Assembly: GCA_002327305.1 (NCBI GenBank)
Contig: DCUZ01000016.1
Location: 7,873-71,872 of the forward strand
Reading direction: 5' to 3'
Length of the DNA: 64,000 nucleotides
Origin: Holophagales bacterium UBA2201
GTDB lineage: Bacteria > Acidobacteriota > Thermoanaerobaculia > UBA2201
Of the stretch, positions 1 through 64,000 are shown one piece after another. The notes below the pieces were generated by a model. The model searched no databases, was not told where the DNA came from, and saw nothing but the letters and a program-made list of their open reading frames with translations. Positions within the stretch are counted from its first letter, which is position 1. Each line of letters starts with the position of its first letter. Both the position numbers and the translations under genes were made by a program.

Positions 1-485
1 GCTTCCAGTTCGTGGGCGTGCTTTTGGATGGAAAAGATGGTCATCAATGCGCCCAGGCCGTAGCCCAAGGTGGTGGACATGTCTTCTTTCAACAGAATCT
101 TGTCGAGCCAGCGGACGGATCGCCGGTGCTTATAGGGGCAAGCCCCTTTGGGATGCTCTTCGTAATAGTAGGCGCCCACTTCGCCCACCAGGTAGCGGCC
201 CTCGCCCAGCGGCGCAAGAACGCGGTCGCCCTCCTGCATCTCGAATCCGAACCGGTAGACCTGTCCCGCCTGCCCCGCCACCGACGCCACACTCGCCCCT
301 TCCGCCTTCAGTTCCTTCTTTATGTCTTTAAGTATTATTTCTTCTTTTCTTAATTCATAATTCTTAATTTTTAATTTGGAGGTGAGGTCGGGTATCTGGT
401 TCCACCCGATGGCAATGAAGCCTTCTTTGCGTGCTTCTTCAATGTATTTGGAACCTTCGCCGAGGCGGATCAGATAATAACTCAC
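1..485 (-). CDS. hypothetical protein, partial (N-terminus in window, C-terminus beyond position 1)
   Basis: The minus strand is open from a GTG at 485 (preceded by GGAGGGG 4 nt upstream) to the window edge with no stop. Translation starts VSYYLIRLGEGSKYIEEARKEGFIAIGWNQIPDL, then a Lys/Glu-rich linker, then ...GEGRYLVGEVGAYYYEEHPKG. It is absent from the ORF track because its stop lies outside the window. Family not recognised. Confidence 0.4.
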   Translation of the reverse strand, partial: MSYYLIRLGEGSKYIEEARKEGFIAIGWNQIPDLTSKLKIKNYELRKEEIILKDIKKELKAEGASVASVAGQAGQVYRFGFEMQEGDRVLAPLGEGRYLVGEVGAYYYEEHPKGACPYKHRRSVRWLDKILLKEDMSTTLGYGLGALMTIFSIQKHAHELE

Positions 486-561
486 TATCCCCTCCAGATA
501 TTAATCATTGACATGTGACTGCCAAAGGACATTCTATTATATTTGTTCTCGGCATTCCCAT

Positions 562-2223
562 TCATGCTTGTGCAAGATGCCATAATTCAAGGATAAATGT
601 CCTAGTCAGATTGAAATCGGAGGGCCTGAGTCCTTTTCGAACTACTTCATTGCATTTCTTCTTAAAACTCCCATAATTCTCTTTTTCAATTACTCCAACA
701 CCATCAGCGTCACGAGCTACTGTCACTCCTAACTTCTCCGCTTCGGAGATCATTCGATCAGAATAATGTCGTTCGATGCCTCGAAAGGACCGTCCTAGTT
801 TAGGATTAAAAGCACTATCAGGCCAAACACAGACTTTGCAGGGATCATGCTTTGAGAATAGCTTTTCGAATTGTGCTTTCTTGGATGCAACATCCCAGTC
901 TAATAGTATGATCACTGGAGATGCAATATTGCGTGCACGCAATGCTGATTTATTCGACTTTAAATATGCGTAAAGTGCATCAACTCCCCCCGCATCTTCT
1001 TCTTCATCCATCTGCGCGAGATATTGGATTCTAATGCATCGCTGTGGCTTAATCAGTGCAAGGGCTTCATTCAAATATGCAGCATCGAATTTCCCTTCTA
1101 CTAATATCAGCGGATCAAGAGGGCAAAATAGAAGAGGATGTGTCCATCTTGAGACACCTGCCGAGGCTGAAAGATCAATGATAGCCCGTTTGTCTCGCTC
1201 TGGATTCAAATTTGTACCGCTTGTTCCTTTCTCTAAGAATGCAGCAGAATCTGCATGTTGAATTATCATATCAGAGTGCGTGGTAGCGAATATCTGCAGG
1301 CGACCACCTTGTTCAGAAGCAATTTCAGAAAGGTACGATGCTAGATGAGCTTCTAAAGATGTATGCAAAGACGACTCCGGCTCTTCTGCAAGCCAGACAG
1401 CAGCTTGTCGCCAGCCAAATTGTTGGAAATAGTCACGGTCAATCAGCGCCAATGTTTCAAACATAAGTAGGCTTTGGATACCAGACCCTTGAAATATATC
1501 GTCGACATCTATACCGAGGTCCTTAAGCCTGTATCCTAGCGCGAAAACAATGTTAGCCCAGTTGTCCGGAGTTTTTAATTGAACTCCCTCAATCCCTGGG
1601 CAGAGATCCTTTACATGCTTTGACATTGGCTCCAGTAATGTATTTGACGTTTCTTCAATTGCTCCAAACAATTCAGTCGGTCTTGGTGCTTTCTTTCCAA
1701 GGCGTCTGACAAGTGCGTCGCGAAGGGCGCTGTGCTGCTGTTGGATAACATCTATTGGAAGAACCCTGTTGGGCACATAACGGATTGGGATAAGTGATAA
1801 GAATTGTTCAATACGCTGAGAATTTTCATAGTCTAAAGGCTTAGTGCTATTATTAATATAATATTGGGTATTTATAGAAGCACGCTCCCATACCTTTGTG
1901 ATAGTGGTCCCGCTTGCAATAAGATGCTTTACCTCCTCCAGGCCCTTCCGAAAAGAGAAATTTCCCGGGATATTAAACTTGACGGAAACAGAAATCTGCT
2001 TCTTCCTATGCTTCTTTGCATGGGGGAGGTGAAAATCCCGGTCTATTTCAAGGGGAATGCCCGGCTCACAGTTATCTGTAAAATACGCATAGATCGCACG
2101 CAATACGTTCGACTTGCCTGAATTATTCAGCCCACATAAAACATTGAAGTTCCCGAATTCATTTAACTCCAGATCAGCAATTGATCGGAATCCTTTAATG
2201 CGTGCAGCGCTTATCAATTCCAT
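562..2223 (-). CDS. OLD-family ATP-dependent endonuclease (ABC ATPase + Toprim)
   Basis: N-terminal Walker A GLNNSGKSNVL, Walker B-like AVWLAEEPE and an ATTHS H-loop. The C-terminal Toprim region has LILVEGKFDAAYL and LLDWD motifs. The gene is AT-rich relative to the backbone. Confidence 0.75.
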   Translation of the reverse strand: MELISAARIKGFRSIADLELNEFGNFNVLCGLNNSGKSNVLRAIYAYFTDNCEPGIPLEIDRDFHLPHAKKHRKKQISVSVKFNIPGNFSFRKGLEEVKHLIASGTTITKVWERASINTQYYINNSTKPLDYENSQRIEQFLSLIPIRYVPNRVLPIDVIQQQHSALRDALVRRLGKKAPRPTELFGAIEETSNTLLEPMSKHVKDLCPGIEGVQLKTPDNWANIVFALGYRLKDLGIDVDDIFQGSGIQSLLMFETLALIDRDYFQQFGWRQAAVWLAEEPESSLHTSLEAHLASYLSEIASEQGGRLQIFATTHSDMIIQHADSAAFLEKGTSGTNLNPERDKRAIIDLSASAGVSRWTHPLLFCPLDPLILVEGKFDAAYLNEALALIKPQRCIRIQYLAQMDEEEDAGGVDALYAYLKSNKSALRARNIASPVIILLDWDVASKKAQFEKLFSKHDPCKVCVWPDSAFNPKLGRSFRGIERHYSDRMISEAEKLGVTVARDADGVGVIEKENYGSFKKKCNEVVRKGLRPSDFNLTRTFILELWHLAQA

Positions 2224-2348
2224 TCTTATCCTCTTTTCACATAAAGAAAATACTGCTTCTGATATAAGACAAGCCGATTCTGTGCCCCTAACATTCTATG
2301 TAGCAGCAGACAAGATATTATTTAAGTGACAATTTTAAGACACTACGC

Positions 2349-4508
2349 TTATTCATGGCTTTTCCCCTCAACTATATATATCTCTTCATCATTCAGACCA
2401 TAGAGCTCATAGACCAACTTATCGATCTGCCGGTCGGTTGCGTCTATTTGGCGCTGAAACAGATTCTTTTGCTCCTCCAACTTTGCGGCCGATATTTTCT
2501 TATGCAAGGTGAGCATAGTACCTACCAAATCTACTATCTGCCCATGCCGCACCTTATCATCATTATTTGTAAAATCAATGATTCGAACAGGCACTTTTTC
2601 CATGTACTGGTAGATCAAACGATATCGGTACTGCCCAGCACGAACGCCGAATGGAATGCTGATATTGCTAATTGCAAACCAGAAGAGTTTACTGTTAAGC
2701 AACCCCAGAAGATACGGATCATTTACCCCAATGCAATAAGCGGTATTGGATAGGTAATGCCCCTCCCTATCAAGGCAGAAGCGCGGCCCTTTGGCAATAT
2801 CTGGATAAATGATTTTTGCCTGATCAAAAACCTCCCAATAGGCCACATCATCTTGGATCTCATACCACTCATATCGGCCTGGTTTTCGTCCGCGCTTTGC
2901 GTTTTTATCGCGCTTGGGTGTCAGATCTTCTTTCCATTTTGAAAGATGCTCCATAATTGCAGGATAGTCCTTGATCCGTACACCACGCCGCGTGAAAATG
3001 AGCCATTGATCTGCTTCATGAAATACATATCGCCTGATATCTTCGCCGCCGAGCATCGGATGAATTAACTCCGCACTATTGGCATCCTTTCTAATGAGGT
3101 CAGTCCTTGTTTTGCTGTCGATAATGAAGGCTTCGTTAAGCCCTGTTTTAATTCCATAGCATATTTTATCTTTTGCAAAGTCGCAAAGAGGGATACCCGC
3201 CTTTGTTATCTTCTCGAATACATGGGCTTCATCATCGGATTTTAGCGACCAAGCATCTGGCTCCAATCTGACATGTGGGATAAAGTAATGATTGGCTTCG
3301 ACAAACGACTTTAAGTCTTGAATTTGCAGGGAAGGGATTCGGCTAACTTCCACGCTCTGGGGCTGTTCTGTTTTAACGAAAAGAGGAATGCATACATAAG
3401 TGTCTTTCGCGTTTTCAAACACGGCCAAGCCACCAAAGTCCACTATGCGAAGCACGCCTGCATGCTTTTTGATCTGACGACGTAGTGACTCACCATAGGT
3501 AGCCCGCAAGAAACTGCTTGAAACAATGATGCTGAAACGACCATTAGCGCGGAGGAGATCAAGGCCCCGTTCTATAAAATATGCGTAGAGGTCTGCCACC
3601 CCATGATAAGCTTCGTACTGCTTGGAGAAATAGTCTTTGAATTCTGATAGAGTTTCCTGTCTGACATAAGGCGGATTCCCGATCACCACATCAAACCCGC
3701 CGCCCTTCATGATCGCCGGGAACTCCCGATCCCAATCGAAGGCGTTGATCCGCTTCCGGTCCTCGTCCGAAAACATGTCCAGTTGCCTGCCCTGGTAGAA
3801 GTCCTGCCCGATGAGCGAATTCCCGCACTTTATATTGGCCGTGAGATCGGGGAGGACAAGCCCCCTCATATAAAGCATCATCTGCCCCTTGTCGAATCCC
3901 TTGTCCAATAGTTTAAGGTAGAGCGACATGATGGCCACTTCGGTGGCCTCGCGGTCGATGTCCACACCGAAGAGGTTGTTCTTGAGGATCCTCCCCTTCT
4001 TCTCCACGGTGAGGCGGACGTCGCCCTCGGCGGTCTGGTACCAGTCGCGGGCGTGGGCCTTGTCCTTTTTGTGCTCCGCGTACCACTCTTCATGGTATCG
4101 GATGAGCCGATCGAAGGCGCCCAGGAGGAAGGAGCCGGAACCGCACGCCGGATCGAGGATCTTGAGGGTTTCGATCTCCGCGGGGGTCTTGCCCTTGATC
4201 TTTTCGCCCACGGTGTGCTCGACTATGTAATCCACCACCCACTGCGGGGTGTAATAGACGCCGCCGGCGTGGCGGACCTCGGGCTTTTCCTCCACCTTGG
4301 CGCGGTGGCCCTCGGTCAACCAGATCTTGGAGCCCAGGAACCGCTCGTAGATGCGGCCCAGGATCTCCGGCTCGATGATGTCGAACTGGTAGGGGCTGGC
4401 TGGAGCCACCTCCCGCCCTGCCGAAGGATGAAGTATGAAGGAAAAATTATGAAGGAGGGGCAGAAGGGGGACAGGGGTGGGACGAGAAAAAGCTTCAAGA
4501 TAGGTCAT
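2349..4508 (-). CDS. Type IIG restriction-modification enzyme, C-terminal fragment (gamma-class N6-adenine MTase + target-recognition region); nuclease/helical N-terminal part missing
   Basis: The fragment aligns to residues ~310-994 of the intact paralog at 21694-24678 (YERFLG, AKVEEKPEV, YYTPQWVVDYIVEHTVG, LDPACGSGSFLLGAF, VIGNPPYVRQE). The first ~35 codons (4395-4508) show no homology to the paralog. It overlaps the 3' end of the four-helix-bundle gene by 14 nt. Confidence 0.7.
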   Translation of the reverse strand: MTYLEAFSRPTPVPLLPLLHNFSFILHPSAGREVAPASPYQFDIIEPEILGRIYERFLGSKIWLTEGHRAKVEEKPEVRHAGGVYYTPQWVVDYIVEHTVGEKIKGKTPAEIETLKILDPACGSGSFLLGAFDRLIRYHEEWYAEHKKDKAHARDWYQTAEGDVRLTVEKKGRILKNNLFGVDIDREATEVAIMSLYLKLLDKGFDKGQMMLYMRGLVLPDLTANIKCGNSLIGQDFYQGRQLDMFSDEDRKRINAFDWDREFPAIMKGGGFDVVIGNPPYVRQETLSEFKDYFSKQYEAYHGVADLYAYFIERGLDLLRANGRFSIIVSSSFLRATYGESLRRQIKKHAGVLRIVDFGGLAVFENAKDTYVCIPLFVKTEQPQSVEVSRIPSLQIQDLKSFVEANHYFIPHVRLEPDAWSLKSDDEAHVFEKITKAGIPLCDFAKDKICYGIKTGLNEAFIIDSKTRTDLIRKDANSAELIHPMLGGEDIRRYVFHEADQWLIFTRRGVRIKDYPAIMEHLSKWKEDLTPKRDKNAKRGRKPGRYEWYEIQDDVAYWEVFDQAKIIYPDIAKGPRFCLDREGHYLSNTAYCIGVNDPYLLGLLNSKLFWFAISNISIPFGVRAGQYRYRLIYQYMEKVPVRIIDFTNNDDKVRHGQIVDLVGTMLTLHKKISAAKLEEQKNLFQRQIDATDRQIDKLVYELYGLNDEEIYIVEGKSHE

Positions 4509-4875
4509 TTTGGGCCTTCACCTTCTTGATTATAGTAGCAAAGATGGCCGTAAGCTCATCGCATTCCTTCATTAGAGGCTTAAGTGTGTCTACGGGGTGG
4601 ATTCCGCTATCGCGTAAAAGTTCCAACCAATAGGCCGTTTCTTCAAGTTCTTTAAGGCTATCGCCCACCTTGGCCGAGAATTCGGCCTTGCTCCGGCTCC
4701 GATAGGCTTCGCGATAATTGGCTCCGATGGAAGTCCCTGATCGAAGGACCTGCTTTCCGATCATCCGCGCTTCAGGGCTTTTAGGTAGCCCGCTCGACAG
4801 GCGGATGATCTGGAGAGCGAAGCCCTTCGTCCTATCCCTCAAATCCTTCCCTTCGGCCCTGACTTCATCCCTCAT
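4495..4875 (-). CDS. four helix bundle protein (23S rRNA intervening-sequence protein family, TIGR02436-like)
   Basis: 126 aa with the family pattern DLRDRTKGFALQIIRL...LPKSPEARMIGKQVLRSGTSIGANYREAYRSRSKAEFSAKVGDSLKELEETAYWLELL. Its ATG overlaps the stop of the upstream fragment (ATGA). Confidence 0.8.
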   Translation of the reverse strand: MRDEVRAEGKDLRDRTKGFALQIIRLSSGLPKSPEARMIGKQVLRSGTSIGANYREAYRSRSKAEFSAKVGDSLKELEETAYWLELLRDSGIHPVDTLKPLMKECDELTAIFATIIKKVKAQNDLS

Positions 4876-5225
4876 ACTTCTGCCTTCATCCTTTTAGTGA
4901 GCGTGAAGACGGGCCGCTTGTCCGTGAGGGGCACATGGGGGGCCTTGGCCTCCACGAAGAACCGGGGCTTGCGCCGGACGCGGAAGGCGTAGTCGGGCTT
5001 TTTGATGGTGTCGCGTTCCTTCTGGCTATACTCGCGGTGGACGTCCCATTCGTCGCGGGGGAGGTGGGTTTGCTCGAAGTCCCAGCCGAGGGCCTGGAAG
5101 AGGGGGTCTATGAAGCGGTTTCTTGTTTCCGTTTCTTGGAAGGCTTTGGTTAGGTAGTGGGGTTCGTTTTTGTGGAAGTCTTCCACCTTTTGTTCGACGA
5201 GGGATTTGCCTTGGGAACGTTTCAT
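4872..5225 (-). pseudogene. N-terminal PD-(D/E)XK nuclease-domain fragment of a Type IIG R-M enzyme (truncated after the catalytic EAK motif)
   Basis: The 117-aa product is homologous to residues 1-~110 of the 994-aa paralog (FIDPLFQALGWDF, PDYAFRV..RFFVEAKAP versus FLDPFFKALGWDV, PDYCFRIGGVRKFFVEAKKP). It diverges and stops right after the EAK motif. It is in the same frame class as the C-terminal fragment. Confidence 0.65.
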
Positions 5226-5619
5226 GCCGCCACCCTACCAGCGGGCGACCCACCGGGTCGCCCCTACCAATACCCGCCGGCCACCTGCCTGGAGGGATTG
5301 CATCCCTCGCCTGCTTTCCTGCCGGCAAACCATCTGAACGCCATTACTGCTGATCGATACGGCCACTAATACCCCCTAAACCCTTTGAATGGCCCGAAAC
5401 ACTGGATAGGACTATACTCCCTTGAATGGGGCAGGGTCAAGGGCATGGCCGGGCTCCCGCGGCCGCTCAGTCCGGAAGGAATCGTTCAGATCTTTGTCTC
5501 CCGGGGCGTTGCCCCAAGCAGACGGTAAACCGGGCCTTGGGCCATCGAATAGTCAACGGCGGACAACGACCTGATTCCTTCAATGATATTGCAAAGGCAT
5601 GCGCTTTTACCAAGCGTGG

Positions 5620-6423
5620 CTAAGCGGCATGCGAAAGCCATGACACGATAAGAGATACGAGATGATCAGCGGCTTGCAGGCGGGCAGGCCATATGGAGAT
5701 CGCCCCAAAGATAGCCGCCAGGGCAAGCGCGACAGCGTTGGCACGGAAGACAGGATCTATAAACGTACCCGGGGCGCCGGAACCGGAAGCAAGACTCGCG
5801 ACCGCCCATTCTTCCCAAAATACTGTAATAAGAAGGCTGATACCGAGCGCAATCCAGATATAAAGGACCTTGAGGAGCCAGTAGAGGACCAACTGATTGG
5901 ATCCCGCCGCGCCTTGGCCGAGCCAGAACACGAAAGCACTCGCGACGAGCAGGATCGTCATGATTGCCGCGAGCGCCGCCGTCGGGCATGCCCGAATCCG
6001 GCTGTTGACGGCGACAAGCCGGAGCCGTTTGGCCGGAAGCAGGGAAAGGCCCCATATCACCGGAATGAAAATCAGCCAAAGAACGGGGACGCCTCCGAGG
6101 GCGACCGCCACAACGATTCCAACCACTGTGGAAAGGACATTCGCCAAAAACATGTAGATGACGGCCAGCCATCGCTTGAGGCCGCGCTGCAACACAGCGA
6201 ACAGCAATGCCTTGATGAGGACGATGACGCAAAGCACCTGGAGCGATGGGACAAGCCAGGACGGACCGGCAACCACCTTCATGAGTGGAAATATCGGTTC
6301 GCAGCCCATCAGGGCGCCGGAGGGGCACAGGGCGAGCAAGAAAGCAATGCTGGCCACGAGCAATGATCGTTTCGAGAGGGTCATGCGGCGCCTCCTGTGG
6401 ATGTCTTCATTTTGTGCATTCAT
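5620..6423 (-). CDS. hypothetical polytopic membrane protein
   Basis: 267 aa with multiple hydrophobic helices and no recognisable catalytic motif. The start may be the internal M of MTLSKRS. Confidence 0.45.
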   Translation of the reverse strand: MNAQNEDIHRRRRMTLSKRSLLVASIAFLLALCPSGALMGCEPIFPLMKVVAGPSWLVPSLQVLCVIVLIKALLFAVLQRGLKRWLAVIYMFLANVLSTVVGIVVAVALGGVPVLWLIFIPVIWGLSLLPAKRLRLVAVNSRIRACPTAALAAIMTILLVASAFVFWLGQGAAGSNQLVLYWLLKVLYIWIALGISLLITVFWEEWAVASLASGSGAPGTFIDPVFRANAVALALAAIFGAISIWPARLQAADHLVSLIVSWLSHAA

Positions 6424-6607
6424 GGCTTCTCCTGCAACTGCACTGAATTCCAGGCGGCCGTGATCCAGACGACGCGGCCCTTCCCCGCTGGGTGTGCCGA
6501 AAGCCCTGGAAATGGACAGAAATCGGCAAAGCCTCCAAAATCATATTCCCATGCTTCCGCATCATCCGCATCCTTCCTTCGCTAATTCCCGCCTTTCCCG
6601 CGGACTT

Positions 6608-6907
6608 TTACCCTTTCACCCCGCGGCCCCGCCAATAGCGTGGCCGACGGTGAAGATGGGCTACCGCTACAATAACGAGGCTCTGTTCATCCCGGCCATA
6701 AATGAGGCCATACGGGAAGCGGGCGAGAAAACAGCGTCGCAATTCAGGACCGATTTCGCTTCCGGAAGATGGGTAGACACTGATTCTTCGGACCGCCCGG
6801 TCCAACTCATCAAGGAATTCCATCCCCAATCCCGGCACCTGTACCTCGTACCATGCTACGGCATCGTCCAGTTCGCGTCGGGCGCGAATGGTGAACCTTA
6901 CGGTCAT
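6608..6907 (-). CDS. ParE/RelE-family type II toxin
   Basis: 99 aa with the ParE-like N-terminus MTVRFTIRARRELDDAVAWY, overlapping the upstream antitoxin by 4 nt. Confidence 0.75.
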   Translation of the reverse strand: MTVRFTIRARRELDDAVAWYEVQVPGLGMEFLDELDRAVRRISVYPSSGSEIGPELRRCFLARFPYGLIYGRDEQSLVIVAVAHLHRRPRYWRGRGVKG

Positions 6908-7126
6908 GACCTGCTGTACTTTTCCATGACGGCCCGATAGGACACGGTTTTAAGGCGGCCCGCCTTGTAGGCCTTCCACCGGCGATGCGCTTCCTGTGCC
7001 CAGGCACGGTCAATTTCCGGATCCGGCTGGTCAAGATCGGCCAGGATTGAATCCACCAGTTGAAGTTTTTCCATATCCGACAGGGATCGGATTTGTATGG
7101 CGAGTTTTTCCGCTTTGGCGCTCATA
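6904..7126 (-). CDS. type II antitoxin (putative addiction module component, ParD-like/CHP02574-like)
   Basis: MSAKAEKLAIQIRSLSDMEKLQLVDSILADLDQPDPEIDRAWAQEAHRRWKAYKAGRL. The start is placed at the internal ATG preceded by GGAGGTG; the longer track ORF is an N-terminal over-extension. Confidence 0.7.
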
Positions 7127-7330
7127 ATACGCACCTCCTGTGTTCGATTATAGTGTAGCACAGTGGTTTTCCACTCCCTCGTCACCGGCTCGTCGTTCGT
7201 CTTCCGCCCCGAGTCCGTTGGAAAAGCGAATCGGAGGGATTTGCCGAAAGCGAACGCCGGCTCGAAGAAGTCATCCCAGGAGCGGGACGCGCGGATGAAG
7301 CGGTCAACGGCGGTCGGGGGCATGGGGGGC

Positions 7331-7699
7331 TCATTCGGCCGCGAGGTTCCGGATGTAGTGGTTCAACTCCCTGGCCTTGCCGTCGAAGAACAGGGTGACG
7401 CAGGCCAGCACTTTCAACATCGACTGGACGCCGTCGGCCCTGGCCTCCGCGTCCGGTTGCCAGACGGCGTACCGGCCGGGGGCTTCGCTCCGGACCGCCA
7501 GATACCGCCGCGTCATGCTGTCATGGAAGATGATCGTCGGGGCCACCAGGGAGGGGTCCCGCTCCCGCTTGGCCAGCTCCCTCTTGAACGGGAAGGTCTT
7601 CACGAAGGAGAGGGCCGCGCTTTTTTCTATGGCCCCCATCTTCACCACATCGTCCGGCGACGAGGTGTCGAACAGAATCTTGTAGGTGAACCGGCTCAC
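7331..7699 (-). CDS. hypothetical protein
   Basis: 122-aa ORF in a plausible gap with no recognisable motifs. Confidence 0.35.
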   Translation of the reverse strand: MSRFTYKILFDTSSPDDVVKMGAIEKSAALSFVKTFPFKRELAKRERDPSLVAPTIIFHDSMTRRYLAVRSEAPGRYAVWQPDAEARADGVQSMLKVLACVTLFFDGKARELNHYIRNLAAE

Positions 7700-8004
7700 G
7701 GGCGCCCTCCGCCCCCCGCTCGCCGGCCTTTTCCAGGGCCGTTGCCGGGCGCCACTCGATTCCTCCGTGCCGGCGGGTCGGGGCCGCGCATTCCGCCACT
7801 ATACTCCCGCCTGGGAGAGGGGGTCAAGGGGGGGAGGAGGCCCCGCAAACGCATGCGCCGACCCGCACGCACGGGCGCTTGGGGCGTCCGCGGCAGGAAA
7901 GGACGCGGGGGGAACGGCCCGGCCCGGAAGGATGGACCCGGATCAAGCCGGCCGGGGATGCGAAGGGGCGGCTCCGCTCGGCGGAAGACGGCCCCACCGT
8001 CCCC

Positions 8005-9075
8005 TCACAGCTTCAGCGTCACCGCCAGGGTGGATTTGATGCGGGCGCCGGAGTCGGAGAAGAAATCCTCGCGCACATCGTGGAGGTAGCGCCCCAGGCC
8101 CGCCTCCACCTCGAGGTCCCGGCCGAGGGAGCGCCTCAGGCGCAGGGCGACGAAGTTCGTCGCGGCCTCGGTGAGGACGCGGGGATCGAAGAGGAGGTAG
8201 GAGCGCTCCAGCCGCCGGTCCTCGAACCGGAAGGAAAGGAGGAGGGTCCATCCCGGAGCGGGGGCGGCGGAGAGGGTGCCTTCGATCCCCCACCCCGTGT
8301 GCCCGAAGTCGGGGATGGATGAATCGGTCTCCTGGTAGAACAGCGCCGCCTGGACCAAAAACGGCCCCGCGACCTCCCACCCCAGGGAGACGAGGCGGAG
8401 GGTGTCGCGGTGGTCGCGGAACGAGGGGGGGGTGGGGGGCCCGCCGGAACCGCCCCCCGCGGGGATGACCAGAACGGGCTGGTCGAAATCCTGCACGGCG
8501 TAGGCGGCGGTGGCGCGAAGGCGGTGCCGCCCCCCCAGGGGCTGATCGGCCGCGAGGGAGGCGCGGGTCTGCCGGTGGGAAAAGACGGTGCGGTCCTGCA
8601 CCTCCAGGTCGCTCCAGTCGAGGGCGAGGCGGAGGCGGTCGTGCCACCGCAGGGCCGCCTCGGCGCCGAAGCGGGTGTAGGGGTCCTCCTCCACGGGGAA
8701 CCGCTCCTCCCTCCCCTGGGCGTCGCGGAACTGGTAGCGGGCGGAGCCGTCCAGCACCAGGCCGGCCCCCAGGGCTGCCCCGGCGCGGTATTCGAGGCCG
8801 CCGTAGAGCATCCGCGCGGGAGGGGGATCGGCGGACGAGCCCCCCCAGGGGTCCAGGACCGTGAAGTGGTAGGCGACGCTCTGCCGCGCCTTCGAGTACC
8901 CCCCCCCGACCCGCAGGGCCGAGAAGACGGCGCCGGCGTCGCCGGGTTCGAATTCATAGAGACGGGAATGGTGTTCGAGGCCGAGAGAGAACCGGCTCTC
9001 GCCCGCCCATTCCTCCGCCCCCCAGGCGCCGGCGGCCCAGAGGATGGCGCACAGGAGCGCGGTCAGACGGGTCAT
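8005..9075 (-). CDS. putative outer-membrane beta-barrel protein
   Basis: Signal peptide MTRLTALLCAILWAAGAWG followed by alternating amphipathic beta-strand-like sequence (start trimmed to this Met). Family unknown. Confidence 0.45.
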   Translation of the reverse strand: MTRLTALLCAILWAAGAWGAEEWAGESRFSLGLEHHSRLYEFEPGDAGAVFSALRVGGGYSKARQSVAYHFTVLDPWGGSSADPPPARMLYGGLEYRAGAALGAGLVLDGSARYQFRDAQGREERFPVEEDPYTRFGAEAALRWHDRLRLALDWSDLEVQDRTVFSHRQTRASLAADQPLGGRHRLRATAAYAVQDFDQPVLVIPAGGGSGGPPTPPSFRDHRDTLRLVSLGWEVAGPFLVQAALFYQETDSSIPDFGHTGWGIEGTLSAAPAPGWTLLLSFRFEDRRLERSYLLFDPRVLTEAATNFVALRLRRSLGRDLEVEAGLGRYLHDVREDFFSDSGARIKSTLAVTLKL

Positions 9076-9175
9076 CCCCCCCATTATCCCCGATGGGAGG
9101 GGCAAAAGCAATCCCGGAACCGCGCATTTGCTATAATCCGAAGATGCGTTCGCCAATCCCGCCCCGGACCGCCGG

Positions 9176-9943
9176 ATGCGCTTTCTCCTGACCAACGACG
9201 ACGGCATCTATTCGGAAGGGCTGAAGGTCCTCCACGACGCCCTTCTCCCCATGGGCGAGGTGTGGGTGTTCGCCCCCGACCGGGAGCGGAGCGCCGTCTC
9301 CCACGCGCTGACGCTGGACCGCCCCCTGCGCGCGGAGGAGCTCCGTCCCCGCTGGTGCGCCGTCTCGGGGACCCCCACCGACTGCGTCAACCTGGGGGCG
9401 ATGCACTTCATGAAGGGCTTCCCCCCCGACCTGGTGGTCTCCGGCATCAACATCGGCCTCAACCTGGGGGACGACGTCACCTATTCCGGCACCGTCTCCG
9501 CCGCCTTCGAGGCCTCCATCCTCGGCCTCCCCGGCTTCGCCTTCTCGCAGGAGATGGGGCGCGGCGTGGACCTGGCGGCCTCCGCCGCCGCGTGCGTCCG
9601 CATCGTGGCCTTCTTCGCACAGCGCGGCCTGCTCCGCCCCGGCGCCATCTACAACGTCAACATCCCCGCCGGCCCCTTCGGCCGGCCCCTCTTCGCCCGG
9701 CTCGGCAAGCGGCACTACCAGGAAAGCATCGTGGAGAAGCTGGACCCCCGCGGCCGGAAATACTACTGGATCGGCGGCGAGCCCATCCCGGGCCGGCCCG
9801 ACAAGGGAACCGATTTCGAGGCCCTCCACCGCCAGCGCATCAGCATCACCCCCCTCCATCTCGACCTGACGGAATATCCCGTCCTGCAGGACCTGCGGTC
9901 CCTGCAGGGGGAGTTGGAGGCCCTCTTCGATGCCCGGGAGTGA
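9176..9943 (+). CDS. surE: 5'/3'-nucleotidase SurE
   Basis: MRFLLTNDDGIYSEGL...SGINIGLNLG hallmark motifs. It is upstream of pcm as in the classic surE-pcm pair. Confidence 0.9.
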   Translation: MRFLLTNDDGIYSEGLKVLHDALLPMGEVWVFAPDRERSAVSHALTLDRPLRAEELRPRWCAVSGTPTDCVNLGAMHFMKGFPPDLVVSGINIGLNLGDDVTYSGTVSAAFEASILGLPGFAFSQEMGRGVDLAASAAACVRIVAFFAQRGLLRPGAIYNVNIPAGPFGRPLFARLGKRHYQESIVEKLDPRGRKYYWIGGEPIPGRPDKGTDFEALHRQRISITPLHLDLTEYPVLQDLRSLQGELEALFDARE

Positions 9944-10568
9944 CGACCGCCGCCGGGCCCTCCTCGACCACCTGCGGGAAACCGTCCCGTTCCTCCCCGC
10001 GACGGTGCTGGAGGCCCTGGACAAGGTGCCCCGCGACCGTTTCGTCCCCGGGGACTTCGCGGACCACGCCTGGGAGGACCAGGCCCTCTCCATCGGCCTG
10101 GAGCAGACCATCTCCCGCCCCTCCACCGTGGCGCGGATGCTCGCCGCCATCCAGCCGACGAAGAAGGACACGGTGCTGGAGGTGGGGACGGGGACCGGCT
10201 ACCAGACGGCCCTCCTGGCGGAACTGGCCCGGTTCGTCTTCTCCATCGAGCGGCTCCACGACCTGGGAAGCGCCGCCGCCGAGCGGCTCAAGGCCCTGGG
10301 CTATTCCAATTTCTCCATCAGTATCTTCGACGGCGGGTACGGGTGGCCCCAGTTCGCCCCCTACGACTGCATCGTGGCGGCCTGCGCCTCCCCCAAGCCG
10401 CCGCGGGCGCTGTTGACGCAGTTGAAGGAGGGGGGGCGGATGGTCATGCCGGTGGGGACGGGGCGCCACCAGCACCTCCTTTTCATCACCCGGGACGAGA
10501 AGGGATTCATCTACACCCATCTGGACAAAGTCACCTTCGTCCCCTTCATCACGGACGGGGTGAAGTGA
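9930..10568 (+). CDS. pcm: protein-L-isoaspartate O-methyltransferase
   Basis: VLEVGTGTGYQTALLA SAM-binding motif and PIMT-like length. It overlaps the surE end. Confidence 0.9.
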   Translation: MPGSDDRRRALLDHLRETVPFLPATVLEALDKVPRDRFVPGDFADHAWEDQALSIGLEQTISRPSTVARMLAAIQPTKKDTVLEVGTGTGYQTALLAELARFVFSIERLHDLGSAAAERLKALGYSNFSISIFDGGYGWPQFAPYDCIVAACASPKPPRALLTQLKEGGRMVMPVGTGRHQHLLFITRDEKGFIYTHLDKVTFVPFITDGVK

Positions 10569-10588
10569 CCGCCCACCCGTCCCCCCGG

Positions 10589-10696
10589 CGGGAAGGCGGG
10601 AAGGCGGGAAGGCCGGAAGGCCCCCCATCTGCCGACTGCCAACTGGAAACTGCCCACTGCCCACTGCCATCTGCCGACTGGAAACTGCCGACTGAA
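10589..10696. repeat. short tandem repeats: (GGGAAGGC)x4 followed by ~9 copies of the heptamer CTGCCNA
   Basis: Read directly in the pcm-apt intergenic region: gggaaggcgggaaggcgggaaggccggaaggcc, then ctgccga ctgccaa ctggaaa ctgccca ctgccca ctgccat ctgccga ctggaaa ctgccga. Confidence 0.75.
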
Positions 10697-10710
10697 TTGA
10701 AGGAGACCCC

Positions 10711-11223
10711 ATGGACCTGACGACCTACATCCGCGACATCCCCGATTTTCCCAAGCCCGGGATCCTGTTCAAGGACATCACCCCCCTGCTGGGGGACCCG
10801 CCGGCCTTCGCCTGCGCCATCGAGGCGATGGCAGAGGCCGTGGCCGAACTGACGGTGACCAAACTGCTGGGCATCGAGAGCCGCGGGTTCATCTTCGGCG
10901 GGGCGCTGGCCCTTCGGACGGGGCTGGGGTTCGTCCCCGTGCGCAAACCCGGCAAACTGCCCTTTACCACCATCCGCGAGACCTACGCCCTCGAATACGG
11001 CCAGGACTCCCTGGAAATCCACCATGACGCCGTGAAACGGGGGGAGCGGGTGGCCGTGGTGGACGATCTTCTCGCCACGGGGGGGACGGCCCTGGCGGCG
11101 ATCCGGCTGGCGGAGAAACTGGGGGCCGAGGTGGCCGGGGTGGTGTGCCTTGTGGAACTCGACTTCCTGCACGGCCGGGAAAAACTGGAGGGCTACCGGG
11201 TCCGTTCGCTGATCCATTTCTGA
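10711..11223 (+). CDS. apt: adenine phosphoribosyltransferase
   Basis: PRT motif VAVVDDLLATGGT and the IPDFPKPGILFKDITPLL N-terminus. Confidence 0.9.
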   Translation: MDLTTYIRDIPDFPKPGILFKDITPLLGDPPAFACAIEAMAEAVAELTVTKLLGIESRGFIFGGALALRTGLGFVPVRKPGKLPFTTIRETYALEYGQDSLEIHHDAVKRGERVAVVDDLLATGGTALAAIRLAEKLGAEVAGVVCLVELDFLHGREKLEGYRVRSLIHF

Positions 11224-11260
11224 ACCCGGGCCCCGGGCGCTTCCTCCCCCCCTCCTCCGC

Positions 11261-12208
11261 ATGCCCGACCCGCCGGCGCGCCTCTGCTTTTTCATCCAGA
11301 ACCACCGCCCGCCCGCCCAGGCGGCGCGGCTGATCTCGGCCCTGCGGCGGGGGGCCGGCGACCCCTTCGTCCTCGTGGGACACGACCCCTTCGCCGGGGC
11401 CGGGACGGCGGAGGAGGCGGAACGGACGCTGGGCGTCCCGGTCTTCGGGTTCCCTCATCCGGCGCGGCGCGGCTACTTTTCCCTCATCCGGCCCTGGTTC
11501 GAGGCCGTCGAATGGCTGGCCGGGCGCGGCATCCCCTACGACTGGCTGGTCTACCTTTCCGCGCAGGATTATCCCACCCGCCCCGTTGCGCAACTGGCCG
11601 CCCTGCTCGGCTCCACCCGCGCCGACGGATTCCTCCGCCATTGGCCGGCCTACGGACCCGGCGGTCCCTGGAGGAAACGGCAGGGGCGGCGGCGCTACGC
11701 CCTGCAGTATTTCGACGCTCCGCCGGCGCTTGCGCCCCTCCTGTGGGCCCTGCGGTGGATCAACGGCCTCCAGCCGTTCGTCCATCTGCACCGGGTCTAC
11801 GGCCCCCGCGTGGGGGTGTGGAGGGGGGAGGGCCCCTTCACCGGGGGGCGCGTCCCGTACGGGGGGACGCAGTGGAGCGTCCTGCGCCGCGCCTGCGCGG
11901 AATTCGCCGCGGGGCGGGCCCGCTCGGGCGACCCCGTGGTCCGCTGGTTCGAACGGACGGTGTGTCCCGACGAGGCGGTGGTGCAGACACTGCTGGTCCA
12001 CGACGGGCGCTTCCGTCTCGACGACGACGACCTCCACTTCACCGCCATGGCCGGGAGCCGGACCGGACGGCCGCGCGTCCTGGGAATGAAAGACCTGCCC
12101 TCCCTTCTGACGGGCCGGCACTTCTTCGCCCGCAAGTTCGACGCGGAAACGGACTCCCGGGTCCTGGACGCCCTCGACCGGCATCTTGCCGCGGGGGGCG
12201 AAGTTTGA
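11261..12208 (+). CDS. glycosyltransferase family 14-like (Core-2/I-branching enzyme domain)
   Basis: Pattern LCFFIQNH..RLISAL, YLSAQDYP, GGTQWSVL and a C-terminal HFFARKFD resemble the Branch domain. Confidence 0.55.
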   Translation: MPDPPARLCFFIQNHRPPAQAARLISALRRGAGDPFVLVGHDPFAGAGTAEEAERTLGVPVFGFPHPARRGYFSLIRPWFEAVEWLAGRGIPYDWLVYLSAQDYPTRPVAQLAALLGSTRADGFLRHWPAYGPGGPWRKRQGRRRYALQYFDAPPALAPLLWALRWINGLQPFVHLHRVYGPRVGVWRGEGPFTGGRVPYGGTQWSVLRRACAEFAAGRARSGDPVVRWFERTVCPDEAVVQTLLVHDGRFRLDDDDLHFTAMAGSRTGRPRVLGMKDLPSLLTGRHFFARKFDAETDSRVLDALDRHLAAGGEV

Positions 12209-12222
12209 TAAGGTAGAGGGTC

Positions 12223-14052
12223 ATGCCCGCCTTCCATCGCGTCGCCCTCATGCAGGCCTACCCCACCATCCCGGTCTGGCATGAATACTACATCCCCGAC
12301 CTGGTGGAACTGTGCATGCTGGCGGCGTCCCTCCGGCCCCTCGGATGCGCGGTGGACATCCCCGTCCACCCCAACGGCCGCGACCCCCTGGGGGAGTTCG
12401 AGCGGTACCTGGACCGATGCAAGCCGGACCTGGTGGGCCTCTCCGTCTTCACCTGCGGGGTCCCCTCCGCCCTGCGGTGCGCCGAGGCCGCCAAGCGGGC
12501 CGGGGCCGTGGTCGTCGCGGGGGGCTACCACCCCTCCGCCCGGCCGGAGGAGATGCTGGCCTCGCCCTTTGTGGACTGGGTGGTTCGCGGCGAGGGGGAG
12601 ATCACTCTGGCCGAGCTGGTCCGGACGGGTTCACCGGAGGGGGTGGAGGGGGTGTCGTTCCGCCGGGACGGAAGCGTGGTCCACAATCCGCCGCGCCCCC
12701 TCATCCCCGACCTCGACGCCCTGCCGGCGCCGTGGCGCGAGCTCCGGCCCGAGCGGGCCGGCCGCCGGGGCCTCGACTACCACACCGACACCATCTACGC
12801 CTCGCGCGGCTGCCGGGGGAAGTGCGTCTTCTGCGCCAACCACCTCGTGGGCGGGGCCTGGCGGGAGCGGGACATGGAGCACATCCTGGCCGAACTGCTC
12901 TCCCTTCCGCGCCCGCGCCGCAAGCGCCCCAAGAAGATCAAGTTCTGGGACTCCTCCTTCCTCGCCGACGCCCCCCGCGTGGAACGGCTGTGCCGGGGCA
13001 TTTTGGAGCACGGGCTCCAGCGCCCATTCCGCTTCATCGCCGAGAGCCGGGCGGAGGACATCGTCCGCGCCGCGGAGATCATTCCGCTGATGAAGGAGGC
13101 GGGGTTCGTCCGGATCGGGTGCGGCATCGAGAGCCCCCACAAGAAGACCCACGCCACGCTGAAGAAGGGGCTCAACCCCGACCACCTGCTCCGCGCCGTC
13201 GCCCTCCTCCAGGCCGTCAACATCCAGTTTTCCAAGTTCTACATCCTCGGACACGAGGGGGAGAGTGAGGAGGAGATCCGGGCCTACCCGGAGGAGGCGC
13301 TGAAGGTGGGGTTCAACCGCCAGCACACCACCTTCTTCATCATGACCCCCTATCCCGGCACGGAGCTGGCGCGGCGCTACGAGGAGCGGGGCCTCATCGC
13401 CAGCCGGGACTGGTCGCTCTACAACAATCTCGTGGCGGTGGTTTCGCCGGAGGGGATCCCGCCCCGGCGTTTGCAGGTGCTCCACGCCGGCGTGGTCCTG
13501 CGGCACAAGGGCTTCCGCCGGTTCCATGACGGCACCCCGGCGGCCGCCTGCCTGGGGGGGCTGTGGGAGCCGCTGTTTTTGCTCGCGCTGGTGGAGCGCC
13601 GCCGCGACCCCCACCGCACACGGCGGGAGCTGGCGGAGGACCTGCACGACGCCCTGGTCTCCGCAAGCGGGGAGGCCTCGCGTCCCACACGCCCGGACCG
13701 CCCCACCAGGTTCAAAGACCGCTTGGCCCTGCGCTTCCACCTGAAAGGCCGGCCCAGCGTCTGGGTGGGCGGGGGGGACGACGGGACCACGGCCACCATG
13801 GGGATCCGGCCGGGCGCCCCACCCCTGCCGGGCCGGTGGGAGGTGCACATCGACCTCCAGCGCCTGGCGGACCTGGCCGACCGGACCGACCAGCGCCTCC
13901 TCTCCAGCGACGCCCTCACCCTCTTCTGGACGCCGCGGGCCTTCCGCCTCCGGTGGGCGCCGTTGTTCGTCCGTGAAGTTTCGAAGGCCCTCTTCGGTCT
14001 GGCTCAAATGGCGTGGTTTCATTGCCGTGCGGCTCTGCGGCGGCGGCCCTGA
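12223..14052 (+). CDS. B12-binding domain radical SAM protein
   Basis: N-terminal cobalamin-binding-like region and radical SAM cluster motif CRGKCVFC (CxxxCxxC). Confidence 0.75.
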   Translation: MPAFHRVALMQAYPTIPVWHEYYIPDLVELCMLAASLRPLGCAVDIPVHPNGRDPLGEFERYLDRCKPDLVGLSVFTCGVPSALRCAEAAKRAGAVVVAGGYHPSARPEEMLASPFVDWVVRGEGEITLAELVRTGSPEGVEGVSFRRDGSVVHNPPRPLIPDLDALPAPWRELRPERAGRRGLDYHTDTIYASRGCRGKCVFCANHLVGGAWRERDMEHILAELLSLPRPRRKRPKKIKFWDSSFLADAPRVERLCRGILEHGLQRPFRFIAESRAEDIVRAAEIIPLMKEAGFVRIGCGIESPHKKTHATLKKGLNPDHLLRAVALLQAVNIQFSKFYILGHEGESEEEIRAYPEEALKVGFNRQHTTFFIMTPYPGTELARRYEERGLIASRDWSLYNNLVAVVSPEGIPPRRLQVLHAGVVLRHKGFRRFHDGTPAAACLGGLWEPLFLLALVERRRDPHRTRRELAEDLHDALVSASGEASRPTRPDRPTRFKDRLALRFHLKGRPSVWVGGGDDGTTATMGIRPGAPPLPGRWEVHIDLQRLADLADRTDQRLLSSDALTLFWTPRAFRLRWAPLFVREVSKALFGLAQMAWFHCRAALRRRP

Positions 14053-14153
14053 CCCCCGCCGGTCCATTTCCCGTCTCTTCTCCCCCGACTCCCTGTTCCC
14101 GGCCCCCTCTCCGTTCCATTGACGCGGGGGGGGCGTTGTGATAGGTTTGCCCC

Positions 14154-15641
14154 GTGGCCGAGCCCCCGCCCCCCGGCGCTTCCCCGGTCCCTGACCCGGA
14201 ACCGAAGGTCCCTGAAAAGGGTCCGGTGGTCCGTGCGCCGCTGGTGGCCGGATTGATGTTCGCCCTGATGACCGCGGCGCTTCTGCACCGGGTGCTCTCC
14301 TTCGCCCCCGCCACCATCGACGAACCCTACTGGATCTCGAGCGGCCACCTGGCGTGGCAACTCGTCAAGACGGGGGCGCCGCCCCATCGGTGGGCCGAGG
14401 CGTTCGACGAGGCCGGCCTGGGTCCCTTCGGCAACCAGAACCCCCCGGTCGGGAAGGTCCTTGTCGGGATGGCGGCGGATGTGGCCGGGGAGCCCGGCGA
14501 CCCCATGCGCTACCGGTGGGTCTGGCCGCGCAGTTATGCCTACAATCTGGCGGCGGGCAACCTGCCTCCTCCCGCCCTCCTGGCGGGGGTGCGGGGAATG
14601 ATCGCCCTCCTGGGCCTGGGCTCCCTGGTCTTGGTCTATCTGATCGCGCGCGAGGCGGCCGGGCGGGCGCGGTGGGCCCCCCTGCTCGCCCCCGCCATCC
14701 TGTTCTCCGACCGCGCCTTCCAGGACAGCGCCACGCGCGTTTTCATGGACGTGCCGCTGATGTTCCTGACCCTTACGGGGATATGGCTGACCCTGCGATG
14801 GATCCGCCGGGGAGGCATGGGCGCGCTGACCGGGGCGCTGGTCTTCGTGGGGCTGGCGTGCGCCACCAAGTTCAGCGCGGGCTCCCTGGCGGCGGCGACG
14901 GCGGCCCTGGTCGGCCTGGTCCGGGCCCCCTTCCGGAAGAGGGTCCTCCATGTCCTGCTGGCGGCGGCCGTTCCCGCGGCCGTCTTCGTCGCGGTCAATC
15001 CGTTCCTGTGGCCCCAACCGGTGAAGGGGACGCTGGCCCTCCTGCGGGAATGGTCGGCGATCATGCACGGCCAAAAGGCCGATCCCGCGCTGGCCGCCGA
15101 CGCCGTGACGGACCGGTGGAAGGCGGCCCGCCTCGTTCTTCGCAACGGCTGCGTGCCGGTGCGGCACGGCCCCGACGTGGTGGGGACGCCCGCCCCGTGG
15201 CACAACGCCCTCGCGGCGGCCCTCGCCTTCGCGGGGGTCGGCGGCCTGGCCCTGGCCGCCTTCCGCCGGGGGCGCGCCCCCGTCCCGGGGAGGGGGCGGT
15301 TCGCCGCGGCGCTCGGCCTGGGGACGGCGGCGGCCCTGGCGGCGGCCGGAACGCCGAAGGGGGCGGTGCTGACGGCGGCCGTTCTGGCCGTCGGGGCGTG
15401 GCGGACGGCGCGCCGGCTCCGGACCGCGCGCAGGTTCGAGGCCCCGGAGTATCTCGGCGCCCTGTTCTTGGCGACCCTGGCGGCCACGGTGGCGTGGCTG
15501 CCTTTCGACTGGCCCCGATTCTACCTGCCCGTGTTCAGCCTCTCTGCCGCATTCGCCGCCTGGGGGGCCATGGAGATGGAAGAGAACCTGAGCCGCTGTG
15601 CTGAACCGGACGCAGGGGCCGGGGGGACGAGACAAAGGTAA
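14154..15641 (+). CDS. polytopic membrane protein, possible ArnT/PMT-like glycosyltransferase
   Basis: At least 10 hydrophobic helices after a low-complexity N-terminus. It is adjacent to GT14 and radical SAM genes. The start is uncertain. Confidence 0.4.
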   Translation: MAEPPPPGASPVPDPEPKVPEKGPVVRAPLVAGLMFALMTAALLHRVLSFAPATIDEPYWISSGHLAWQLVKTGAPPHRWAEAFDEAGLGPFGNQNPPVGKVLVGMAADVAGEPGDPMRYRWVWPRSYAYNLAAGNLPPPALLAGVRGMIALLGLGSLVLVYLIAREAAGRARWAPLLAPAILFSDRAFQDSATRVFMDVPLMFLTLTGIWLTLRWIRRGGMGALTGALVFVGLACATKFSAGSLAAATAALVGLVRAPFRKRVLHVLLAAAVPAAVFVAVNPFLWPQPVKGTLALLREWSAIMHGQKADPALAADAVTDRWKAARLVLRNGCVPVRHGPDVVGTPAPWHNALAAALAFAGVGGLALAAFRRGRAPVPGRGRFAAALGLGTAAALAAAGTPKGAVLTAAVLAVGAWRTARRLRTARRFEAPEYLGALFLATLAATVAWLPFDWPRFYLPVFSLSAAFAAWGAMEMEENLSRCAEPDAGAGGTRQR

Positions 15642-15662
15642 TCCTCCCCCACACCCTACGCA

Positions 15663-15737
15663 CTACGGTCTACGGTCTACGGTCTACGGTCTACGGTCTA
15701 CGGTCTACGGTCTACGGTCTACGGTCTACGGTCTACT
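15663..15737. repeat. heptanucleotide tandem repeat (ACGGTCT)x~10
   Basis: ctacggtctacggtctacggtct... read directly in the gap between two convergent genes. Confidence 0.85.
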
Positions 15738-15738
15738 T

Positions 15739-16212
15739 TTATTCTATGGGTTCCGCCACCGTCGTGAACGCGAGGGTCCGCGCCAGCTCCTCCAGCGTTT
15801 TCCCCGCGGCGGGGTGGACCCAATCCGGCCACACCTCGGCGGCGGGCAGGAGCGCGAAGGAGCGCTCCAGGAACCGGGGATGGGGGAGGGTGAGGCGCGG
15901 GGTGTCCATGACGGCGCCCTCGCAGGCGAGGAGGTCGAGGTCGATGCGGCGCGGCCCCCAGCGCGGCCCCGGGACGCGGCCCAGGGCCGCCTCGATCCCC
16001 TGCAGTTCATCCAGGAGAACCTCGGGCGCCAGCGATGTCCGGACGAGGCAGGCGGCGTTGATGAAGTCGGGTTGACGGGGATCGCCCCATGGCGCCGAGC
16101 GGTAGAGGCGCGACCGCGCCGGCACCGAGGTGCCGCGCAATGCCGCGATCATGCCGATGGCTTCGGAAATGCGGCCGGCGGGGTCTTCGAGATTGCCGCC
16201 CAGGCCGACCAG
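15739..16212 (-). CDS. folK: 2-amino-4-hydroxy-6-hydroxymethyldihydropteridine pyrophosphokinase (HPPK)
   Basis: VGLGGNLEDP...YRSAPWGDPRQPDFINAACLV...RWGPRRIDLDLL..TPRLTLPHPR motifs. An ATG start is absent; the likely start is an in-frame CTG/alternative codon right after the upstream TAG, so the 5' end is uncertain. Confidence 0.65.
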   Translation of the reverse strand: MVGLGGNLEDPAGRISEAIGMIAALRGTSVPARSRLYRSAPWGDPRQPDFINAACLVRTSLAPEVLLDELQGIEAALGRVPGPRWGPRRIDLDLLACEGAVMDTPRLTLPHPRFLERSFALLPAAEVWPDWVHPAAGKTLEELARTLAFTTVAEPIE

Positions 16213-16222
16213 GGAGCGGAGG

Positions 16223-16531
16223 CTACTCCTCGTATTCGTGCTCGTAATCTTCGAAACTGCCCCGCTGGTCCTCCACCAGCTCCTCGTCAAGGTTTTCGTC
16301 CACCTTCTCCTCCCCCTCGTCGTCGGCGGGCGCGGCGGCCGGCTTCTCCTCCGGGGCCTCCTCCTCTTCCTCCACGGGGCGCACGCGCTTCTTCTCCCAG
16401 GCCTCCTTCTCCTCCGACTCGTTGACGCGGTGCTTGCACTTGGGGCAGATGGGCTCCGGCTTCCCCAGATCGTAGAACTTGATCCCGCAGTCGGGGTTGG
16501 TGCAGATATGTTTTTTACCGAGATCGGCCAT
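16223..16531 (-). CDS. zinc-ribbon protein with acidic C-terminal tail (FYDLGK family, TIGR02300-like)
   Basis: MADLGKKHICTNPDCGIKFYDLGKPEPICPKCKH followed by a Glu/Asp-rich tail. The start is placed at the ATG with AAGGAG 6 nt upstream. Confidence 0.55.
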   Translation of the reverse strand: MADLGKKHICTNPDCGIKFYDLGKPEPICPKCKHRVNESEEKEAWEKKRVRPVEEEEEAPEEKPAAAPADDEGEEKVDENLDEELVEDQRGSFEDYEHEYEE

Positions 16532-16621
16532 GGGCGCTCCTTGGGGGCGGAAAATGGAGGCCAATTAAACCAGAAGGAGGAGCGCTTGTCAAGCCGAGGG
16601 ACACAAGGGTACAATGCGCCG

Positions 16622-17275
16622 ATGCGCCTTCTCCTTTTCGTCGCCCTCCTGGCCGCCTCCCCGCCGCCTCCCGACACCATGGACGACCTCTTCGTGCGGA
16701 TGCGGACCGCGCAGGAGAAGGTCCGCACGCTGGAGGCGCGCTTCGAGCAGGTGAAACGGTCGTCCCTCCTGGCGGAGGAGGCGGTTTCCAGCGGGGTGAT
16801 GGTCTATCAACAGCCGGACCTCATCCGGTGGGAGTACCTCGCCCCCGACCCCCATGTCATCCTCATCCGGGGCGACGCGTTCAGCGCCTACTACCCGCAA
16901 TTGCAGAAACTCAAGACGGCCCGCGTGGCCCGCCTGCGCCACCGCCTCTTCAACTTCATCGTGGCCACCGAACCCCTGGAGAAACTGAAGTCCCATTTCC
17001 AGGTGGAGTTGCGGGAGGGGGGGGACCGCCCCACCCGGACCCTCGTCCTCACCCCCCTGACCCGGCAGATCCAAAAAACCCTCGCCCGGGTGACGATCCA
17101 GGTGGACAAGACCTCGTTCCTCCCCCTGGAACTGCTCATCGAGGAGGCCGACGGCGACTCCACCCGCATCCGGTTCACCGCCGTCACCGTCAATCGGGAA
17201 CTCCCCGCCGAACTCTTCCGCCTTCAGGTCCCCCCGGGGACCGTGGAAGAGACGTACGCCCCCGGCGGGCGATGA
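16622..17275 (+). CDS. LolA-like outer-membrane lipoprotein carrier protein
   Basis: Signal peptide MRLLLFVALLAASPP, a LolA-sized product (~217 aa) and a conserved central region. It overlaps the tgt start (ATGA). Confidence 0.55.
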   Translation: MRLLLFVALLAASPPPPDTMDDLFVRMRTAQEKVRTLEARFEQVKRSSLLAEEAVSSGVMVYQQPDLIRWEYLAPDPHVILIRGDAFSAYYPQLQKLKTARVARLRHRLFNFIVATEPLEKLKSHFQVELREGGDRPTRTLVLTPLTRQIQKTLARVTIQVDKTSFLPLELLIEEADGDSTRIRFTAVTVNRELPAELFRLQVPPGTVEETYAPGGR

Positions 17276-18336
17276 GCGCCCCGTTCACCCTCCTGGGACA
17301 AAACGGCGCCGCCAAGGGACGCCGGGGGTGCCTCCACACCGCGCACGGGGTCATCGAGACGCCCAACTTCATGCCGGTGGGGACCTACGGCACCCTCCGG
17401 GGCGTCCCCTCGCACCTCCTGCCGGACCTCGGCGCCCAGGTGATGCTGGTCAATTTCCTCCACCTCTTCTTCTATCCCGGCCCCGAGGCCCTGGCCCGCG
17501 CCGGGGGGGTCCACCGATTTTTCTCCATCCCCGTTCCGGTGCTGGCCGATTCGGGGGGATACCAGGTCTTCTCCCTCGGCTCCCACCGAAAGGTCGGGGA
17601 GGAGGGGGTGCCCTTTCAGGACCCCCGCTCCGGCCGCAAAGAGCTGTTCACCCCGGAGAAGGTGACGCAGTTCGAGGAGTCCATGGGGATGGACATCGGG
17701 ATGGTCCTGGATGTCTGCCTCCCCCACGATGCCGGTCGCAAAGCCCACGAAAAAGCCGTCGCAGTGACCCACCGGTGGGCGGAACGGGCCCTTGCCGCCG
17801 CCTCGCGCGAACGGATGCTTGTATTCGGCATCGGGCAGGGGGGGACCTTTCCCGACCTGCGCCGCCGCTCGGCCGAGGGGCTGGCGTCCCTCCCCTTCGA
17901 CGGCTACGGCATCGGGGGACTGGGCATCGGAGAGGAGCCGGAGCGCACCTTCGAGGCGCTGGAGGCCTCCCTCGAAGGATTGCCGGAGGACAAGCCCCGA
18001 TATTTCATGGGGATGGGGTACCCTCAGGACATCGCCCGGGCCGTGGCGATGGGGGTGGACCTCTTCGACTGCGTCCTCCCCACCCGCAACGCCCGCAACG
18101 GCCAGCTCTTCACCTCGCGGGGGGTCATCAACTTCAAACGCAGTGTTTTCAAGGAAGTACATGCCCCCCCCGATCCCGCCTGCGCCTGCCCCGTCTGCCG
18201 CCACTACTCCCTGGCCTACCTTCACGCCATGTTCCGACAGAGGGAAATGAGCGCCGCGGTCCTGGCCACCGTCCACAATGTGGCCTACTACCTTGACTTT
18301 TTGGCCAAAATCAGGGAAAATACCGCCTCCATTTAA
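17272..18336 (+). CDS. tgt: queuine tRNA-ribosyltransferase
   Basis: FMPVGTYGT, ADSGGYQV and the zinc motif CACPVCRHYSLAYLHA. The long track ORF 16828-18336 has a spurious N-terminal extension. Confidence 0.9.
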   Translation: MSAPFTLLGQNGAAKGRRGCLHTAHGVIETPNFMPVGTYGTLRGVPSHLLPDLGAQVMLVNFLHLFFYPGPEALARAGGVHRFFSIPVPVLADSGGYQVFSLGSHRKVGEEGVPFQDPRSGRKELFTPEKVTQFEESMGMDIGMVLDVCLPHDAGRKAHEKAVAVTHRWAERALAAASRERMLVFGIGQGGTFPDLRRRSAEGLASLPFDGYGIGGLGIGEEPERTFEALEASLEGLPEDKPRYFMGMGYPQDIARAVAMGVDLFDCVLPTRNARNGQLFTSRGVINFKRSVFKEVHAPPDPACACPVCRHYSLAYLHAMFRQREMSAAVLATVHNVAYYLDFLAKIRENTASI

Positions 18337-18359
18337 ATCCCCAAGGAGGGAATCCGGTT

Positions 18360-18650
18360 TTGAGCCAGAATCCGAACCCTATCATCAGTCTGCTTCCGCT
18401 CGTCGTCATCTTCGGCATCTTCTATTTTATGCTCATCCGCCCCATGCAGAAGAAGCAGAAGGCCCACGCCAACTTCCTCAAGGAGTTGAAGAAGGGCGAC
18501 AAGGTGGTCACCAACGGCGGACTCTACGGCGCCATCCTGGCCGTGGAGGACGACGCGGTGGTCCTTAAACTGTCGGAGAACGTGAAAGTGCGCGTCGCCA
18601 AGTCGGCCGTCGCGGGCGCCCAGCCCGGCGAGGGCAAGACCGAGTTGTAG
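18360..18650 (+). CDS. yajC: preprotein translocase subunit YajC
   Basis: Single N-terminal TM helix plus the GDKVVTNGGLYGAI motif, between tgt and secD. TTG start as in the track. Confidence 0.8.
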   Translation: MSQNPNPIISLLPLVVIFGIFYFMLIRPMQKKQKAHANFLKELKKGDKVVTNGGLYGAILAVEDDAVVLKLSENVKVRVAKSAVAGAQPGEGKTEL

Positions 18651-18670
18651 GCGGCGCCAAGGAGACCCCC

Positions 18671-20224
18671 GTGAAAAAAGAACTGCTCTGGAGACTCATC
18701 CTCATCGTCGCCATCACCGCCGGCTGCCTCTGGTCCATGTTCCCCCTGAAGGAACGGATCAACCTGGGGTTGGACCTGCGGGGCGGCAGCCACCTGGTCA
18801 TGGAGGTGCAGACGGGCGACGCCATCCGCGCCGACCGCAACGACGCCCACGACTTCCTGGTGGAAAAACTCAAGAAGGAGGGGATCACGGCCGGCGAGGC
18901 GCAGTTCCCCGCCGACAACACCTTCTCGATCATCGTGCCCGCCGATTCGATCAAGGAGGCGCGCGTCCAGGCCGAGGACGACCTCCCCGGCTGGAGCGCC
19001 GACTACTCCGGGACCACCCTCACCCTGAAAATGGCCGGCAACATGCTCAAGGACCGGGAGGACAAGGCGGTCCAGCAGGCCCTGCAGACCATCAGCAACC
19101 GCGTGGACGCCCTCGGCCTGGCCGAGCCGATCATCCTGCGCGAAGGGACCTCCAACCGCATCGTGGTCCAGCTCCCGGGCGTGGACGATCCGGAACGGGT
19201 CAAGGACATCATCAAGGCCACCGCCGTCCTGGACCTCAAACTCGTGGACAAGGGGCCCGCCGAGAACAGGGAGGACCTGATCCAGGCCTACGCCGGCAGC
19301 GTCCCCGCCCATGTCGAGATCATCGGCGGCAAGTACAAGGACGAATCGGGGCGCACCATCCGCAATTTCTACGCCGTGGAGAAGAAGGCCGCCGTCTCCG
19401 GGCGCGACCTCAAGAACGCCCGCCGCTCCATGGACCGCTACAACCAGCCCGCCGTGGAGTTCTCCCTCAACGCCCAGGGGGCCAAGAAATTCGCCAAGGT
19501 CACCGGGGAGAACATCAACCGGCGCCTGGCCATCATCCTGGACAACCAGGTGATGTCGGCCCCCAACATCAAGGCGCAGATCTCCGATTCCGGCATCATT
19601 GAGGGGAGTTTCGACATCCAGGAGGCCGAGGACCTGGCCCTGACCCTGCGCTCCGGCTCCCTCCCCGCCTCGGTCATCTATCTTGAAGAGCGGACGGTGG
19701 GCCCCTCCCTCGGACAGGATTCCATCAACCGGGGGGTCAAGTCCGGCCTCATCGGGCTGCTCATCGTCGCCGTCTTCATGCTGTTCTATTACCGCCTCGC
19801 CGGCGTCAATGCCGTCACGGCCCTGTGCCTCAACATCGTCATCCTCCTCGGCGTGATGGCCTACTTCCGCGCCGTCCTCACCCTCCCCGGCATCGCCGGC
19901 GTGGTCCTGACCATCGGCATGGCGGTGGACGCCAACGTCCTGATCTTCGAGCGCATCCGGGAGGAGATCCTCCTGGGCAAGTCGGTCAAGGCGGCCATCC
20001 AGCTCGGGTTCTCGCGGGCCATGTCGGCCATCGTGGACTCCAACCTCACCACCATCATCTCGGCCCTGTTCCTCTTCCAGTTCGGAACGGGCCCCATCAA
20101 GGGTTTCGCCGTGACGCTCATCATCGGCCTCTGCGCCTCCATGTTCACGGCCATCTTCGTTTCGCGGTCCATCTTCGACTTCTTCTTCAAGTACCGCGAA
20201 CGCGTCGAGACCCTGAGCATATAG
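18671..20224 (+). CDS. secD: protein translocase subunit SecD
   Basis: LGLDLRGGSHLVMEV... with a 6-TM C-terminal domain, in tgt-yajC-secD-secF order. Confidence 0.9.
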   Translation: MKKELLWRLILIVAITAGCLWSMFPLKERINLGLDLRGGSHLVMEVQTGDAIRADRNDAHDFLVEKLKKEGITAGEAQFPADNTFSIIVPADSIKEARVQAEDDLPGWSADYSGTTLTLKMAGNMLKDREDKAVQQALQTISNRVDALGLAEPIILREGTSNRIVVQLPGVDDPERVKDIIKATAVLDLKLVDKGPAENREDLIQAYAGSVPAHVEIIGGKYKDESGRTIRNFYAVEKKAAVSGRDLKNARRSMDRYNQPAVEFSLNAQGAKKFAKVTGENINRRLAIILDNQVMSAPNIKAQISDSGIIEGSFDIQEAEDLALTLRSGSLPASVIYLEERTVGPSLGQDSINRGVKSGLIGLLIVAVFMLFYYRLAGVNAVTALCLNIVILLGVMAYFRAVLTLPGIAGVVLTIGMAVDANVLIFERIREEILLGKSVKAAIQLGFSRAMSAIVDSNLTTIISALFLFQFGTGPIKGFAVTLIIGLCASMFTAIFVSRSIFDFFFKYRERVETLSI

Positions 20225-20233
20225 GAGCGGGCC

Positions 20234-21376
20234 ATGCTGCGCATCTTACGCAATCCCCAATTTCCCTTCATGAAGTACCGGCTCCACTGGCTGGCCTTCT
20301 CCGCCCTGCTCATCCTGGCCGCCGTCGTCGCCTTCTTCGTCCGCGGCGGGTTCAACTTCGGCATTGATTTCGCCGGCGGGACCCAGGTGGCCGCCAAGTT
20401 CCGCGAGCCGATGGACATCGCCAAACTGCGTGCCATCCTGGAGGCCGCGGGCTTCAAGGACACCACCATCCAGCATTTCGACGATCCGGCCCTCAATGAG
20501 TTCCTCATCCGCGTCCAGAACATCGAGGGGCGCGAGGGCGAGACCGTCAGCCAGCTCCTGGGCGTCCTCGGCCGGTCGCTCAACGCCCCCCCTCCGGAAT
20601 CCGACCTCAACCTCCTCGGCACCAAGGCGGTCGCCGAGATCCTCTCCTCCGGCCCCTCCGAGAGCCCCGAGACCGTCCAGTCCGTGGCCGCGGCCATCGC
20701 CGCCCTCAAGAAGGACAAGGGGATCCTGGCCTCCCACGCCGACCTCAAGGACATCGACGGCCTGAGCCCCGCGATGTTCGACACCCTCAAGCAGAAGACC
20801 GCCGTGGGGCCCTACAGCGTCCTCTCTTCCGAGAGCGTCGGCCCCAAGGTGGGGAAGGACATCCAGAAAAAGGCCGTCTGGGCCGTCCTGGGGTCCCTCG
20901 CCGGAATGCTGGTCTACATCGCCTTCCGGTTCAAGCACTTCTCCTGGGGCCTCGGCGCCATCGCGGCGATCTTCCACGACGTCCTGATCATCCTCGGGTT
21001 CATGCTCTTCACCAACCGCCCCCTCGACCTCACCGGCGTCGCCGCCCTCCTGACGCTGATGGGCTATTCCATGAACGACACCGTCATCGTCTTCGACCGC
21101 ATCCGCGAGAACATGCGCCTCCGCAAACCCGGCACCCTGCTGGAGATCATGGACCGCTCCATCAACGAGACCCTCTCCCGCACCATCATCACCTCCGGCA
21201 CCACCTGGACCGTGGTGGCCTGCCTCTTCTTCCTCGGCGGCGACGTCATCAACAATTTCGCCTTCATCCTCTTCTGGGGCATCCTCATCGGCACCTACTC
21301 CTCCATCTACATCGCCAGCCCCCTGGCCTGGGCCTTCACCCGCAGGGCCTACGACCGGACCGCGAAGAAGAAGTAA
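20234..21376 (+). CDS. secF: protein translocase subunit SecF (with an expanded periplasmic domain)
   Basis: GIDFAGGTQV... and C-terminal TM bundle. It is ~80 aa longer than typical SecF because of an insert between TM1 and TM2. Confidence 0.9.
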   Translation: MLRILRNPQFPFMKYRLHWLAFSALLILAAVVAFFVRGGFNFGIDFAGGTQVAAKFREPMDIAKLRAILEAAGFKDTTIQHFDDPALNEFLIRVQNIEGREGETVSQLLGVLGRSLNAPPPESDLNLLGTKAVAEILSSGPSESPETVQSVAAAIAALKKDKGILASHADLKDIDGLSPAMFDTLKQKTAVGPYSVLSSESVGPKVGKDIQKKAVWAVLGSLAGMLVYIAFRFKHFSWGLGAIAAIFHDVLIILGFMLFTNRPLDLTGVAALLTLMGYSMNDTVIVFDRIRENMRLRKPGTLLEIMDRSINETLSRTIITSGTTWTVVACLFFLGGDVINNFAFILFWGILIGTYSSIYIASPLAWAFTRRAYDRTAKKK

Positions 21377-21405
21377 CCGCCCCCCCCCGTCCCCATGATC
21401 GCCGC

Positions 21406-21436
21406 GGCCCCGGGGCAACCCGGGGCCGTTCGTTTT
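21406..21436 (+). terminator. putative rho-independent terminator downstream of secF
   Basis: GC stem GGCCCCGGGG-CAA-CCCGGGGCC followed by GTTCGTTTT, 30 nt after the secF stop. It is also convergent with the displaced 3' gene remnant on the other strand. Confidence 0.5.
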
Positions 21437-21455
21437 GGGGATCTCCCGGGGTTGG

Positions 21456-21621
21456 TCAGCGGTTCAGCGCCGGGAACGATGCCAGCGGGGGGGCGCCCCA
21501 GATGCGGACGGACGCGGGGATCCCGTTGACGACGCAGGTCCACGAACCGTCCGTGCCCAACCCCGACATCTCCGCCATCCACACCGCCCCCCAGCCGTCC
21601 CGCGACGGGGCCTCGATGCGG
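21456..21621 (-). pseudogene. displaced native 3' end (alternative C-terminus) of the secreted-protein gene now at 27580-28080
   Basis: Reading the minus strand through repeat copy A gives ...MAEMSGLGTDGSWTCVVNGIPASVRIWGAPPLASFPALNR*. This is homologous to the C-terminus of the 27580-28080 product (...DYTWACTVDGRHSSIRVWGTPPLSSFPALNQAK*). Confidence 0.55.
21549..21621. repeat. 73-bp direct repeat, copy A (att-like boundary)
   Basis: 72/73 nt identical to 27680-27752 (tccgtgccca[a/g]ccccgacatctccgccatccacaccgccccccagccgtcccgcgacggggcctcgatgcgga). Confidence 0.85.
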
Positions 21622-21693
21622 AGTGCCATCCGGTCCCGGAGCCGGTCGCCGGATGTCTGCCGTTTGGGGGAGCTTTCCTAACGTCGCTTCGGA

Positions 21694-24678
21694 GTGTACA
21701 ATAAGCGCATGGGCATTGAAACAATCAAAGGTCTCGTGGACCGGTTTGAAACCCATCGGGATTCCTATACCTCCGGCTCCTACAACGAAACCCAGCTCCG
21801 CCGCGAGTTCCTGGACCCCTTCTTCAAGGCCCTCGGTTGGGATGTCTTCAACGAAAAGGGCTACGACGAGGCCTACAAAGAGGTCATCCACGAGGATTCC
21901 CTCAAGATCGGCGAATCCACCAAGGCCCCCGACTACTGCTTCCGCATCGGCGGCGTGCGCAAGTTTTTCGTGGAGGCCAAGAAGCCCTCCGTCAACGTCA
22001 AAGAGGATGTCTCCCCCGCCTACCAATTGCGCCGCTATGCCTGGAACGCCGACCTCCCCCTTTCCATCCTCACCGATTTCGAGGAGTTCGCCGTCTACGA
22101 TTGCCGTGAAAAGCCGGCTCTGACCGACAAGGCCTCCAGGGCCCGCGTCCTCTACCTCCCCTTCCACGAGTACCCGGAGCGCTGGGAGGAACTGGCCGCG
22201 CTTTTCTCCCCCGAGGCCGTCCTCAAGGGCTCCTTCGACCGCTACGCCCGATCGGCCAAGGCCAAGCGGGGCACCGCCGGGGTGGACGACGCCTTCCTAG
22301 AGGACATCGAGCGGTGGCGGGAACTGCTGGCCAGGGGCTTCGCCCTGCGCAACCCGGCCCTCTCCACCCATACCCTCAACTTCGCCGTTCAGCGCACCAT
22401 TGACCGCATCATCTTCCTGCGCATCGCCGAGGACCGCGGCCTGGAGCCCTACGGCACGCTTCTGGGGCAAATCAACGGCGAAGGCGTCTATCCCCGCCTC
22501 GTCGAGCTCTTCCGCAAGGCCGACCAGAAATACAACTCCGGCCTCTTCCACTTCCAGAATGAGAAGGGCCAGCACGAACGGCCCGACGACCTCACCCCCC
22601 GCCTCCACCTCGACGACAAGCCGCTGAAGGCGATCATCCAAGGGCTCTACTACCCCGAGAGCCCCTACGAGTTCTCCGTCATGCCCGCCGACATCCTGGG
22701 GCAGGTCTATGAGCGGTTCCTGGGAAAAGTCATCCGCCTCACCGCCGGCCATCAGGCCAAGGTGGAGGAGAAGCCGGAGGTGAAAAAGGCCGGCGGCGTA
22801 TTTTATACTCCCACCTTCATCGTGGACTACATCGTCCGGCATACGGTGGGACGGCTCCTGGAGGGCAAGACCCCCAAACAGATTTCAAGCCTGCGCATCC
22901 TGGACCCCGCCTGCGGCTCCGGCTCCTTCCTTCTGGGAGCCTACCAGTGCCTTCTCGACTGGCACCGCGACTGGTACCTTGCCGACGGCGCCGCGATACA
23001 CCCCAAGGAGATTTACCGCGCCCACACCGGGCAGTGGCGCCTCACCACCCCGGAGCGCAAGCGCATCCTCCTCAACTCCATCCACGGCGTGGACCTGGAC
23101 CCGCAGGCTGTGGAGGTCACCAAGCTCTCCCTCCTGCTGAAAGTCCTGGAGGGGGAGACGGAGCAGACTCTCCAGCACCAGATGGACTTCATGCGCGCCC
23201 GCGCCCTGCCCGACTTGGGGCGTAACATCCAGTGGGGCAACTCCCTCATCGGGGGCGACTACACCCACGGCCGGCAGTTGGACTTCGTGCCGGAGGAGGA
23301 GCGGTACCGCGTCAACCCCTTTGATTGGGCCCGCCAGTTCTCCGCCGTCATGGAGGCGGGGGGCTTCGACGCCGTCATCGGCAATCCCCCTTATGTGCGG
23401 CAGGAGACCCTGGGCGACGACTTCAAAGCGTATGCCGGCACGCACTTCAAGACCTTCGCCGGCACCGCCGACCTCTATGTCTATTTCATCGAGCGGGGCA
23501 TCTCGCTCCTGAAGGATGGCGGGATCTTCTCCTACATCGTCGCCAACAAGTGGCTGAGGGCCGCCTATGGGAAGCCTCTCCGGCAGTGGCTCAAGGACAA
23601 GGCCGTCGAGGAGATCGTGGACTTCGGCGACCTCCCCGTCTTCCAGGGCGCCACCACCTACCCCTGCATCCTGCGCGTCGCCAAGAGCAAGGCCAAGAAG
23701 AGTTTCAGCGCCGCCAAAGTACCGGACTTGGAGTTCACCGATCTGGAGGAGAAGGTCAAGGACCTGCGATACACCGTAGAGAAGACGACCCTCTCTCCAG
23801 ACGGCTGGTCGTTGGCCGACGCCAAGGTTTCGGCCCTCCTGGGGAAGATCAAGGCCCAAGGAATCCCTCTGAAAGAGTATGTCAAGGGAAAGATCTATCG
23901 GGGCGTTCTGACCGGCTTCAACGAGGCCTTTGTTATTGACGAGGCGACAAAGAAACGGCTCATCCAAGAAGACCCCAAAAGCGCCGAACTCATCAAGCCC
24001 TTCCTCCAGGGGCGCGACATCAAGCGGTATCAGCCGCCCACCCCGACGCGCTATCTCATCTTTACGCGCCGGGGAGTGGACATCAAACGCTATCCCGCCA
24101 TCGAGCGGCATCTGCTCCAATATAAAGAACTTCTAATGCCGAAGCCGAAAAACTGGAAGGGGAAAGAGTGGAAGGGGCGCAAGCCGGGGGCGTATCAGTG
24201 GTACGAGATTCAAGACAGCACCGATTATTACTCGGAATTTGAGAAGCCTAAGATTCTCTGGCCTGAAATAGCAGGCGATGCACGCTTCACCTTTGACCCC
24301 GCAGGCTGCTATGCCAACAACAAAGTGTTTCTAATTCCCTCTGAGGATAAATACCTTCTTGGCTTGTTGAACTCTTCGTTGCTAAAGACCTTCATACACT
24401 CCGTATGCACTGATCTCCAGGGCAGTAGTTTCAACTTCAGTGCTGTCTTTGTGCAAAAGACGCCTATCGTTGTGCCTGATCTTAAGGACAAAACACGGGT
24501 GAAGGCCAAAGAAGAGATCCTCGCCCTGGTGGACCAGCTACTTAAGATGAATGCCGACCTGGCTACCTGCACAAGCAATCAGCAGCGGGTGCTATGCCAG
24601 CGATATATTCTTGCCCACGAGAAGCAGATAAATAATGCTGTCTGTTCAATATACCGAATCGATCATGATGATTGCTAG
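21694..24678 (+). CDS. Type IIG restriction-modification enzyme (PD-(D/E)XK nuclease + gamma-class N6-adenine MTase + TRD), intact
   Basis: 994 aa. N-terminal PDYCFRIGGVRKFFVEAKKP (PD..EAK), SAM motif LDPACGSGSFLLGAY and catalytic VIGNPPYVRQE. The size and order match MmeI-like Type IIG/IIL enzymes. An alternative start is at 21709. Confidence 0.8.
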   Translation: MYNKRMGIETIKGLVDRFETHRDSYTSGSYNETQLRREFLDPFFKALGWDVFNEKGYDEAYKEVIHEDSLKIGESTKAPDYCFRIGGVRKFFVEAKKPSVNVKEDVSPAYQLRRYAWNADLPLSILTDFEEFAVYDCREKPALTDKASRARVLYLPFHEYPERWEELAALFSPEAVLKGSFDRYARSAKAKRGTAGVDDAFLEDIERWRELLARGFALRNPALSTHTLNFAVQRTIDRIIFLRIAEDRGLEPYGTLLGQINGEGVYPRLVELFRKADQKYNSGLFHFQNEKGQHERPDDLTPRLHLDDKPLKAIIQGLYYPESPYEFSVMPADILGQVYERFLGKVIRLTAGHQAKVEEKPEVKKAGGVFYTPTFIVDYIVRHTVGRLLEGKTPKQISSLRILDPACGSGSFLLGAYQCLLDWHRDWYLADGAAIHPKEIYRAHTGQWRLTTPERKRILLNSIHGVDLDPQAVEVTKLSLLLKVLEGETEQTLQHQMDFMRARALPDLGRNIQWGNSLIGGDYTHGRQLDFVPEEERYRVNPFDWARQFSAVMEAGGFDAVIGNPPYVRQETLGDDFKAYAGTHFKTFAGTADLYVYFIERGISLLKDGGIFSYIVANKWLRAAYGKPLRQWLKDKAVEEIVDFGDLPVFQGATTYPCILRVAKSKAKKSFSAAKVPDLEFTDLEEKVKDLRYTVEKTTLSPDGWSLADAKVSALLGKIKAQGIPLKEYVKGKIYRGVLTGFNEAFVIDEATKKRLIQEDPKSAELIKPFLQGRDIKRYQPPTPTRYLIFTRRGVDIKRYPAIERHLLQYKELLMPKPKNWKGKEWKGRKPGAYQWYEIQDSTDYYSEFEKPKILWPEIAGDARFTFDPAGCYANNKVFLIPSEDKYLLGLLNSSLLKTFIHSVCTDLQGSSFNFSAVFVQKTPIVVPDLKDKTRVKAKEEILALVDQLLKMNADLATCTSNQQRVLCQRYILAHEKQINNAVCSIYRIDHDDC

Positions 24679-26002
24679 CGCCGCAAACCCAGGCGTCTTC
24701 AACATACGCAGCGAATTATCAGATAAAAGCATTAGAATTCTATCAAACCAAATTGATCAAGTATTTTCGAAGAAGGGATTGGCCTTTCCGAGAAGTGCAG
24801 AAGAATTGAAAAAGTATGCTTATAATCCTTACATTAAAATAGATGGCAATATTTTTCATTTAAGTGCAATCGGATCGCAAGCGCTTGAGCGCATATTGGC
24901 CATATTTCAAGGCATTAAACCGCTGAGCGATTTACTTAGCCCAAATGATTATTACCGGATCATCCTTGGCGAGATCGAGAATTGGATCAATCGCAAATTG
25001 GTACCAAGTCCTGATGTATTCATTGATTCGGTAGAAAAGCATATATTGACCTATATAGATTGGTATCAGTTTCTATGCAAAATAGATGGGTTAATCTTGC
25101 AAGGTGTTGATCAATTGCCAATAGGAGGAAAAATAATAAGTAAGTACACACCAGAAATTCTCGATAACATAATGCAAAAATCGGATGATTTTATAAAGAT
25201 CATCAATACTGAACATAATAATTCTATTGTTATTTCAGGGAAAGAAAGAGGATCGATTGATTCAGCTTCGAGAAAATTCTGCTTCAATGCAGAATTGTGC
25301 CTATCGCTGTTGCGATTGTATCACTGTATCGCAAGAGGAGGTGATATACTGCGCCCCAAAATTAGGTTAGTTAGCGAGTGTCATGGCGCTTATGGATCAG
25401 CTATTGTATTTGGATGGGATGAGAAAACAAAGAGCGAAACTTGGATAAGACATTTTAAGGAAGATTTAAGCCTTGTAATAGACAATGAAATGTTAACTTA
25501 CTTCAGAAAGCAATGTTATTGGGATCAGTTAGCGGGCCTTATCTTAAAAGAAGACAGAAGCGAAGTAGAGGAAGCGATAGTTAAATCACTTTATTGGTTT
25601 GGCGAAGCGCATAAGGAACGCACAATTGTTACAAAATGGATTCTATTGTGGACTTGCATTGAATGCTATTTTTCTATTGATGATGAGCGGATAACAGAAA
25701 ATAATGCAATGGGCGTTGCAACTTTCCTTAAATTTGGTGGATATTCATTTGACGAATATAATGATTATCGCAAATTAAAGAGCAAGATCAGGAAATATTA
25801 TGAACTTAGAAGTCTTGCTCTGCACAGAGCATCTTATCAACATATTGAGTCTGAAGCTCTCGAGACATTTGCTCAAATGGTTGCCTGGGTGATCATTATA
25901 ATGGTCTCATTGTCATTGAGAGGTTATAACAATTTAGTCCAGATAAAGAAAGAAGCAGAAAGATTAGATAGCCTGCACTATTCGGATCAGAAAAATGGAT
26001 AA
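24635..26002 (+). CDS. hypothetical protein (AT-rich; C-terminal Rx4H HEPN-like motif), candidate defence-associated partner of the Type IIG gene
   Basis: 455 aa. Its start overlaps the R-M gene stop (alternative ATGs at 24665/24668). The C-terminal helical region contains YELRSLALHRASYQH (Rx4H). No other recognisable motif. Confidence 0.5.
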   Translation: MLSVQYTESIMMIASAANPGVFNIRSELSDKSIRILSNQIDQVFSKKGLAFPRSAEELKKYAYNPYIKIDGNIFHLSAIGSQALERILAIFQGIKPLSDLLSPNDYYRIILGEIENWINRKLVPSPDVFIDSVEKHILTYIDWYQFLCKIDGLILQGVDQLPIGGKIISKYTPEILDNIMQKSDDFIKIINTEHNNSIVISGKERGSIDSASRKFCFNAELCLSLLRLYHCIARGGDILRPKIRLVSECHGAYGSAIVFGWDEKTKSETWIRHFKEDLSLVIDNEMLTYFRKQCYWDQLAGLILKEDRSEVEEAIVKSLYWFGEAHKERTIVTKWILLWTCIECYFSIDDERITENNAMGVATFLKFGGYSFDEYNDYRKLKSKIRKYYELRSLALHRASYQHIESEALETFAQMVAWVIIIMVSLSLRGYNNLVQIKKEAERLDSLHYSDQKNG

Positions 26003-26354
26003 AGCGCTTTACATTTCCCTGCTCGTTGCCGTTGCAACTCCCGTTGTAGCATTCGCCCTGCGGCTGGCCTGGAAGGCAATCCGGCTATGGCATGCCCGCC
26101 GTCTCTCAGTGGAGGAGAAGCATCTGCTCCACTATGCGGCCAAATCCCAAGGCATGATCCACCACATGGAGGCCGATCAAATCCCCGGCGGATGGGTCCG
26201 CGCCGGCGGGATGGATTTCGACACGGAGCCCCGCCGGGCGGGTCTTTACCTTGCGGCTCTCGAACGCCTGATCGCCCTGGGCTATGTGGAGTACAAGTCG
26301 GGAAACCTATTCACTTTGACCCATTCCGGCTGGAAAAAGGGGGAAAGGACATGA
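25995..26354 (+). CDS. small membrane-anchored hypothetical protein
   Basis: 119 aa with one N-terminal TM helix (LYISLLVAVATPVVAFAL). Its ATG overlaps the upstream stop by 8 nt. Confidence 0.4.
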   Translation: MDKALYISLLVAVATPVVAFALRLAWKAIRLWHARRLSVEEKHLLHYAAKSQGMIHHMEADQIPGGWVRAGGMDFDTEPRRAGLYLAALERLIALGYVEYKSGNLFTLTHSGWKKGERT

Positions 26355-26397
26355 TGGCCGCCCGTATCGCATTCTGGAAATCGCGGAGGATGTTCTG

Positions 26398-27408
26398 ATG
26401 GTCGTTCATGCATCCTATGTCTGCCCCCGTTGTCATGGAGGCATGGAGATCGGGCCAAGCGGACTGATCTGTCCGGCCTGCACAATCACTTATCCGGTGG
26501 CGGATGGTATCGCCGACTTCTCTGAAGGCCATTACTACGATCAGTTCGACCCCTCCTCCTCGCTCACCGTCGAACATCAGGCGGGGCTAAATCACGAGGT
26601 CGAGGGGTCCCGATGGCGCATCCAGGCCTATTATCTCCCCAAGATCGAAACGACTTTACGCAAATTTGCTCTGGAGCGCTCCAGGATACAGATCCTGGAT
26701 TGCGGCTGCGGCAACGGCTGGTCGGTGGACCTGCTAAACGACACGGGGCTCTTGACCTGGGGGGTTGACCTGTCCCAATTGCGCCGGTGGCAGTGGAGGG
26801 AGCGCAAGCACAAAGGCAACCTTGCGGTGGCCGACGCCCGCCGTCTTCCCTTCGAGGATGGCCGTTTTCATTTCATCCTCTGTTCCGGCGTCATTGAGCA
26901 CATCGGGGTCCAGGAGTACAAGCTGGGGGCCTATAGCGTGAAACCCCTGGAAAACCGCGACGCCATGCGAACAGCATTCCTTTCCGAACTCCTGCGGGTC
27001 CTCGCTCCCGGCGGCACGCTCTGGCTGGATTGTCCCAACGGGGCCTTCCCCATTGATTTCTGGCATGGCGATCGGGTGGGCCAGGCCCGCCGCCATGCGC
27101 TGAATGAGGGCTTCCTGGCCAAGACCGGCGAGATTCGGAGCTATCTATCGGCGATCAAGACGCCGGCTTCCTTGAAGCCGCGCAGCCCTCATCGCCTATT
27201 CCGCTTCCAGCAGGTGGGGCGGCATTGGTACGGTCGTGCGATCCGGCCTTTGATGGGTATATATTTCAACCTCATGCGTGTGTTTCCTTTCTCCATCTTG
27301 GCCGGCACGGGCCTCAATCCGTACTTGGTCCTGGAGATCAGCAAGGAGGCAGATCATGTGCATTCGAAGGAGCACTCTACGGCAATATTGCTTATCAAAC
27401 AACAGTAA
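26398..27408 (+). CDS. class I SAM-dependent methyltransferase with N-terminal Trm112-like zinc ribbon
   Basis: CPRCHGGM...CPAC zinc ribbon, then ILDCGCGNGWSVDLL (motif I) and ADARRLPFEDGRFHFILCSGVIEHI (Methyltransf_11-like). No DNA-MTase DPPY/NPPY motif. Confidence 0.7.
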   Translation: MVVHASYVCPRCHGGMEIGPSGLICPACTITYPVADGIADFSEGHYYDQFDPSSSLTVEHQAGLNHEVEGSRWRIQAYYLPKIETTLRKFALERSRIQILDCGCGNGWSVDLLNDTGLLTWGVDLSQLRRWQWRERKHKGNLAVADARRLPFEDGRFHFILCSGVIEHIGVQEYKLGAYSVKPLENRDAMRTAFLSELLRVLAPGGTLWLDCPNGAFPIDFWHGDRVGQARRHALNEGFLAKTGEIRSYLSAIKTPASLKPRSPHRLFRFQQVGRHWYGRAIRPLMGIYFNLMRVFPFSILAGTGLNPYLVLEISKEADHVHSKEHSTAILLIKQQ

Positions 27409-27579
27409 CACCGGCAAAACTCCGCTATGAACTTGTGCCTTCCAACGGCAACCATTATTATTTGATCACCGCTTATAGTGCCAATCAGGAAAGCAGCCCT
27501 GGAAATGGCACCAGCGGGCCCCGTCCTGTCTCGCAATGCACCTGCCCGCCATAAATACGGACGAGAAAAGCCCAGCTAT

Positions 27580-28080
27580 TTATTTTGCCTGATTCAATGC
27601 CGGAAATGAAGAAAGCGGCGGCGTGCCCCATACCCGGATTGAGCTATGCCTGCCATCAACGGTGCAAGCCCATGTATAATCCGTGCCCAGCCCCGACATC
27701 TCCGCCATCCACACCGCCCCCCAGCCGTCCCGCGACGGGGCCTCGATGCGGAACTCCAGGGGGTCCTTCAACGCGTGGCCGGGGACGCGGAGGAACCGGA
27801 CCTCGTCGGCCGGCAGGTCGCCGAGCTTCCCGCCGTTCAGGATGATCGCGCCGCCGGTCAGGGACCACGCCCGCAGGCGCATCTCCTGCCGCCCGGCACG
27901 GGCGAAGGCACGCACGAAAACGACGGTTTCCGGCTCCGCCGCCGGCAATTTCCCGTCCCGCCAGATCACTTGGCCTCCCGGTTCCGCGGCGCGGAGCTTC
28001 TCCGAGTGGAAGCGGTGGACGGATTGCCACAAAATACAAATGGCGAAAAGGGACAGGCCGGCAATCAATATCCGTTTCAT
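27580..28080 (-). CDS. secreted hypothetical protein (host gene carrying island-supplied 3' end)
   Basis: 166 aa with signal/TM MKRILIAGLSLFAICILW. Its last ~60 codons include repeat copy B and a lower-GC tail. Confidence 0.5.
   Translation of the reverse strand: MKRILIAGLSLFAICILWQSVHRFHSEKLRAAEPGGQVIWRDGKLPAAEPETVVFVRAFARAGRQEMRLRAWSLTGGAIILNGGKLGDLPADEVRFLRVPGHALKDPLEFRIEAPSRDGWGAVWMAEMSGLGTDYTWACTVDGRHSSIRVWGTPPLSSFPALNQAK
27680..27752. repeat. 73-bp direct repeat, copy B (att-like boundary, within coding sequence)
   Basis: See copy A. Here it encodes LEFRIEAPSRDGWGAVWMAEMSGLGT of the 27580-28080 product. Confidence 0.85.
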
Positions 28081-28085
28081 GGATA

Positions 28086-28470
28086 GTTTCGAGTTTCGAG
28101 TTTCGAGTTTCGAGTTGAGAAGCGGGAAACGCGGTTTCGAGTCTCGAGTTTAGAGTTTCGAGTTGTCAAACGGGAAACGCAGTTTCGAGTTTCGAGTTTC
28201 GAGTTTCGAGTTGAGAAGCGGGAAACGCGGTTTCGAAGTTCGAGTTCATAGTTTCGTGTTGAGAAGCAGGATGTAGAGAGAGTTGTGCTTTTAACTTTCA
28301 ACTCGCAACTCGCAACTTTGCTCTGGTTTTGTCTTTAATTCGGAACTCGAAACTCGAAACTCGCAACTTTGCTCTGGTTTTGTCTTTAATTCGAAACTCG
28401 CAACTCGCAACTCGCAACTTTGCTCTGGTTTTGTCTTTAATTCGAAACTCGCAACTCGCAACTCGCAACT
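28086..28470. repeat. composite tandem-repeat array: 4 units of ~48 bp built from (TTTCGAG)n + TTGAGAAGCGGGAAACGCGG, then 3-4 units of ~51 bp built from (AACTCGC/AACTCGA)n + AACTTTGCTCTGGTTTTGTCTTTAATTCG
   Basis: Read directly. It occupies the whole intergenic/promoter region between the ABC-2 permease stop and the start of the 27580-28080 gene. Confidence 0.85.
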
Positions 28471-28475
28471 GCATT

Positions 28476-29294
28476 TTAATACTGCCCCAACGACCCGTCC
28501 CGCTTGGCATTCCGGACGGCGGCGTTGAAGAGCCACAGGCTGAGGGGGACGAGGACGGCGGAGAAGGCGAGGAGGTAGAGATAGCTGCCGCCGAGGTCGG
28601 CCACCCCCTTCCCTTCGAGGATGGAACCCCGCAGGACGGCCAGGGCATGGGTGGTGGGGATGAGGTCGGAGAGGGTCTGCAGGGCCGGCGGCAGGATCTC
28701 CTTGGGGAAGAAGACGGTGCCGAAGAGGGCCGAGGCGGTGCCGAAGAAATAGGAGACCGGCTCGCCCCGCTTGAACAATAAAACCGAGGCGGCGGCAAGG
28801 TTGCCGATGGCACCGAAGGTGATCGAGCAAAGGAATAGCGGCAGAACGAAATTCATAACCTCGAGATCGGGCAGGGGGACGTCGAAAAGCAGGCGGGCCG
28901 CCAAGAGAAGAAGATAAAGACGCAGGATACCGGCGATAAAATCAGACACCATGCTCAGCGCCGGCATCTCGCAGGGCCATCGCAGCAAGTTCAGGGTGTA
29001 CTCCAGCGTGCCGTTCATCTGCTGTTCGCGGATACGGCTGGAGGAGCTGTACATGATGGTGGTGAGCATCCCCTGGAGGGCCAGCCCCAGGATGACATAA
29101 GGGAAGTAGCCTCCGGGCGAGGCGAAACCGCCCATTCCCTTGTCCATGAGGGTGGCGATGAAATACCAAAGAAACAGGGTGAAAAGCCAGGCTCCGGCCT
29201 GCAGAATGACATTCAACCGGTAGGAGAGGGCAAGGCGGATGTCCCGCTCAAGGAACAGGCCCATGCGACGGACGGTGTCCAGATGATTACTCAT
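28476..29294 (-). CDS. ABC-2 family transporter permease
   Basis: 6-TM permease pattern with a start ATG overlapping the ATPase stop (ATGA). The track ORF is trimmed to MSNHLDTV. Confidence 0.7.
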   Translation of the reverse strand: MSNHLDTVRRMGLFLERDIRLALSYRLNVILQAGAWLFTLFLWYFIATLMDKGMGGFASPGGYFPYVILGLALQGMLTTIMYSSSSRIREQQMNGTLEYTLNLLRWPCEMPALSMVSDFIAGILRLYLLLLAARLLFDVPLPDLEVMNFVLPLFLCSITFGAIGNLAAASVLLFKRGEPVSYFFGTASALFGTVFFPKEILPPALQTLSDLIPTTHALAVLRGSILEGKGVADLGGSYLYLLAFSAVLVPLSLWLFNAAVRNAKRDGSLGQY

Positions 29295-29946
29295 GCCAGC
29301 GTTTCCGTTCGCGTGCACGCCGACAGAAGGGCGTGCTCCTGCGGCGAGGCGATGATGACCGTCTTCTGCCCTTGAAATTTCTTAAGGATCTCTCTCAGGC
29401 AAGTGAGGCCGATGTCGTCGAGGGACCGGAACGGCTCGTCGAGGAGGTAGAGGGGAGCGTCCATGGCGAAGGCCCGAACAAGCGCCACCTTCTGCCGCTC
29501 GCCGGTGGAGAGAGAGTCGAACCGCCGGTGCAAGAACGGCCCGATTCCGAACATCTCCTCCCATTGCTTAGCGCTGTCCTCCTTCACAGGGTTGGGAAGG
29601 ATGGAAAGGAAGAATTTCAGGTTCTGGCGCACCGTGAGCCGGAAGTAGAACGAGCGTTCCTCCGGCCCGACATAGACGACGCGGCCCTTGATCTTCTCCT
29701 CGCCCCTCGGCAGGGGGTGGCCCAGCACCTCCACCGTCCCGCCGTCGGCGTAGAGGGCCCCGGCGACGATCTTGAGCAAAGTGGTCTTCCCGGCGCCGTT
29801 GCGCCCCTTCAATCCCACGATCTCTCCCGCCTCCACGCGCAGGGAGACGCCCTTGAGGGCATCCACTTGTGGCGAGGGGGGATTGAGGAGATTCCAGGCC
29901 CCGCGACGGGGGAAGATCTTGGTAACGGAGTCCAGCAGGACGGCCG

Positions 29947-29950
<4 letters not shown>
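29291..29950 (-). CDS. ABC transporter ATP-binding protein
   Basis: Walker A GRNGAGKTTLLK, signature LSTGERQKV and Walker B LYLLDEPF. The start ATG is preceded by a GGAG-like site. Confidence 0.85.
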
Positions 29951-30806
<856 letters not shown>

Positions 30807-30810
<4 letters not shown>

Positions 30811-31724
30811 TTCAGGGCGTCCTGGATGCGGCAGGCCACCTCGAGGGCGCGGCCGCCCTTGTCGCCGTCCACCCGCGGGGCCCGCCCCCCCTCGATGGCC
30901 CCGACGAAGTCGGCCAGCTCGGCCCTCAGCGGCTCCTGCTGGCGCACCTCCACCTTCCGCTCCTCGACGCGGGGCGCTCCGCCGCCGGTCTCCAACGCGA
31001 AGGCCTTGATGGACTTGTCGGCGTAGTCCACGGAGAAGTAGGCGCGCGGCTCGAAGATGCGCAGTTTGCGGACCCGCTCCAGACTGATGCGCGAGGCGGT
31101 GAGGTTGGCCACCACCCCGTTGTCGAACTCGAGGCGGGCGTTGGCGATGTCCACCTTGGGGGAGAGGACCGGGACGCCGGAGGCGCGCACCTCGCGCACC
31201 TCGGAGCGGGCCAGGTCCTGGACGATCTGGATGTCGTGGATCATGAGGTCGAGGATGACGTCCACGTCGAGGGAGCGGGGGGTGAAGACGGCGAGGCGCT
31301 CGACGGTGATGTAGCGGGGGTTCTGGACCATGGGGAGGACCGCCTCCACGGCGGGGTTGTGCCGCTCGATGTGCCCCACCGCCAGGACCAGCCCCTTCGA
31401 TCGGAAGGCCTCCGCCATCCGGCGCGCCTCGTCGAGGGAGAAGGCGATGGGCTTCTCCACCAGGACGTGCTTCCCGGCGTCGGCCGCCTCGAGGACGACC
31501 GCCTGGTGGTGGACGGTGGGGACCGCCACCACGACCGCGTCGCAGGCGGCGAGGAGGGCTTCGAGGGTGGGGTGGGCCGGAATGCCGAACTGGGCGGCCA
31601 CTTCCTTCGCCCGCTCGGCGTTCTGGTCATGGATGCCGATGAATTGCGCGCCGTCGAACCCGGCGAGGACGCGGGTGTGGTGATAGCCGAAGACCCCGGT
31701 CCCCACCACCCCGACGCGGATCAT
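30807..31724 (-). CDS. Gfo/Idh/MocA family oxidoreductase
   Basis: MIRVGVVGTGVFG Rossmann start and EKP motif (HVLVEKPIA). The start is trimmed from the longer track ORF. Confidence 0.7.
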
Positions 31725-32506
31725 CGCGCCACCACCCCGCGTTTGGCGGCCTTGACGAAGTCGAGGAAGTAGCGGGTGTGCTCGTCCATCGCCACCTCGG
31801 CCTCGGCCTGCCTGAGGGCATCCTCGCGGAGGGTGTTGGTCTGGAAGAGGATCCTGAAGAGCTTGCGGAGGTTCTCGATGGTCTCCTCGGGGAAGTTCTT
31901 CCGCTTGAGGCCGAGGGTGTTGATGCCGTAGGCCCTTGCGGGCCGGCCGCCCGCCGTCTTGACATAGGGGAGGACATCCTGCGTGGCCACGGTGAACCCG
32001 CCCATGAAGGCGTGGCGGCCGACGCGGCAGAACTGATGGACGGCGGAGAAGGCCCCGATCGCGGCCCAGTCGTCCACCTCGACATGGCCCGCCAGGGTGC
32101 CGGCGTTGGCGAAGATGCAATGGTCGCCGACGTGGCAGTCGTGGGCGACGTGGGCGTAGGCCATGAAGAGGTTGTCGCTTCCGACGGTGGTGTGGCCGCC
32201 CCCCCCGGGGGTGCCCCGGTGGAAGGTGGTGTACTCACGGATGAGGTTGCGGTCCCCGATGGTCAGGCGGGTGGGCTCGCCCGCGTACTTGAGGTCCTGC
32301 GGCGGGAACCCGATGTGGCAGGGCCCCTGGATGGTGTTGTCCCCGCCGATGGCGGTGAGCCGCTCCACCTGGACGAAGGCGACCAGTTTCGTTCCGCGCT
32401 TGATGGTGACATCGGGGCCGATGATGCAGTAGGGACCCACCGTGACGCCGTCTTCGAGGACGGCCCCGGGGTCCACGATGGCGGTGGGGTGGATCCAAGC
32501 GCTCAT
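31721..32506 (-). CDS. lpxA: acyl-ACP--UDP-N-acetylglucosamine O-acyltransferase
   Basis: Left-handed beta-helix hexapeptide repeats with a C-terminal helical domain, placed after fabZ. Confidence 0.9.
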   Translation of the reverse strand: MSAWIHPTAIVDPGAVLEDGVTVGPYCIIGPDVTIKRGTKLVAFVQVERLTAIGGDNTIQGPCHIGFPPQDLKYAGEPTRLTIGDRNLIREYTTFHRGTPGGGGHTTVGSDNLFMAYAHVAHDCHVGDHCIFANAGTLAGHVEVDDWAAIGAFSAVHQFCRVGRHAFMGGFTVATQDVLPYVKTAGGRPARAYGINTLGLKRKNFPEETIENLRKLFRILFQTNTLREDALRQAEAEVAMDEHTRYFLDFVKAAKRGVVAR

Positions 32507-32931
32507 TTATCCACCATCACGGAGGTGAGTTCGGCCTCGGCGCAGACCACCCCGTCCACCTTGGCCTCGCCCCAAAGTTTGCAGGTGGTGGCCCGCTTGT
32601 GGAGGACCTTGATCTCAAACCGGATCTGGTCCCCCGGAACGATGGGCTTGCGGAACCGGGCCCGGTCGATCCCCATGAAATAGACGAGTTTGGCGTCCTT
32701 GTCCTCCACCTCGCCCAGGAGCATGCAACCGCCCGTCTGCGCCATGGCCTCGATGATCAGGACCCCCGGCATGATGGGCTTGCCGGGGAAGTGCCCCTGG
32801 AAGAAGGGCTCGTTGATGGTGACGTTTTTGAGCCCCACCACGTGCTCCGGCCCCGATTCCAGGATGCGGTCCACCAGGAGAAAGGGGTAGCGGTGGGGGA
32901 GGTTCTGCAGGATTGCCTGGATGTCCATCAT
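32503..32931 (-). CDS. fabZ: 3-hydroxyacyl-ACP dehydratase FabZ
   Basis: LPHRYPFLLVDRI...HFPGKPIMPGVL hot-dog fold motifs (142 aa). Confidence 0.9.
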   Translation of the reverse strand: MMDIQAILQNLPHRYPFLLVDRILESGPEHVVGLKNVTINEPFFQGHFPGKPIMPGVLIIEAMAQTGGCMLLGEVEDKDAKLVYFMGIDRARFRKPIVPGDQIRFEIKVLHKRATTCKLWGEAKVDGVVCAEAELTSVMVDK

Positions 32932-33920
32932 GGATTCTCTCCTCCTTTGCGAAGCTTGTTCATGAGTTCCGGAAGGCGGGCCAGGGCGGCCTGCTCCTTG
33001 AGCCAGACCTTGTGGTTTCGGGATGGGAATCCCGATACCATCGTTCCGTCGGGGGTGTCCTTGGCCACGCCGGTCTTGGCGGTGACCGTGACCCCACGGC
33101 CGATGGTGATGTGCCCCACGGCGCCCGACTGGCCGGCGAAGACGCAGTGGTCGCCGATCGTGGTGGATCCGGCGATCCCCACCTGCCCCACGAGCACCGC
33201 GTGGCGGCCGATTTGGACATTGTGGGCGACCATCACCAGGTCGTCCAGTTTGGTGCCGTCGCCCACGACGGTGGGAGAGAGGGTGCCCGCGTCCACGCAG
33301 GCATTGGCGCCGATCTCGACGTCGTCGCCCAGCCGCACGCCGCCCACCTGCGGGATCTTGCAATACCGCCCTTCATGGAACGCGAACCCGAACCCGTCGG
33401 CCCCCAGCACCGCGCCGCCGTGGATGACGCACCGTTTTCCCACGGCCACGCGGGGGTAGAGGACGGCGTTGGGAAAGATGACCGTGTCGTCGCCCACCGT
33501 CACGTCGCGCATGAGGACGGCCCCCGAATGGACCGTGACCCGTTCCCCCAGGACGGTCCGGGGACCGACGACGGCGCCGGGATGGATCCGGGCGGAGGGG
33601 GGGACGACGGCCGAAGCGGCGATGGGGCCCGGCTCAGGGGGGTCCTGCGGCTCGGGATGGAAGCGGCCGACCAGGAGGGAGAGGGCATAGTAGGGGTCGG
33701 CGTGCCGCAGGAGGTGCCGGCCCGGCAGGAGGGTCTTTTCGTCGGCGAGGAAGGCCCGGGCGGGGCAGGCCGCGGCCCGGGCGGCGTACTTGGCCGAGGT
33801 GAGGAAGGCGAGGTCCCCCTCCTCCGCCTCGTCCACGGGCTTCAACCGCTCCACTTTCCATTCCCCGTCCCCTTCAACCCGGCCGCCGATCAACCGGGCC
33901 AGCTCCTCCAGGGTCGGCAT
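32928..33920 (-). CDS. lpxD: UDP-3-O-acylglucosamine N-acyltransferase
   Basis: LpxD N-terminal domain followed by hexapeptide repeats, in lpxD-fabZ-lpxA order. Confidence 0.85.
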   Translation of the reverse strand: MPTLEELARLIGGRVEGDGEWKVERLKPVDEAEEGDLAFLTSAKYAARAAACPARAFLADEKTLLPGRHLLRHADPYYALSLLVGRFHPEPQDPPEPGPIAASAVVPPSARIHPGAVVGPRTVLGERVTVHSGAVLMRDVTVGDDTVIFPNAVLYPRVAVGKRCVIHGGAVLGADGFGFAFHEGRYCKIPQVGGVRLGDDVEIGANACVDAGTLSPTVVGDGTKLDDLVMVAHNVQIGRHAVLVGQVGIAGSTTIGDHCVFAGQSGAVGHITIGRGVTVTAKTGVAKDTPDGTMVSGFPSRNHKVWLKEQAALARLPELMNKLRKGGENP

Positions 33921-33926
33921 GGAGGC

Positions 33927-34460
33927 CTATTTGCTGGTCTTGGGGGCCGGGAGGTTGACCTGGGAATTGAACCGCTTCAGGATCTCGTCGGTGATGTCCG
34001 AGGCATCGTCGGCGTACACCAGGCCGCTGTTGAATTTGTTGAACAGGAGGGCGAACCCCATCTCCTTCCCCGTCTGGTTGATGATGGGGAAGATCTTGTC
34101 CTCCAGTTTCTTCAGTTCCTCGTCCCGGACCTCCTTCAGTTCCCGTTCGGTGTCGTCCTTGAACCGCTTGTAGGTGATCTGGCTGTCCTCGAACTTCTTC
34201 TGGAGCTCCTTCATTTTCTGCTCGGAAAGGATGAACTTCTGCTCCTCGAGCTGTTTTTGGATGTCGAGGATGTTCTTCTCGTACGCCTTGGCCTCCTCCA
34301 CCTTCTTCTCCTGGATCCTCTTCAGTTTCAGGAAGGACTCCTTGCCGGCGGACGACTCGGAGACCACCCGCTCCACGTCGATGACGCCGATCTTGGGGCT
34401 TTGGGCCGCCGCGAGGGCGGGAAGGATCAGGGCCAGGACCAGGACCGTAATACGTTTCAT
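33927..34460 (-). CDS. skp: OmpH/Skp periplasmic chaperone
   Basis: Signal peptide then a Lys/Glu-rich coiled-coil of ~170 aa, immediately upstream of lpxD. Confidence 0.75.
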   Translation of the reverse strand: MKRITVLVLALILPALAAAQSPKIGVIDVERVVSESSAGKESFLKLKRIQEKKVEEAKAYEKNILDIQKQLEEQKFILSEQKMKELQKKFEDSQITYKRFKDDTERELKEVRDEELKKLEDKIFPIINQTGKEMGFALLFNKFNSGLVYADDASDITDEILKRFNSQVNLPAPKTSK

Positions 34461-34710
34461 AACATGCCTCCTCTGGGATTGGTGGGACGCGTTGAAGGAT
34501 TTATCATACCATAATCTTAAGCCGGTCGAACCCTCCGCGAGGGCGGTTCGGGACGGCCCATCCGCCCCCCGACGGCCGCGACGGGCGCCGGTCCGACCCC
34601 GCCGCCGCCGGGGTCGTCGGGTGCGTTGACTTCAGGGAGGGCTTGCTCTACCATTTCAGAGTGAACGACGCGCGGGAAGGGCCCATCCGGCCCCTTCCGG
34701 AAAGGCGACC

Positions 34711-35019
34711 ATGCATTATCTGTTGATCTACGATCTGGCGCCCGATTATCTGGGTCGGCGCGGCGAGTTCCGCGGGGAGCACCTTCGGCTGGCCTGGGAG
34801 GCCGCGGAAAGGGGTGAACTGGTCCTGGGGGGGGCCGTGGGCGATCCTCCCGACGCCGCCATCCTATTCTTTCAGGGAGATTCGCCGGACGGCGCCGAGC
34901 GGTTCGCGAAGGCCGACCCCTATGTGGCGAACGGCCTCATCAAGGCCTGGCGGGTTCGCCCCTGGACAACGGTGGTGGGCGCGGGGGCCGCGACGCCGGT
35001 GAAGCCGGAAGGTCGGTGA
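34711..35019 (+). CDS. YciI-like protein
   Basis: ~100 aa starting MHYLLIYDL, with an ...FQGDS...FAKADPYV... pattern. Confidence 0.5.
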   Translation: MHYLLIYDLAPDYLGRRGEFRGEHLRLAWEAAERGELVLGGAVGDPPDAAILFFQGDSPDGAERFAKADPYVANGLIKAWRVRPWTTVVGAGAATPVKPEGR

Positions 35020-35053
35020 ACGGGGGACCTGCGGCCCGCGGCGCCGAAACGAT

Positions 35054-35374
35054 TCAGGCGTCCTCGAGCTTGACGGCGGTGCCGTAGGCCAGCAGTTCGG
35101 CCGCCCCCTGCGTGATCATGGAGGTGACGAACCGCGTGTTGACGATGGCGTCGGCCCCGAGACCGCGCGCCTCCTCCACCATGCGGTCGAGGGCCTGCTC
35201 GCGCGATTCGGCCATCAGTTTGGTGTACTCGTGGATCTCCCCTCCCACGAGGTTGCGGAAAGCGGCCAGGATGTCCTTCCCCACGTGCCGGGCGCGGACG
35301 GCGTTGCCCCGGACGATGCCGAGGGTCCGGACCACCCGCTTGCCGGCGATCGAATCGGTCGAGACGACGATCAT
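35054..35374 (-). CDS. YbjQ/UPF0145 family protein
   Basis: MIVVSTDSIAGKRVVRTLGIVRGNAVRARHVGKDILAAFRNLVGGE... The start is trimmed to the family-typical Met. Confidence 0.7.
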   Translation of the reverse strand: MIVVSTDSIAGKRVVRTLGIVRGNAVRARHVGKDILAAFRNLVGGEIHEYTKLMAESREQALDRMVEEARGLGADAIVNTRFVTSMITQGAAELLAYGTAVKLEDA

Positions 35375-35814
35375 TTCTTCACCTCCCGGTAGCGGTCGGA
35401 CCGCGCCTCCCCGAGACGGTCCATCAGGATGGAGATCCCCAGCAGGACGACGCCCGTCAGGCCGCCGAAAACCAGCAGTTTGACGGCCAGCCCCTCGGGG
35501 CCCGTCGCCACCTGCCAGAGGGCGTAGCCCGACAGGGCCAGGGCCCAGACGATGGCCAGGAACCACCCGGTGAACCGCGTCGCGGCGCTGACGGGCCCGG
35601 CCGGCCGTTCGGTCCACTGCTCCTCCCTTGGTTCGTTGAATTGCGTGCTCATGGCGGTCTCCTTCACGGATCGGATTTGGTCGAACAGCGCGCGGCAGGC
35701 CGGGCACTCCTCCAGGTGGAGGCGCACCCGCTGGTCCGCCGCCTGGGTCAGTTCCCCGTCCAGGTGGCCGGAAAGCAGGGCCTGGTCGAAACCACGGGGG
35801 CAGGATTCATGCAT
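35371..35814 (-). CDS. anti-sigma factor (zf-HC2 type, membrane-anchored)
   Basis: HLEECPACRALFDQ zinc-finger motif plus a C-terminal TM helix, immediately downstream of the ECF sigma gene. Confidence 0.6.
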   Translation of the reverse strand: MHESCPRGFDQALLSGHLDGELTQAADQRVRLHLEECPACRALFDQIRSVKETAMSTQFNEPREEQWTERPAGPVSAATRFTGWFLAIVWALALSGYALWQVATGPEGLAVKLLVFGGLTGVVLLGISILMDRLGEARSDRYREVKK

Positions 35815-36418
35815 GGCCGACTCCCTTCATCCGCCGGCGGAGGTGCCGGGCCATCAATGCCCGGGCCGCGTGCAGGCGGGACATGACCGTCCCCACGGGG
35901 ATCCCCAGGACCTCGGCGATCTCGCGGTAGGGCAGGTCGTGGTACTCGCGCAGGATCAGGATCTCCCGCGCCGCGGCATCCAATTCCCCCAGGGCCTCCC
36001 AGACCATCCGGCGCGTCTCCTGGCGCTCCGCCTCCCCGTGCGGGTCCTCCGGGGAGCGCCCCCCTCCGGCGGCCAGGACGGTCTCCGCGGCCCGTCTCCG
36101 CACGGCGTCCCTCCGCCGGGAGTCGGCCACCGTGTTGCGGACGATCTTCAGGAGCCACGGCCGCAGGGGCCGGGCGGGATCGAACCGGCCGCGGTGCCGG
36201 AAGAGCCTGAGGAGCGATTCCTGGGCCGCGTCCAACGCCTCGTCGGGATCGCCCGTCAACTGCAGGGCGAAGAGGTAGGCCGTGCGCCGGCACCGCCGCA
36301 GGAGGGCCTCCCACGCGCCGGCATCCCCGGCGAAGGCGGCCCGGAGGAGGACGGCCTCCTCGGGTTCGGGAGGGGCGGGGGGGATGGGGGGCTCGATCAG
36401 GGCCATAGCGCTGTTCAC
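35807..36418 (-). CDS. RNA polymerase ECF-subfamily sigma-70 factor
   Basis: Region 2 (LRLFRHRGRFDPARPLRPWLLKIVRN) and region 4 (LPYREIAEVLGIPVGTVMSRL) signatures. Confidence 0.8.
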   Translation of the reverse strand: MNSAMALIEPPIPPAPPEPEEAVLLRAAFAGDAGAWEALLRRCRRTAYLFALQLTGDPDEALDAAQESLLRLFRHRGRFDPARPLRPWLLKIVRNTVADSRRRDAVRRRAAETVLAAGGGRSPEDPHGEAERQETRRMVWEALGELDAAAREILILREYHDLPYREIAEVLGIPVGTVMSRLHAARALMARHLRRRMKGVGHA

Positions 36419-36533
36419 ATGATACCCTACGCGCGTCCCCGCCGTTTATTCGACCTTTTCGCGGTCCCGTCCGGGCGGGCGGGGAGGAAAGAGGGTACAA
36501 TAGCCCGGATCGTTCATCGTTCGGAGTGTCCCC

Positions 36534-37796
36534 ATGCCCTCGCTCGGCCATCAACTGCCGCTCTGGTCCGTCGTCCCGTTCGCCTCCCTCCTGCTCTGCA
36601 TCGCCTTTTTCCCCCTGGCGTTCGGGCACTGGTGGGAGAAGAACCGCCACAAGGCCCTCGTGGCCGCCCTCCTCGCGCTCCCGGTGGTGGCCCTGTTCTG
36701 GCATTTCGGCGATTTCCGGCCCCTGCTCCACGAGGTGACGGAGTATTTCTCGTTCATCGTCCTCCTGGGCTCCCTCTTCGTCATCAGCGGCGGCATCTAC
36801 GTCCGCGGCGACATCCTGGCCACGCCGCGCAACAACACCCTCTTCCTGGCCCTGGGGGGCCTGATGGCCAATTTCTTCGGCACCACCGGAGCGGCCATGC
36901 TCCTCATCCGCCCCCTCCTGCGCACCAACGCGGAGCGCAAACACATCCGCCATATCCCCATTTTTTTCATCTTCGTCGTCGCCAACGTGGGAGGGTGCCT
37001 CCTTCCCGTCGGCGACCCGCCCCTCTTCATGGGCTATCTCCGCGGCGTCCCCTTTTTCTGGACCCTCCGGCTCCTTCCCCAATGGCTGTTCATGATGGCC
37101 CTTCTGCTGACCACCTTCTACCTGGTGGACCGCCATTTCTGGAACAAGGAGCCCCGGGAGGCCCTTCTCGCCGACCGCCTCCACTACCGCCCCGTGGGGA
37201 TCTTCGGCCGCATCAATCTGTTCCTCATCGCGGGAGTGCTCATGTGCGTGGTGTTCCTCGAGGCCCCCGTGCGCGAGATCGTCATGCTGGCCCTGGCCGG
37301 CCTCTCCCTGCGCTTCACCCACCGGCGGGTCCGGAAGAGGAACCAGTTCAATTTCGCCCCCATCGTGGAGGTGGCGGTCCTCTTCGCCGGCATCTTCGCC
37401 ACCATGGTCCCCGCCCTCCTCATCCTGGAGGCCCGGGGGTCGGCTTTGGGCGTGACGGAGCCGTGGCAGTTTTTCTGGGCCACCGGGCTCCTCTCCTCCT
37501 TCCTCGACAACGCCCCCACCTACCTGACCTTCCTGGCCCTCGCGCAGGGGCTCTCCGCCGCGGGCGGCCTGGCCCGTGAGGTGGTGGGGGTCCCCGCGGA
37601 ACTGCTCGCCGCCATCTCCCTGGGGGCGGTCTTCATGGGGGCCAACACCTACATCGGCAACGGCCCCAACTTCATGGTGAAGGTGATCTGCGAGCACCAG
37701 AGGGTGAAGATGCCCTCCTTCTTCGGCTACATGCTTTGGTCGGGGGCGGTGTTGCTCCCGCTCTTCCTGCTCGTGACCCTGGTTTTTTTTCGCTGA
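36534..37796 (+). CDS. polytopic permease, putative Na+/H+ antiporter (ArsB/NhaD-superfamily-like)
   Basis: 420 aa with ~11 TM helices. Family assignment is tentative. Confidence 0.45.
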   Translation: MPSLGHQLPLWSVVPFASLLLCIAFFPLAFGHWWEKNRHKALVAALLALPVVALFWHFGDFRPLLHEVTEYFSFIVLLGSLFVISGGIYVRGDILATPRNNTLFLALGGLMANFFGTTGAAMLLIRPLLRTNAERKHIRHIPIFFIFVVANVGGCLLPVGDPPLFMGYLRGVPFFWTLRLLPQWLFMMALLLTTFYLVDRHFWNKEPREALLADRLHYRPVGIFGRINLFLIAGVLMCVVFLEAPVREIVMLALAGLSLRFTHRRVRKRNQFNFAPIVEVAVLFAGIFATMVPALLILEARGSALGVTEPWQFFWATGLLSSFLDNAPTYLTFLALAQGLSAAGGLAREVVGVPAELLAAISLGAVFMGANTYIGNGPNFMVKVICEHQRVKMPSFFGYMLWSGAVLLPLFLLVTLVFFR

Positions 37797-37811
37797 CCGC
37801 GCCGGCTTGTT

Positions 37812-38204
37812 TCACCCCACCTCGACCTCGATGTCCGGGGGCGTTTCGAGGGTCCGGTGGACGGGACAGCCGTGGACGAGGCGCTTGATCAGCGCGTGTT
37901 TGGAGGCCGGAACGTCGCGCGGCAGTTCGATGTCGAGGGTGAAGCGGGTGACGCGGCGGGGCAGATCGCCCTTGACATAGGTTAAGTTCACCGTCACCGG
38001 ACCGTCGGCGTACCCGCGGGCCCGGCACCAGGCCTCCACCGTCATCCCCACGCACGCCCCCAGCGAGGCGGCCAGCAGTTCGACGGGCGAGGGTCCGCGG
38101 TCGGTCCCCCCCGCTTCGGGGTCGGGGTCCACGGCCAATGCGTGCTTCCGAAGGCGCAGGGTCCAGCCGCTCCCCGGTTCGTTCCTGGCGGTGATCAGGT
38201 CCAT
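37812..38204 (-). CDS. OsmC/Ohr family peroxiredoxin-like protein
   Basis: PVELLAASLGACVGMTV...VHGCPV pattern with conserved cysteines. Confidence 0.75.
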   Translation of the reverse strand: MDLITARNEPGSGWTLRLRKHALAVDPDPEAGGTDRGPSPVELLAASLGACVGMTVEAWCRARGYADGPVTVNLTYVKGDLPRRVTRFTLDIELPRDVPASKHALIKRLVHGCPVHRTLETPPDIEVEVG

Positions 38205-38284
38205 GGGACACCTCGTTCGGCAGGGATCGGGTCATTATCGCAGAAATCGCGGGGGCCCGCTTCGGGTACAATGGGTGGCGCGCC

Positions 38285-39667
38285 ATGAGGTCCCCCACCC
38301 GCCTTCTTCTGATCATCGGCCTCGCCGGTCTGGCCCTGACCGCGCTCTTGTTCTGGCGCGGCCAGGCGTTCGGCGACCAGCTCTCTCTCCTCGCCCGCGG
38401 GTGGCTCCTGGCGGCGCGGGGGGAACTGGTCCCCTACGGCAATCCCCTCTCCACCGGCGGGCACGAACCGGGGGCCCTGACCAGCCTGCTCGTCGGCCTC
38501 CCCCTTTTCGCGTGGATGGACTACCGCGCCCCCGTCGTCCCCATCGTCCTGGCGCATCTGCTGGCGTGGTGGCTGTTGGACCGGGTGGTGCGGGAGGCCC
38601 TGGACGGCCGGGCGCGGGTTTTGCTCGGGGTCCTCTTCTGGCTGAGCCCCTGGCGCCTCTATTTCTCCGGCTTCCTGTGGAACCCCAACTACCTCTTCCT
38701 TTTCGGGGCCATGCACCTGTGGTCGGCCTGGCGGCAGGCGGAGCGTCCCCGGTTCTGGGCCAGCGCCGTCCAGGCCCTGGCCATCGGCCTCACCTTCCAA
38801 TTGCACGCCTCCTTCATCCTCCTCGCCGCGGCCTCGGCCCTTCTCTGGTGGCGGGGCTGGCAGCGCCTCCACTGGGGCGGCCTGGCCTTCGGCGGCGCCC
38901 TGGCCTCCCTCACCCTCGTCCCATGGCTCCTGTCACTGGGGACCCACCCGGAGATCACCGCCGCTTCCAAAGGGTTCCTGGGACGGGGCCTGGTGGAGGT
39001 CTACCCGGTCATCCGCGGCCTGGCCTATTGGGTGCGCTACGCCTCCCTGGCGGTGAGCCACAAGATGCTGATCCTCGATTTCTCCCCGTCCCTCGGCCCC
39101 CGGATCGATGTCTGGCTGGCCCCCGCCGTCTCCTGGACAGCCACCGCCGGGGCGGTCCTTACCCTCCCCTTCTCCGCCTGGGCCGACTGGCGCCTCCTGC
39201 GTGAAAGAGGACGCGGTTGGTTTCGCTCCCTGCGCCGCCCCGGCCTGGAGGCCCCGGAGGGGCGCGCCTGGTTGGGCGGCTACGCCGTCCTTTCCCTGGC
39301 CGCGGCGTTCCTGGTCTTCTGTCTCTCCCCCACCACCATCATGTTCTGGCAGGGGATACCCCTGTTCCACGCCGCCCTCCTTCCCCTCCTGCTCTGGGCG
39401 GCCGCCCGCCTCGACGGCCGCCGAGCCCCCTGGATCCGGCGGGCCGCCGCCGCCCTCGCCGTGGCCTCCCTCCTGATGGGAATGGCCATGGCAGCCGGAG
39501 CCCGCCAGTACCGGTGCGAGGGGCGGGGCCACGGCCGGTGGCCCCTGCGGTACGATTCCCGGATGTTCGACGACCTGGGGATGCGGGAGAAATGCCCTTG
39601 GCCGGTCAACGTCCCCGGGGCCGGCTGGCCCGACGGCCTGCCTCCGGAGGGGCCCCTGGCGCCGTGA
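38285..39667 (+). CDS. hypothetical polytopic membrane protein
   Basis: 460 aa, Trp/Leu-rich TM helices. It overlaps the next gene (GTGA). Confidence 0.4.
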   Translation: MRSPTRLLLIIGLAGLALTALLFWRGQAFGDQLSLLARGWLLAARGELVPYGNPLSTGGHEPGALTSLLVGLPLFAWMDYRAPVVPIVLAHLLAWWLLDRVVREALDGRARVLLGVLFWLSPWRLYFSGFLWNPNYLFLFGAMHLWSAWRQAERPRFWASAVQALAIGLTFQLHASFILLAAASALLWWRGWQRLHWGGLAFGGALASLTLVPWLLSLGTHPEITAASKGFLGRGLVEVYPVIRGLAYWVRYASLAVSHKMLILDFSPSLGPRIDVWLAPAVSWTATAGAVLTLPFSAWADWRLLRERGRGWFRSLRRPGLEAPEGRAWLGGYAVLSLAAAFLVFCLSPTTIMFWQGIPLFHAALLPLLLWAAARLDGRRAPWIRRAAAALAVASLLMGMAMAAGARQYRCEGRGHGRWPLRYDSRMFDDLGMREKCPWPVNVPGAGWPDGLPPEGPLAP

Positions 39668-40881
39668 TCGAAGGCCTCTTCGCTCTCACGATCATGGCGG
39701 TCGGGATGGCGGCCGCGGGCCTGTACCTCCAGCGGGTGCTGCGCTTGGAGAAACACCATCGGACCGTATCGCTTGCCCGACAATTCAATCTCTCCATGGA
39801 TGGAGGCACGGCCCGCGGGATCTGGAACGGGCATCCGATGGAGGTGAGAGTGCGTGACCTGCACAGATATGGAGGAATGGATCTTGACCTGCGTGTGGGA
39901 GGAGCGAACCCCAGAATAGCCATCACCCGGGAACCGGTCTTATTAATCCGCCGTCTCCCCCCTCCACCCGGCCCTTTTCTGCCCGTCGCCTTGAGCGCCG
40001 GCTACCGGGAACCCGACGACATCGTGACGGGAGACGGGGAGTTCGATGCATTGATTCGTGTTAAGGGCCCCATCGGATTCGGCGTGGGGATTTTGGATCG
40101 GGAAACGCGACGCCTCATCCAAGCGGTGGACGGATTGGGATCCGACACCACCAGAGTGTGGTCGAACGGGACAGGGATACAGGTGAAGGAGGGATGGATT
40201 ACCCTGCGACAGCGGGATCACCGAGCCGGCCCTGACACCGACATCGGATACTGGTTGAAATTGATGGTCGAGCTGGCGGAGGCGCTGGCCAAGCGCGGCC
40301 GGGCCCGTCCCCTTGACAACCTGCTGGAGAACTTCCGCTCCGAACGGGACCCGGAGGTGCGGCGGGTCAACCTGGCCTGCCTGGGCGCCTACTATCCCGT
40401 CGCCCCGGAGACCCTCGAAGCGAGCCGCGAGGCGCTGGGGGACCCGGGGAGCGACTGGCTCCGCCTCCAGGGCGCGGTCAACCTGCGCCGGGAAGGATGG
40501 CCGGCCCTCCAGGCCCTCGCGGACGACTCCACCCGGCTGGACGGCGTAAGGGCCGCCGCCCTGCGGGCCCTGGGGCTCTCCCTTCCACCCGGCGAGGCGG
40601 AGCCCCTGCTCCTCGCGCATCTGGATTCGCCGGATCCCGGCCTGGCCCTTTCCGCCGTGGATACATTGGGCGACGTCGGCCGCACGGCCGCCATGGCGGC
40701 GCGCCTGGACCGGTGGGCCGGGGGCCGCGAGGAAAAGGCGGAGATGAAAATCGGACGGGAGGCCGCGGCGAAGGTGCGGGCGCGGCTTTCGGGGGCCGGG
40801 CCGGGCCGCCTGTCGCTGGAGGAAACGGTGGAGGAGGGGCGCCTCAGCCATCCGGGGGAGGGGCCCGACCCGCGACCCTGA
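39664..40881 (+). CDS. hypothetical protein with N-terminal TM helix and helical-repeat (HEAT-like) C-terminal region
   Basis: GTG start overlapping the upstream stop. Features TM helix LFALTIMAVGMAAAGLY then repeats like VRRVNLACLGAY.., VRAAALRALG.., LALSAVDTLG. Confidence 0.35.
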   Translation: MIEGLFALTIMAVGMAAAGLYLQRVLRLEKHHRTVSLARQFNLSMDGGTARGIWNGHPMEVRVRDLHRYGGMDLDLRVGGANPRIAITREPVLLIRRLPPPPGPFLPVALSAGYREPDDIVTGDGEFDALIRVKGPIGFGVGILDRETRRLIQAVDGLGSDTTRVWSNGTGIQVKEGWITLRQRDHRAGPDTDIGYWLKLMVELAEALAKRGRARPLDNLLENFRSERDPEVRRVNLACLGAYYPVAPETLEASREALGDPGSDWLRLQGAVNLRREGWPALQALADDSTRLDGVRAAALRALGLSLPPGEAEPLLLAHLDSPDPGLALSAVDTLGDVGRTAAMAARLDRWAGGREEKAEMKIGREAAAKVRARLSGAGPGRLSLEETVEEGRLSHPGEGPDPRP

Positions 40882-40945
40882 CGGCCCCCCTTGTCATGAT
40901 CAGGGAATACGGGGGCATATCGGTTATAATATCCGCTCATGCACC

Positions 40946-43012
40946 ATGAAAGACGGACTCCGGAAACTGGCGGCCATCCTGTTCACCGACATCGTCGGGT
41001 ACAGTTCGCTCGCGGAAGCCGATGAACGGCTGACGCTGGAACTGCTGGAAGAGCACCGTCAACTCATCCGCCCCATCCTTTTACGCCACAACGGACGCGA
41101 GATCAAGACCATCGGCGACGCCTTCATGGTGAAGTTCGCCTCCGCCGTCGAGGCCGTGCAGTGTGCCCTCGACATCCAGGTGCGCCTGCGGAAGCGGAAC
41201 CTCAAGGAGCCCCCCCGGCGGCAGGTCCGGGTGCGCGTGGGGATCCACCTCGGGGATGTCGTCCACGAGGACAACGACCTCTTCGGCGAGGGGGTGAACA
41301 TCGCCTCGCGCATCGTCCCCCTGGCCGAACCGGGCGGGGTGTGTCTGACGGAGGCGGTGAGGGCCCAGGTGCACAATAAACTGGCCTACCCCCTCGAACC
41401 GCTCGGCCGCCGGAAACTGCGCAACCTTCAGGTCCCGGCGGAGCTCTACCGGGTGGTCTTCCCCTGGTCGGAGGCCGAAGCGCCGGAGGCGGGCCTGCGG
41501 CGCTGGCTCAAGCCGTTCATCCTCATCCCGACCGTCCTGGCCCTGGCGGGACTGGCCGGGGGCGCCTTCCTCCTCCTTCACGGGAAGCGCCCCGCCGCCA
41601 CCCCGCCCTCCCCTGTCCCGGCCCCCGTACGGTCCATCGCCGTCCTCCCCCTGGCCGACTTCTCCGCCCGCCCCGATACGGCGTACTTCGCCGACGGGAT
41701 GACGGAGGCGCTCATCACCGACCTGGCCAAGGTGCGGGCGCTGAAGGTGATCTCCCGCACCTCGATGATGCGCTACAAGGGGACGGAAAAATCGGTCCCC
41801 GAGATCGCGCGCGAATTGGGGGTGGAGGCGGTCCTGGAGGGGTCCATCACCCGGGAGGGCCGCCGCGTGCGCATCTCCGCCAAACTGCTCGAGGCCAGGA
41901 CGGACCGCACCCTGTGGGCGGAATCCTACGAGCGGGAGACCCGCGACGTTTTGGCCCTCCAGCGGGAGGTGGCCCGCGCCATCGCCCAGGCGGTGCAGGT
42001 GCGCCTCACCCCCCTGGAGGAGGCCTCCCTCGGACAGGCGCGGCCGGTGGACCCCGCGGCCTACGACGCCTACCTGCAGGGGCTCTACCACTGGAACCGG
42101 CGCACCCGGACCGACCTGGAGGCGAGCGTCCGCCTCTTCAGGGAATCCATGGACGCGGACCCCGGCTATGCCCCCGCCTACGCCGGCCTGGCCGGGGCGC
42201 GCGTCGTGATGGCCGACTGGGGTTACGAGGATCCGGCGCGAATGTACGGCGAGGCCCGCGCCATGGCGGAGAAGGCCGTCGCCCTCGACCCCCTGCTGGC
42301 CGAGGCCCACACCGCCATGGGGGCCTGGCATGTCCACCGGTGGGAGTGGCGGGACGCGGAAGCGGCGTTCAAGCGGGCGCTGGAGATCAATCCCGGGTAC
42401 GCCACCGCCCACCAGTGGTACGCCGAGATCCTCCTCTCCATCGGCCGCTTCCCCGAGGCCCTCGCCCACGCCCGCACCGCCTGCGACCTCGACCCCCTCT
42501 CCCTCATCGCCCGGACCATCCTGGGCGTCACCCTCTACCAGTCCCGCCAGTACGACCCCGCCATCGCCGAACTTGAAAAGACCCTCGAAATGGACCCGGG
42601 GTTCTTCCTCGCCCGGCGCGCCCTGTGGTTCTGCCACATCATGAAGGGGGACGCCGGGCGGGCCGCGGCCGAGTACCGGCGCCTCCTGGAGGATACCGGG
42701 GCCGGCGGCGCGGCCCTGGCGGCCTTCGACGGGGCCTACGGCCGGGACGGCATCCGCGGCGTCTGGCGATGGCTCCTCGACGAAGGGATCCCCCTCGTCC
42801 CCCAGCCCTACAGCCAACCCTACTACTACGCCACCTACCATGCCTTCCTGGGGGAGAACGCGGCGGCGCTGGACCGGCTGGAGGAGGCCCTGGCCCTGCG
42901 CTCGTCCAACCTTTCCCAAGTGGCCACCGATCCCGCCATGGACGCCCTGCGGAACGAACCCCGGTTCCGGGACCTGCTCAGGACCATGGGCCTGGAAGGC
43001 GTCGCCCCTTGA
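40946..43012 (+). CDS. class III adenylate/guanylate cyclase domain protein with TM segment and C-terminal TPR repeats
   Basis: Cyclase homology domain motifs FTDIVGYS, IKTIGDAFM, GIHLGDVV, GEGVNIASRI. Then a TM helix and TPR-like repeats. Confidence 0.7.
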   Translation: MKDGLRKLAAILFTDIVGYSSLAEADERLTLELLEEHRQLIRPILLRHNGREIKTIGDAFMVKFASAVEAVQCALDIQVRLRKRNLKEPPRRQVRVRVGIHLGDVVHEDNDLFGEGVNIASRIVPLAEPGGVCLTEAVRAQVHNKLAYPLEPLGRRKLRNLQVPAELYRVVFPWSEAEAPEAGLRRWLKPFILIPTVLALAGLAGGAFLLLHGKRPAATPPSPVPAPVRSIAVLPLADFSARPDTAYFADGMTEALITDLAKVRALKVISRTSMMRYKGTEKSVPEIARELGVEAVLEGSITREGRRVRISAKLLEARTDRTLWAESYERETRDVLALQREVARAIAQAVQVRLTPLEEASLGQARPVDPAAYDAYLQGLYHWNRRTRTDLEASVRLFRESMDADPGYAPAYAGLAGARVVMADWGYEDPARMYGEARAMAEKAVALDPLLAEAHTAMGAWHVHRWEWRDAEAAFKRALEINPGYATAHQWYAEILLSIGRFPEALAHARTACDLDPLSLIARTILGVTLYQSRQYDPAIAELEKTLEMDPGFFLARRALWFCHIMKGDAGRAAAEYRRLLEDTGAGGAALAAFDGAYGRDGIRGVWRWLLDEGIPLVPQPYSQPYYYATYHAFLGENAAALDRLEEALALRSSNLSQVATDPAMDALRNEPRFRDLLRTMGLEGVAP

Positions 43013-43602
43013 ACCACCCCCCCGAGCCCCTCCCCCTCCTCCGTTTTCCCGGCGCCGTCACCGTGGTGGACACGACGGCGAAACTGGACGCCATGGCGGG
43101 CATGATGGCGGCCGAACCCCTTCTGGGATTCGACACGGAGACGCGCCCCGCGTTCCGGAAAGGGGAGAAACACCCCCCCGCCCTGGTCCAACTGGCGACG
43201 GACGGGATGGCCTGCATCGTCCAACTCCGGAAGACGGGATTTTCGGAAACCCTGGCCGCCCTGCTGGCCGACGGACGCGTCCTGAAGGCGGGGGTGGGGA
43301 TCCGGGACGACCTCAAGGCCCTGCAGGAACTGCGCCCCTTCGAACCGGCAGGGTTCGTGGACCTGGGCGAACTCGCCAGGCAGCGCGGCATCGCCGAACG
43401 GGGGGTCCGGTCCCTCGCCATGCGGTTCCTCGGCGGCCGGATCTCGAAGGGGGCGCAAACCTCCAACTGGGCCGCCGCCGTCCTCACCGAGCGGCAGTTG
43501 CGCTACGCCGCCACCGACGCGTGGGCGTGTTATAAACTATTTTTCCATCTTGGGGAAAAAAGTCGTTCCCTGCAAGCCGGGGACGCCGGGGGAAGACCCT
43601 AA
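43009..43602 (+). CDS. 3'-5' exonuclease domain protein (RNase D/DnaQ-like)
   Basis: LGFDTETRP (Exo I), VQLATDGMACIV, YAATDAWACYKLF (Exo III). TTG start overlapping the upstream stop (TTGA). Confidence 0.65.
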   Translation: MNHPPEPLPLLRFPGAVTVVDTTAKLDAMAGMMAAEPLLGFDTETRPAFRKGEKHPPALVQLATDGMACIVQLRKTGFSETLAALLADGRVLKAGVGIRDDLKALQELRPFEPAGFVDLGELARQRGIAERGVRSLAMRFLGGRISKGAQTSNWAAAVLTERQLRYAATDAWACYKLFFHLGEKSRSLQAGDAGGRP

Positions 43603-43608
43603 GAACGC

Positions 43609-43809
43609 TTAACGGGAATCGGTGAACCCCTGGTCCAGCGCCTTCGCGTACTCCTCGGGCGCGAACCCGGGGCACCGACGATCGAGCTCGTCCATCAGAA
43701 AATTCCACACTTGAGGCCATTCCTTTCGGCTTAATCCGGGCCAGCGATTGTCCCGATATTCATCCGCGACCGCATAGGCCTCGGACGAGAGCCGGTCCCG
43801 GCGGGGCAT
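43609..43809 (-). CDS. small hypothetical protein
   Basis: 67 aa with a start overlapping the phosphatase stop (TGATG). No recognisable motif. Confidence 0.3.
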   Translation of the reverse strand: MPRRDRLSSEAYAVADEYRDNRWPGLSRKEWPQVWNFLMDELDRRCPGFAPEEYAKALDQGFTDSR

Positions 43810-44846
43810 CACGGGAGGAGGGGCGGCGTGTCCGGCGCGGCCGGGGGAGCGACCCTCAGGAACGAGAGGCGGGGCGGGCGGCCGTAATCGGAAAACCACG
43901 CGCGATGTTCCTCCACCATATCCACCGCCATGAGGTAGAGTCCCGGGGCCGCGGGGGCCGCAAAAACCAGGGTCCAGTCCCGGCTCGCCCCGACGGCCAC
44001 CCCTCCCTCCTCCATCCCGGCGCGACAGGCGTCCCACCCCTCGTTGCGGTGATCATAGTAGTAGTCCTCCGGATCGGCGGGGGGCCCGATAAACGGTCCG
44101 TACAGCCGGACGCCGAGGCGGATGCCGCGTTCCGGTCCGGCCGAAAGGACCCAGGGCCGCGACCCGGTATTGGTGACCCGCACGGGGTGGCGCACCGGGT
44201 CGGATGCCGTCGCCTCGGCTGGAGGTTCCCCGGCTTCGAGGGCGAAACGGAACTCCTCCGGGCAATAGGCGCGCTCCACATAATCCACGAGGGCCGCGCG
44301 GTCCGGCGGCCGCCCCTCGTTGACGCACCAGGCCTCGAACCCGTCCACGAACCGTCTCTGCGGGTTCCCCTTCAGGCGGAGACGCTTGCCGAAATCGCGC
44401 ACCCAGGAGGCGGCCTCGTCGAAGGGCCGGTCCCACAGCATCAGGGCCAGGAATGCCCCGAGGGAGGACCGGTCGATGCCGGAATGGCAGTGGATGAGGA
44501 TCGGTTCGGGCAGGGAGGGGAAACGGCGGATGTACCGTTCGAGCATGTGCCTGGGCGGGTCCGTGGAGGCCATGAACGGGAGGTCGAGACGCATGATGCC
44601 GGCCCGGTCGGTGCAGGCCTTCTCCGCCAGATGATCGGCGCTTCCCTTCGCAGGGTCCCGCAAACTGACGATGGAGCGGATGCCGAGGTCGCGGATCCAG
44701 CGTTCACATTGGCCGCCGCGCGGCTGGCCCGACAGGTACAGATGACCGGGGACCACCGTGCGGGGAGTGATTACGGCGCAGGAGAAGAGGCCGAGCAGAA
44801 AAACACCCAAGCTTATTTTGCGTTCCACGGGGAGGAATTGTAGCAC
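43809..44846 (-). CDS. dual-specificity/tyrosine protein phosphatase domain protein
   Basis: CX5R active site HCHSGIDRS, an N-terminal signal/TM, and a C-terminal extra domain of unknown function. Confidence 0.6.
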   Translation of the reverse strand: MLQFLPVERKISLGVFLLGLFSCAVITPRTVVPGHLYLSGQPRGGQCERWIRDLGIRSIVSLRDPAKGSADHLAEKACTDRAGIMRLDLPFMASTDPPRHMLERYIRRFPSLPEPILIHCHSGIDRSSLGAFLALMLWDRPFDEAASWVRDFGKRLRLKGNPQRRFVDGFEAWCVNEGRPPDRAALVDYVERAYCPEEFRFALEAGEPPAEATASDPVRHPVRVTNTGSRPWVLSAGPERGIRLGVRLYGPFIGPPADPEDYYYDHRNEGWDACRAGMEEGGVAVGASRDWTLVFAAPAAPGLYLMAVDMVEEHRAWFSDYGRPPRLSFLRVAPPAAPDTPPLLP

Positions 44847-44948
44847 AGCGTCCGCGGCTCGCCGTCAGGCCCGCGGGATTGGAGCACCGGGTGCCGGAAC
44901 GGCCGCCTGTTCATTGACAGTCAAAGTCGCGGCCTATACAATACCGCC

Positions 44949-46844
44949 GTGCAACAAATCGGGCGCTACACCATCGAACGGGAAGCCGGCCGGGGGGCGA
45001 TGGGAATCGTCTACCTCGCCGTGGACCCCGTCCTGGACCGCCGCGTGGCCCTCAAAACCGTCCGCCTCCCCGAGGCGCTGGACGAGGGGGAGCGGGCGGA
45101 GTACATCAGGCGCTTCTACCGCGAGGCGCAGGCCGCCGGCAAGCTCTCCCACCCCGGCATCGTCACGATCTACGACGCGGGTTTCGACGAGACCTCCCGG
45201 TCCCATTTCATCGCCATGGAGTTCATCGCCGGGGTCACCCTCAAGCAGTTCATCTCCGACGGCCTCCGCCTCGCCCCGCGCCAGGCGGCCTTCATCGCCG
45301 CCGGCGTGGCCGAGGCCCTGGACTACGCCCACGCCCAGGGGGTCGTCCACCGCGACATCAAACCCGCCAACATCATCCTCACCGACCGCGGCGCCGTCAA
45401 GATCGCCGATTTCGGCATCGCGAAGGTCCCCTCGTCCCATCTGACGATGGAGGGCACCTACCTCGGGACCCCCGCCTACACCTCCCCCGAACAGGTGCTG
45501 GGGCGGGTGGTGGACGGGCGCAGCGACCTCTTTTCCCTGGGCATCGTCCTTTACGAGCTCCTCGCCGGGCGCAAGCCCTTCCCGGCGGACCATTTGGGCC
45601 AACTCTTCCACGCCATCGCCTACGAGCCCCACCCCCCCCTCGGGGAGATTCTGCCCGGCTGTCCCCCCGCCCTCGCCGCCGTGGTGGACCGCGCCCTCCA
45701 CAAGGACGCCTCCGCCCGGTACGCCGGCGGCCTCGACTTCGCCCGCGATTTGAAAGCCTTTCTCGGTCCCGGAGAGTCCGCCTCCCTGGAGACCGACGGG
45801 CCCTTGGATGCGGGAGGTGGGGCCCAAGAGGCCGGACACTTGGCGCAAAACCCCCTGGACGACCTCCTCGCCTACCTGGAGGAGACCACCCGCCGCCTGG
45901 CCCCGGAGAATACCCCCGTCTCCCCCGGCCGCAAGGCGGCCCCAGGGCTCGGGCCGGGGTTCCGCGGCCGCGCTCTCCAATGGCTTGGGGGGGGAAGGGG
46001 CACGGGTTGGCTGGCCAGGGAGTTGAAAGCTCCCCTCGCTCTCTTTCTCGTCGCCGGCACCACCCTCGCGGCGGCGGCGGGCCTGGGAACGCTCTGGATG
46101 GAAGCCCGGGAAAATTCCAGCGCGAATTACGCCTCTCTCGCGGAGCCCGTCCCGGCTTGGCGGGGCGAGATCCGGACGGGGCGGGCGGAATTGGAGGCGG
46201 GCGAGGCGGAGCGGGCCTTGGCGCGGTTTCAGGACCTCCGCCTCCGACGCCCCCAGTCGCCCGCCCTGGCCGACCTCACCGGAGCCGCCCTGGAAGGATT
46301 GTTGGAGTCCCTGGCGGCATCCCTCCCGCCGCAACAGCAGGTCCAGCGCCTCCAGGTGATGGGAGAGGTGGCCCGCCGGGAAGGCGACACCGCCAGCGCG
46401 GCGGAGTTCTTCCAGGCGGCCCTGCGGATCGAACCCCAGAACCCGGCCGCCGCCGCCGCCCTTGAGGCCGTCTCAGCCGTCCCTTCTCCGACCCCACCCC
46501 CTCCGGCCCCCGAGGGACCGTCATCCCCGGCCCTGCGGCTCAGGTTCGACAGCCCCGTCCCCAAGGGCTACATTCTCGTCCATGCCGACGAGGCACAGAT
46601 CCTGCGGAGGGCGTTCTCCTTCAACGGCAAGGATGCATTGGAGGGCGGAATCCGGGGCCGGCTGGACGAACCCCTCCCGCTCCAACCCGGCCGGCACACG
46701 GTGAAGGTGTGGGTCACGGTCAAAGGGAAGCCGGAGTACACGGTCCACGGGTCCCTGCCGGTGGACCTGGTCCCGGGCCGGACGGCCGTCCTGGCCGTCG
46801 GGCTCGACCAGGCCGAGCAGAAGCTTTCCCTCTCCCTGAAATAG
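44949..46844 (+). CDS. serine/threonine protein kinase
   Basis: Gly loop GRGAMGIVY, VALK, HRDIKPANIIL, DFGIA, and a long C-terminal non-kinase region. Confidence 0.85.
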   Translation: MQQIGRYTIEREAGRGAMGIVYLAVDPVLDRRVALKTVRLPEALDEGERAEYIRRFYREAQAAGKLSHPGIVTIYDAGFDETSRSHFIAMEFIAGVTLKQFISDGLRLAPRQAAFIAAGVAEALDYAHAQGVVHRDIKPANIILTDRGAVKIADFGIAKVPSSHLTMEGTYLGTPAYTSPEQVLGRVVDGRSDLFSLGIVLYELLAGRKPFPADHLGQLFHAIAYEPHPPLGEILPGCPPALAAVVDRALHKDASARYAGGLDFARDLKAFLGPGESASLETDGPLDAGGGAQEAGHLAQNPLDDLLAYLEETTRRLAPENTPVSPGRKAAPGLGPGFRGRALQWLGGGRGTGWLARELKAPLALFLVAGTTLAAAAGLGTLWMEARENSSANYASLAEPVPAWRGEIRTGRAELEAGEAERALARFQDLRLRRPQSPALADLTGAALEGLLESLAASLPPQQQVQRLQVMGEVARREGDTASAAEFFQAALRIEPQNPAAAAALEAVSAVPSPTPPPPAPEGPSSPALRLRFDSPVPKGYILVHADEAQILRRAFSFNGKDALEGGIRGRLDEPLPLQPGRHTVKVWVTVKGKPEYTVHGSLPVDLVPGRTAVLAVGLDQAEQKLSLSLK

Positions 46845-46885
46845 GCCGCTGTCGCGCGGCGGTCCGGAATGGGGCCCAGGCCGTA

Positions 46886-47866
46886 TCAGGACAGCCTTCG
46901 GATGACCAACACCGCCAGATCGTCGGTCCGGGGGGCGCCGGCCCGGTGCGCCCGCCAGGCGGCCAGGACGGCCCCCAGCACCGCGTCGGCCGGCAGTCCC
47001 GCCGTGGCCGCGATGATGGACTCCACCGGCGCCCGGCCGAACTCCTGCCCGGCGGGGTCGGCGGCCTCGGAGAGGCCGTCGGTATAGACGGCCAGAGCGT
47101 CCCCCGGCGCCAACTTGAGCGTCCGGACCGCGGCGCTCTCCTCGCAGAACACCCCCAGCGGGAGGCCCGTGGCCTCCAGCGCCGTCACCGCCCCGCCCAA
47201 ACGCGCCAGTACGGGGGGGTGCCCGGCGTTGCAGAGGGCCGCCGACCCGTCGGGCCTCACGCGCCCGCACACCAGCGTGGCGTAGTGCATGGGGAGGGTG
47301 ACCTGGCAGAAGAGGCGGCCGGCCTGCTCCACCATCCCCTCCAGCGGCAGGTCGAGCGGGGCGAGGGTGCGGAAGATGGCGTGCAGTTGGGACATGAGCA
47401 TCGAGGCGGCGATCCCCTTCCCCGAGACGTCCCCGAGGATGAAATAGAACCCGCCATCCGGCGCCGGGATGAGGTCGCAGTAGTCACCGCTGACGGCGCC
47501 GAGGGGTTCGTAATGATAGGCCACCTCCCAGCCGGGCGCGACGAAATCGCGCGGCGGCAGGAGCCCCCGCTGGACCTGGGCGGCCAGCGCCATGTCGGCC
47601 TCCAGGGCCCGGGCCGCCGCCGGCGGAAGATGGTCGAGGCAGAAGGTCTCCATGGGGTTGGCCAGCAGGCGGTCGGTCTCCACGGGATCGTGGCACACCT
47701 CGCAGAGGCCGTAGGTGCCGCCGTCCATCCGGGCCAGGGCGGCGTCCACCTGCTCGAGGAGGCGGGTCACCTCGGCGGGGGGACAGCAGTCCCCGGCCGG
47801 GCCTTTGAGCTTGCTCCGACGGTCCAGCAGTTCGGAGCGCAGGGTTTCTTCAATACGGACGCTCAT
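46886..47866 (-). CDS. PP2C/SpoIIE-family protein phosphatase with N-terminal TraR/DksA-like zinc-finger region
   Basis: GDVSGKGIAASMLM and DGLSEA PP2C motifs. The N-terminal has CEVCHDP...FCLDH. The start is at the ATG with GGGAGGA upstream (track ORF over-extended). Confidence 0.75.
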   Translation of the reverse strand: MSVRIEETLRSELLDRRSKLKGPAGDCCPPAEVTRLLEQVDAALARMDGGTYGLCEVCHDPVETDRLLANPMETFCLDHLPPAAARALEADMALAAQVQRGLLPPRDFVAPGWEVAYHYEPLGAVSGDYCDLIPAPDGGFYFILGDVSGKGIAASMLMSQLHAIFRTLAPLDLPLEGMVEQAGRLFCQVTLPMHYATLVCGRVRPDGSAALCNAGHPPVLARLGGAVTALEATGLPLGVFCEESAAVRTLKLAPGDALAVYTDGLSEAADPAGQEFGRAPVESIIAATAGLPADAVLGAVLAAWRAHRAGAPRTDDLAVLVIRRLS

Positions 47867-48233
47867 GCGGTCCTCCCGGGGATCATGGTTCCCCGATGAT
47901 ACCACGCCTGGAGGCGTGGATCTATTCGGTCGACCGCTCCGGCCCATCGGCGAGGAGATGCTTGTGGCCGCCTTCCCCGGTCTCCCGGGGGCTCTGCGCA
48001 AGCAGTGCCCCCGGGAGACCACTGGTCCCGACGCCGCTCCTCGTCTCGGGGGAGGGGGTATGGGGCTGGTTGCCCCCCGGGCCGCTCCGATCTTCACCGG
48101 GGCGGCTCCCAGGCCAGCCCCCACTGCGCTAATTATATTTCGCAAAGAAACGACCCTCCGTATCAATGCTATGCGAACTTATTGACCTGTCTTTTCACAA
48201 TGAAAATCTATTTTTCCACAGCTATATTGGCAT

Positions 48234-48911
48234 TTATAAATATTGCGGGAAGAATAAGCCTTCAGTGTCACCACTATGTGAACTAATCTCTTCTTCTTTT
48301 AGAAGACGGACATCACCGTATCTGCCAACAAATACCGTCTCTTTGAATATGGTTGGCATATATGCTTTAGGAATTGGCTTTATTACATATCGCGTTATTT
48401 CATAACCGTAACCAACGGGAACTACCCTGGCCTCTTGGAAGCGAAGCCACTTCCATTTGCTGGTGGGGAGGCACACACCAATGCAGCCGCTATGCCCTGT
48501 TCGAGGATAGATCTCTAATTTCTGCTCTTCAAACAAATGTACTGTATTAAAAGAAGAAAAGAATCTGAAATAAACTAAAGCGTCAGATGCACTCCATAAA
48601 AATATGCAGCCATGAAGGTCATTGGGACCTTTCACTTCATTTTCCAGCCCGTTCTTTTTAAGTACTACTTTTTCAGTGTACTCGGGGGGAATGCTGACGC
48701 CGGGAACGAACTCCACGTGACAGTCTTCTTTGAGCATCGTCAGTGTTATGCATGTGCTATCAGAAGTATAATCCAGACATCGATAGCTGGAGCCATTAAT
48801 GGAATGCCACCCTGCTCTGGAGGCGCAGCCGATTGTTGTAACGGCGACAAGCAGAAGTAATGATTGACTCAGCACGAGTTTATAGCTCTCTATGAGGTTC
48901 TTTGGCATCAT
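48234..48911 (-). CDS. putative lipoprotein, paralog 1 (possible orphan Rhs immunity protein)
   Basis: Signal peptide + lipobox-like TIGC. ~40% identical over ~150 aa to the 49068-49763 product. In a low-GC region. Confidence 0.45.
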   Translation of the reverse strand: MMPKNLIESYKLVLSQSLLLLVAVTTIGCASRAGWHSINGSSYRCLDYTSDSTCITLTMLKEDCHVEFVPGVSIPPEYTEKVVLKKNGLENEVKGPNDLHGCIFLWSASDALVYFRFFSSFNTVHLFEEQKLEIYPRTGHSGCIGVCLPTSKWKWLRFQEARVVPVGYGYEITRYVIKPIPKAYMPTIFKETVFVGRYGDVRLLKEEEISSHSGDTEGLFFPQYL

Positions 48912-49067
48912 GATTATTCCCCTGCCTTTCTACAATGGGATTCTTTCTTCTCTTGCTGAACTTTAACGGTTGCGTTGATGTATTTTATACATTTTAGACT
49001 ACCTATTCATATTTGCTATTTTGGGTTGCACCGCACCGGCACTCTTGATCATCGTGCCTGCCGGTCC

Positions 49068-49763
49068 CTAGATGAATCCAGCAAAGCCCACCCTTTCCGT
49101 ATATTTCGGGTCATCAGTAATCTTTTCTTCGCTTATTAAATCTACTCCACCATCCTTGCGTACGAGCACTATTTCTTTATATATCGTAGGCAAATATGCT
49201 TTTGGGAACGGTTTTATAATGAACCTTGTTATCTCAAAGCCATCATTCTTTGGAGTCACGACTGGATCGTGCAAATGAAGATTGTTCCAGCTCCTATTCG
49301 TCGTGCACACTAAGATGCATCCTCGATGGCCTTTAGGTGCAAATATTTCCTTCTTCTCGTCTTCAAAAAGGTGCGCGGTGTTTTCACTTGAAAAGAAGCG
49401 CAAATACTCTATTGCTTCCTCTGGCGTTTCAATATTTGCGCATCCTTTGAGATCGTTTGGGCCATTAACTCTTCTCATTTCATCTCCACGAATCAAAACA
49501 ACCCTTTCGCTTATCTGAGGGGGGATTGTATCTCCCTCAATAAATTGCAGCGAACACTCAGCATAAATCATTGGGAGATTAATGCACCTGCAATAAGGAG
49601 GGTATTTTCCCTTAAGATACCTGTCGCCGAGAAAACAGTTCAGTTTTTCATGATTAGCGCACGCCAATTCAAGCGATGCGAAGGACAGGAATATCAGAGC
49701 AAGAAAATACCTACGTGCGCGAGGGCAAATCATATTATTTACTTGCATCCGCGAAGTAATCAT
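49068..49763 (-). CDS. putative lipoprotein, paralog 2 (possible orphan Rhs immunity protein)
   Basis: Signal peptide + LELAC. Shared blocks RFFSS.NT.HLFE..K.EI..GH.GCI.VC and EITR.IIKP.PKAY.PTI.KE.V.V. Confidence 0.45.
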   Translation of the reverse strand: MITSRMQVNNMICPRARRYFLALIFLSFASLELACANHEKLNCFLGDRYLKGKYPPYCRCINLPMIYAECSLQFIEGDTIPPQISERVVLIRGDEMRRVNGPNDLKGCANIETPEEAIEYLRFFSSENTAHLFEDEKKEIFAPKGHRGCILVCTTNRSWNNLHLHDPVVTPKNDGFEITRFIIKPFPKAYLPTIYKEIVLVRKDGGVDLISEEKITDDPKYTERVGFAGFI

Positions 49764-49816
49764 ATATTATTCTCCTTCTATTTGTCAGGGCATTTTCCAC
49801 AAAAATCCTCTTTTGA

Positions 49817-50182
49817 TTATTTTTGACTCTCAAGATTCTTGTCCAAGAAATAATTGCAACTTCCCGAGCCAAATCTGGACCTAAGTCTGGCCTTCTCCAG
49901 ACAGGGAACCGAAACGCCATAGGCATAGCATTCAGTGCAGGGTGTGTCGCTTCCCTGCAACCCTGGGTTGCTATTGGGAGATCTGCCTTTGCACGCATTG
50001 GGCCTCTTCTGCGTGAACCATTCAATGTGCGCCACCTCATGTTTTTCAAAGCAATCCGGCGCACAATCCGGGCGCTCAAGCCATCTCCATTTGAATCCCC
50101 CGCAACCGTCGCACACTGTTATGGCGAAATCTGTTAAGACAGCGTGAGAATTGTTCTTTTCAAACACAGAATATTCAAGCAT
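49817..50182 (-). CDS. Cys-rich small hypothetical protein (possible orphan toxin module remnant)
   Basis: 121 aa with 11 Cys (VCDGCGG, CAPDC, CTECY), in the low-GC tract between lipoprotein genes. Confidence 0.3.
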   Translation of the reverse strand: MLEYSVFEKNNSHAVLTDFAITVCDGCGGFKWRWLERPDCAPDCFEKHEVAHIEWFTQKRPNACKGRSPNSNPGLQGSDTPCTECYAYGVSVPCLEKARLRSRFGSGSCNYFLDKNLESQK

Positions 50183-50256
50183 GCCTTCCAGGTCAATAAA
50201 ACCCGACGGATTGTTATGAGCATAATATTATACTGCGGCAAAGGTGTGAAATACTT

Positions 50257-50787
50257 TTATTTCCATCCTCCTCCTCGGAACATAATGCTGACTGCATGCA
50301 ACTTAAAAAATTCTTCTCCCGCCAATATTGTGATCTTTAGCGTATAACTATCCTTGCTTGCCGGGATAAAATAGGTGCCGGGATCATCGTTGAGTGACTC
50401 TGATTTCCTGCGATAGCCGAATGCATCTGCACAGTCAACGCTACAAGTCCAGACCCAATTCGCTAAATCGTCTTTTTGGGTGAAAATATTATTGCCATCC
50501 GATGTATTCAATGCAACTTCTACCCTGGCGGCTGTTCGTTTGGCTTCGGATACTGCACCAGCAGCATCAAGCGAAGCAACATGAAAGCCCATAACGAAGC
50601 GCGTTGAAGGCAGCCGCCCAATCATGTATTCCTTTGTCGGAACGCTATTAGGGCCTAGATCCAAAATATATTGATCAATTGCTTCTGCTGCTCCCCGATC
50701 AGCAAAAGTTCCATCTCCAATATAGCGCCATTCTTTGTTGCAAGAAACACTCAAAAACATGCAGAACAATAATAACTTTGCCTTCAT
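50257..50787 (-). CDS. putative lipoprotein, candidate immunity protein for the adjacent Rhs toxin
   Basis: Signal peptide + lipobox LSVSC, 13 nt downstream of the rhs stop on the same strand. Confidence 0.4.
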   Translation of the reverse strand: MKAKLLLFCMFLSVSCNKEWRYIGDGTFADRGAAEAIDQYILDLGPNSVPTKEYMIGRLPSTRFVMGFHVASLDAAGAVSEAKRTAARVEVALNTSDGNNIFTQKDDLANWVWTCSVDCADAFGYRRKSESLNDDPGTYFIPASKDSYTLKITILAGEEFFKLHAVSIMFRGGGWK

Positions 50788-50799
50788 GGTTTCTTCCTC

Positions 50800-53700
50800 T
50801 CATTTCTTGGGTGGCTTTGTGGGCGGAGCGGGTTGAGGCGGATTGTCGTCAATTCCAGGCGCACTACCCAAGCCTTCCGGCACACCCCCTTTGCAGCAAG
50901 CCCGTGCTACGGTTCCGGCATAAGTATTGCTATTAGGGCCGAGTAGACGATACTCTCCGCGTGGATAGTTGTCGGAAGCATCCTTGATACATCGGTCCTG
51001 ATCGCCTGCTGAACAATCTCGTGGGCAATCTTTGCATATTCCTCCTTGGTCACGTGGATCATCAGTGCGCGGTATGCCTATGGTTGATGAATTTTCTCCT
51101 CTTTTTTGAGGGTATAATCCATAAGTCGTGTTGCTATTAGCGACAATGTAACAATGACGCTTTCTAAAAATATCTCCTGCAACTGTGCTAGCAACCCGGC
51201 GACAGCACACTTTGGCACTTAGCCCCAGGAAATCAAAATTAGAAATCGGATTCAGGATAGAATATGCAAACGGATTTAGTCCACCCTCGATCAAGCCAGC
51301 CGGATCCGAAGTACTGTACCTCCCCAGCCTGCTCCCGTACCACCTATGGCCGTTGTAGTAGAGCGAGGCATTGTCCACGGCCGCATCGGCAACCTGCCCC
51401 GGGAACCTCAAGAGGTTCGTGACCGTGCCGCTTTCCCCATATAGCCTCCCAAAGGGGTAATAGACCCCTTCCCACACCGACGCTTGAGAGGAGTCTGTCA
51501 TGGCGAGCGGCGTCATGAGGTGGTCGGTGTGGTAATAGTAGACCGCATCCGTCGGGACACCCTTGAAGATTTTGTAGGCGTAGTTGTTGGAGTTGCCGAG
51601 CACATTGTCGTCGTAGATCTTGGGGGTGAGTTCCTGGATCATCGAGGGGCTGGAGAACGTGAAGTCGTTGGTGGAGCGGTAAACGCGGAAGTTCTCGTTC
51701 CCGCCGTAGAGGGTCCAATCCAGATGGACATACCCGCCGGTCTTGTCGGCCTTAAGGTAACTCCCAATGGTCATCCAAGGGGGCTGGTTCACGACCTGCG
51801 CCACGGGCTCCGTCCTGTTGTAAATGTAATCGGTCCAGAAACCGCTTGAAAGGTCCTTCTCGGCGATCAATTGACCTTCGAGGCCGTAGAAGAAAAGGAC
51901 GGTCTTCGAGGGATACACCGCCTCGCGCCTTCGCATCTGATAATCATAGAAGTAGCTGGCCGTGGCCCCCGAGTCCACGTTCACCATGTGCCCATGACTG
52001 CCGTAGCCGTAGACGTGGAGGGAATCCGCCGTGATGCTCCCGTCGGCGTTGAAGGTGAAGCTCTCCGGCTCATGGCCCGTGGTGCTGGTCAGCCTGTTCG
52101 TGCCGGATTGGTAGTTATACGAGGTAGAATCAGCGTTCTCGGTTTTCGTCAGGCGGTTTCCATTGCGATCATACGAGTAGCCCATGGAGCCCCACAGCCC
52201 CGAGGCCGAGGTCAGGCGGTAAAGGTCGTCATACCCGTAACTCCGGGAGTACGACCCGCTGATGGCGGTGATGTTGAACTCGTCGTCGTGGGTGTAGGTC
52301 GTCGAGATGGGGCCATTGGCGTTGGAGGAGGGCCGGTATTTGAGGTCGAAAGCCCTTGCGAGGGAGAGCCCATTGCCGAAGGTCCCGGCCGATTGCGGCC
52401 CGAAAGGATAGTAGCCCATCCCGGACAGAAGCGGCTGGGAGGACCCGTTCACCACGGCGGAGATTGCCGAAACCTTGCCGATCACGGTGTTGACGGTATA
52501 CGCCACCTGGCGGCCGTCGGGGTGGGTGAGGGTGGTCTGGTTGCCGTTCTTGTCGAAGGTATACGCTGTGGTGTAGGGCGTGGCTGAAATCGTGATTGTC
52601 TCGTTCTTCTCCCGTCCCGTCTTGAAGTAGTTGAAGGTGGTGGTCCCCGCTGAGTCCGCGACCATCGTCAGCCTGCCGATCCCGTAGGAGGTCGCGAGTT
52701 CATCATATGTCAAGGTCACGTTGTAGGAGCCGATGGGATAAACAATCGTTGAAAGACGGTTCAGCGCGTCGTAGGTCCGCGTCGTGGTGGCCGATAGGGC
52801 GTCCGTCTCTGTGAGCGTGTTTCCGGCCGGGTCGTAGGTGCGGTCGGTGGTCCCCGAGTCGGGCGAAACCGTGCGACGTAGGTCGCCGAAATCATCGAAT
52901 GTATACGTGGTGGCGTGCCCCTCTGGGTCGGTGACCTGCGTCAGATTGCCGTGCGAATCATAGCCGAATTGGGTGGTGACGGGAATGGCCCCATCTAAAA
53001 CGGTTGTGGACTGGAGGCGGTTCAGGGCATTGTAGACGTGGGTGGTGTAGTGGTCGCCACTCGTGTAGGGGTGGTTGGCGTCGTCGAGATATTGCAGATT
53101 TCCGGCGGGATCATAGAAATATTCCGTGTAGGTGGCGTCGGGGTTGATGGTCTTCCAAAGGCGGTTGTGATCGTCAAAGGCGTACTCGGTGATCTTGTCC
53201 TGCGTGTAACTCCCGCCCTGCCACTGGTAATATTCCTCCTTGGTTTTATTGCCGTGCTTGTCCCAGGTGTAGACGGACTTGTCCCCGTGGGCGCCCATGG
53301 AGGCTTCCAACTCGTACTCGGTGAGCCGCCCGGCGGCATCGAAGGTGTAGTTCACGACGTTCCCCTCGGGCTGGATGAGGTAGTCGAGGCGTCCATTGTC
53401 GTCAAAGAAGGTTTGCGTCGTAATGGTCTCCGTTTCGATCCCGTGGGGGAGAATGCTCTCCACCGTCACCCGCCCCAGGGCGTCGGTCGTCCGCTGGGTC
53501 TGGACTCCGTTGGGGTCGGTGGTCAGGAGGGCGGTTCCGAAAACGTCGTAATTCTCGAACTGCCGGATGTGGCCGCGGGCGTTAGTGATGCGGTACAGCC
53601 TGCCCCGGAGATTCAGGTTTGAATCGCCGTCCGGGTGATACTGCCAGGTCGTGAGGTCGGCAACATCCGTGCGGGGGCCGTCATGTTGGATGGGTCGGTG

Positions 53701-55701
53701 GGCCGAATCATAGGTGGTGGTTTCGGTGTGGACGGTCGGGGTGACATCGGTATCATAAAGCCACCCCGTGGTCGTTGTGGTGAAGATGGTATGGCTGGGG
53801 GTGGAGAGGTCGTATTCGATGGTCTTGGTCTCTCCGGTCTTGACGACGGAGGGATACTGGATTTTCGTGATCATTCCCGGAAGCTCGGTGTTTTCATAGA
53901 AATAGTTCGTGGTCTTTTCCAGGGCCGTCCCGAAGGCTTCGGTCAAGGTCGTCAGGCGTCCGGTGGTATCGTACTGCTTCTTCGTGATGTTGCTGTTGGC
54001 GTCGGTGATCTGCGTTGTTCGGTTGTGCTCATCGTATAGGAACGATGCATCCTGGAATCCGCACCCGCCCCCGCAGCTTCCTTGGATTTGGGTCACCAGC
54101 CCGCGCCCGCCCTGATATCTCCAGTCGTAGGTGGTGATGATATTAGTCGTGTCGTTCTGGTGTTCCGTTACAATGGTTGAGACATTGGAAGGGTAGGATA
54201 TTTGTAACCATTCCTGATTACCCTCTTTGTAGGATGATGTCGCCCGGCGGCTGGAGTCGTAGGTGTGGGCTTCGAGGATTTGTCCGGCCCGGTTCTTCGC
54301 CTGGAGGAGGTTCTTGGGGCTGGCGGAATCATAAACATATAGCCGGTCGGGATTGGCAGTGCCGTTGCCCGGAAAGAAGACCTGCGTCAGATAATTGTTC
54401 GTCCCGTCATAAAAGAACCGCCATGCCGTCGTGCCGTCCCAGAGGGTAATCTGATTGACGCGGTTGGAGGCATTGTAGGAGAGGGCGATGGTCCGGTTGA
54501 GAGGGTCCGTCACGCCCGTCAATCTTCCCCCCGTGTACGCGCCGGTGTAGCAGTTTCCGTAGAAATCGCATGACCGGTCCCACAAGCCTGAGCTTTTGGT
54601 GAAGCGCGTCGTGTTCCCGTTGAGGTCCGCGATTGTGAGCGTGCTCCCGTCGTCCATCATCGTGCCTTGCTGGTCATACGGCCAGTAGGCGGTGAAAGTG
54701 TTCGCGGAGGGGGCGTCTTCGAGGTAGTACCGTTTGCGCCCTTCGGCGTTGACGTGGCGGTAGATTCTTCGGGTGTCCGAAAGAGTGTTGGTGAGGGTGA
54801 GGCGTTGGTTGAAGGTGTGCGTCCAGCCGTACCCCATCCAGCCGCCCGTCGTCGCCAGCACCTTCTCCTGGTTGTTGTAGGCCCGCGTGAAGGTGAAGCC
54901 GGCGATGTCGTCGAGGGTGAAATCGCTCTCATCGTAGTGCATGTTGCCGGAGGATACGTTGATGGGCCCGCCCACGCATACACTGCCGCCGCCCTCATTG
55001 CAGCATTCCCAATCGGGGGAGGCCGTACAACCGCTCTCTAATGGTAGGGGGATCGGGACGCCCACAGAACCGCTGGTGAGGGACGAAGAGCAGCCTGAAG
55101 TCCCGGTGCACCGCTCCATGCGGGCGGAATAATTCAGCGTGGTGCCCGCGGCGGAGCACGCCACGCCGAACACGGGATACCACGTCCCCTGCTCGAAACG
55201 GGGCTCGCAGAAGATGTCGGCCACACGGGCGTTCGAGCAGTTCTTCGCCCCGGTGTAGTCCTGGATGACGCACATACCCCCCGCCGCGCACCCCCACGGG
55301 TTGGTCTGGCACCAGTGGCACGGCGCCTGGAAAGGGACCGTCGCGACGATAGTGAATCCCCCCGATTTGGGGACTACCGAAGCCGACAAATCAATGGAAT
55401 TGGAATATTGGGCGCTGGTACAGCCTGCGCAGGTGCCGGAACACATGCAACTGTAAGGGTAGCCGTAATCCTCAAGCTGTTTCTCACAAAGATGGCCCGG
55501 CACCGTGGCCGAGCCGTCATATCTACACTGAAGGAGTTCTGCTGCACCCGAGGGGCATTGGTAGCAGGCCGAGGTCGGATACCCGACCGTCTGGTCGCAG
55601 CCTTGGGCGCATCCGCTCGGCGGCGGGAAATCCACGGCCAAACCCACCGCCGGGCTGAGGACCGTACCAAAGGAAAAGAGCACCGATAGCACCGCCTTCA
55701 T
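50800..55701 (-). CDS. Rhs/YD-repeat polymorphic toxin (signal peptide, Cys-rich N-terminal region, RHS repeats, variable Cys-rich C-terminal domain)
   Basis: 1633 aa. Many YD repeats (YTYDALNRL, YFYDPAGNL, YGYDDLYRLTSA). The RHS core ends with the DPAGLIEGGLNPFAYS (DPxGL-like) motif, followed by a ~170-aa Cys-rich tail. Confidence 0.85.
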   Translation of the reverse strand: MKAVLSVLFSFGTVLSPAVGLAVDFPPPSGCAQGCDQTVGYPTSACYQCPSGAAELLQCRYDGSATVPGHLCEKQLEDYGYPYSCMCSGTCAGCTSAQYSNSIDLSASVVPKSGGFTIVATVPFQAPCHWCQTNPWGCAAGGMCVIQDYTGAKNCSNARVADIFCEPRFEQGTWYPVFGVACSAAGTTLNYSARMERCTGTSGCSSSLTSGSVGVPIPLPLESGCTASPDWECCNEGGGSVCVGGPINVSSGNMHYDESDFTLDDIAGFTFTRAYNNQEKVLATTGGWMGYGWTHTFNQRLTLTNTLSDTRRIYRHVNAEGRKRYYLEDAPSANTFTAYWPYDQQGTMMDDGSTLTIADLNGNTTRFTKSSGLWDRSCDFYGNCYTGAYTGGRLTGVTDPLNRTIALSYNASNRVNQITLWDGTTAWRFFYDGTNNYLTQVFFPGNGTANPDRLYVYDSASPKNLLQAKNRAGQILEAHTYDSSRRATSSYKEGNQEWLQISYPSNVSTIVTEHQNDTTNIITTYDWRYQGGRGLVTQIQGSCGGGCGFQDASFLYDEHNRTTQITDANSNITKKQYDTTGRLTTLTEAFGTALEKTTNYFYENTELPGMITKIQYPSVVKTGETKTIEYDLSTPSHTIFTTTTTGWLYDTDVTPTVHTETTTYDSAHRPIQHDGPRTDVADLTTWQYHPDGDSNLNLRGRLYRITNARGHIRQFENYDVFGTALLTTDPNGVQTQRTTDALGRVTVESILPHGIETETITTQTFFDDNGRLDYLIQPEGNVVNYTFDAAGRLTEYELEASMGAHGDKSVYTWDKHGNKTKEEYYQWQGGSYTQDKITEYAFDDHNRLWKTINPDATYTEYFYDPAGNLQYLDDANHPYTSGDHYTTHVYNALNRLQSTTVLDGAIPVTTQFGYDSHGNLTQVTDPEGHATTYTFDDFGDLRRTVSPDSGTTDRTYDPAGNTLTETDALSATTTRTYDALNRLSTIVYPIGSYNVTLTYDELATSYGIGRLTMVADSAGTTTFNYFKTGREKNETITISATPYTTAYTFDKNGNQTTLTHPDGRQVAYTVNTVIGKVSAISAVVNGSSQPLLSGMGYYPFGPQSAGTFGNGLSLARAFDLKYRPSSNANGPISTTYTHDDEFNITAISGSYSRSYGYDDLYRLTSASGLWGSMGYSYDRNGNRLTKTENADSTSYNYQSGTNRLTSTTGHEPESFTFNADGSITADSLHVYGYGSHGHMVNVDSGATASYFYDYQMRRREAVYPSKTVLFFYGLEGQLIAEKDLSSGFWTDYIYNRTEPVAQVVNQPPWMTIGSYLKADKTGGYVHLDWTLYGGNENFRVYRSTNDFTFSSPSMIQELTPKIYDDNVLGNSNNYAYKIFKGVPTDAVYYYHTDHLMTPLAMTDSSQASVWEGVYYPFGRLYGESGTVTNLLRFPGQVADAAVDNASLYYNGHRWYGSRLGRYSTSDPAGLIEGGLNPFAYSILNPISNFDFLGLSAKVCCRRVASTVAGDIFRKRHCYIVANSNTTYGLYPQKRGENSSTIGIPRTDDPRDQGGICKDCPRDCSAGDQDRCIKDASDNYPRGEYRLLGPNSNTYAGTVARACCKGGVPEGLGSAPGIDDNPPQPAPPTKPPKK

Positions 55702-56164
55702 AACTTCCCTCCTTTTCAGTCTATCATAGATAGACGCTGCGCCGGGGCTGAGCCCTTGAGGATCACCCCGGACGATTCACGCCCATGGGCTTCTGCCCTT
55801 GGGCCAAAGTCGGTTCCATCAAGTAGGTACAAAAACAGCGGTTCTTGCTTACCTTGACTTTGAGATGGGCTCTAAGCAAGGAGTCGCCGAAAGAGGGGGG
55901 GGGTGACTAAGCGGCTTGGGATTTCCATTCCATCATCTGCTAAAAGAGCGCTTGAAAAGGACCCTTTAGACATGCCTTTGGCGTCCCTCAGGGGTTCCTG
56001 GGCCTCGGCAAGGGGTGTCGCATGCCAACACACTACACCCTGATAGCTATATTTGCCAAGTATGGCCTATTGAAGATTCTATATTTACAGCATTATTGCT
56101 TTGGTAGCCAAGCAAATTTTCCGTTTATTAATTAATCGCCATAGCATATAAAAGCTCCTGAGCC

Positions 56165-56554
56165 TTGTACTACAGACTAACGAAGCGGTTTGGAGCGCGA
56201 ATCCGCCAATTGCGGCTGCAGAAGAAGCTGACCCAGGAGCGGCTAGCCGATAGGGCGGGACTGCATGTGACCTTTGTAAGCCTGGTGGAGCGGGGGCGAC
56301 ACAACGCGAACCTCAAGACGATCAACAAGCTTTCCAAGGGCCTGAAAGTGCCGGTATGGGAAATTTTCATTGGCATGGAGAGGGCGAGAGACCTTCCAAA
56401 GTATGAGCAGTTGAGGCTGAAGGGGTTTATCAGGAAAGGACCAGGCAAGCCTCCACTGGTGGATGAGAAGGGGCGAAGAATCCGGCCCATAAGAAGCCGG
56501 GCACGCAGGAAAACAGCCGCCCAGGCCACCGGGAAGGCCAAACGAAAACCCTGA
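56165..56554 (+). CDS. XRE-family HTH transcriptional regulator
   Basis: Cro/C1-type HTH LTQERLADRAGLHVTFVSLVERGRHNANLKTINKL plus a basic C-terminal tail. Confidence 0.7.
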   Translation: MYYRLTKRFGARIRQLRLQKKLTQERLADRAGLHVTFVSLVERGRHNANLKTINKLSKGLKVPVWEIFIGMERARDLPKYEQLRLKGFIRKGPGKPPLVDEKGRRIRPIRSRARRKTAAQATGKAKRKP

Positions 56555-56674
56555 AGCACCCCCCGAAGCCCCCACCCCAGACCCCCTTCCAGGCTATCTC
56601 CGGCATAGAGTCCTTCCGCCCCCCCCCTATCCCCCCGAGAGGCTTGGGGTGTTTGTTGAGACTGGCAGTGAACA

Positions 56675-57649
56675 CTACGCTTCTCCCACCCCCGTCCGGA
56701 CCATCCATCCCACCGCCCCCGCCAGCGCCGCCAGTTGGAGTACGAGCAAGAGCGGGTTGAAGGAGACGTGGGGCAGGAGGTGGAAGGTGCGGTAGGCCAT
56801 CAGGCCGGCCAGGATCACGCCGTCGAAGAAGAGGACCGCCCCGGCGATCCGCCGCAGGGGGTTGGCCAGGAGGGAAAAGAACGGGACGGCGAAAAGGAGG
56901 ACCACCGCGCCGTAGAACAGGGCGTTGCCCCAGGGGAGGTGGAACCGGGCCTGGAGGTAGTGCACCTCCTCGGGGATGTTGGCGTACCAGATGGTGAGGT
57001 ACTGGGCGAAGAAGAGGCCACCCCAGAAGAGCGCGAACCCGAAGGTGAGGGTGGCGGTGTCCTTGAGCGTGGCGGGGGGGCAGGCGCCGCGTCGGCTCAG
57101 GAAGAAACAGATGATGCCCGCCAGCGCCAGGCCGGCATAGAGGGCCTCGACCATGTAGAGGGCGGGGAACATGGTGGAGATCCAGGGATAGTCGAAGCTC
57201 ATCACCTGGTCCACCGCCATCACCGAGTGGGAGACCACGAAACTGAAAATGTAGGCCACGGCCCAGGCCCGGCGCCGTTCCGAACCCTTCCGCATGGCGC
57301 GGATGAACATCATGGCGATCACAAATGAGACGATGAACAGGATGTGGGAACGGAAGGCGACCCCCGCTGAATTCAGCCAGGCCGTGGGCTGGTGACTCCA
57401 AGCGTAGAGGGCGATGTCCGGATCGGCCAGGCAGGGGATGAAGAACAGGGGCCACATCCCCATCAACGGTTTGCGCAGGGGGGCGATCCATTGCGCGTTG
57501 GAGAGTTCGGCGGCCGCCACGAGGAGGATGCTCCCCTGCGCCAGCGCCGCGGCGAGGAGAAAGGTGAGCAGTTTAGAGGCGGAGGCGTCCAGATAATAGA
57601 ATAGCCCATAGACCAGAAGGGCCAGGATCCACGGTCCGTTCTTCTTCAT
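56675..57649 (-). CDS. polytopic membrane protein, possibly an accessory subunit of the adjacent ACIII-like complex
   Basis: 324 aa with ~8 TM helices and no CxxCH. It overlaps the ActD-like gene. Confidence 0.4.
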   Translation of the reverse strand: MKKNGPWILALLVYGLFYYLDASASKLLTFLLAAALAQGSILLVAAAELSNAQWIAPLRKPLMGMWPLFFIPCLADPDIALYAWSHQPTAWLNSAGVAFRSHILFIVSFVIAMMFIRAMRKGSERRRAWAVAYIFSFVVSHSVMAVDQVMSFDYPWISTMFPALYMVEALYAGLALAGIICFFLSRRGACPPATLKDTATLTFGFALFWGGLFFAQYLTIWYANIPEEVHYLQARFHLPWGNALFYGAVVLLFAVPFFSLLANPLRRIAGAVLFFDGVILAGLMAYRTFHLLPHVSFNPLLLVLQLAALAGAVGWMVRTGVGEA

Positions 57650-58077
57650 GCCTGCTCCTTCACGAAGATGGCGTAGGCGTTCCCGGTCTCCTCGGGGGCG
57701 AGGATGCTCCGGATGTCCGGGAACCGGTTCAAATGGAAGAACCCCAGGATGGAGGCGACGGCCCCCAGGAGGATGGTCAATTCGAAGGCGATGATCATGA
57801 AGGGCGGGAGGGAGATAAGGGGCTTGCCGCTGGTGATCAGCGGCCAGGCCAGGACGGCGTAAGTGGTGAGGCCGAACCCCATCGCCGCCCCCAGGACGGC
57901 CCCCGTGCCGGTGAACCAGCCCAGGGGCGATGGCGGCGTGCGGAGAATGTGAAACGCCTCGTGGACCGGGACGGGGGTCCGCACCTCGATCGAGGATGTC
58001 GGAACTCCGTCGTCCACGAGTTCCTTCAGCTTGGCCAGGAATTCGGTTTTATCGTCGCAGAGATATTTCTGGGTCAT
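57646..58077 (-). CDS. DUF3341/ActD-like membrane subunit of quinol:cytochrome c oxidoreductase
   Basis: Soluble N-terminal domain plus two C-terminal TM helices with PLISLPPFMIIAFELTILLGA, typical of ActD. Confidence 0.7.
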   Translation of the reverse strand: MTQKYLCDDKTEFLAKLKELVDDGVPTSSIEVRTPVPVHEAFHILRTPPSPLGWFTGTGAVLGAAMGFGLTTYAVLAWPLITSGKPLISLPPFMIIAFELTILLGAVASILGFFHLNRFPDIRSILAPEETGNAYAIFVKEQA

Positions 58078-58094
58078 GATCCCTCCTCGGCGGC

Positions 58095-58320
58095 AAAGGA
58101 AGAAGTAAGAATTAAGAAGTATGAAAAAATGAAACGAAGGCTTAATCCTACTCTGTACGTCTCTTCCTTCATAATTCTTACTTCTGCCTTCTGCCTTCTC
58201 ATTCGTGCTCCTCGACTGGAAAGGATGAATTAAAAATTAAGAAGTATGAATAAACAAGACAGAACGCCGCCTCCTTCTTAATTCTTACTTCTTCCTTCTG
58301 CCTTTTCATTGCTGCTCCTC
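58095..58320. repeat. tandem ~110-bp duplication of the actC 3' end plus AT-rich palindromic motif (TTCATAMTTCTTAATT)
   Basis: ...gagcacgaatgagaaggcagaaggcagaagtaagaattatgaag... and ...gagcagcaatgaaaaggcagaaggaagaagtaagaattaagaag... are direct repeats. The motif gaattaaaaattaagaagtatgaataa also matches 351-376 (24/26, opposite strand). Confidence 0.6.
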
Positions 58321-59610
58321 CTTGATCTCCGTGATCGCGAGGACGGGCAGGGCCTTGACGAAGAGGAGGAAGATGGTGAAGAAGAGGCCGAACGAGCCCA
58401 CGGTGATCCCCACCGCGATCCACGAGAAGGCCGGCTTGCCCCACGCGTAGGGCTCGAAGTCGTGCGCCAGAGAGGTGACGATGATGATGAAGCGCTCCAG
58501 CCACATCCCCACATTGACGAAGAGGGAGAGGACGAAGAGGTAGGCGATGCTGCGCCGCAGTTTCTTCACGAACAGGGACAGCGGCAGGAGGCAGTTGCAG
58601 AAGACCATCAGATAGTAGGCCCACTTGAAGTCGCCGAAGAGGCGGTAGGAGAAGTGGGCGGTCTCGAAGACGTTGCCGCTGTACCACGCCAGGGCGATCT
58701 CCATCACATAGGCGTAGGCCACGATCAGCGAGGTGAAGAGGAGGGTCTTGGCCAGGGCCTCGAAGTGGTCGATGGTGATGTACCGTTCCAGCCGCAGGAT
58801 CTTCCGCATCGGGATGACCAGCGTCATCACCATGGCGCAGCCGGAGAAGATGGCCCCGGCGACGAAATAGGGGGCGAAAATGGTGGTGTGCCAGCCGGGG
58901 ATGACGCTCATGGCGAAGTCCCACGAGACGACGGAGTGGACGCTGATGACGAGGGGGGTGGCGAAGGAGGCCAGGAAGATGTAGAGTTTTTCCCAATGCC
59001 TCCACTGCGTGTGCGTCCCCGTCCACCCCAGCGAGAGGATGCGGTAGGCCCAGTGACGGATGCCGGTGGTGCGGCGGCGGGCAATGGCCAGGTCGGGCAC
59101 CATGCCGACGTAGAAGAAGAGGAAGGAAACGGTGAAGTAGGTGGAGACGGCGAAGACGTCCCAGATCAGGGGCGAGCGGAAGTTGACCCACAGGAGGCGC
59201 TGGTTGGGGTAGGGCAATAACCAGTAGAAGAGCCAGACGCGCCCCAGGTGGATGAGGGGGAAGAGGCCGGCCGTCATCACCGCGATGACGGTCATCGCCT
59301 CGGCGGAGCGGTTGAAGGCCTTGCGGAACCGGGCGCGGAAGAGGAAAAGGACGGCGGAAATGAGGGTCCCCGAGTGGGCGATGCCGACCCAGAAGACGAA
59401 GTCGGTGATGTACATGTACCAACCCACCGGGTTGTTCTTCCCCGACAGGTGCATCCCGCCCCAGATCTGGAGCCCCCAGCAGGCCATCCCCACGGCGAAC
59501 ATCAGGGCGGTGAAGGCCAGGGCGGCCCAGTAGACCTTTCGCGGGCTCTGCATCCCCCCAAGGACGTCCACCTCCACCCGGTCGTGGAAGGAGAGGGGCT
59601 TATCGCTCAT
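58306..59610 (-). CDS. NrfD/PsrC-family quinol-interacting membrane subunit (ActC-like)
   Basis: 434 aa with 10 TM helices and the NrfD-family pattern. The start overlaps the actB stop (ATGA). Confidence 0.85.
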   Translation of the reverse strand: MSDKPLSFHDRVEVDVLGGMQSPRKVYWAALAFTALMFAVGMACWGLQIWGGMHLSGKNNPVGWYMYITDFVFWVGIAHSGTLISAVLFLFRARFRKAFNRSAEAMTVIAVMTAGLFPLIHLGRVWLFYWLLPYPNQRLLWVNFRSPLIWDVFAVSTYFTVSFLFFYVGMVPDLAIARRRTTGIRHWAYRILSLGWTGTHTQWRHWEKLYIFLASFATPLVISVHSVVSWDFAMSVIPGWHTTIFAPYFVAGAIFSGCAMVMTLVIPMRKILRLERYITIDHFEALAKTLLFTSLIVAYAYVMEIALAWYSGNVFETAHFSYRLFGDFKWAYYLMVFCNCLLPLSLFVKKLRRSIAYLFVLSLFVNVGMWLERFIIIVTSLAHDFEPYAWGKPAFSWIAVGITVGSFGLFFTIFLLFVKALPVLAITEIKEEQQ

Positions 59611-62453
59611 GGTTCCCCTCCACCAGTTTCGAGTTTCGAGTTTCGAGTTTCGAGTTTGCGTGGTCGGAACTCTGAGCTCCGAACTCCGAACTCCGAACTC
59701 CGAACTGTTTTCAAGTAGTACACCGCCGGCCTCGTCCCGAGCGATTCGAGGACCCGGTAGGCCCGGGGGGAGGCGGCCTGCTTCGAAACCGCCGATGCGG
59801 GGTCGAGGAGATTGCCGAAGGTGATGGCGCCGGTTGGGCAGGTCTGGGCGCAGGCGGTGGTGAGGTCGCCGTCGCGCACCTTTTGCCCTTTATCCTTCGC
59901 CTGGTCCTTGGCGCCGACGATGCGCTGGATGCAGAAGGTGCACTTCTCCATCACCCCCGCGGGACGGCGGGAGAGGTCTGGGTTGGTCATCTTCGGCAGG
60001 GGTTCCGGCAGGGGTTCGTCCAGCCAGTTGAACCGGCGCACCTTGTAGGGGCAGTTGTTGGCGCAGTAGCGGGTGCCGACGCAGCGGTTGTATACCTGCG
60101 CGTTGAGCCCCTCGGGATTGTGGTAGGTGGCCAGGACCGGGCACACCGCCTCGCAGGGGGCGTGGTCGCAGTGCTGGCAGAGCATGGGGAGGAATTCAAG
60201 GCGGCCGTCGCCGCCGAAATAGGGCTCCAGCCGGATCCACGCCATCTCGCGCCCCTTGAGGTGCTCGTCGAGGCCGGTGAGGCGGATGTTGTTCTCCAGG
60301 TAGCAGGCCGCCACGCAGGAGGAACAGCCGGTGCACTTGTCCAGGTCGATCGCCATCCCCCAGCGGTAGTCCTTGTGTTCGTGCTCGGGGTAGAGGGTGG
60401 CCTGGGTATGATTCGGCTTGTCGATTGGATCGCCCCGCCATTCCGCGCGCATGCCATCTTGCGCGCAAAATATTATCAATTCCCTTTTTTCCTGAAGGAT
60501 GCCCCGGCCCGTCGCGGTCATGCCGCCCGACAGGATGGGAAGGCGGACCTTCTCCCCCTTGGCCCTGATGGATTTCAGCGGGAAGATGGCGTCGGGTTCG
60601 GCTGCGGCAAACCTTGACAGGGGGAGATTCTCTCCCATGAGGAAGGGGCGCTGGATCATAAAGACCCCTTCGGCGAGGCCCATCTGGACCTTGACGGGAA
60701 GATCGAGCGAAACGCCGTCAATGTCCGCTGTGACGACATCCTTGTCCGCCACTCCCAGTTTGCGGGCATCCTCCGTGGAGACGGAGAGCCACCGGCCGTA
60801 GGTGATGGTGGAAAGGGGGTCGGGGATCTCGTGGAGGAGCGGCAGGGCCGCCGACCGGCCGTCGCCGGTCCGCACGGAGGGGGTGATCACGGCGACGGGG
60901 GTCTTGGCAGTAGGAGCAAACAAGATCTTGGGGGGAGATTCAAGCCTAATCTCCAGAGATTCCTCAACCTGTTGTTCAAAGCAAGCAAAGCCTTTATTCA
61001 ATGCAGTTGGAGAGATCCTCCATCTATTGCTGATCTCTTTCTGCATATCGTACTGCTCAACTATGAAGTCAAGCAATACATCACCTAAGGCGCGGCTGTC
61101 GTGAATTGGTGCAATTGCAGGGGCGTGAACGTTCGAAAGGCCTGTCCTGGGCAATTGATCTCCCCATGATTCCAGCGGAAGCGATAACGGCAGGACAATC
61201 GTGCAGGCTCGTATCGTCGGCGTGAGAGTGTCGCCAATTCCCACCACAAGAGAGGCGCGGCCGGTGGCATTGCGAAGTTCAGGGATATGGGCGTGGGGGT
61301 CGGCCCCGGCGGCGATGAAAATCCCGCCGCTACTGGCTTTGCGAGCCTCTGCCCAGGCCAGGAGTTCGGAATTCCCGCCGCCGTTGGGCCGCTTTATGAA
61401 GTGGCCGAAGTCCACCGTGCAATCGGTCATCCCCAGGGCAAACTGGTTGAGCGCCGTCATCATCGCTGCCGCCTCGCCTCCCGGCCCCGCCGTGCAGACG
61501 CCGCCGGCGATGAGGAGGGGTGCCTGCGCGGAGCCCAGCGCGCCGGCCAGCCGGTCGAGGGAAGCGGCGTCCATCCCCGTCTCGAAAAGCGCCTGCTCGC
61601 GGCTGACGAACGGCACGGCCGCCAGGACCGTCGGGGGCAGAGGTTTCCTCGCGGGCAGGGCCCGGATTAGGTGAGCGAGGAGGAACGCCTCGCTGCCGGG
61701 GCGGACCGTGATACGAAGGTCGGCGTTGGACCCGGTGAGGGAGAAGTGGGGCTCCAAGTGGAGCCACTCGAAGCCGCCACGCGTGCGGTTCTCCGCGACC
61801 TTCCGGGCGTACTCCACCGGGCTAACGAAGGTCTCCAGGATATCGGCCCCCAGAGTGACCAACAGGTCGGCCTTCTCCATGGCGTAGGAAGGAACGACGG
61901 GGCGACCGAAGAGTTTGTCATTGGCCTTGGCGATGGCAGAAGGAAAAAGAGGATCAAAGATGATATGTTCGATTCCGAACCTATCACAGAATGCCACCAT
62001 CAGCGTAGCTAACGCTCCGGTCGCTGTGTCGGTCACCAACAGGTGCGGCCCCTTCTCCTTGAGCGCGTTGCCGATGGTTTCGAGGGCGGTGTCCCAGGTG
62101 ACGGGCTGGAAGACCCCATCCCTCTGTTGGACGAGGGGTTCCTTGATCCGCTCGGGATTGTAGAGCCGCGAGAGCGAGGCCTGGCCGCGGATGCACAGCG
62201 CCCCGCGGTTGATCGGATGCTCGGGATTCCCCTCCAGCTTCACCGGCCACCCCTCGCGCACCCGGGCCAGGACGCCGCACCCGGCGGGGCATTCGGTGCA
62301 GATGGTCGGCACCCACTTTGCCTCGCCCGGCAGGACGCCGTCGTCCGGCGGTACGAGGGCCGGGATCAGTTTTTCCGGCGGCTTGCCCTGGCAGGCCACC
62401 GCCGCTGTCCCTCCGGCCAACCCCAATATGCGCAAGAACTGTCGTCTATTCAT
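59607..62453 (-). CDS. molybdopterin-oxidoreductase-like + 4Fe-4S ferredoxin fusion subunit (ActB-like), Tat signal
   Basis: Tat motif NRRQFLRILGLAGG, then a MopB-type domain (CTECPAGCG). The C-terminal 4Fe-4S region has CTGCSSCVAAC, CQHCDHAPC, CPYKV, CTFCIQRI. The start is trimmed to MNRRQFL. The final ~30 codons are encoded by heptamer repeats. Confidence 0.8.
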   Translation of the reverse strand: MNRRQFLRILGLAGGTAAVACQGKPPEKLIPALVPPDDGVLPGEAKWVPTICTECPAGCGVLARVREGWPVKLEGNPEHPINRGALCIRGQASLSRLYNPERIKEPLVQQRDGVFQPVTWDTALETIGNALKEKGPHLLVTDTATGALATLMVAFCDRFGIEHIIFDPLFPSAIAKANDKLFGRPVVPSYAMEKADLLVTLGADILETFVSPVEYARKVAENRTRGGFEWLHLEPHFSLTGSNADLRITVRPGSEAFLLAHLIRALPARKPLPPTVLAAVPFVSREQALFETGMDAASLDRLAGALGSAQAPLLIAGGVCTAGPGGEAAAMMTALNQFALGMTDCTVDFGHFIKRPNGGGNSELLAWAEARKASSGGIFIAAGADPHAHIPELRNATGRASLVVGIGDTLTPTIRACTIVLPLSLPLESWGDQLPRTGLSNVHAPAIAPIHDSRALGDVLLDFIVEQYDMQKEISNRWRISPTALNKGFACFEQQVEESLEIRLESPPKILFAPTAKTPVAVITPSVRTGDGRSAALPLLHEIPDPLSTITYGRWLSVSTEDARKLGVADKDVVTADIDGVSLDLPVKVQMGLAEGVFMIQRPFLMGENLPLSRFAAAEPDAIFPLKSIRAKGEKVRLPILSGGMTATGRGILQEKRELIIFCAQDGMRAEWRGDPIDKPNHTQATLYPEHEHKDYRWGMAIDLDKCTGCSSCVAACYLENNIRLTGLDEHLKGREMAWIRLEPYFGGDGRLEFLPMLCQHCDHAPCEAVCPVLATYHNPEGLNAQVYNRCVGTRYCANNCPYKVRRFNWLDEPLPEPLPKMTNPDLSRRPAGVMEKCTFCIQRIVGAKDQAKDKGQKVRDGDLTTACAQTCPTGAITFGNLLDPASAVSKQAASPRAYRVLESLGTRPAVYYLKTVRSSEFGVRSSEFRPRKLETRNSKLETGGGEP
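59626..59707. repeat. heptanucleotide tandem repeats (GTTTCGA)x4 then (CCGAACT)x5, inside the 3' end of actB
   Basis: cagtttcgagtttcgagtttcgagtttcgagtttgcg...ctccgaactccgaactccgaactccgaactg. Same heptamer as in the 28086-28470 array. Confidence 0.8.
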
Positions 62454-62565
62454 GCCGATTCTCCATGCGCGACCTTCCAATTGCTGAATGGTGCCGCAGG
62501 CTTCAGCCTGCGCGTTTTTAAAATTCCAAGGGCGCAGCATGCTGCGCCCCTACGAATGCTTTTCA

Positions 62566-63075
62566 TCATTTGTGGCACGCCCAACAGTCGGTCGGGGCGC
62601 CCTTCTGCCGGTGGCAGTTGACGCAGAACCCCATCTGCAATGAACGCACCTGGCGCACGCGCGTCTGCGCCTTGAGCTCCCCGTGACAGACGGCGCAGTC
62701 CACGCCGGCCCTGATGTGGCGCTTGTGGGTGAACCGGACATGCCAGGGGACGGCGTGCACCCTGACCCACGGAACGGGCTCCTTGCGCTCCCAGTAGCCG
62801 GCCAGCTGCCGGATCTCGGGCCGGTCGGCCGCGGCGCTCTCGTGGCACTCCATGCAGACGCTCATCGCCGGCACCCCCGCGCGCGGGGACTGGTCGGCGG
62901 TGGTGTGGCAATGGGCGCACGCGAGCCCCACGCTCAGGATGTGGGTGGGATGGGGGAACGCGATGGGCTGGACCGGGGCCTCGTGCTTCCGCCAATCCCA
63001 CGCCAGGGCTCCCACGGCGGCGAGGGCGGTCATGAAGTAGCCCGTCAGGAGGAGCGGGAGGATGATCTTCTTCAT
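62566..63075 (-). CDS. pentaheme cytochrome c (ActA/NrfB-like)
   Basis: 169 aa with signal peptide MKKIILPLLL and five haem motifs: CAHCH, CMECH, CAVCH, CVNCH, CWACH. Confidence 0.8.
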   Translation of the reverse strand: MKKIILPLLLTGYFMTALAAVGALAWDWRKHEAPVQPIAFPHPTHILSVGLACAHCHTTADQSPRAGVPAMSVCMECHESAAADRPEIRQLAGYWERKEPVPWVRVHAVPWHVRFTHKRHIRAGVDCAVCHGELKAQTRVRQVRSLQMGFCVNCHRQKGAPTDCWACHK

Positions 63076-64000
63076 CGCTGTGCCTCCCCGTGCTCCATGA
63101 GATATTTCGCCACCGACTTGACCTCGCCCAGCGACAACCCCAACGCCGGCATGGCCGGGTAGGCGGGGTCCACCTTCACCGGCTTGCGGATGAAGGCCTC
63201 CAGATCCCCGAGGCGGTCCCGGTACTTGGGAAGGACCTGGTTGTAGGGCGGCCCCACCACCTTGCGGTCGAATTGGTGACAGGCGGTGCACCGCTCGTTG
63301 AAGATCTGCTCGCCGAGGGCGACATCGACGACGATGGAGGCCGCCATCAGGTCCTCCCGCCGGGCCGTCTCCTCGGCACGCAGGGCGGCGGACTCCATGG
63401 CGGCGAGGATGGCGTGCTCCCGGTTGGCCGCCGCCTGCAGGTCCACGGTGCGGAAGGCCTGCAAGCCGAACAGGACCAGGGCCGAGCCGAAGACGCAGGC
63501 GGCGAACCGGGCGTGGGCGTTCTTCAACATGGTGAAGGCCAGAAGCGAAGAGAGCATGAGCAGGACCACCATCGCGGCGGCCAGGGCAAAGCCGCGGTCG
63601 GACAGCGCCTGGAACGGCAGGGTATAGAGGTCCCACACCAGGACCAAAGGCAGGAGGAGGCCGCCACCGAGCGCCATTCCGGCCCCCAGGTTGCGCAGGA
63701 AGATCAGGGAGCGCTCCTCCCCTTCCAGTTTCCGCTCGCTCCACCGGAAATAGAAGTAGAGCACGGCCCCGCCGGTGGCCAGGACCGACAGGAGGAGCAG
63801 GGCGGCCAGGTGCACGGCGACGGAGACGGAGAAGAGGTGGGGCAGGGGCGTCTCCACGAACCCCCAGTGCTCGGGGAGGAAACCGAGGTCCAGGACGGAG
63901 GTGAGCCCCGCCAGGGAGAGAAGGAGCACGGCCGCGCCGGCGCCGCCGAGCCGGGGGTCCAGCCCGCGCTGGTAGGCCAGCAGGAGGCCGAACGCCAGGA
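63072..64000 (-). CDS. membrane protein with C-terminal class I cytochrome c domain, 5'-partial (start beyond window end)
   Basis: CTACH haem motif near the C-terminus with several TM helices. The minus-strand frame stays open upstream of the track's GTG (63929) to the window edge. Confidence 0.55.
   Translation of the reverse strand, partial: LAFGLLLAYQRGLDPRLGGAGAAVLLLSLAGLTSVLDLGFLPEHWGFVETPLPHLFSVSVAVHLAALLLLSVLATGGAVLYFYFRWSERKLEGEERSLIFLRNLGAGMALGGGLLLPLVLVWDLYTLPFQALSDRGFALAAAMVVLLMLSSLLAFTMLKNAHARFAACVFGSALVLFGLQAFRTVDLQAAANREHAILAAMESAALRAEETARREDLMAASIVVDVALGEQIFNERCTACHQFDRKVVGPPYNQVLPKYRDRLGDLEAFIRKPVKVDPAYPAMPALGLSLGEVKSVAKYLMEHGEAQR

Follow-up and report, generated by a model that had tools for sequence, protein, structure and literature searches.

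We have analysed heptanucleotide tandem arrays in a 64-kb stretch of DNA (hereafter, the window) from a bacterial genome assembled from oil-sands tailings metagenomes. These arrays are real, and the window is unusually rich in them at gene boundaries. They represent an already known kind of element, found in many bacteria, and not a new system. We consider it likely that they are heptanucleotide long simple-sequence repeats (LSSRs), which turn over in place by slippage or unequal exchange where extra DNA is tolerated.

Heptamer arrays in the window

The host is not a cyanobacterium. Its nearest named homologues are from Acidobacteria and Thermoanaerobaculia, the GC content of the genome is 63-70%, and the window encodes an ACIII plus caa3 oxidase operon. 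The host lineage is probably acidobacterial. The preliminary description of the genome as high-GC and non-cyanobacterial-looking is thereby supported.

In our own scan, period-7 arrays of at least three copies numbered 12, where first-order Markov sequences predict 0.24. At four or more copies, the window holds 10 period-7 arrays, one period-8 array and none with a period of 5, 6 or 9-15; among periods not divisible by 3, period 7 is dominant. A control of 535 kb of unselected metagenome contigs gave a single period-7 array with four or more copies. The excess was computed on the window, and the analysis covered about 77 kb of the genome, with no further array in the 13 kb beyond the window. 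These sequences recur with 100% identity in independent JGI, NCBI, ENA and Logan assemblies, indicating that they are not an assembly artefact. At least 7 unrelated heptamer units were identified by TRF, and every array lies outside conserved coding sequence, either in a spacer or in the non-conserved tail of ActB.

All arrays of the four loci reported in the preliminary description were found again by TRF and direct reading. The recurrence of a 7-nt period with differing units was borne out, as were the location at gene boundaries and the presence of the AGTTTCG unit at two sites 31 kb apart. The term 'dispersed family' applies to AGTTTCG, with three blocks at two loci, and to an AT-rich motif found in three or four places, but not to the other units, which are unrelated and occur singly.

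Locus 1 lies on the plus strand in the pcm-apt spacer, the flanking genes being assigned by Pfam to PCMT and phosphoribosyltransferase (Apt). A G-rich period-8 array, (GGCGGGAA)x4.4 (10587-10621, TRF), is located directly 5' of a degenerate (CCNACTG = CTGCCNA)x10 array (10625-10694, TRF and sequence) with 71% matches and a 14/21-nt super-periodicity. The heptamer array stops 16 nt 5' of the apt ATG (10711), and this gap contains the Shine-Dalgarno sequence AAGGAG. In the relative L375/L377, the pcm-apt spacer has no such array (L375 shows 82% identity). Locus 2 is a perfect (CTACGGT)x10.6 array (15663-15736, TRF). It fills most of the 97-nt spacer between two convergent genes identified by Pfam as PMT-like (stop 15641) and HPPK (stop 15739), in which no terminator-like site was found. 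When folded, neither locus 1 nor locus 2 reaches the degree of structure of shuffled sequences.

Locus 3, on the minus strand, was described as two simple arrays. Both are present, but TRF shows them to be organised as a hierarchical repeat. The first block (28085-28271) consists of a 48-bp unit x3.9, or a 96-bp super-unit x1.8, in which each 48-bp unit comprises four AGTTTCG heptamers and a 20-nt tail. Read on the sense (-) strand, the block closes with (CTCGAAA)x4.6, 4 nt before the ATG (28080) of a 166-aa ORF, with no Shine-Dalgarno sequence. The second block (28299-28470) is a 51-bp unit x3.4 with 3-4 TCGCAAC/TCGAAAC heptamers per unit, which are the inverse complement or near-complement of those in the first block. 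Together, the two blocks fold into a hairpin of -134 kcal/mol (z = -5.95).

Most of the arrays are intergenic, as previously stated, with the exception of locus 4, which lies within the open 3' tail of an ActB-like ORF (59607-62540, minus strand) whose stop overlaps the ActC start. Its two arrays, both found by TRF on the minus strand, are (GAACTCC)x5.7 (59667-59706; sense GGAGTTC), which begins at a Val codon just after the conserved ActB end ...PAVYYLKTV, and (AGTTTCG)x4.7 (59625-59657; sense CTCGAAA), which stops 14 nt short of the ActC ATG (59610), the Shine-Dalgarno sequence GGAGGGG lying in the gap. These arrays are 5/7 complementary and form a weak hairpin (z = -1.5).

A second set, consisting of AT-rich degenerate heptamer arrays (347-377, 4423-4456, 4863-4893 and 58096-58304), had been overlooked in the preliminary description.

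Turnover at the ActB/ActC/ActD junctions

We compared these junctions between the window and relatives with 90-94% nucleotide identity at ActC. The ActB/ActC junction carries the units GAGTTCG and CTCGAAA in the window, GAAACTC in L374, GTTCAGA and CTCAACG in L126, and (CAGGCAA)x12.7 and (GCCTGCA)x4.7 in L373. In L127 and L372, which are identical here, the array is absent and only a 2-unit GCCTGCAGCC-like seed is present. The edge unit of the window array, GCTCAGA, resembles GTTCAGA of L126; it is an expected leftover, consistent with the homogenisation of a variant.

The ActC/ActD junction of the window contains an insert of 228 nt (58078-58305, minus strand), which separates the stop of ActC from the start of ActD. 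It has 40% GC and holds four degenerate AT-rich heptamer blocks (58096-58125, 58165-58203, 58220-58250 and 58272-58304), a 24-bp perfect terminal inverted repeat (58274-58297 against 58096-58119) and an internal duplication of about 107 nt. It folds at -83.7 kcal/mol (z = -5.9), and its array edge stands 18 nt before the actD start codon. L126, L127 and L372 have a bare ATGA stop/start overlap with no insert, L374 has (GTTTCAA)x4.4, and in L373 the start of the insert is present and the contig ends about 60 nt into it. The bare overlap is thus replaced by 30-230 nt of repeats in some lineages. Since relatives differ in their units or lack the arrays or the insert, we conclude that the arrays are young, with fast turnover, and homogenised in place.

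Sequence is not conserved among the relatives, and neither is structure at the one junction tested. The two arrays of L126 do not pair (z = +0.68). A hairpin in L373 scores z = -3.9, and L373 and the window have in common a pattern of 5-bp helices with 2x2 internal loops between them. In all 4 readable lineages the arrays leave the ActB frame open (over 17-57 codons), and it still terminates at the start of ActC. Every lineage keeps the Shine-Dalgarno sequence of ActC, and stop codons are absent from all units. Given the open frame and the kept Shine-Dalgarno sequence, array content is under at least purifying selection.

Comparison with known heptanucleotide repeats

We know of no description of such arrays in this probably acidobacterial lineage within the heptanucleotide-repeat literature cited here. 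The window arrays and LSSRs are alike in consisting of 5-11-nt units repeated head to tail beyond the length expected by chance, in the dominance of period 7, in extragenic position, in patchy phylogenetic distribution and in the variety of units; the proposed origin of LSSRs is polymerase slippage. Heptanucleotide repeats are the commonest long-SSR class in most genomes, and slippage has been hypothesised for them (PMC4679880, PMC4692102). It had been implied that such arrays would be surprising outside cyanobacteria. This does not hold, because intergenic heptanucleotide over-representation has been described in many bacteria, non-cyanobacterial ones included, since Mrazek, Guo and Shah 2007 (cited through PMC4679880 and PMC4692102). 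Nothing essential distinguishes the window arrays from LSSRs, although their local density is high, at about 10 arrays of at least four copies in 64 kb.

STRRs were found in 1990. STRR1-3 are known from Calothrix PCC 7601 and heterocystous cyanobacteria (as cited in PMC4692102). The likeness to them drawn in the preliminary description stands in kind, both being dispersed, extragenic tandem heptanucleotides with several units per genome, but not in sequence or in host. No tandem dimer of STRR1 (CCCCAGT), STRR2 (TTGGTCA) or STRR3 (CAACAGT) was found on either strand of the window, which places the arrays outside the STRR sequence families; likewise, TAACTGA, GGGAATC and GGGGAYT gave no dimer in the window.

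The GGGAATC repeats of Xanthomonas and the GGGGA(C/T)T repeats of Nostoc are also intergenic heptamer arrays, some in inverted stem-loop pairs (PMC4692102), and those of Xanthomonas occupy the same gene pairs in two species with varying length and sequence (Rehm et al. 2015, PMC4692102). However, each genus has one G-rich, quadruplex-forming unit, whereas the units here are diverse, mostly not G-rich (the only G-rich array being the period-8 one) and themselves swapped between relatives. TAACTGA repeats are known from marine Beggiatoaceae, cyanobacteria and Bacteroidetes, with one dominant unit and 169 sets (MacGregor 2015, PMC4679880). They occur in distant phyla as 2-6 copies in one orientation, a few nucleotides upstream of starts, and sometimes replace the Shine-Dalgarno sequence. 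The (CTCGAAA)n arrays at 28085 and 59625, and those of other phyla, are placed similarly, but the window has a mixture of unrelated units, and not every array is close to a start codon. Finally, REP/BIME palindromes and MITEs share the extragenic location within operons and the ability to form hairpins, and the AT-rich insert is MITE-like in its terminal inverted repeats and in the empty site of relatives. The window arrays differ from these elements in having no conserved consensus, arms made of tandem heptamers, no linked RAYT or transposase, and differences between sister lineages.

Origin and possible role of the arrays

We consider that strand slippage or unequal exchange probably gives rise to the arrays and then expands, homogenises and loses them in situ. 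An in-register length difference at locus 3 in one assembly, described below, agrees with such a process. In a compact genome, the tolerated sites would be those between cistrons, between convergent genes and in the C-terminal tail of ActB, which would be dispensable. A register of 7 nt would be a property of the mutational process and not of a common sequence motif, and a published hypothesis relates it to how much DNA the polymerase holds. The arrays would be evolutionarily short-lived, with units replaced by mutation and subsequent homogenisation, and the 48-, 51- and 96-bp higher-order repeats may come from the same process at a larger scale. Effects on neighbouring genes, such as stop/start uncoupling, mRNA hairpins and replacement of the leader before a start codon, would be side-effects and not the reason for the arrays, which we infer to be nearly neutral.

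The AGTTTCG unit itself is widespread and nothing out of the ordinary: at least 120 stretches, from more than 100 species of many phyla, contain (AGTTTCG)3, and its copy numbers drop geometrically from 4 upward. In the 8-kb stretches around these arrays, 198 period-7 arrays of at least four copies were found, compared with 33 for the other periods from 4 to 12 summed. In viral contigs, AGTTTCG gave 8 stretches, a shuffled control unit 25 and TAACTGA 107. There was no heptamer-level copy-number polymorphism among more than 10 assemblies of this population; since these show 100% mutual identity over 10 kb, they say nothing on slippage.

On the other hand, two of roughly eight independent loci have one unit in one orientation beside a start codon, which speaks against the slippage explanation, as does the purifying selection on the arrays in the ActB tail. 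By a rough estimate, the chance of such sharing is 2-3% (about 1,170 unit classes), hinting at between-locus copying or unit-specific selection. Also, two loci form very long hairpins that fold much better than shuffled sequences (z about -6), and slippage leaves the choice of 7 nt without explanation.

For the AT-rich subset, namely the insert at 58078-58305, the pair around the four-helix-bundle gene and the array at 347-377, a MITE-like non-autonomous element with heptamer-periodic terminal inverted repeats is a tentative reading that we hold to be somewhat unlikely. The cassette with the four-helix-bundle gene of 23S-rRNA-IVS type would then be a relative that carries a gene. The degenerate heptamers GAAGGAT/GAAGTAT (4423-4456) and their inverted partner CTTCATC/CTTCTGC (4863-4893, overlapping the gene start), both found by TRF, bracket a PF05635 four-helix-bundle gene (4495-4875, minus strand) inside a split MmeI-like gene, and their motifs are similar to those of the insert. 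Within the (TTCTTAA)x4.4 array at 347-377 (TRF and own scan), positions 353-376 have 96% identity over 24 nt to part of the insert. The GC content of the insert, far from that of the genome, its perfect terminal repeat, the empty ATGA site of L126, L127 and L372 and the insert start in L373 all argue for mobility, and a GCCGA..ATGA junction motif on either side resembles a degenerate target duplication. However, this duplication is imperfect, no transposase is linked, and a second full-length copy is absent from about 77 kb, only 24-nt partial matches being present within the window. The plasmid search gave no matches, and four-helix-bundle proteins near heptamer arrays elsewhere gave 0 matches in 841 kb. 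The ordinary heptamer array of L374 at the same junction suggests that this junction may be no more than a hot spot.

Considering the positions of the arrays relative to genes, a role in operon expression is possible. It is nonetheless unlikely, in our estimate, that the arrays are selected cis-regulatory elements of polycistronic mRNA, whether as unstructured A/C-rich leaders, (CUCGAAA)n and (CCNACUG)n, that would tune translation initiation, or as intercistronic hairpins that would act as RNase III/stability elements and set ActB:ActC:ActD ratios. Arrays end 4, 14, 16 and 18 nt before the starts of the 166-aa ORF, actC, apt and actD, the first in place of any Shine-Dalgarno sequence and the others (59625, 10694 and 58096) with one kept. 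The (CTCGAAA)n arrays have the same sense orientation at both loci, and across phyla (CTCGAAA)n is followed by ATG within 30 nt in 15 cases against 6 in the opposite orientation, many lying 1-10 nt from the ATG without a Shine-Dalgarno sequence; this bias is not significant (two-sided p about 0.08). A leader role was likewise proposed for TAACTGA repeats (PMC4679880), deletion of heptamer repeats is reported to alter recO and recF reporter expression in Nostoc (preprint 10.1101/2022.06.06.494920), and TTTTGAT heptads in the promoter of Vibrio cholerae ctxAB reportedly recruit regulators of transcription (10.1101/2021.05.14.444153). The strong hairpins of locus 3 and the insert, that of L373, and the helix and loop pattern common to L373 and the window are consistent with a structural element. 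Against this, close relatives lack arrays (L127/L372 and L375) or have arms that do not pair (L126), the array of locus 2 separates convergent genes, and neither it nor locus 1 is structured. Of 28 adjacent array pairs in other genomes, only 5 are inverted-like, and Rfam 15 gave 0 matches at gathering score across the whole window. Moreover, the actB/actC arrays are translated, so that ribosomes would melt the hairpin.

A more elaborate proposal, which we regard as improbable, is that operon stop/start junctions of this acidobacterial clade are hot spots where a dedicated process, for example template switching or a 7-nt-stuttering polymerase, repeatedly makes partly complementary array pairs, with 5-bp helices and 2x2 internal loops at every 7 nt. 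These would be kept as a periodic hairpin or leader that tunes the translational coupling of respiratory subunits, with the (CUCGAAA)n leader being convergent across phyla. If so, heptamer arrays would be a fast-evolving functional intercistronic class and not junk.

Phase variation, in which gain or loss of 7 nt would switch the expression or frame of adjacent genes, is very improbable. A 7-nt unit does change the reading frame, and locus 4 lies in a coding tail with a coupled start codon beside it. In several assemblies, contigs stop within arrays, including that of locus 2, and in one assembly (L225) locus 3 is shorter by exactly 96 bp and 102 bp, in register. However, repeated k-mers account for the contig ends, as there are three copies of the AGTTTCG array, and the locus 3 difference may be an assembly collapse and is the sole variant. 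The neighbours are housekeeping genes (apt, folK and the respiratory complex) rather than surface or restriction genes, and the arrays lie outside 5' coding regions and recognisable promoters. Horizontal acquisition of cyanobacterial STRR or Beggiatoaceae/Bacteroidetes TAACTGA elements is hardly credible despite the common unit length, short dispersed extragenic arrays and start-codon proximity, and despite AGTTTCG arrays in one cyanobacterial genome (L039), since the published units are absent from the window even as dimers, AGTTTCG arrays of other phyla have no flanking DNA in common with it, and the difference in units between sister lineages at one site points to a local origin.

In summary, for the 7-nt preference and the function of heptamer arrays the window gives a natural experiment and no answer. 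Our results also carry a warning for annotation, as gene callers put spurious small ORFs and C-terminal extensions into such arrays. At the actB/actC/actD junction, five close lineages show five states, with no array or with one of four different unit pairs. These junction alleles display the speed at which arrays arise and are homogenised, at a site where selection still demands an open frame, a Shine-Dalgarno sequence and stop-free units.

Period-7 arrays and their genomic setting

We have found all four array loci of the preliminary description with Tandem Repeats Finder and in the raw sequence. In the pcm-apt spacer, a G-rich period-8 array, (GGCGGGAA)x4.4 (10587-10621), directly adjoins ten degenerate CCNACTG (= CTGCCNA) units (10625-10694). 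The second locus is a perfect (CTACGGT)x10.6 array (15663-15736), the third is a compound repeat (28085-28470), and the fourth consists of (AGTTTCG)x4.7 (59625-59657) and (GAACTCC)x5.7 (59667-59706). The compound repeat is hierarchical. Four AGTTTCG heptamers and 20 nt make up a 48-bp unit (x3.9) with a 96-bp super-unit, and the second block, a 51-bp unit (x3.4) of three to four TCGCAAC/TCGAAAC heptamers and about 27 nt, is the inverse complement or near-complement of the first. The period-8 array contains three GGG tracts and might give the pcm-apt transcript a G-quadruplex-like structure on its sense strand.

The window is enriched in period 7. In a scan of periods 4-15 run separately from Tandem Repeats Finder, it holds 12 such arrays of at least three copies, compared with 0.24 in first-order Markov sequences of the same composition. 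In the same scan, arrays of at least four copies numbered ten for period 7, one for period 8 and none for periods 5, 6 and 9-15. The metagenome homologues of Apt, at 68% identity or less, were useless for synteny and were therefore reused as a repeat-density control; these 535 kb of unselected contigs with apt relatives from many phyla contained one period-7 array of at least four copies. Since the arrays of the window recur with 100% identity in independent assemblies from JGI, NCBI, ENA and Logan, we consider that these are not assembly artefacts. The same-population assemblies are likewise all identical at the arrays, which is uninformative on strain-level copy-number variation and not a negative result. 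In these assemblies (L213-L216, L368-L371), the gene calls for a ParE toxin/antitoxin and a neighbouring 356-366-aa ORF (5600-8700) differ; because the aligned DNA is identical, the differences reflect gene calling or start-site choice and not strain.

The same organism is represented by contig DHFY01000067.1 of MAG GCA_002402485.1 and in several oil-sands tailings metagenomes. The closest named homologues come from 'Acidobacteria bacterium' (radical SAM protein, 60%) and 'Thermoanaerobaculia bacterium' (Apt, 65-67%), and accordingly the host is not cyanobacterial, as had been suspected. The window as a whole has 63% GC, and about 70% once three low-GC islands are set aside. Two direct copies of a 73-bp sequence, 98.6% identical (21550-21622 and 27680-27752, the right one inside a 166-aa ORF), enclose a 6.2-kb segment that resembles an integrated island with an att-like duplication. 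The segment carries a methyltransferase, two ORFs and an intact MmeI-like restriction-modification gene (21694-24678), and nowhere else in the window is GC as low. At 48000-56000, a minus-strand gene for a 1633-aa RHS/YD-repeat protein (50800-55701) is followed by small ORFs of low GC (44-47%), an arrangement characteristic of polymorphic toxin loci and their immunity genes. The JGI loci L001 and L003 stop at the same position, 48306, perhaps through a mere 10-kb flank limit.

The arrays occupy extragenic positions or the tail of a gene. The intergenic position that had been assigned to all of them holds for the other loci but not strictly for the fourth, which lies within an open ActB-like ORF (59607-62540, minus strand) with molybdopterin and 4Fe-4S domains. 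No stop codon interrupts this ORF within either array, and the TGA in which it ends shares bases with the ATG of the NrfD/ActC gene. Co-directional genes flank five array loci (pcm-apt, ABC2 permease/166-aa ORF, actB-actC, actC-actD and four-helix-bundle gene/MmeI-like gene), and one locus lies between convergent genes (PMT-like/HPPK). The distance from array end to ATG is 4 nt for the 166-aa ORF, which has no Shine-Dalgarno sequence, 14 nt for actC, 16 nt for apt and 18 nt for actD, and (CTCGAAA)n has the identical sense orientation at both of its loci in the window. Consensus scans for promoters and terminators yielded no meaningful site on the arrays; a single terminator-like hairpin within the insert that separates actC from actD and a single promoter-like site adjoining the CTACGGT array are both weak and correspond to the background rate.

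Junction states in related lineages

Five related lineages (ActC nucleotide identity 90-94%), reached through proteins that share a cluster with ActC at a threshold of 90% identity, were compared. At the actB/actC junction, beyond the conserved ActB end ...PAVYYLK(T/S)V, each array-bearing lineage shows its own units. The window has (GAGTTCG)x4 and two variant units, then (CTCGAAA)x4.6; L126 has (GTTCAGA)x4.1, then (CTCAACG)x3.9; L373 has (CAGGCAA)x12.7, then (GCCTGCA)x4.7; and L374, whose contig begins inside the array, has at least 3.7 copies of (GAAACTC). L127 and L372 are the same; in place of an array they have just GGCCTGCAGCCCGCAGCC, which resembles two units of the array of L373, as a seed or a remnant. 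The fifth unit in the window, GCTCAGA, is similar to the unit of L126, and a variant homogenised through the array would leave just such a unit. At the actC/actD junction, L126, L127 and L372 have a bare ATGA overlap, L374 has at least 4.4 copies of (GTTTCAA), the window has an AT-rich insert, and L373 has the first part of this insert, within which its contig ends.

All lineages keep a Shine-Dalgarno sequence in front of actC. The ActB frame is open over a tail of 17-57 codons that reaches the overlap with the actC start codon in every lineage, and no array unit contains a sense-strand stop codon. The hypervariable C-terminal tail of the ActB-like protein (17-57 residues; 59607-59720 in the window, 9900-10008 in L126, 1-196 in L373) is a plain translation of whichever local heptamer arrays are present.

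In more distant relatives, the pcm-apt spacer of L375/L377 (flanking genes 82% identical) is of similar length and has no array, and no period-7 array occurs in 20.5 kb of that genome or in 30 kb of L208 and L212, where synteny around the second and third loci is not conserved. L225, an assembly of the window's own species, is without exactly 96 bp and 102 bp of the compound repeat, in register; the difference may be genuine, or the assembly may have collapsed the repeat.

Arrays are present or absent, and their units replaced, among close relatives. Judged by these junction states and by presence and absence across relatives, the arrays are young, lineage-specific, rapidly turned over and concentrated at hot-spot junctions, and their unit sequence changes faster than the flanking genes diverge. 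We consider it probable that they are short-lived heptanucleotide long simple sequence repeats (LSSRs), which slippage or unequal exchange would create and homogenise in place, wherever extra DNA is tolerated. As no unit-level polymorphism could be observed, slippage is a mechanism that we infer, and so is the near-neutrality of the arrays.

AT-rich heptamers and the ActC/ActD insert

The preliminary description had overlooked a class of AT-rich degenerate heptamers, with TTCTTAA, TTCTGCC and GAAGTAT among the units. One copy lies at 347-377, an inverted pair at 4423-4456 and 4863-4893, and four blocks at 58096-58304 inside the insert between actC and actD (58078-58305), which separates the stop of ActC from the start of ActD by 228 nt of 40% GC and has the termini AAGGAAGAAGTAAGAATTAAGAAG. 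For this subset, a MITE-like insertion is possible, if doubtful: the insert is low in GC and carries a perfect 24-bp inverted repeat at its termini, relatives show the empty site, and the target may have been duplicated. A similarity search of plasmid DNA found no match to the insert and only a trivial 34-nt match to the compound repeat. Public-assembly gene callers place 36-aa and 42-aa ORFs in the insert; in all likelihood these are spurious and merely translate the repeats.

The inverted pair brackets a gene for a PF05635 protein (23S rRNA intervening-sequence protein, four-helix bundle; 4495-4875) in a minus-strand region (2349-5225). Its neighbours are an HSDR_N fragment ORF (4872-5225) and a 719-aa ORF with Eco57I/N6_Mtase/MmeI_Mtase/TaqI_C domains (2349-4508), and a second MmeI-like gene has apparently been split by this cassette. 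We rejected a link between heptamer arrays and PF05635, as tblastn gave 0 matches in 841 kb of array-bearing loci and 535 kb of controls.

Heptamer repeats in other bacteria and their possible role

With one genome per species, (AGTTTCG)3 occurs in at least 120 stretches from more than 100 species of Acidobacteriota, Planctomycetota, Verrucomicrobiota, Desulfobacterota, Bacteroidota, Chloroflexota, Gammaproteobacteria and others, where about 0.3 are expected by chance. The loci listed share nothing with the window beyond the array itself. In 841 kb around the listed matches, there were 198 period-7 arrays of at least four copies, compared with 33 for all other periods of 4-12. Where a locus has one heptamer array, further arrays of other units tend to be present, about one third of the arrays have a second period-7 array within 150 nt, and AGTTTCG copy numbers fall off geometrically from four upward. 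In viral contigs, we counted 8 stretches of (AGTTTCG)3, 2 of (CTACGGT)3, 25 of the shuffled (AGTCTTG)3 and 107 of (TAACTGA)3. With the shuffled unit commoner in the viral contigs and the flanks unshared, we dropped the idea that AGTTTCG is special and has spread horizontally. Some Gammaproteobacteria, namely Alcanivorax nanhaiticus (L098), Enterovibrio (L014/L086) and Colwellia (L030/L083), have far longer AGTTTCG arrays, with 12 to 43 copies compared with 3-6 typically elsewhere.

Mrazek et al. (2007), as cited in PMC4679880 and PMC4692102, describe heptanucleotides as the most abundant class of 5-11 nt LSSRs in most genomes, with a patchy distribution (Burkholderia, cyanobacteria, actinobacteria, Xanthomonas), and propose that 7 nt is the DNA stretch that interacts with the polymerase, favouring slippage. 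Accordingly, such arrays in a non-cyanobacterial genome need cause no surprise. In Xanthomonas, GGGAATC arrays, some in inverted pairs, have the same gene neighbours in two species, with both their length and their sequence variable (Rehm et al. 2015; PMC4692102).

Regulatory elements within the polycistronic mRNA would be a more interesting reading than slippage-made LSSRs, and array leaders that abut start codons and long intercistronic hairpins speak for it; still, we regard it as improbable. On the sense strand, the compound repeat folds at -134.5 kcal/mol (z = -5.95 against shuffled sequence) and the ActC/ActD insert at -83.7 kcal/mol (z = -5.9), with a perfect 24-bp outer stem. At the fourth locus, the fold is no more than a weak ladder in which 5-bp helices alternate with 2x2 loops (z = -1.5), and the first and second loci have less structure than their shuffles (z = +0.95 and +3.75). 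The array pair of L373 folds well in the same 5+2 ladder (z = -3.9), and in L126 there is no pairing between the arrays (z = +0.68). Folding is thus not a feature of the arrays in general and is not conserved; their sequence is not conserved either, and no Rfam family matched. Among 28 adjacent pairs of perfect arrays in other genomes, 5 were inverted-like, 11 direct variants and 12 unrelated; with the arms of L126 also unpaired, we rejected inverted pairing as a general rule.

Among the matches listed, (CTCGAAA)n precedes the ATG of a long ORF within 30 nt in 15 cases compared with 6 in the opposite orientation, a bias that is suggestive and not significant, and several arrays lie 1-10 nt from an ATG without a Shine-Dalgarno sequence. 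In a Beggiatoaceae genome, 169 sets of TAACTGA repeats lie a few nucleotides upstream of start codons, and translational regulation was proposed for this unit, which is also found in cyanobacteria and Bacteroidetes (MacGregor 2015; PMC4679880). A preprint reports that deletion of heptamer repeats alters the expression of recO and recF reporters in Nostoc (10.1101/2022.06.06.494920).

Phase variation, an assembly artefact and horizontal acquisition of the cyanobacterial heptanucleotide repeats (STRRs) are all unlikely; the likeness to STRRs that had been pointed out stands for the kind of repeat but not for membership, with no published heptamer unit in the window.

For short-lived LSSRs, the kind of repeat is already known, and what the window adds is a natural allele series at one operon junction. 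This series documents very fast birth and turnover of arrays, and it could be used for testing their function.

Follow-up and report, generated by a model that had tools for sequence, protein, structure and literature searches.

Two convergent features frame the locus analysed here within a 64-kb window, the whole stretch of 64,000 nucleotides under study: secF, which ends in an intrinsic terminator (21404..21439, plus strand; a GC-rich hairpin followed by a T-run, found by terminator scan), and a gene for a 166-aa protein on the minus strand (27580..28080). The latter protein has an N-terminal transmembrane helix and a beta-sandwich domain, and its gene is the last in a conserved lpxD-fabZ-lpxA-oxidoreductase-MTAP-ABC-ABC2 block. 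Its family is narrow, comprising 11 sequence clusters, and the sole named relative belongs to Holophagales. An AF2 model built with the family alignment reaches a pLDDT of 70 and gives only weak matches to jelly-roll or carbohydrate-binding-like folds. Of two 73-nt direct repeats, one lies on the secF side and the other within this gene, and they enclose an island of 6,057 nt whose composition marks it as foreign.

Genes fill the island closely: only 86 and 171 nt at its two ends are non-coding, and its four ORFs all lie on the plus strand. The first (21709..24678; 989 aa from the ATG, with the ORF open from a GTG at 21694) encodes a Type IIG restriction-modification (R-M) enzyme, matched by PADLOC REase_MTase_IIG (2.7e-207) and by Pfam HSDR_N, Eco57I, and TaqI_C, with an N-terminal nuclease, an Eco57I-type gamma-N6A methylase and a TaqI_C-type specificity domain. 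Type IIG enzymes cut at a distance. Over the last 880 nt of this gene the GC content is 0.51, down from 0.63. The second ORF (24665..26002; 37% GC) encodes a 445-aa protein of no family annotation, and is open from 24635; the first-pass annotation had given 455 aa. It is followed by a gene for a 119-aa protein with a hydrophobic N-terminal segment and no family match (25995..26354), and by one for a class-I SAM-dependent methyltransferase of 336 aa with a Trm112-like zinc ribbon at its N-terminus (26398..27408). This last protein matches Pfam Methyltransf_11/25/23 and, partially, the DVU_1556 family, and is not recognisable as a DNA methyltransferase. A spacer on the island side (27409..27579, 53% GC) completes a mosaic whose GC content runs through 63%, 51%, 37%, 60%, and 53%. 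By profile matches, the cargo is what the first-pass annotation had taken it to be, namely a Type IIG R-M enzyme, a large ORF with no family hit, a 119-aa protein and a SAM methyltransferase.

Copy A of the repeat (21550..21622) lies inside a stranded fragment of the 166-aa gene, and copy B (27680..27752) lies within the gene itself, where it is in frame and forms codons 110-134 (FRIEAPSRDGWGAVWMAEMSGLGTD), as had been claimed. The two copies are spaced 6,130 nt apart and are identical at 72 of 73 positions, the sole mismatch (A at 21559 vs. G at 27689) being a synonymous change in a Leu codon. The first-pass annotation had reported this length and identity correctly, but had placed copy A one base off, at 21549-21621. 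It had also named a dispersed repeat as the finding that would speak against an insertion, and this is ruled out for the window, in which the 73-mer occurs only twice at ≤3 mismatches, where shuffles expect 0.

Weaker similarity runs past the repeat in both directions (190 nt at 74%), and the identity profile along the two copies passes from 18/37 in the 5′ arm through 72/73 in the core to 54/94 in the 3′ end. The core is the most conserved nucleotide block of the 166-aa gene family, and in 14 of 20 inter-lineage allele pairs the longest exact match falls within it; pairing between diverged alleles would be easiest here. Independent lineages of the gene share just 61-67 of its 73 positions, and the near-identity of copies A and B therefore requires that the core was exchanged or homogenised between them. 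The same comparison, with its jump in identity at the edges of the core, rules out that the two copies are simply contiguous alleles.

Reading the minus strand out of copy A gives ...RIEAPSRDGWGAVWMAEMSGLGTDGSWTCVVNGIPASVRIWGAPPLASFPALNR*, with a stop codon at 21456-21458. The terminal part of this reading, Z3 (21456..21549, minus strand; 30 codons and a stop, GSWTCVVNGIPASVRIWGAPPLASFPALNR*), aligns residue for residue with the C-terminus that is now attached to the gene, X3 (27580..27679, minus strand; YTWACTVDGRHSSIRVWGTPPLSSFPALNQAK*), so that the two alternative C-termini described earlier are confirmed. The contrast in their composition holds as well, GC3 being 0.90 in Z3, like the genome, and 0.48 in X3. 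Along the resident gene, GC3 is 1.00 in the 36 codons before the repeat, 0.96 in the repeat and 0.48 in the last ~32-33 codons; the break falls exactly at the repeat edge, i.e., the core/X3 boundary, and the composition of X3 resembles that of the adjoining island spacer. A weak terminator-like hairpin follows on the minus strand (27558-27574), 5 nt past the present stop codon. A chimeric gene is thus supported, as its last 33 codons and the terminator-like hairpin belong compositionally to the insert.

The differences between X3 and Z3 are concentrated at third codon positions (11, 6, and 20 at the first, second, and third), and X3 retains all 15 of the family-conserved positions, while Z3 deviates at one of these 15 (S157A). 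Compared with the 3′ ends of relatives, Z3 is identical at 56-69 of 94 nt and X3 at 51-56 of 94, and the view that the displaced GC-rich end is the family-typical one is supported. Joining the native 5′ part of the gene (H5) to the core and Z3 gives a protein of 164 aa that ends in ...ALNR, like one of its relatives (P0002). In addition, the stop codon of Z3 lies 16 nt from the secF terminator, as in a normal convergent-gene layout; this hairpin is conserved after secF in three relatives (L012, L013, and L014), and it serves the stranded fragment as well, when read on the minus strand.

On the opposite side of copy A lie ~12 codons that are homologous to the family (Y5; 21623..21659, minus strand; ..GDRLRDRMA/L), which we read as an island-borne arm. 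The family HMM aligns with the stranded fragment over positions 99-164 (E 3e-37), with high posterior probability through Y5, and the GDRL of this fragment is nearer the family consensus than is the resident GHAL. The differences between Y5 and the resident gene are spread evenly over the codon positions (7, 6, and 5), and four of the six family-conserved positions in Y5 are not retained. This pattern fits a Y5 that has probably been a non-coding island arm for a long time and a Z3 that was probably stranded recently. Because Y5 and X3 are both homologous to the flanks of the target, the insert carried its own version of that target.

No recombinase, integrase, transposase, or resolvase was matched by any of the four island ORFs in Pfam, PADLOC, NCBIfam, or PHROGs, in line with the earlier statement that the segment encodes no such enzyme. 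The wider search for an integrase that had been suggested extended to the 64 kb of the genome contained in the window, where Pfam identified no recombinase among the 29 other ORFs; no tRNA gene was found there either, and no cognate ICE/IME integrase was found in the window or next to the 166-aa gene of the five other lineages. Arm-type repeats in the reconstructed attP occur at the level of chance (1 observed vs. 1.36 expected). The locus has the attL/attR-like direct repeats of an integrative element and a target gene restored by element-borne sequence, but no recombinase gene inside the element.

In each of five other lineages, the 166-aa gene is present in one copy, with no stranded fragment within 10 kb and with the site unoccupied. 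Relatives at 69-77% protein identity have a single repeat copy in an intact gene and no island, and the flank downstream of the gene is not secF. The comparison with related genomes called for in the first-pass annotation therefore yielded an uninterrupted gene, but not the exact empty site: none of the 11 homologue clusters contains an H5-core-Z3 sequence or an X3-type end, and no entry in a collection of 15 billion proteins is identical to the H5-core-Z3 reconstruction. Nor did any of these relatives carry both copies at identical spacing, an arrangement that would have indicated an ancient duplication. All contigs with an identical 166-aa gene also carry the island, and scans of genome contigs and of metagenome contigs for this gene each returned one locus.

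The neighbourhood of the gene varies among relatives. The SecF proteins of the window, L012, and L014 are about equally distant from one another (83-85% identity), and in the closest SecF relatives, at this same level of identity, secF is followed by a symporter gene or an MmeI-family gene, and never directly by the 166-aa gene. In the two nearest lineages, a Na/sulfate-symporter-family gene occupies the interval from secF to the 166-aa gene; such a gene follows secF in L012 and L014, and the symporter gene abuts the 166-aa gene in L001. The absence of this gene from the window indicates at least one further rearrangement at the locus, and the pre-insertion state is uncertain. As for the source of the island, the R-M enzyme belongs to a huge family, in which the nearest homologue among 5.8 billion proteins is 65% identical and the neighbouring genes are unrelated. 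Clusters at 90% identity of the four island proteins contained only partial sequences or near-identical variants and led to no new longer contig; blastn gave no plasmid match for the island, and viral contigs contained no relative of the 445-aa protein (searched as the 455-aa ORF). A donor or element was accordingly not found elsewhere in the protein collections, contig scans, plasmids, and viral contigs searched.

We propose, with a probability of roughly 40%, that a single reciprocal (Campbell-type) crossover brought a non-autonomous defence island of ~6.06 kb into the chromosome, with host homologous recombination slightly favoured as the means. The partners would have been the 166-aa gene on the chromosome and a circular foreign DNA with its own diverged copy of the last ~67 codons of that gene (Y5-core-X3). 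An exchange inside the 73-nt block would have joined the native 5′ part and the core to 32 terminal codons and a terminator-like hairpin supplied by the island, leaving the gene intact, and would have stranded the native end (core-Z3) on the far side, beside the secF terminator and preceded by the island arm Y5. The crossover would have been made by the host homologous recombination machinery, or alternatively by a dedicated integrase. If only this block was similar enough to pair, so that heteroduplex was limited to it and repaired over its length, the sharp-edged 72/73 identity would follow. We infer the circular intermediate, the crossover enzyme and the pre-insertion state in this scheme.

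Because the repeat coincides with the most conserved block of the gene, host homologous recombination is considered slightly more likely than a lost or trans-acting integrase. This coincidence is also what RecA-dependent recombination of diverged alleles would select. However, integrative elements often target highly conserved sequences, and the coincidence is therefore compatible with site-specific recombination as well. A GC-poor X3 beside a GC-rich core and Y5 counts against the Campbell-type crossover, as it is not expected of a fragment copied straight from a relative; such a homology segment would require earlier cycles of integration and excision or a dedicated long-lived element, as the integrase model also predicts. 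The att-type footprint described in the first-pass annotation is thus upheld as regards a single reciprocal crossover in which the element supplied the new 3′ end of the gene, but not as regards its site-specificity, no recombinase having been found in the island or in 29 other ORFs of the window.

If a tyrosine or serine recombinase, since lost or acting in trans, had integrated the island at a specific site, the locus would be a decayed CIME-like island with the 73-mers as attL and attR, a reading that we regard as possible but rather doubtful. Its layout is that of the textbook, with direct repeats, sharp identity edges and a gene restored by a diverged element-borne 3′ end, and X3 is element-like and strongly diverged yet coding-constrained, as would be the case after long travel with an element. 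The GC mosaic also indicates internal replacements or deletions in the island. However, neither a recombinase nor a remnant of one is present in an island with so little non-coding DNA at its ends, none was found in 29 other ORFs of the window, arm-type repeats are missing and the site is unoccupied in all other lineages examined. Moreover, an integrase has no need of the far-side homology provided by Y5. The possibility of an unexplained mechanism, perhaps promoted by the R-M unit itself, in which the target is duplicated over tens to hundreds of bp, i.e., the "insertion with long target duplication" of Nobusato and Kobayashi, is judged quite unlikely. The operational criteria for this class ask for an insert of <20 kb that carries both R and M functions, for direct repeats of >30 bp and for an absence of mobility genes (Furuta, Abe and Kobayashi, 2010, PMC2853133), and here a single-chain Type IIG enzyme provides both functions in a four-ORF insert of the size and repeat length given above, with no mobility genes. 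The earliest known examples were all of Type IIS, which cuts outside its recognition sequence (PMC2853133), and in one relative a different Type IIG gene, of the MmeI family, is inserted in the same interval between secF and the 166-aa gene. In its pure form, however, a target duplication predicts insert ends unrelated to the target flanks, whereas X3 is a homologue of Z3 and Y5 of the resident upstream codons; homology on both sides of the repeat thus does not fit plain target duplication. In the comparison genomes with a single-copy target, the downstream flank is other than secF.

Replacement of the resident allele by a linear donor that carried the island and a whole donor gene, anchored upstream by homology and joined illegitimately within the native gene, with later gene conversion of the core, appears very unlikely. 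It would need two separate events, and it does not account for the drop in GC3 between core and X3, which in this scenario would both belong to one continuous donor gene; Y5, which deviates at conserved positions with no third-position bias, is unlike recently functional coding sequence. On the other hand, the stranded fragment (Y5-core-Z3) reads as an ordinary GC-rich family member, in which GDRL is a better match than the resident GHAL, and the locus has clearly been rearranged, as the symporter gene of its relatives is missing. The presence of two intact alternative C-termini with a conserved, recombination-prone block in common might also bring to mind an ancient internal duplication, or a silent cassette for varying the C-terminus of the 166-aa protein, with the island merely between the copies. 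This idea is extremely improbable and largely refuted by the single-copy relatives, which have no second fragment within 10 kb, and by the foreign composition of X3. Furthermore, the copies are direct repeats, between which recombination deletes rather than switches, and a 72/73 core beside flanks of 49-57% identity is not expected of an old duplication.

The closest known kinds are R-M insertions with long target duplication and integrase-less CIME-like islands. We know of no established mechanism for the former. The present locus resembles these insertions (Nobusato et al., 2000; Furuta, 2010) in its small R-M insert, its long repeats over the 3′ end of a gene and its lack of an integrase or transposase, but differs in that the insert ends are diverged homologues of the target flanks and the gene gains a substitute 3′ end. 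Recombination between homologous segments, rather than target duplication, is suggested by these insert ends. In Streptococcus thermophilus, for example, the 3′ end of fda is occupied by CIMEs. CIMEs are decayed ICEs or IMEs that retain attL and attR and have lost their integration and transfer genes (PMC5704250). The island described here has the same structure, with the repeats as putative att sites and with integration and transfer genes absent, and it likewise lies at the 3′ end of a protein-coding gene that is kept intact. Unlike a CIME, it has a long repeat of 73 nt on the most conserved coding block, with homology on both sides, and no matching ICE/IME integrase was found in the DNA searched.

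Prophages in icd replace the 3′ end of that gene with a diverged version of their own. In Escherichia coli, this gene is where phage 21, e14, and NC-SV integrate (PMC12803456). As in those cases, the 166-aa gene ends in element-borne, synonymously diverged codons and its original end has been displaced to the other junction; however, the prophages encode an integrase next to the att site, and the island does not. In Campbell-type, or insertion-duplication, integration, a non-replicating circle enters through a cloned internal or 3′ gene fragment. The common features are a segment duplicated as direct repeats, hybrid copies and a gene that stays intact if the fragment includes its 3′ end. The difference is that such a circle is a laboratory construct, whereas a natural element with a captured gene fragment as its only integration module is a proposal made here.

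R-M and other defence genes move between genomes far more often than recognisable mobility genes explain. [quoted passage not shown] It is a further instance of a known pattern rather than proof of a new one; the footprint is of a known kind and is unusual only in the absence of an accompanying recombinase. If homologous recombination alone sufficed, short captured fragments of conserved genes could be portable landing pads for defence islands. A further-reaching possibility, which we consider unlikely, is that the island is a recombinase-free mobile defence cassette that integrates solely by means of a captured ~200-bp piece of a conserved host gene, and that moves in and out of the chromosomes of related bacteria via host homologous recombination at the most conserved block of that gene. 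The target gene would then be repaired by the cassette's own long-diverged 3′ end, and the mosaic of the homology segment, with a host-like core and 5′ arm and an element-like 3′ end, would record repeated cycles of integration and excision. This would also provide a concrete mechanism for R-M insertions with long target duplication.

Finally, the 445-aa protein of the island deserves mention. It has no match in Pfam, NCBIfam, PHROG, PADLOC, or PDB, even with a 40-member profile, and its single-sequence AF2 model is unusable (pLDDT 36). Its family nevertheless comprises 263 representative clusters and has a conserved C-terminal R-x4-H motif in which R382 and H387 are invariant, and we infer, tentatively, that the protein is HEPN-like.

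The 73-nt sequence occurs twice in the window, at 21550-21622 (copy A) and 27680-27752 (copy B), with 72 of 73 positions identical, and no third copy exists there at ≤3 mismatches, where none would be expected by chance. The first-pass annotation had described this pair, and both its existence and its identity hold, with copy A having been placed one base too low; weaker homology runs past the repeat on both sides (190 nt, 74%). Copy B lies in frame within the 166-aa ORF (27580-28080, minus strand), as also described, and the minus strand read through copy A gives 67 codons ending in ...GTDGSWTCVVNGIPASVRIWGAPPLASFPALNR* (stop at 21456). The observation as a whole is confirmed: the proposed integration with a substitute 3' end is supported as a Campbell-type event, that is, one reciprocal crossover between chromosome and circle, and its site-specific nature stays a proposal.

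In gene orientation, the resident gene comprises a native 5' part (H5, codons 1-109), the repeat or core (110-134) and an island-borne 3' end (X3, 135-166), and the stranded fragment comprises an arm of about 12 codons (Y5), the core and a displaced 3' end of 30 codons (Z3). GC3 is 1.00 in the final 36 codons of H5, 0.96 in the core and 0.48 in X3, the drop coinciding exactly with the repeat edge; in Y5, core and Z3 it is 0.83, 1.00 and 0.90. The composition of X3 is that of the 53% GC spacer beyond it, which also carries a weak terminator-like hairpin. Z3 and X3 are identical at 54 of 94 nt (differences per codon position 11, 6, 20), and at family-conserved positions X3 keeps 15 of 15 and Z3 deviates at one (S157A). 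X3 is the family's most divergent 3' end, matching relatives at 51-56 of 94 nt versus 56-69 for Z3, and a reconstructed H5-core-Z3 protein would have 164 aa and end in ALNR, as relative P0002 does. Taken together, GC3, conserved positions, identity to relatives and the ALNR ending mark X3 as a foreign yet functional form of the gene end and Z3 as the native type. The secF terminator, whose hairpin is kept in relatives, is 16 nt away from the Z3 stop, a normal convergent-gene layout. The stranded fragment has an ATG (21459-21632, minus strand) and is publicly annotated as a 57-aa hypothetical protein (MALRIEAPS...ALNR), found on at least four contigs, with one strain variant.

Across six lineages no nucleotide block is more conserved than the core: pairs share 61-67 of its 73 nt, and it holds the longest exact match in 14 of 20 pairs. 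Between the window copies, a core identical at 72 of 73 positions stands beside flanks matching at 18/37 and 54/94, which rules out two independently evolved contiguous alleles. By the same contrast, the two copies must have exchanged their core or become homogenised within it. One reciprocal crossover of chromosome and circle within the core would yield exactly the observed product; the near-identity would then mean either that the element had picked up the core of this host lineage during a previous cycle, or that heteroduplex stayed within the core and was repaired over its length.

The family HMM aligns with the stranded fragment over positions 99-164 (E 3e-37), and the posterior probability stays high through Y5; both insert ends, Y5 and X3, are therefore homologues of the target's flanking sequences. 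The incoming DNA brought along a version of about the last 67 codons, and the event is not a plain target duplication. Against the resident codons, Y5 has 19 differences in 37 nt, without codon-position bias (7, 6, 5; the first three positions may fall outside true homology), and 4 of 6 conserved positions are altered in it; small as these numbers are, they fit a long-term non-coding island arm rather than recently stranded coding sequence.

The locus joins two known kinds, R-M islands with long direct-repeat borders and integrase-less att-flanked islands. We place the probability that host homologous recombination made the crossover at about 0.4. In favor of this reading, no recombinase match was found among the island ORFs or the 29 further window ORFs, the crossover block is the best pairing place for diverged alleles, homology flanks the crossover on both sides, and neither arm-type repeats nor site reuse in five other lineages was found. 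The window contains no tRNA gene. An integrase, either lost or acting in trans, is a slightly less likely agent; in its favor, the layout is classical, X3 resembles sequence long carried by an element, the GC mosaic is that of a remodelled island, and elements prefer conserved targets. In that case the island would resemble a cis-mobilizable element (CIME), which retains attL and attR after loss of its integration and transfer genes (PMC5704250). In operational terms the Kobayashi class of "long target duplication" (PMC2853133) fits, but it fails in that the insert ends are homologous to the target flanks, and no empty-site allele for comparison was found in public data.

SecF identities of 83-85% among the window, L012 and L014 make these three about equally distant. 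In L014, secF is followed directly by a symporter gene. In the relative represented by L012 and L013 (SecF 83% identical), an MmeI-family Type IIG R-M gene begins about 140 nt past secF; because the final 39 nt of L012 (5640-5678) and L013 are the beginning of L001's MmeI-family gene, the order there is most likely secF, MmeI, symporter and convergent 166-aa gene. In L001 itself (12139-14932), a group II intron reverse transcriptase, not secF, lies upstream of MmeI. The symporter gene is absent from the window: its loss preceded the insertion, unless the history was more complicated than that. The secF-to-166-aa-gene interval took up different Type IIG genes independently. No island copy was found elsewhere, and the strain variant L009 (99.6% identical) has the same structure.

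The 6,057 nt between the repeats hold four closely packed ORFs on one strand, encoding a Type IIG R-M enzyme (ATG at 21709, 989 aa; PADLOC 2.7e-207; Pfam HSDR_N, Eco57I, TaqI_C), a 445-aa protein of an unannotated family (24665-26002, GC 37%), a 119-aa protein and a class-I SAM methyltransferase. The 445-aa family has 263 representative clusters, usually of about 430-440 aa; its invariant residues are W311, W329, E333, F336, Y379, R382 and H387. The R382-x4-H387 spacing resembles a HEPN nuclease motif, and the protein may be HEPN-like, but no profile or structure match backs this reading. Island GC is a mosaic (63%, 51%, 37%, 60%, 59%, 53%; outside 64-70%). Within 23800-26002, it falls from 63% to 51% where the R-M gene encodes its specificity/C-terminal part (the final ~880 nt), reaches 37% in the 445-aa gene that overlaps it, and thereafter returns to 60%, which looks like a nested low-GC replacement including the enzyme's target-recognition end.

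The flanking genes are GC-rich housekeeping genes (GC3 about 0.9): tgt, yajC, secD and secF on the left, and ABC-2 permease, ABC ATPase, MTAP, oxidoreductase, lpxA, fabZ and lpxD on the right, with secF and the ABC-2 permease named by Pfam and the others from ORFs and Pfam-annotated gene calls on the identical contig L008. The 166-aa protein combines an N-terminal transmembrane helix with a beta-sandwich domain (AF2 pLDDT 70; fold matches weak, jelly-roll-like); its family has 11 clusters among 5.8 billion proteins, and its sole named relative is from an uncultured Holophagales MAG. Its gene is the last of the lpx-ABC block in every lineage with context, and the downstream genes vary: a Na/sulfate-symporter-family gene in L001, a CLC channel in L004 and amino-acid permeases in L020 and L021. 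At none of these loci does another piece of the 166-aa gene occur within 10 kb. The spacer between the 166-aa and ABC-2 permease genes measures 395 nt versus 126-225 nt in relatives, and carries two heptamer-built tandem arrays, one of AGTTTCG units repeating every 48 nt (28085-28271) and one of complementary-type AACTCGC units repeating every 51 nt (28299-28470), which are mutual inverted repeats (≤38 nt at 87% complementarity).

A second lower-GC3 region (562-7700, minus strand) contains a Type IIG R-M paralogue, 46% identical to that of the island and split (4872-5225, 4495-4875, 2349-4508) into a 117-aa N-terminal nuclease piece, a 23S_rRNA_IVP (four-helix-bundle) gene in place of about 200 missing residues, and a 719-aa methylase/specificity part. 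Next to it are genes for an AAA_15/AbiEii-like ATPase (562-2223) and for an addiction-module antitoxin (6904-7323). In addition, 48234-55701 (minus strand) holds an Rhs-repeat toxin gene (1,633 aa, 50800-55701) and, after it, four small ORFs (48234-50787) that match no family and may be immunity genes or orphan toxin-tip cassettes.

Follow-up and report, generated by a model that had tools for sequence, protein, structure and literature searches.

A compact, distant relative of the ApeA nuclease as probable cargo of a Type IIG restriction-modification island

An AT-rich open reading frame directly downstream of a Type IIG restriction-modification (R-M) gene encodes a HEPN protein that we interpret, with a probability of roughly 0.6, as a compact and distant relative of ApeA, acting as a stand-alone abortive-infection RNase and carried as cargo in an R-M island. 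All coordinates are positions within the window, the 64,000-nt stretch of contig DCUZ01000016.1 (assembly GCA_002327305.1) that was analyzed. An earlier note on this DNA had proposed that the Type IIG enzyme, the HEPN-like protein, and a 119-aa membrane protein form an R-M-linked defence module. This grouping is not maintained in the family of the HEPN protein, where a Type IIG gene is near the HEPN gene in 1 of 30 genome or long-contig loci (L022, Ca. Scalindua) and in none of 62 metagenome loci. The cross-lineage co-occurrence of a conserved multi-gene R-M-linked HEPN module was not found, and the locus does not represent a new kind of multi-gene system. HEPN genes beside R-M genes, which the note described as a recurring theme, have indeed been known since 2013.

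Organization of the R-M island

The island and its flanking repeats contain the following features.

21463-21652, no strand: left copy of a 190-nt imperfect direct repeat, with a 73-nt core at 21550-21622
21694-24678, plus strand: Type IIG R-M enzyme, with nuclease, gamma-class N6-adenine methyltransferase, and target-recognition domain (TRD) in one chain (PADLOC, Pfam)
23611-24678, plus strand: TRD third of the Type IIG gene, of lower GC and diverged between orthologues
24665-26002, plus strand: ApeA-like HEPN protein, 445 aa (455 aa from the alternative ATG 24635; family profile, AF2 model)
25517-25999, plus strand: C-terminal HEPN domain, residues 285-445
25661-25663, plus strand: E333 of the W-x-C-x-E motif in HEPN helix 2 (codons checked; invariant in 108 representatives)
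25808-25825, plus strand: predicted catalytic motif R382-x4-H387, RSLALH (codons checked; alignment to Ec2ApeA)
25995-26354, plus strand: 119-aa protein with one N-terminal transmembrane helix (hydropathy)
26398-27408, plus strand: 336-aa class I SAM methyltransferase with an N-terminal Trm112-like zinc ribbon (Pfam)
27593-27782, no strand: right copy of the 190-nt direct repeat, within the 3' end of the 166-aa gene
27580-28080, minus strand: 166-aa gene

Four genes follow each other in the same direction, in the order Type IIG, HEPN, 119-aa protein, and SAM methyltransferase, and the start/stop overlaps reported for the first three are present at both junctions. The Type IIG gene ends with TAG at 24676-24678. 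The HEPN frame opens either at the ATGATG at 24665, giving 445 aa and an overlap of 14 nt, or at the upstream in-frame ATG 24635, giving 455 aa and an overlap of 44 nt. The 455-aa frame of the earlier note therefore exists, but the ATGATG start quoted with it belongs to the 445-aa protein, which is favoured by gene callers and by the N-termini of homologues. At the second junction, the HEPN stop codon (TAA, 26000-26002) overlaps the ATG of the 119-aa frame (25995) by 8 nt. The sole strong terminator-like hairpin follows secF, upstream of the Type IIG gene; weaker terminator-like matches within the operon are no more numerous than in shuffled controls, and Rfam and tRNA scans of the window returned no matches. 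The HEPN gene is probably co-transcribed with and translationally coupled to the Type IIG gene.

The upstream gene is a full-length member of the MmeI/Eco57I-type Type IIG enzymes, with nothing unusual in the enzyme itself. Its frame from GTG 21694 encodes 994 aa; the likely start, used by gene callers on identical metagenome contigs, is ATG 21709 (989 aa). The Type IIG identity assigned earlier is borne out by PADLOC (REase_MTase_IIG, PDLC03604, residues 10-993, 2.7e-207) and by the Pfam domains Eco57I (1.2e-45), TaqI_C, N6_Mtase, and HSDR_N, and the translation shows the motifs DPACGSGSF and GNPPY. One chain thus combines an N-terminal PD-(D/E)xK-type nuclease, an NPPY-bearing gamma-class N6-adenine methyltransferase, and a TaqI_C TRD at the C-terminus. 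GC3 is 0.87 in the N-terminal part, an intermediate 0.69 in the TRD third (23611-24675), and 0.95 in secF. The orthologue in a related genome (L016) shares about 70% identity across aa 1-632 (56-73% by segment) and 38% across aa 640-989; by this sequence comparison, the TRD third is exchanged relative to the L016 orthologue. The nearest TRD relatives have at most 61% identity over the full query, and the HEPN gene is absent after them in the two contexts examined for a shared donor of the low-GC TRD and the HEPN gene.

Hydropathy of the 119-aa protein shows a single hydrophobic N-terminal helix (about residues 4-26), in agreement with the earlier single-TM assignment, and the protein has no match at E<=1 among Pfam, NCBIfam, PADLOC, PHROG, and PDB sequences. 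Its homologues (67-77% identity, including P0011-P0013) are followed by the same class I SAM methyltransferase in each of the four loci long enough to show it. The methyltransferase of the window matches Pfam Methyltransf_11 (9.8e-15) and Trm112p (2.8e-4) and is 70-72% identical in L016, L017, and L019. A HEPN-family gene occurs in none of the five loci with a 119-aa homologue (L016-L020), and none of the other HEPN-family members (30 plus 62 loci) has a 119-aa homologue as a neighbour. With a GC content of 59%, the 119-aa gene is also host-like, unlike the HEPN gene. The conserved partner of the 119-aa protein is the downstream methyltransferase and not the HEPN gene, with which it had been paired in the note.

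All four genes are bracketed by the direct repeat (family D2) as an island of about 6 kb. The repeat copies are 74% identical over 190 nt, with 72 of 73 core positions identical, and the left copy encodes on its minus strand a 57-aa remnant of the C-terminus of the 166-aa protein, matching its residues 108-164 at 72% identity (E = 3e-31). No empty integration site was found among contigs with an identical 166-aa protein, all of which carry the island. Genome L016 contains the orthologous Type IIG gene and a 118-aa/methyltransferase pair, with DUF6036 and RAMA between them and without a HEPN gene. As part of the ApeA-like reading, we consider it probable that the HEPN gene is cargo in a variable slot, within a conserved frame consisting of the Type IIG gene on one side and the 119-aa protein and SAM methyltransferase on the other. 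The overlaps that had been taken as the sign of one coupled operon are real, but they look like the outcome of cargo insertion into an R-M island and not like conserved operon design, with no partner kept across lineages.

The HEPN domain and its relation to ApeA

The GC content of the HEPN gene is 36.7%, close to the ~38% estimated by eye in the earlier note, and its GC3 is 0.35, compared with 0.87-0.95 in the flanking genes. Positions 25799-25843 encode YELRSLALHRASYQH, which includes the Rx4H motif noted previously. HEPN proteins are defined by an Rx4-6H motif that closes helix 3 and in which a polar residue follows the arginine (PMC3710099). In an AF2 model of the protein (pLDDT 77.6), R382-S-L-A-L-H387 forms the C-terminal end of HEPN helix 3 (residues 368-388), with a serine as the polar residue, and a conserved acidic residue, E333 of the W-T-C-I-E stretch that closes helix 2 (321-333), adjoins the predicted active site. 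R382 and H387 are invariant in 9 close and 108 distant homologues; the latter, 18-37% identical to the window protein, also share E333, Y379, and W311 without exception. The active site of the domain is probably composed of R382, H387, and E333, as predicted from these alignments. The preceding ~285 aa form a conserved N-terminal region of mixed alpha/beta fold.

The 445-aa protein has no match at E<=1 among Pfam, NCBIfam, PADLOC, PHROG, and PDB sequences, including Pfam HEPN_Apea and the PADLOC ApeA model. Foldseek comparison of the full model with the PDB gave no significant match (best Csm6, E = 0.23) and no match for the N-terminal region. Full-length family profiles had only insignificant matches to the PDB, in which ApeA was matched just at the two HEPN motifs. 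It was necessary to trim the profile to the C-terminal domain to reach ApeA, with matches to Ec1ApeA (2.5e-6), Ec2ApeA (7.5e-3), Ec4ApeA (8.5e-3), and Ec3ApeA (0.066); the sole non-ApeA match in the PDB is 8e55 (SG135, E = 0.21). The alignment is collinear over both motifs, so that the catalytic R502 and H507 of Ec2ApeA fall on R382 and H387, and the E333 motif aligns with W-x-a-l/i-E of the ApeA proteins. In addition, 2 of 108 HEPN-family members match the PADLOC ApeA model directly, at up to 1.1e-7. The C-terminal region is thus HEPN-like, as had been suspected, with sequence homology to the HEPN-type catalytic domain of ApeA, and the statement that the trio resembles no recognizable system no longer applies to this protein. 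Neither the N-terminal and Mid domains of ApeA nor a HEPN domain split by large inserts was found in the window protein; the aligned stretches are separated by ~96 residues in Ec2ApeA versus ~14 profile positions in the HEPN family.

The HEPN family and alternative readings of the locus

The HEPN family comprises 986 representatives at E<=1e-3 (clusters at 50% identity), with a patchy distribution over many phyla. It lacks a dedicated Pfam, NCBIfam, or PADLOC model, and two members are already labelled "HEPN domain-containing protein" in NCBI annotation. The HEPN gene is below the GC of its host locus in 30 of 30 loci measured, and it is solitary and low in GC at about 90 other loci. All-against-all BLAST of the neighbours identified no partner gene conserved across lineages and no conserved small neighbouring gene. 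Similar-sized upstream ORFs (~317 aa) at four loci, considered as a possible partner, are unrelated (cyclase, Mrr, TonB, NERD). Defence-type genes, for which the earlier note suggested checking the neighbourhood of homologues, are immediate neighbours in some lineages (L022 has Type IIG and cyclase-domain genes, L021 Mrr_cat, L043 Fic, and L045 NERD), but most neighbours are housekeeping genes or unannotated, and defence-island enrichment of the family is suggestive only. On a Sinorhizobium plasmid, one member adjoins IS elements. Phages and plasmids carry essentially no members of the family, and this neither supports nor opposes a particular function. In the longer members P0019, P0029, and P0078, the domain fusions have no Pfam matches. 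As part of the ApeA-like reading, the HEPN gene is likely a self-sufficient, horizontally mobile gene, and a defence role of its product is plausible.

The proximity of the two genes raises the question of whether the HEPN protein acts as a PrrC-like guard that monitors the integrity of the Type IIG enzyme; bound to the enzyme and kept latent by it, the RNase would be released when a phage anti-restriction factor inactivates the enzyme. Because stop and start codons overlap, the two partners would be made in matched amounts, and the 14-44 nt overlap without an intervening terminator is consistent with this, as are the precedents of PrrC-EcoprrI and of ApeA genes, which in some bacteria are embedded in R-M operons (PMC3710099). 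The Ca. Scalindua locus is an independent second pairing, in which a Type IIG orthologue from the same subfamily (57% identity) accompanies a member of the HEPN family (42% identity), but there a cyclase-domain gene separates the two, and none of the genes overlap. Since an adjoining R-M gene is missing at about 90 other family loci, the HEPN protein must be regulated without a Type IIG partner; moreover, neither the nearest TRD relatives (two contexts examined) nor the orthologous Type IIG gene of L016 is accompanied by a HEPN gene. We regard such a guard as unlikely. Extending the system to three components, with the 119-aa membrane protein as co-effector or anchor, would be consistent with co-directional genes that overlap at both junctions (14 nt and 8 nt). 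This version is highly improbable and largely refuted by the gene neighbourhoods, where the 119-aa gene accompanies the methyltransferase (in L016-L020 without a HEPN-family gene) and is missing from other HEPN-family loci. The host-like GC of the 119-aa gene, unlike that of the HEPN gene, also speaks against it.

Numerous minimal HEPN proteins serve as the toxin in a toxin-antitoxin pair, and one of them, HepT, ranks with the best structural matches. A selfish toxin that stabilizes the island, held in check by an unrecognized protein or RNA antitoxin in place of sensing phage, would also be consistent with a mobile, compositionally foreign gene. It is quite unlikely, given the lack of a conserved small neighbour and the conserved extra region of ~285 aa, which is typical of self-regulated single-gene effectors (ApeA, DARNA) and not of minimal toxins. 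A cellular, non-defence role in RNA processing or regulation is suggested by the mostly housekeeping neighbours and by weak matches of 15 of the 108 members to Pfam MauJ, a protein of methylamine-utilization clusters. However, the patchy distribution across phyla, the AT-richness relative to each host, the variable gene contexts, and the antiviral activity of the nearest characterized relatives make this role very unlikely.

Proposed function and comparison with known systems

By analogy with ApeA and other HEPN effectors, the HEPN protein most likely dimerizes via its HEPN domain and is inactive in healthy cells. In the HEPN superfamily, RNase activity needs no metal and comes from a composite active site of the dimer. 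An infection cue would be sensed by the N-terminal ~285 aa, the presumed sensor or regulatory part, upon which tRNA anticodon loops or other RNA would be cut, growth would stop, and the infection would be aborted. Because the Type IIG and HEPN genes are probably co-transcribed and coupled, the locus may provide two layers of defence, with DNA restriction first and RNA-level suicide second. The N-terminal region of the family may be a new infection sensor domain, responding to a cue other than the deoxydinucleotides sensed by ApeA.

A family of about 1000 clusters without a Pfam, NCBIfam, or PADLOC model is now tied to the characterized ApeA nuclease, with predicted catalytic residues named, making it a concrete candidate for defence testing and for defence-finder databases. 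The locus also illustrates the swapping of cargo genes and target-recognition domains in a slot downstream of a Type IIG gene. Were the guard relationship true, PrrC-type logic would have arisen a second time, here from a Type IIG enzyme combined with a new HEPN family.

ApeA is a single-gene HEPN antiviral system (Pfam HEPN_Apea; structures 9hxn, 9hxd, 9hxm, and 9hxj for Ec1-Ec4ApeA) and an abortive-infection nuclease with phage-triggered cleavage of tRNA anticodons, a ligand pocket, and a doughnut oligomer (bioRxiv 10.64898/2026.01.26.701840). Like ApeA, the window protein is a single polypeptide whose large N-terminal part is non-catalytic, and it shares the signature motifs of helix 2 (W-x-x-x-E) and helix 3 (Y-x-x-R-[SN]-x3-H). 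Unlike ApeA (about 590-620 aa), it has 445 aa (~150 aa shorter), a compact HEPN domain of ~160 aa without the ~100-aa insert between helices 2 and 3, and an N-terminal region in which no similarity to the N-terminal or Mid domains of ApeA was detected. PrrC/EcoprrI, in which an anticodon nuclease is kept latent by a Type I R-M enzyme, is similar in that a HEPN RNase gene lies within an R-M locus, which hints at defence in two layers, DNA and RNA. However, PrrC carries an ABC-ATPase domain at its N-terminus and is a conserved part of R-M operons, whereas the family described here is almost always solitary. DARNA (PD-T7-3), AbiV, and the C-terminal domain of AbiA resemble the architecture predicted here, a self-contained protein joining a HEPN RNase and a sensor domain, and three family members weakly match the PD-T7-3 model (0.007). 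DARNA carries its HEPN domain at the N-terminus and has a Pds5-like helical domain as sensor, whereas in the window protein the order is reversed and the presumed sensor region has a mixed alpha/beta fold.

Layout and composition of the Type IIG locus

The ORF map and raw sequence bear out the layout and gene overlaps of the earlier note, which had proposed a restriction-modification (R-M)-linked defence trio of a Type IIG gene, an AT-rich gene, and a 119-aa gene. The genes and the repeat around them are as follows.

21694-24678, plus strand: Type IIG R-M ORF, 994 aa, TAG at 24676-24678
24665-26002, plus strand: AT-rich HEPN gene, 445 aa
25995-26354, plus strand: 119-aa ORF
26398-27408, plus strand: SAM methyltransferase gene
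21463-21652 and 27593-27782: imperfect direct repeat, 190 nt, with a 73-nt core (72/73 identical)

Gene callers, in identical metagenome contigs, start the Type IIG gene at ATG 21709 (989 aa). Its assignment stands: PADLOC REase_MTase_IIG matches residues 10-993 (2.7e-207) and Pfam identifies HSDR_N, Eco57I, N6_Mtase, and TaqI_C domains. The enzyme is of full length and ordinary for its type. For the HEPN ORF, in-frame ATGs lie at 24635 and 24665/24668, the latter within ATGATGATTGCTAG; the start quoted earlier thus exists, but the 455 aa paired with it belong to 24635, and the quoted start yields 445 aa, which is the gene-caller prediction and best fits the N-termini of homologues. Positions 25799-25843 code for YELRSLALHRASYQH. 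The 119-aa ORF (ATG 25995) overlaps the HEPN ORF (TAA 26000-26002) by 8 nt, and its product has one hydrophobic helix, at the N-terminus, in agreement with the single-TM claim.

The reported AT-richness of the HEPN gene is confirmed (36.7% GC; GC3 0.35, compared with 0.95 for secF and 0.87 for the first 640 Type IIG codons). The last third of the Type IIG gene is intermediate (GC3 0.69), and the two genes 3' of the HEPN gene have GC3 values of 0.68-0.72. The only strong terminator-like hairpin lies between secF and the Type IIG gene; matches within the four-gene stretch are weaker and not above shuffled controls.

The HEPN domain and its relation to ApeA

The 445-aa protein has no direct match in Pfam, NCBIfam, PADLOC, PHROGs, or the PDB sequences, and a word-indexed search found only nine homologues, among them a Mesorhizobium protein named "HEPN domain-containing protein" by NCBI. 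An exhaustive profile search recovered 986 representatives (clustered at 50% identity) at E<=1e-3 and 192 at E<=1e-30, nearly all of them 430-450 aa long and matched from end to end. Across 108 aligned representatives, with 18-37% identity to the query, G142, W311, E333, Y379, R382, and H387 are invariant; since this includes Rx4H, the motif is not a chance match. Fifteen of these 108 also weakly match Pfam MauJ (PF17419; best E = 0.0036), a function-unknown protein of methylamine-utilisation clusters, which may itself represent a related family of HEPN-like proteins.

In the predicted structure, the third core helix carries Rx4H at its C-terminal end, and the second ends in the invariant glutamate, the placement that defines HEPN domains (PMC3710099). 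The modelled C-terminal region is thus consistent with, and supports, a HEPN fold, as the earlier note had suspected from the motif. A profile of the C-terminal domain only (39 diverse members), searched against the whole PDB, has significant matches exclusively to ApeA antiviral proteins (Ec1ApeA 2.5e-6, Ec2ApeA 7.5e-3, Ec4ApeA 8.5e-3, and Ec3ApeA 0.066). The alignment comprises two collinear stretches that include both motifs and, counted along the printed alignment, equates R382/H387 with R502/H507 of Ec2ApeA, of which R502 is the position changed in the published structure's catalytic mutant. The PADLOC ApeA model is independently matched by two family members (up to 1.1e-7), and PD-T7-3 (DARNA) is weakly matched by three. 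The protein is a HEPN protein of the ApeA lineage whose domain has the complete set of catalytic residues.

However, it is ~150 residues shorter than ApeA, and its HEPN domain lacks the ~100-residue insert found in ApeA between helices 2 and 3. The additional N-terminal region (~285 residues), conserved in the family, is predicted to combine alpha and beta elements in one fold, with residues 238-267 as a disordered loop, and has no match in PDB by Foldseek or profile search. Because of these features, we treat the family as ApeA-like rather than as ApeA.

An exchangeable slot in a putative island

The class I SAM methyltransferase that follows the 119-aa gene in the window also follows its homologues (67-77% identity at the protein level) in all four sufficiently long loci (L016-L019), and a HEPN-family gene was found in none of the five 119-aa loci examined. 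Gene neighbourhoods therefore do not support the proposed three-gene module: the 119-aa gene pairs with the methyltransferase, and the HEPN gene has no partner conserved across lineages. Two comparison loci are informative.

L016 8599-9986: slot genes (DUF6036, RAMA)
L016 13503-13763: further 119-aa-like copy, partial, ~3 kb downstream
L022 610-6153: Type IIG/cyclase/HEPN stretch of Candidatus Scalindua MAG JAIQZR010000188.1

In the related genome L016, the Type IIG orthologue shares ~70% identity across aa 1-632 (56-73% in individual segments) but only 38% in the TRD. It is followed by ~3.3 kb of other genes, including DUF6036 nucleotidyltransferase-like and RAMA-domain genes, and then by a 118-aa and methyltransferase pair. 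Since L016 keeps the frame with a differing middle, the Type IIG gene and the 119-aa plus methyltransferase pair form the conserved frame, with the TRD and cargo exchangeable; the window's cargo is the HEPN gene. The frame has another chromosomal context in L016, consistent with mobility. As a test of joint arrival of the low-GC TRD and HEPN gene, the closest TRD relatives were inspected; they are at most 61% identical (full query), and the HEPN gene is absent from the two contexts inspected.

The direct repeat encloses exactly the Type IIG, HEPN, 119-aa, and methyltransferase genes. A 166-aa gene (27580-28080, minus strand) contains the right copy at its 3' end, and the left copy encodes a 57-aa remnant with 72% identity to the C-terminus of the 166-aa protein. 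This duplication suggests a ~6.1-kb island integrated at the 3' end of the gene. The island contains no integrase, and every contig with an identical 166-aa protein carries the island.

Other features of the window were recorded. Two adjacent tandem-repeat arrays (28085-28271 and 28293-28470; periods 48 and 51 nt), composed of the heptamers AGTTTCG and TCGCAAC and mutually inverted as arrays, lie between the 166-aa gene and an ABC-2 permease gene. A 1633-aa Rhs/YD-repeat toxin (50800-55701, minus strand) matches T6SS Rhs cores among PDB sequences (~1e-25); its C-terminal tip and four small downstream ORFs (48234-50787) have 43-47% GC. The tip has probably been swapped, with the small ORFs as immunity or orphan cassettes, which would make this the window's second instance of low-GC exchangeable ends. 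Positions 1-4000 have 43-48% GC, versus ~65-70% elsewhere, and their minus strand carries ORFs of 553 and 719 aa.

Family distribution, mechanism, and known systems

HEPN-family neighbourhoods were surveyed in 26 reference-genome and 62 metagenome loci, plus several contigs from exact protein look-up. With the window Type IIG protein as tblastn query, a neighbouring orthologue is found at L022 alone. There, the non-overlapping order is Type IIG (57% identity), a 317-aa nucleotide-cyclase-domain gene (Pfam Guanylate_cyc, 2.8e-10), and the HEPN-family gene. Two metagenome loci have weak methyltransferase similarity alone, 4-6 kb away. An all-against-all neighbour comparison found no conserved partner across lineages; most of the 122 neighbours (Pfam and PADLOC scans pooled) are housekeeping genes or lack annotation, and defence-type genes (Mrr_cat, NERD, Fic) lie directly upstream at several loci. 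In each of the 30 loci for which GC was measured, the HEPN-family gene falls below its host locus. No family member occurs among 50,697 phage records, whereas the family is found in one of 72,556 plasmids (beside IS elements, labelled "HEPN domain-containing protein") and two of 2.9 million viral contigs. Its distribution is solitary and mobile.

ApeA cuts tRNA anticodon loops; its activators are 5'-phosphorylated deoxydinucleotides, which bind in a pocket that lies between the N-terminal domain and the HEPN domain (bioRxiv 10.64898/2026.01.26.701840). By analogy, the HEPN protein is probably a self-regulated abortive-infection RNase. In the window its gene lies in an R-M island, where its reading frame overlaps that of the intact Type IIG gene 5' of it, and co-expression would provide layered defence at the DNA and then the RNA level. 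The most interesting alternative is that it guards the Type IIG enzyme in the manner of PrrC, an anticodon nuclease tied to an R-M enzyme; however, we consider this unlikely, since hardly any family member has an R-M gene as a neighbour.

HEPN genes within R-M loci are an established theme, ApeA itself being listed as embedded in R-M operons in some bacteria (PMC3710099), and NCBI already annotates some members of the family as HEPN proteins. Two points are new relative to these systems: a fairly large family that lacks a model is recognised as a branch resembling ApeA but with an N-terminal region of its own, and the Type IIG island is pictured as having a cargo slot.
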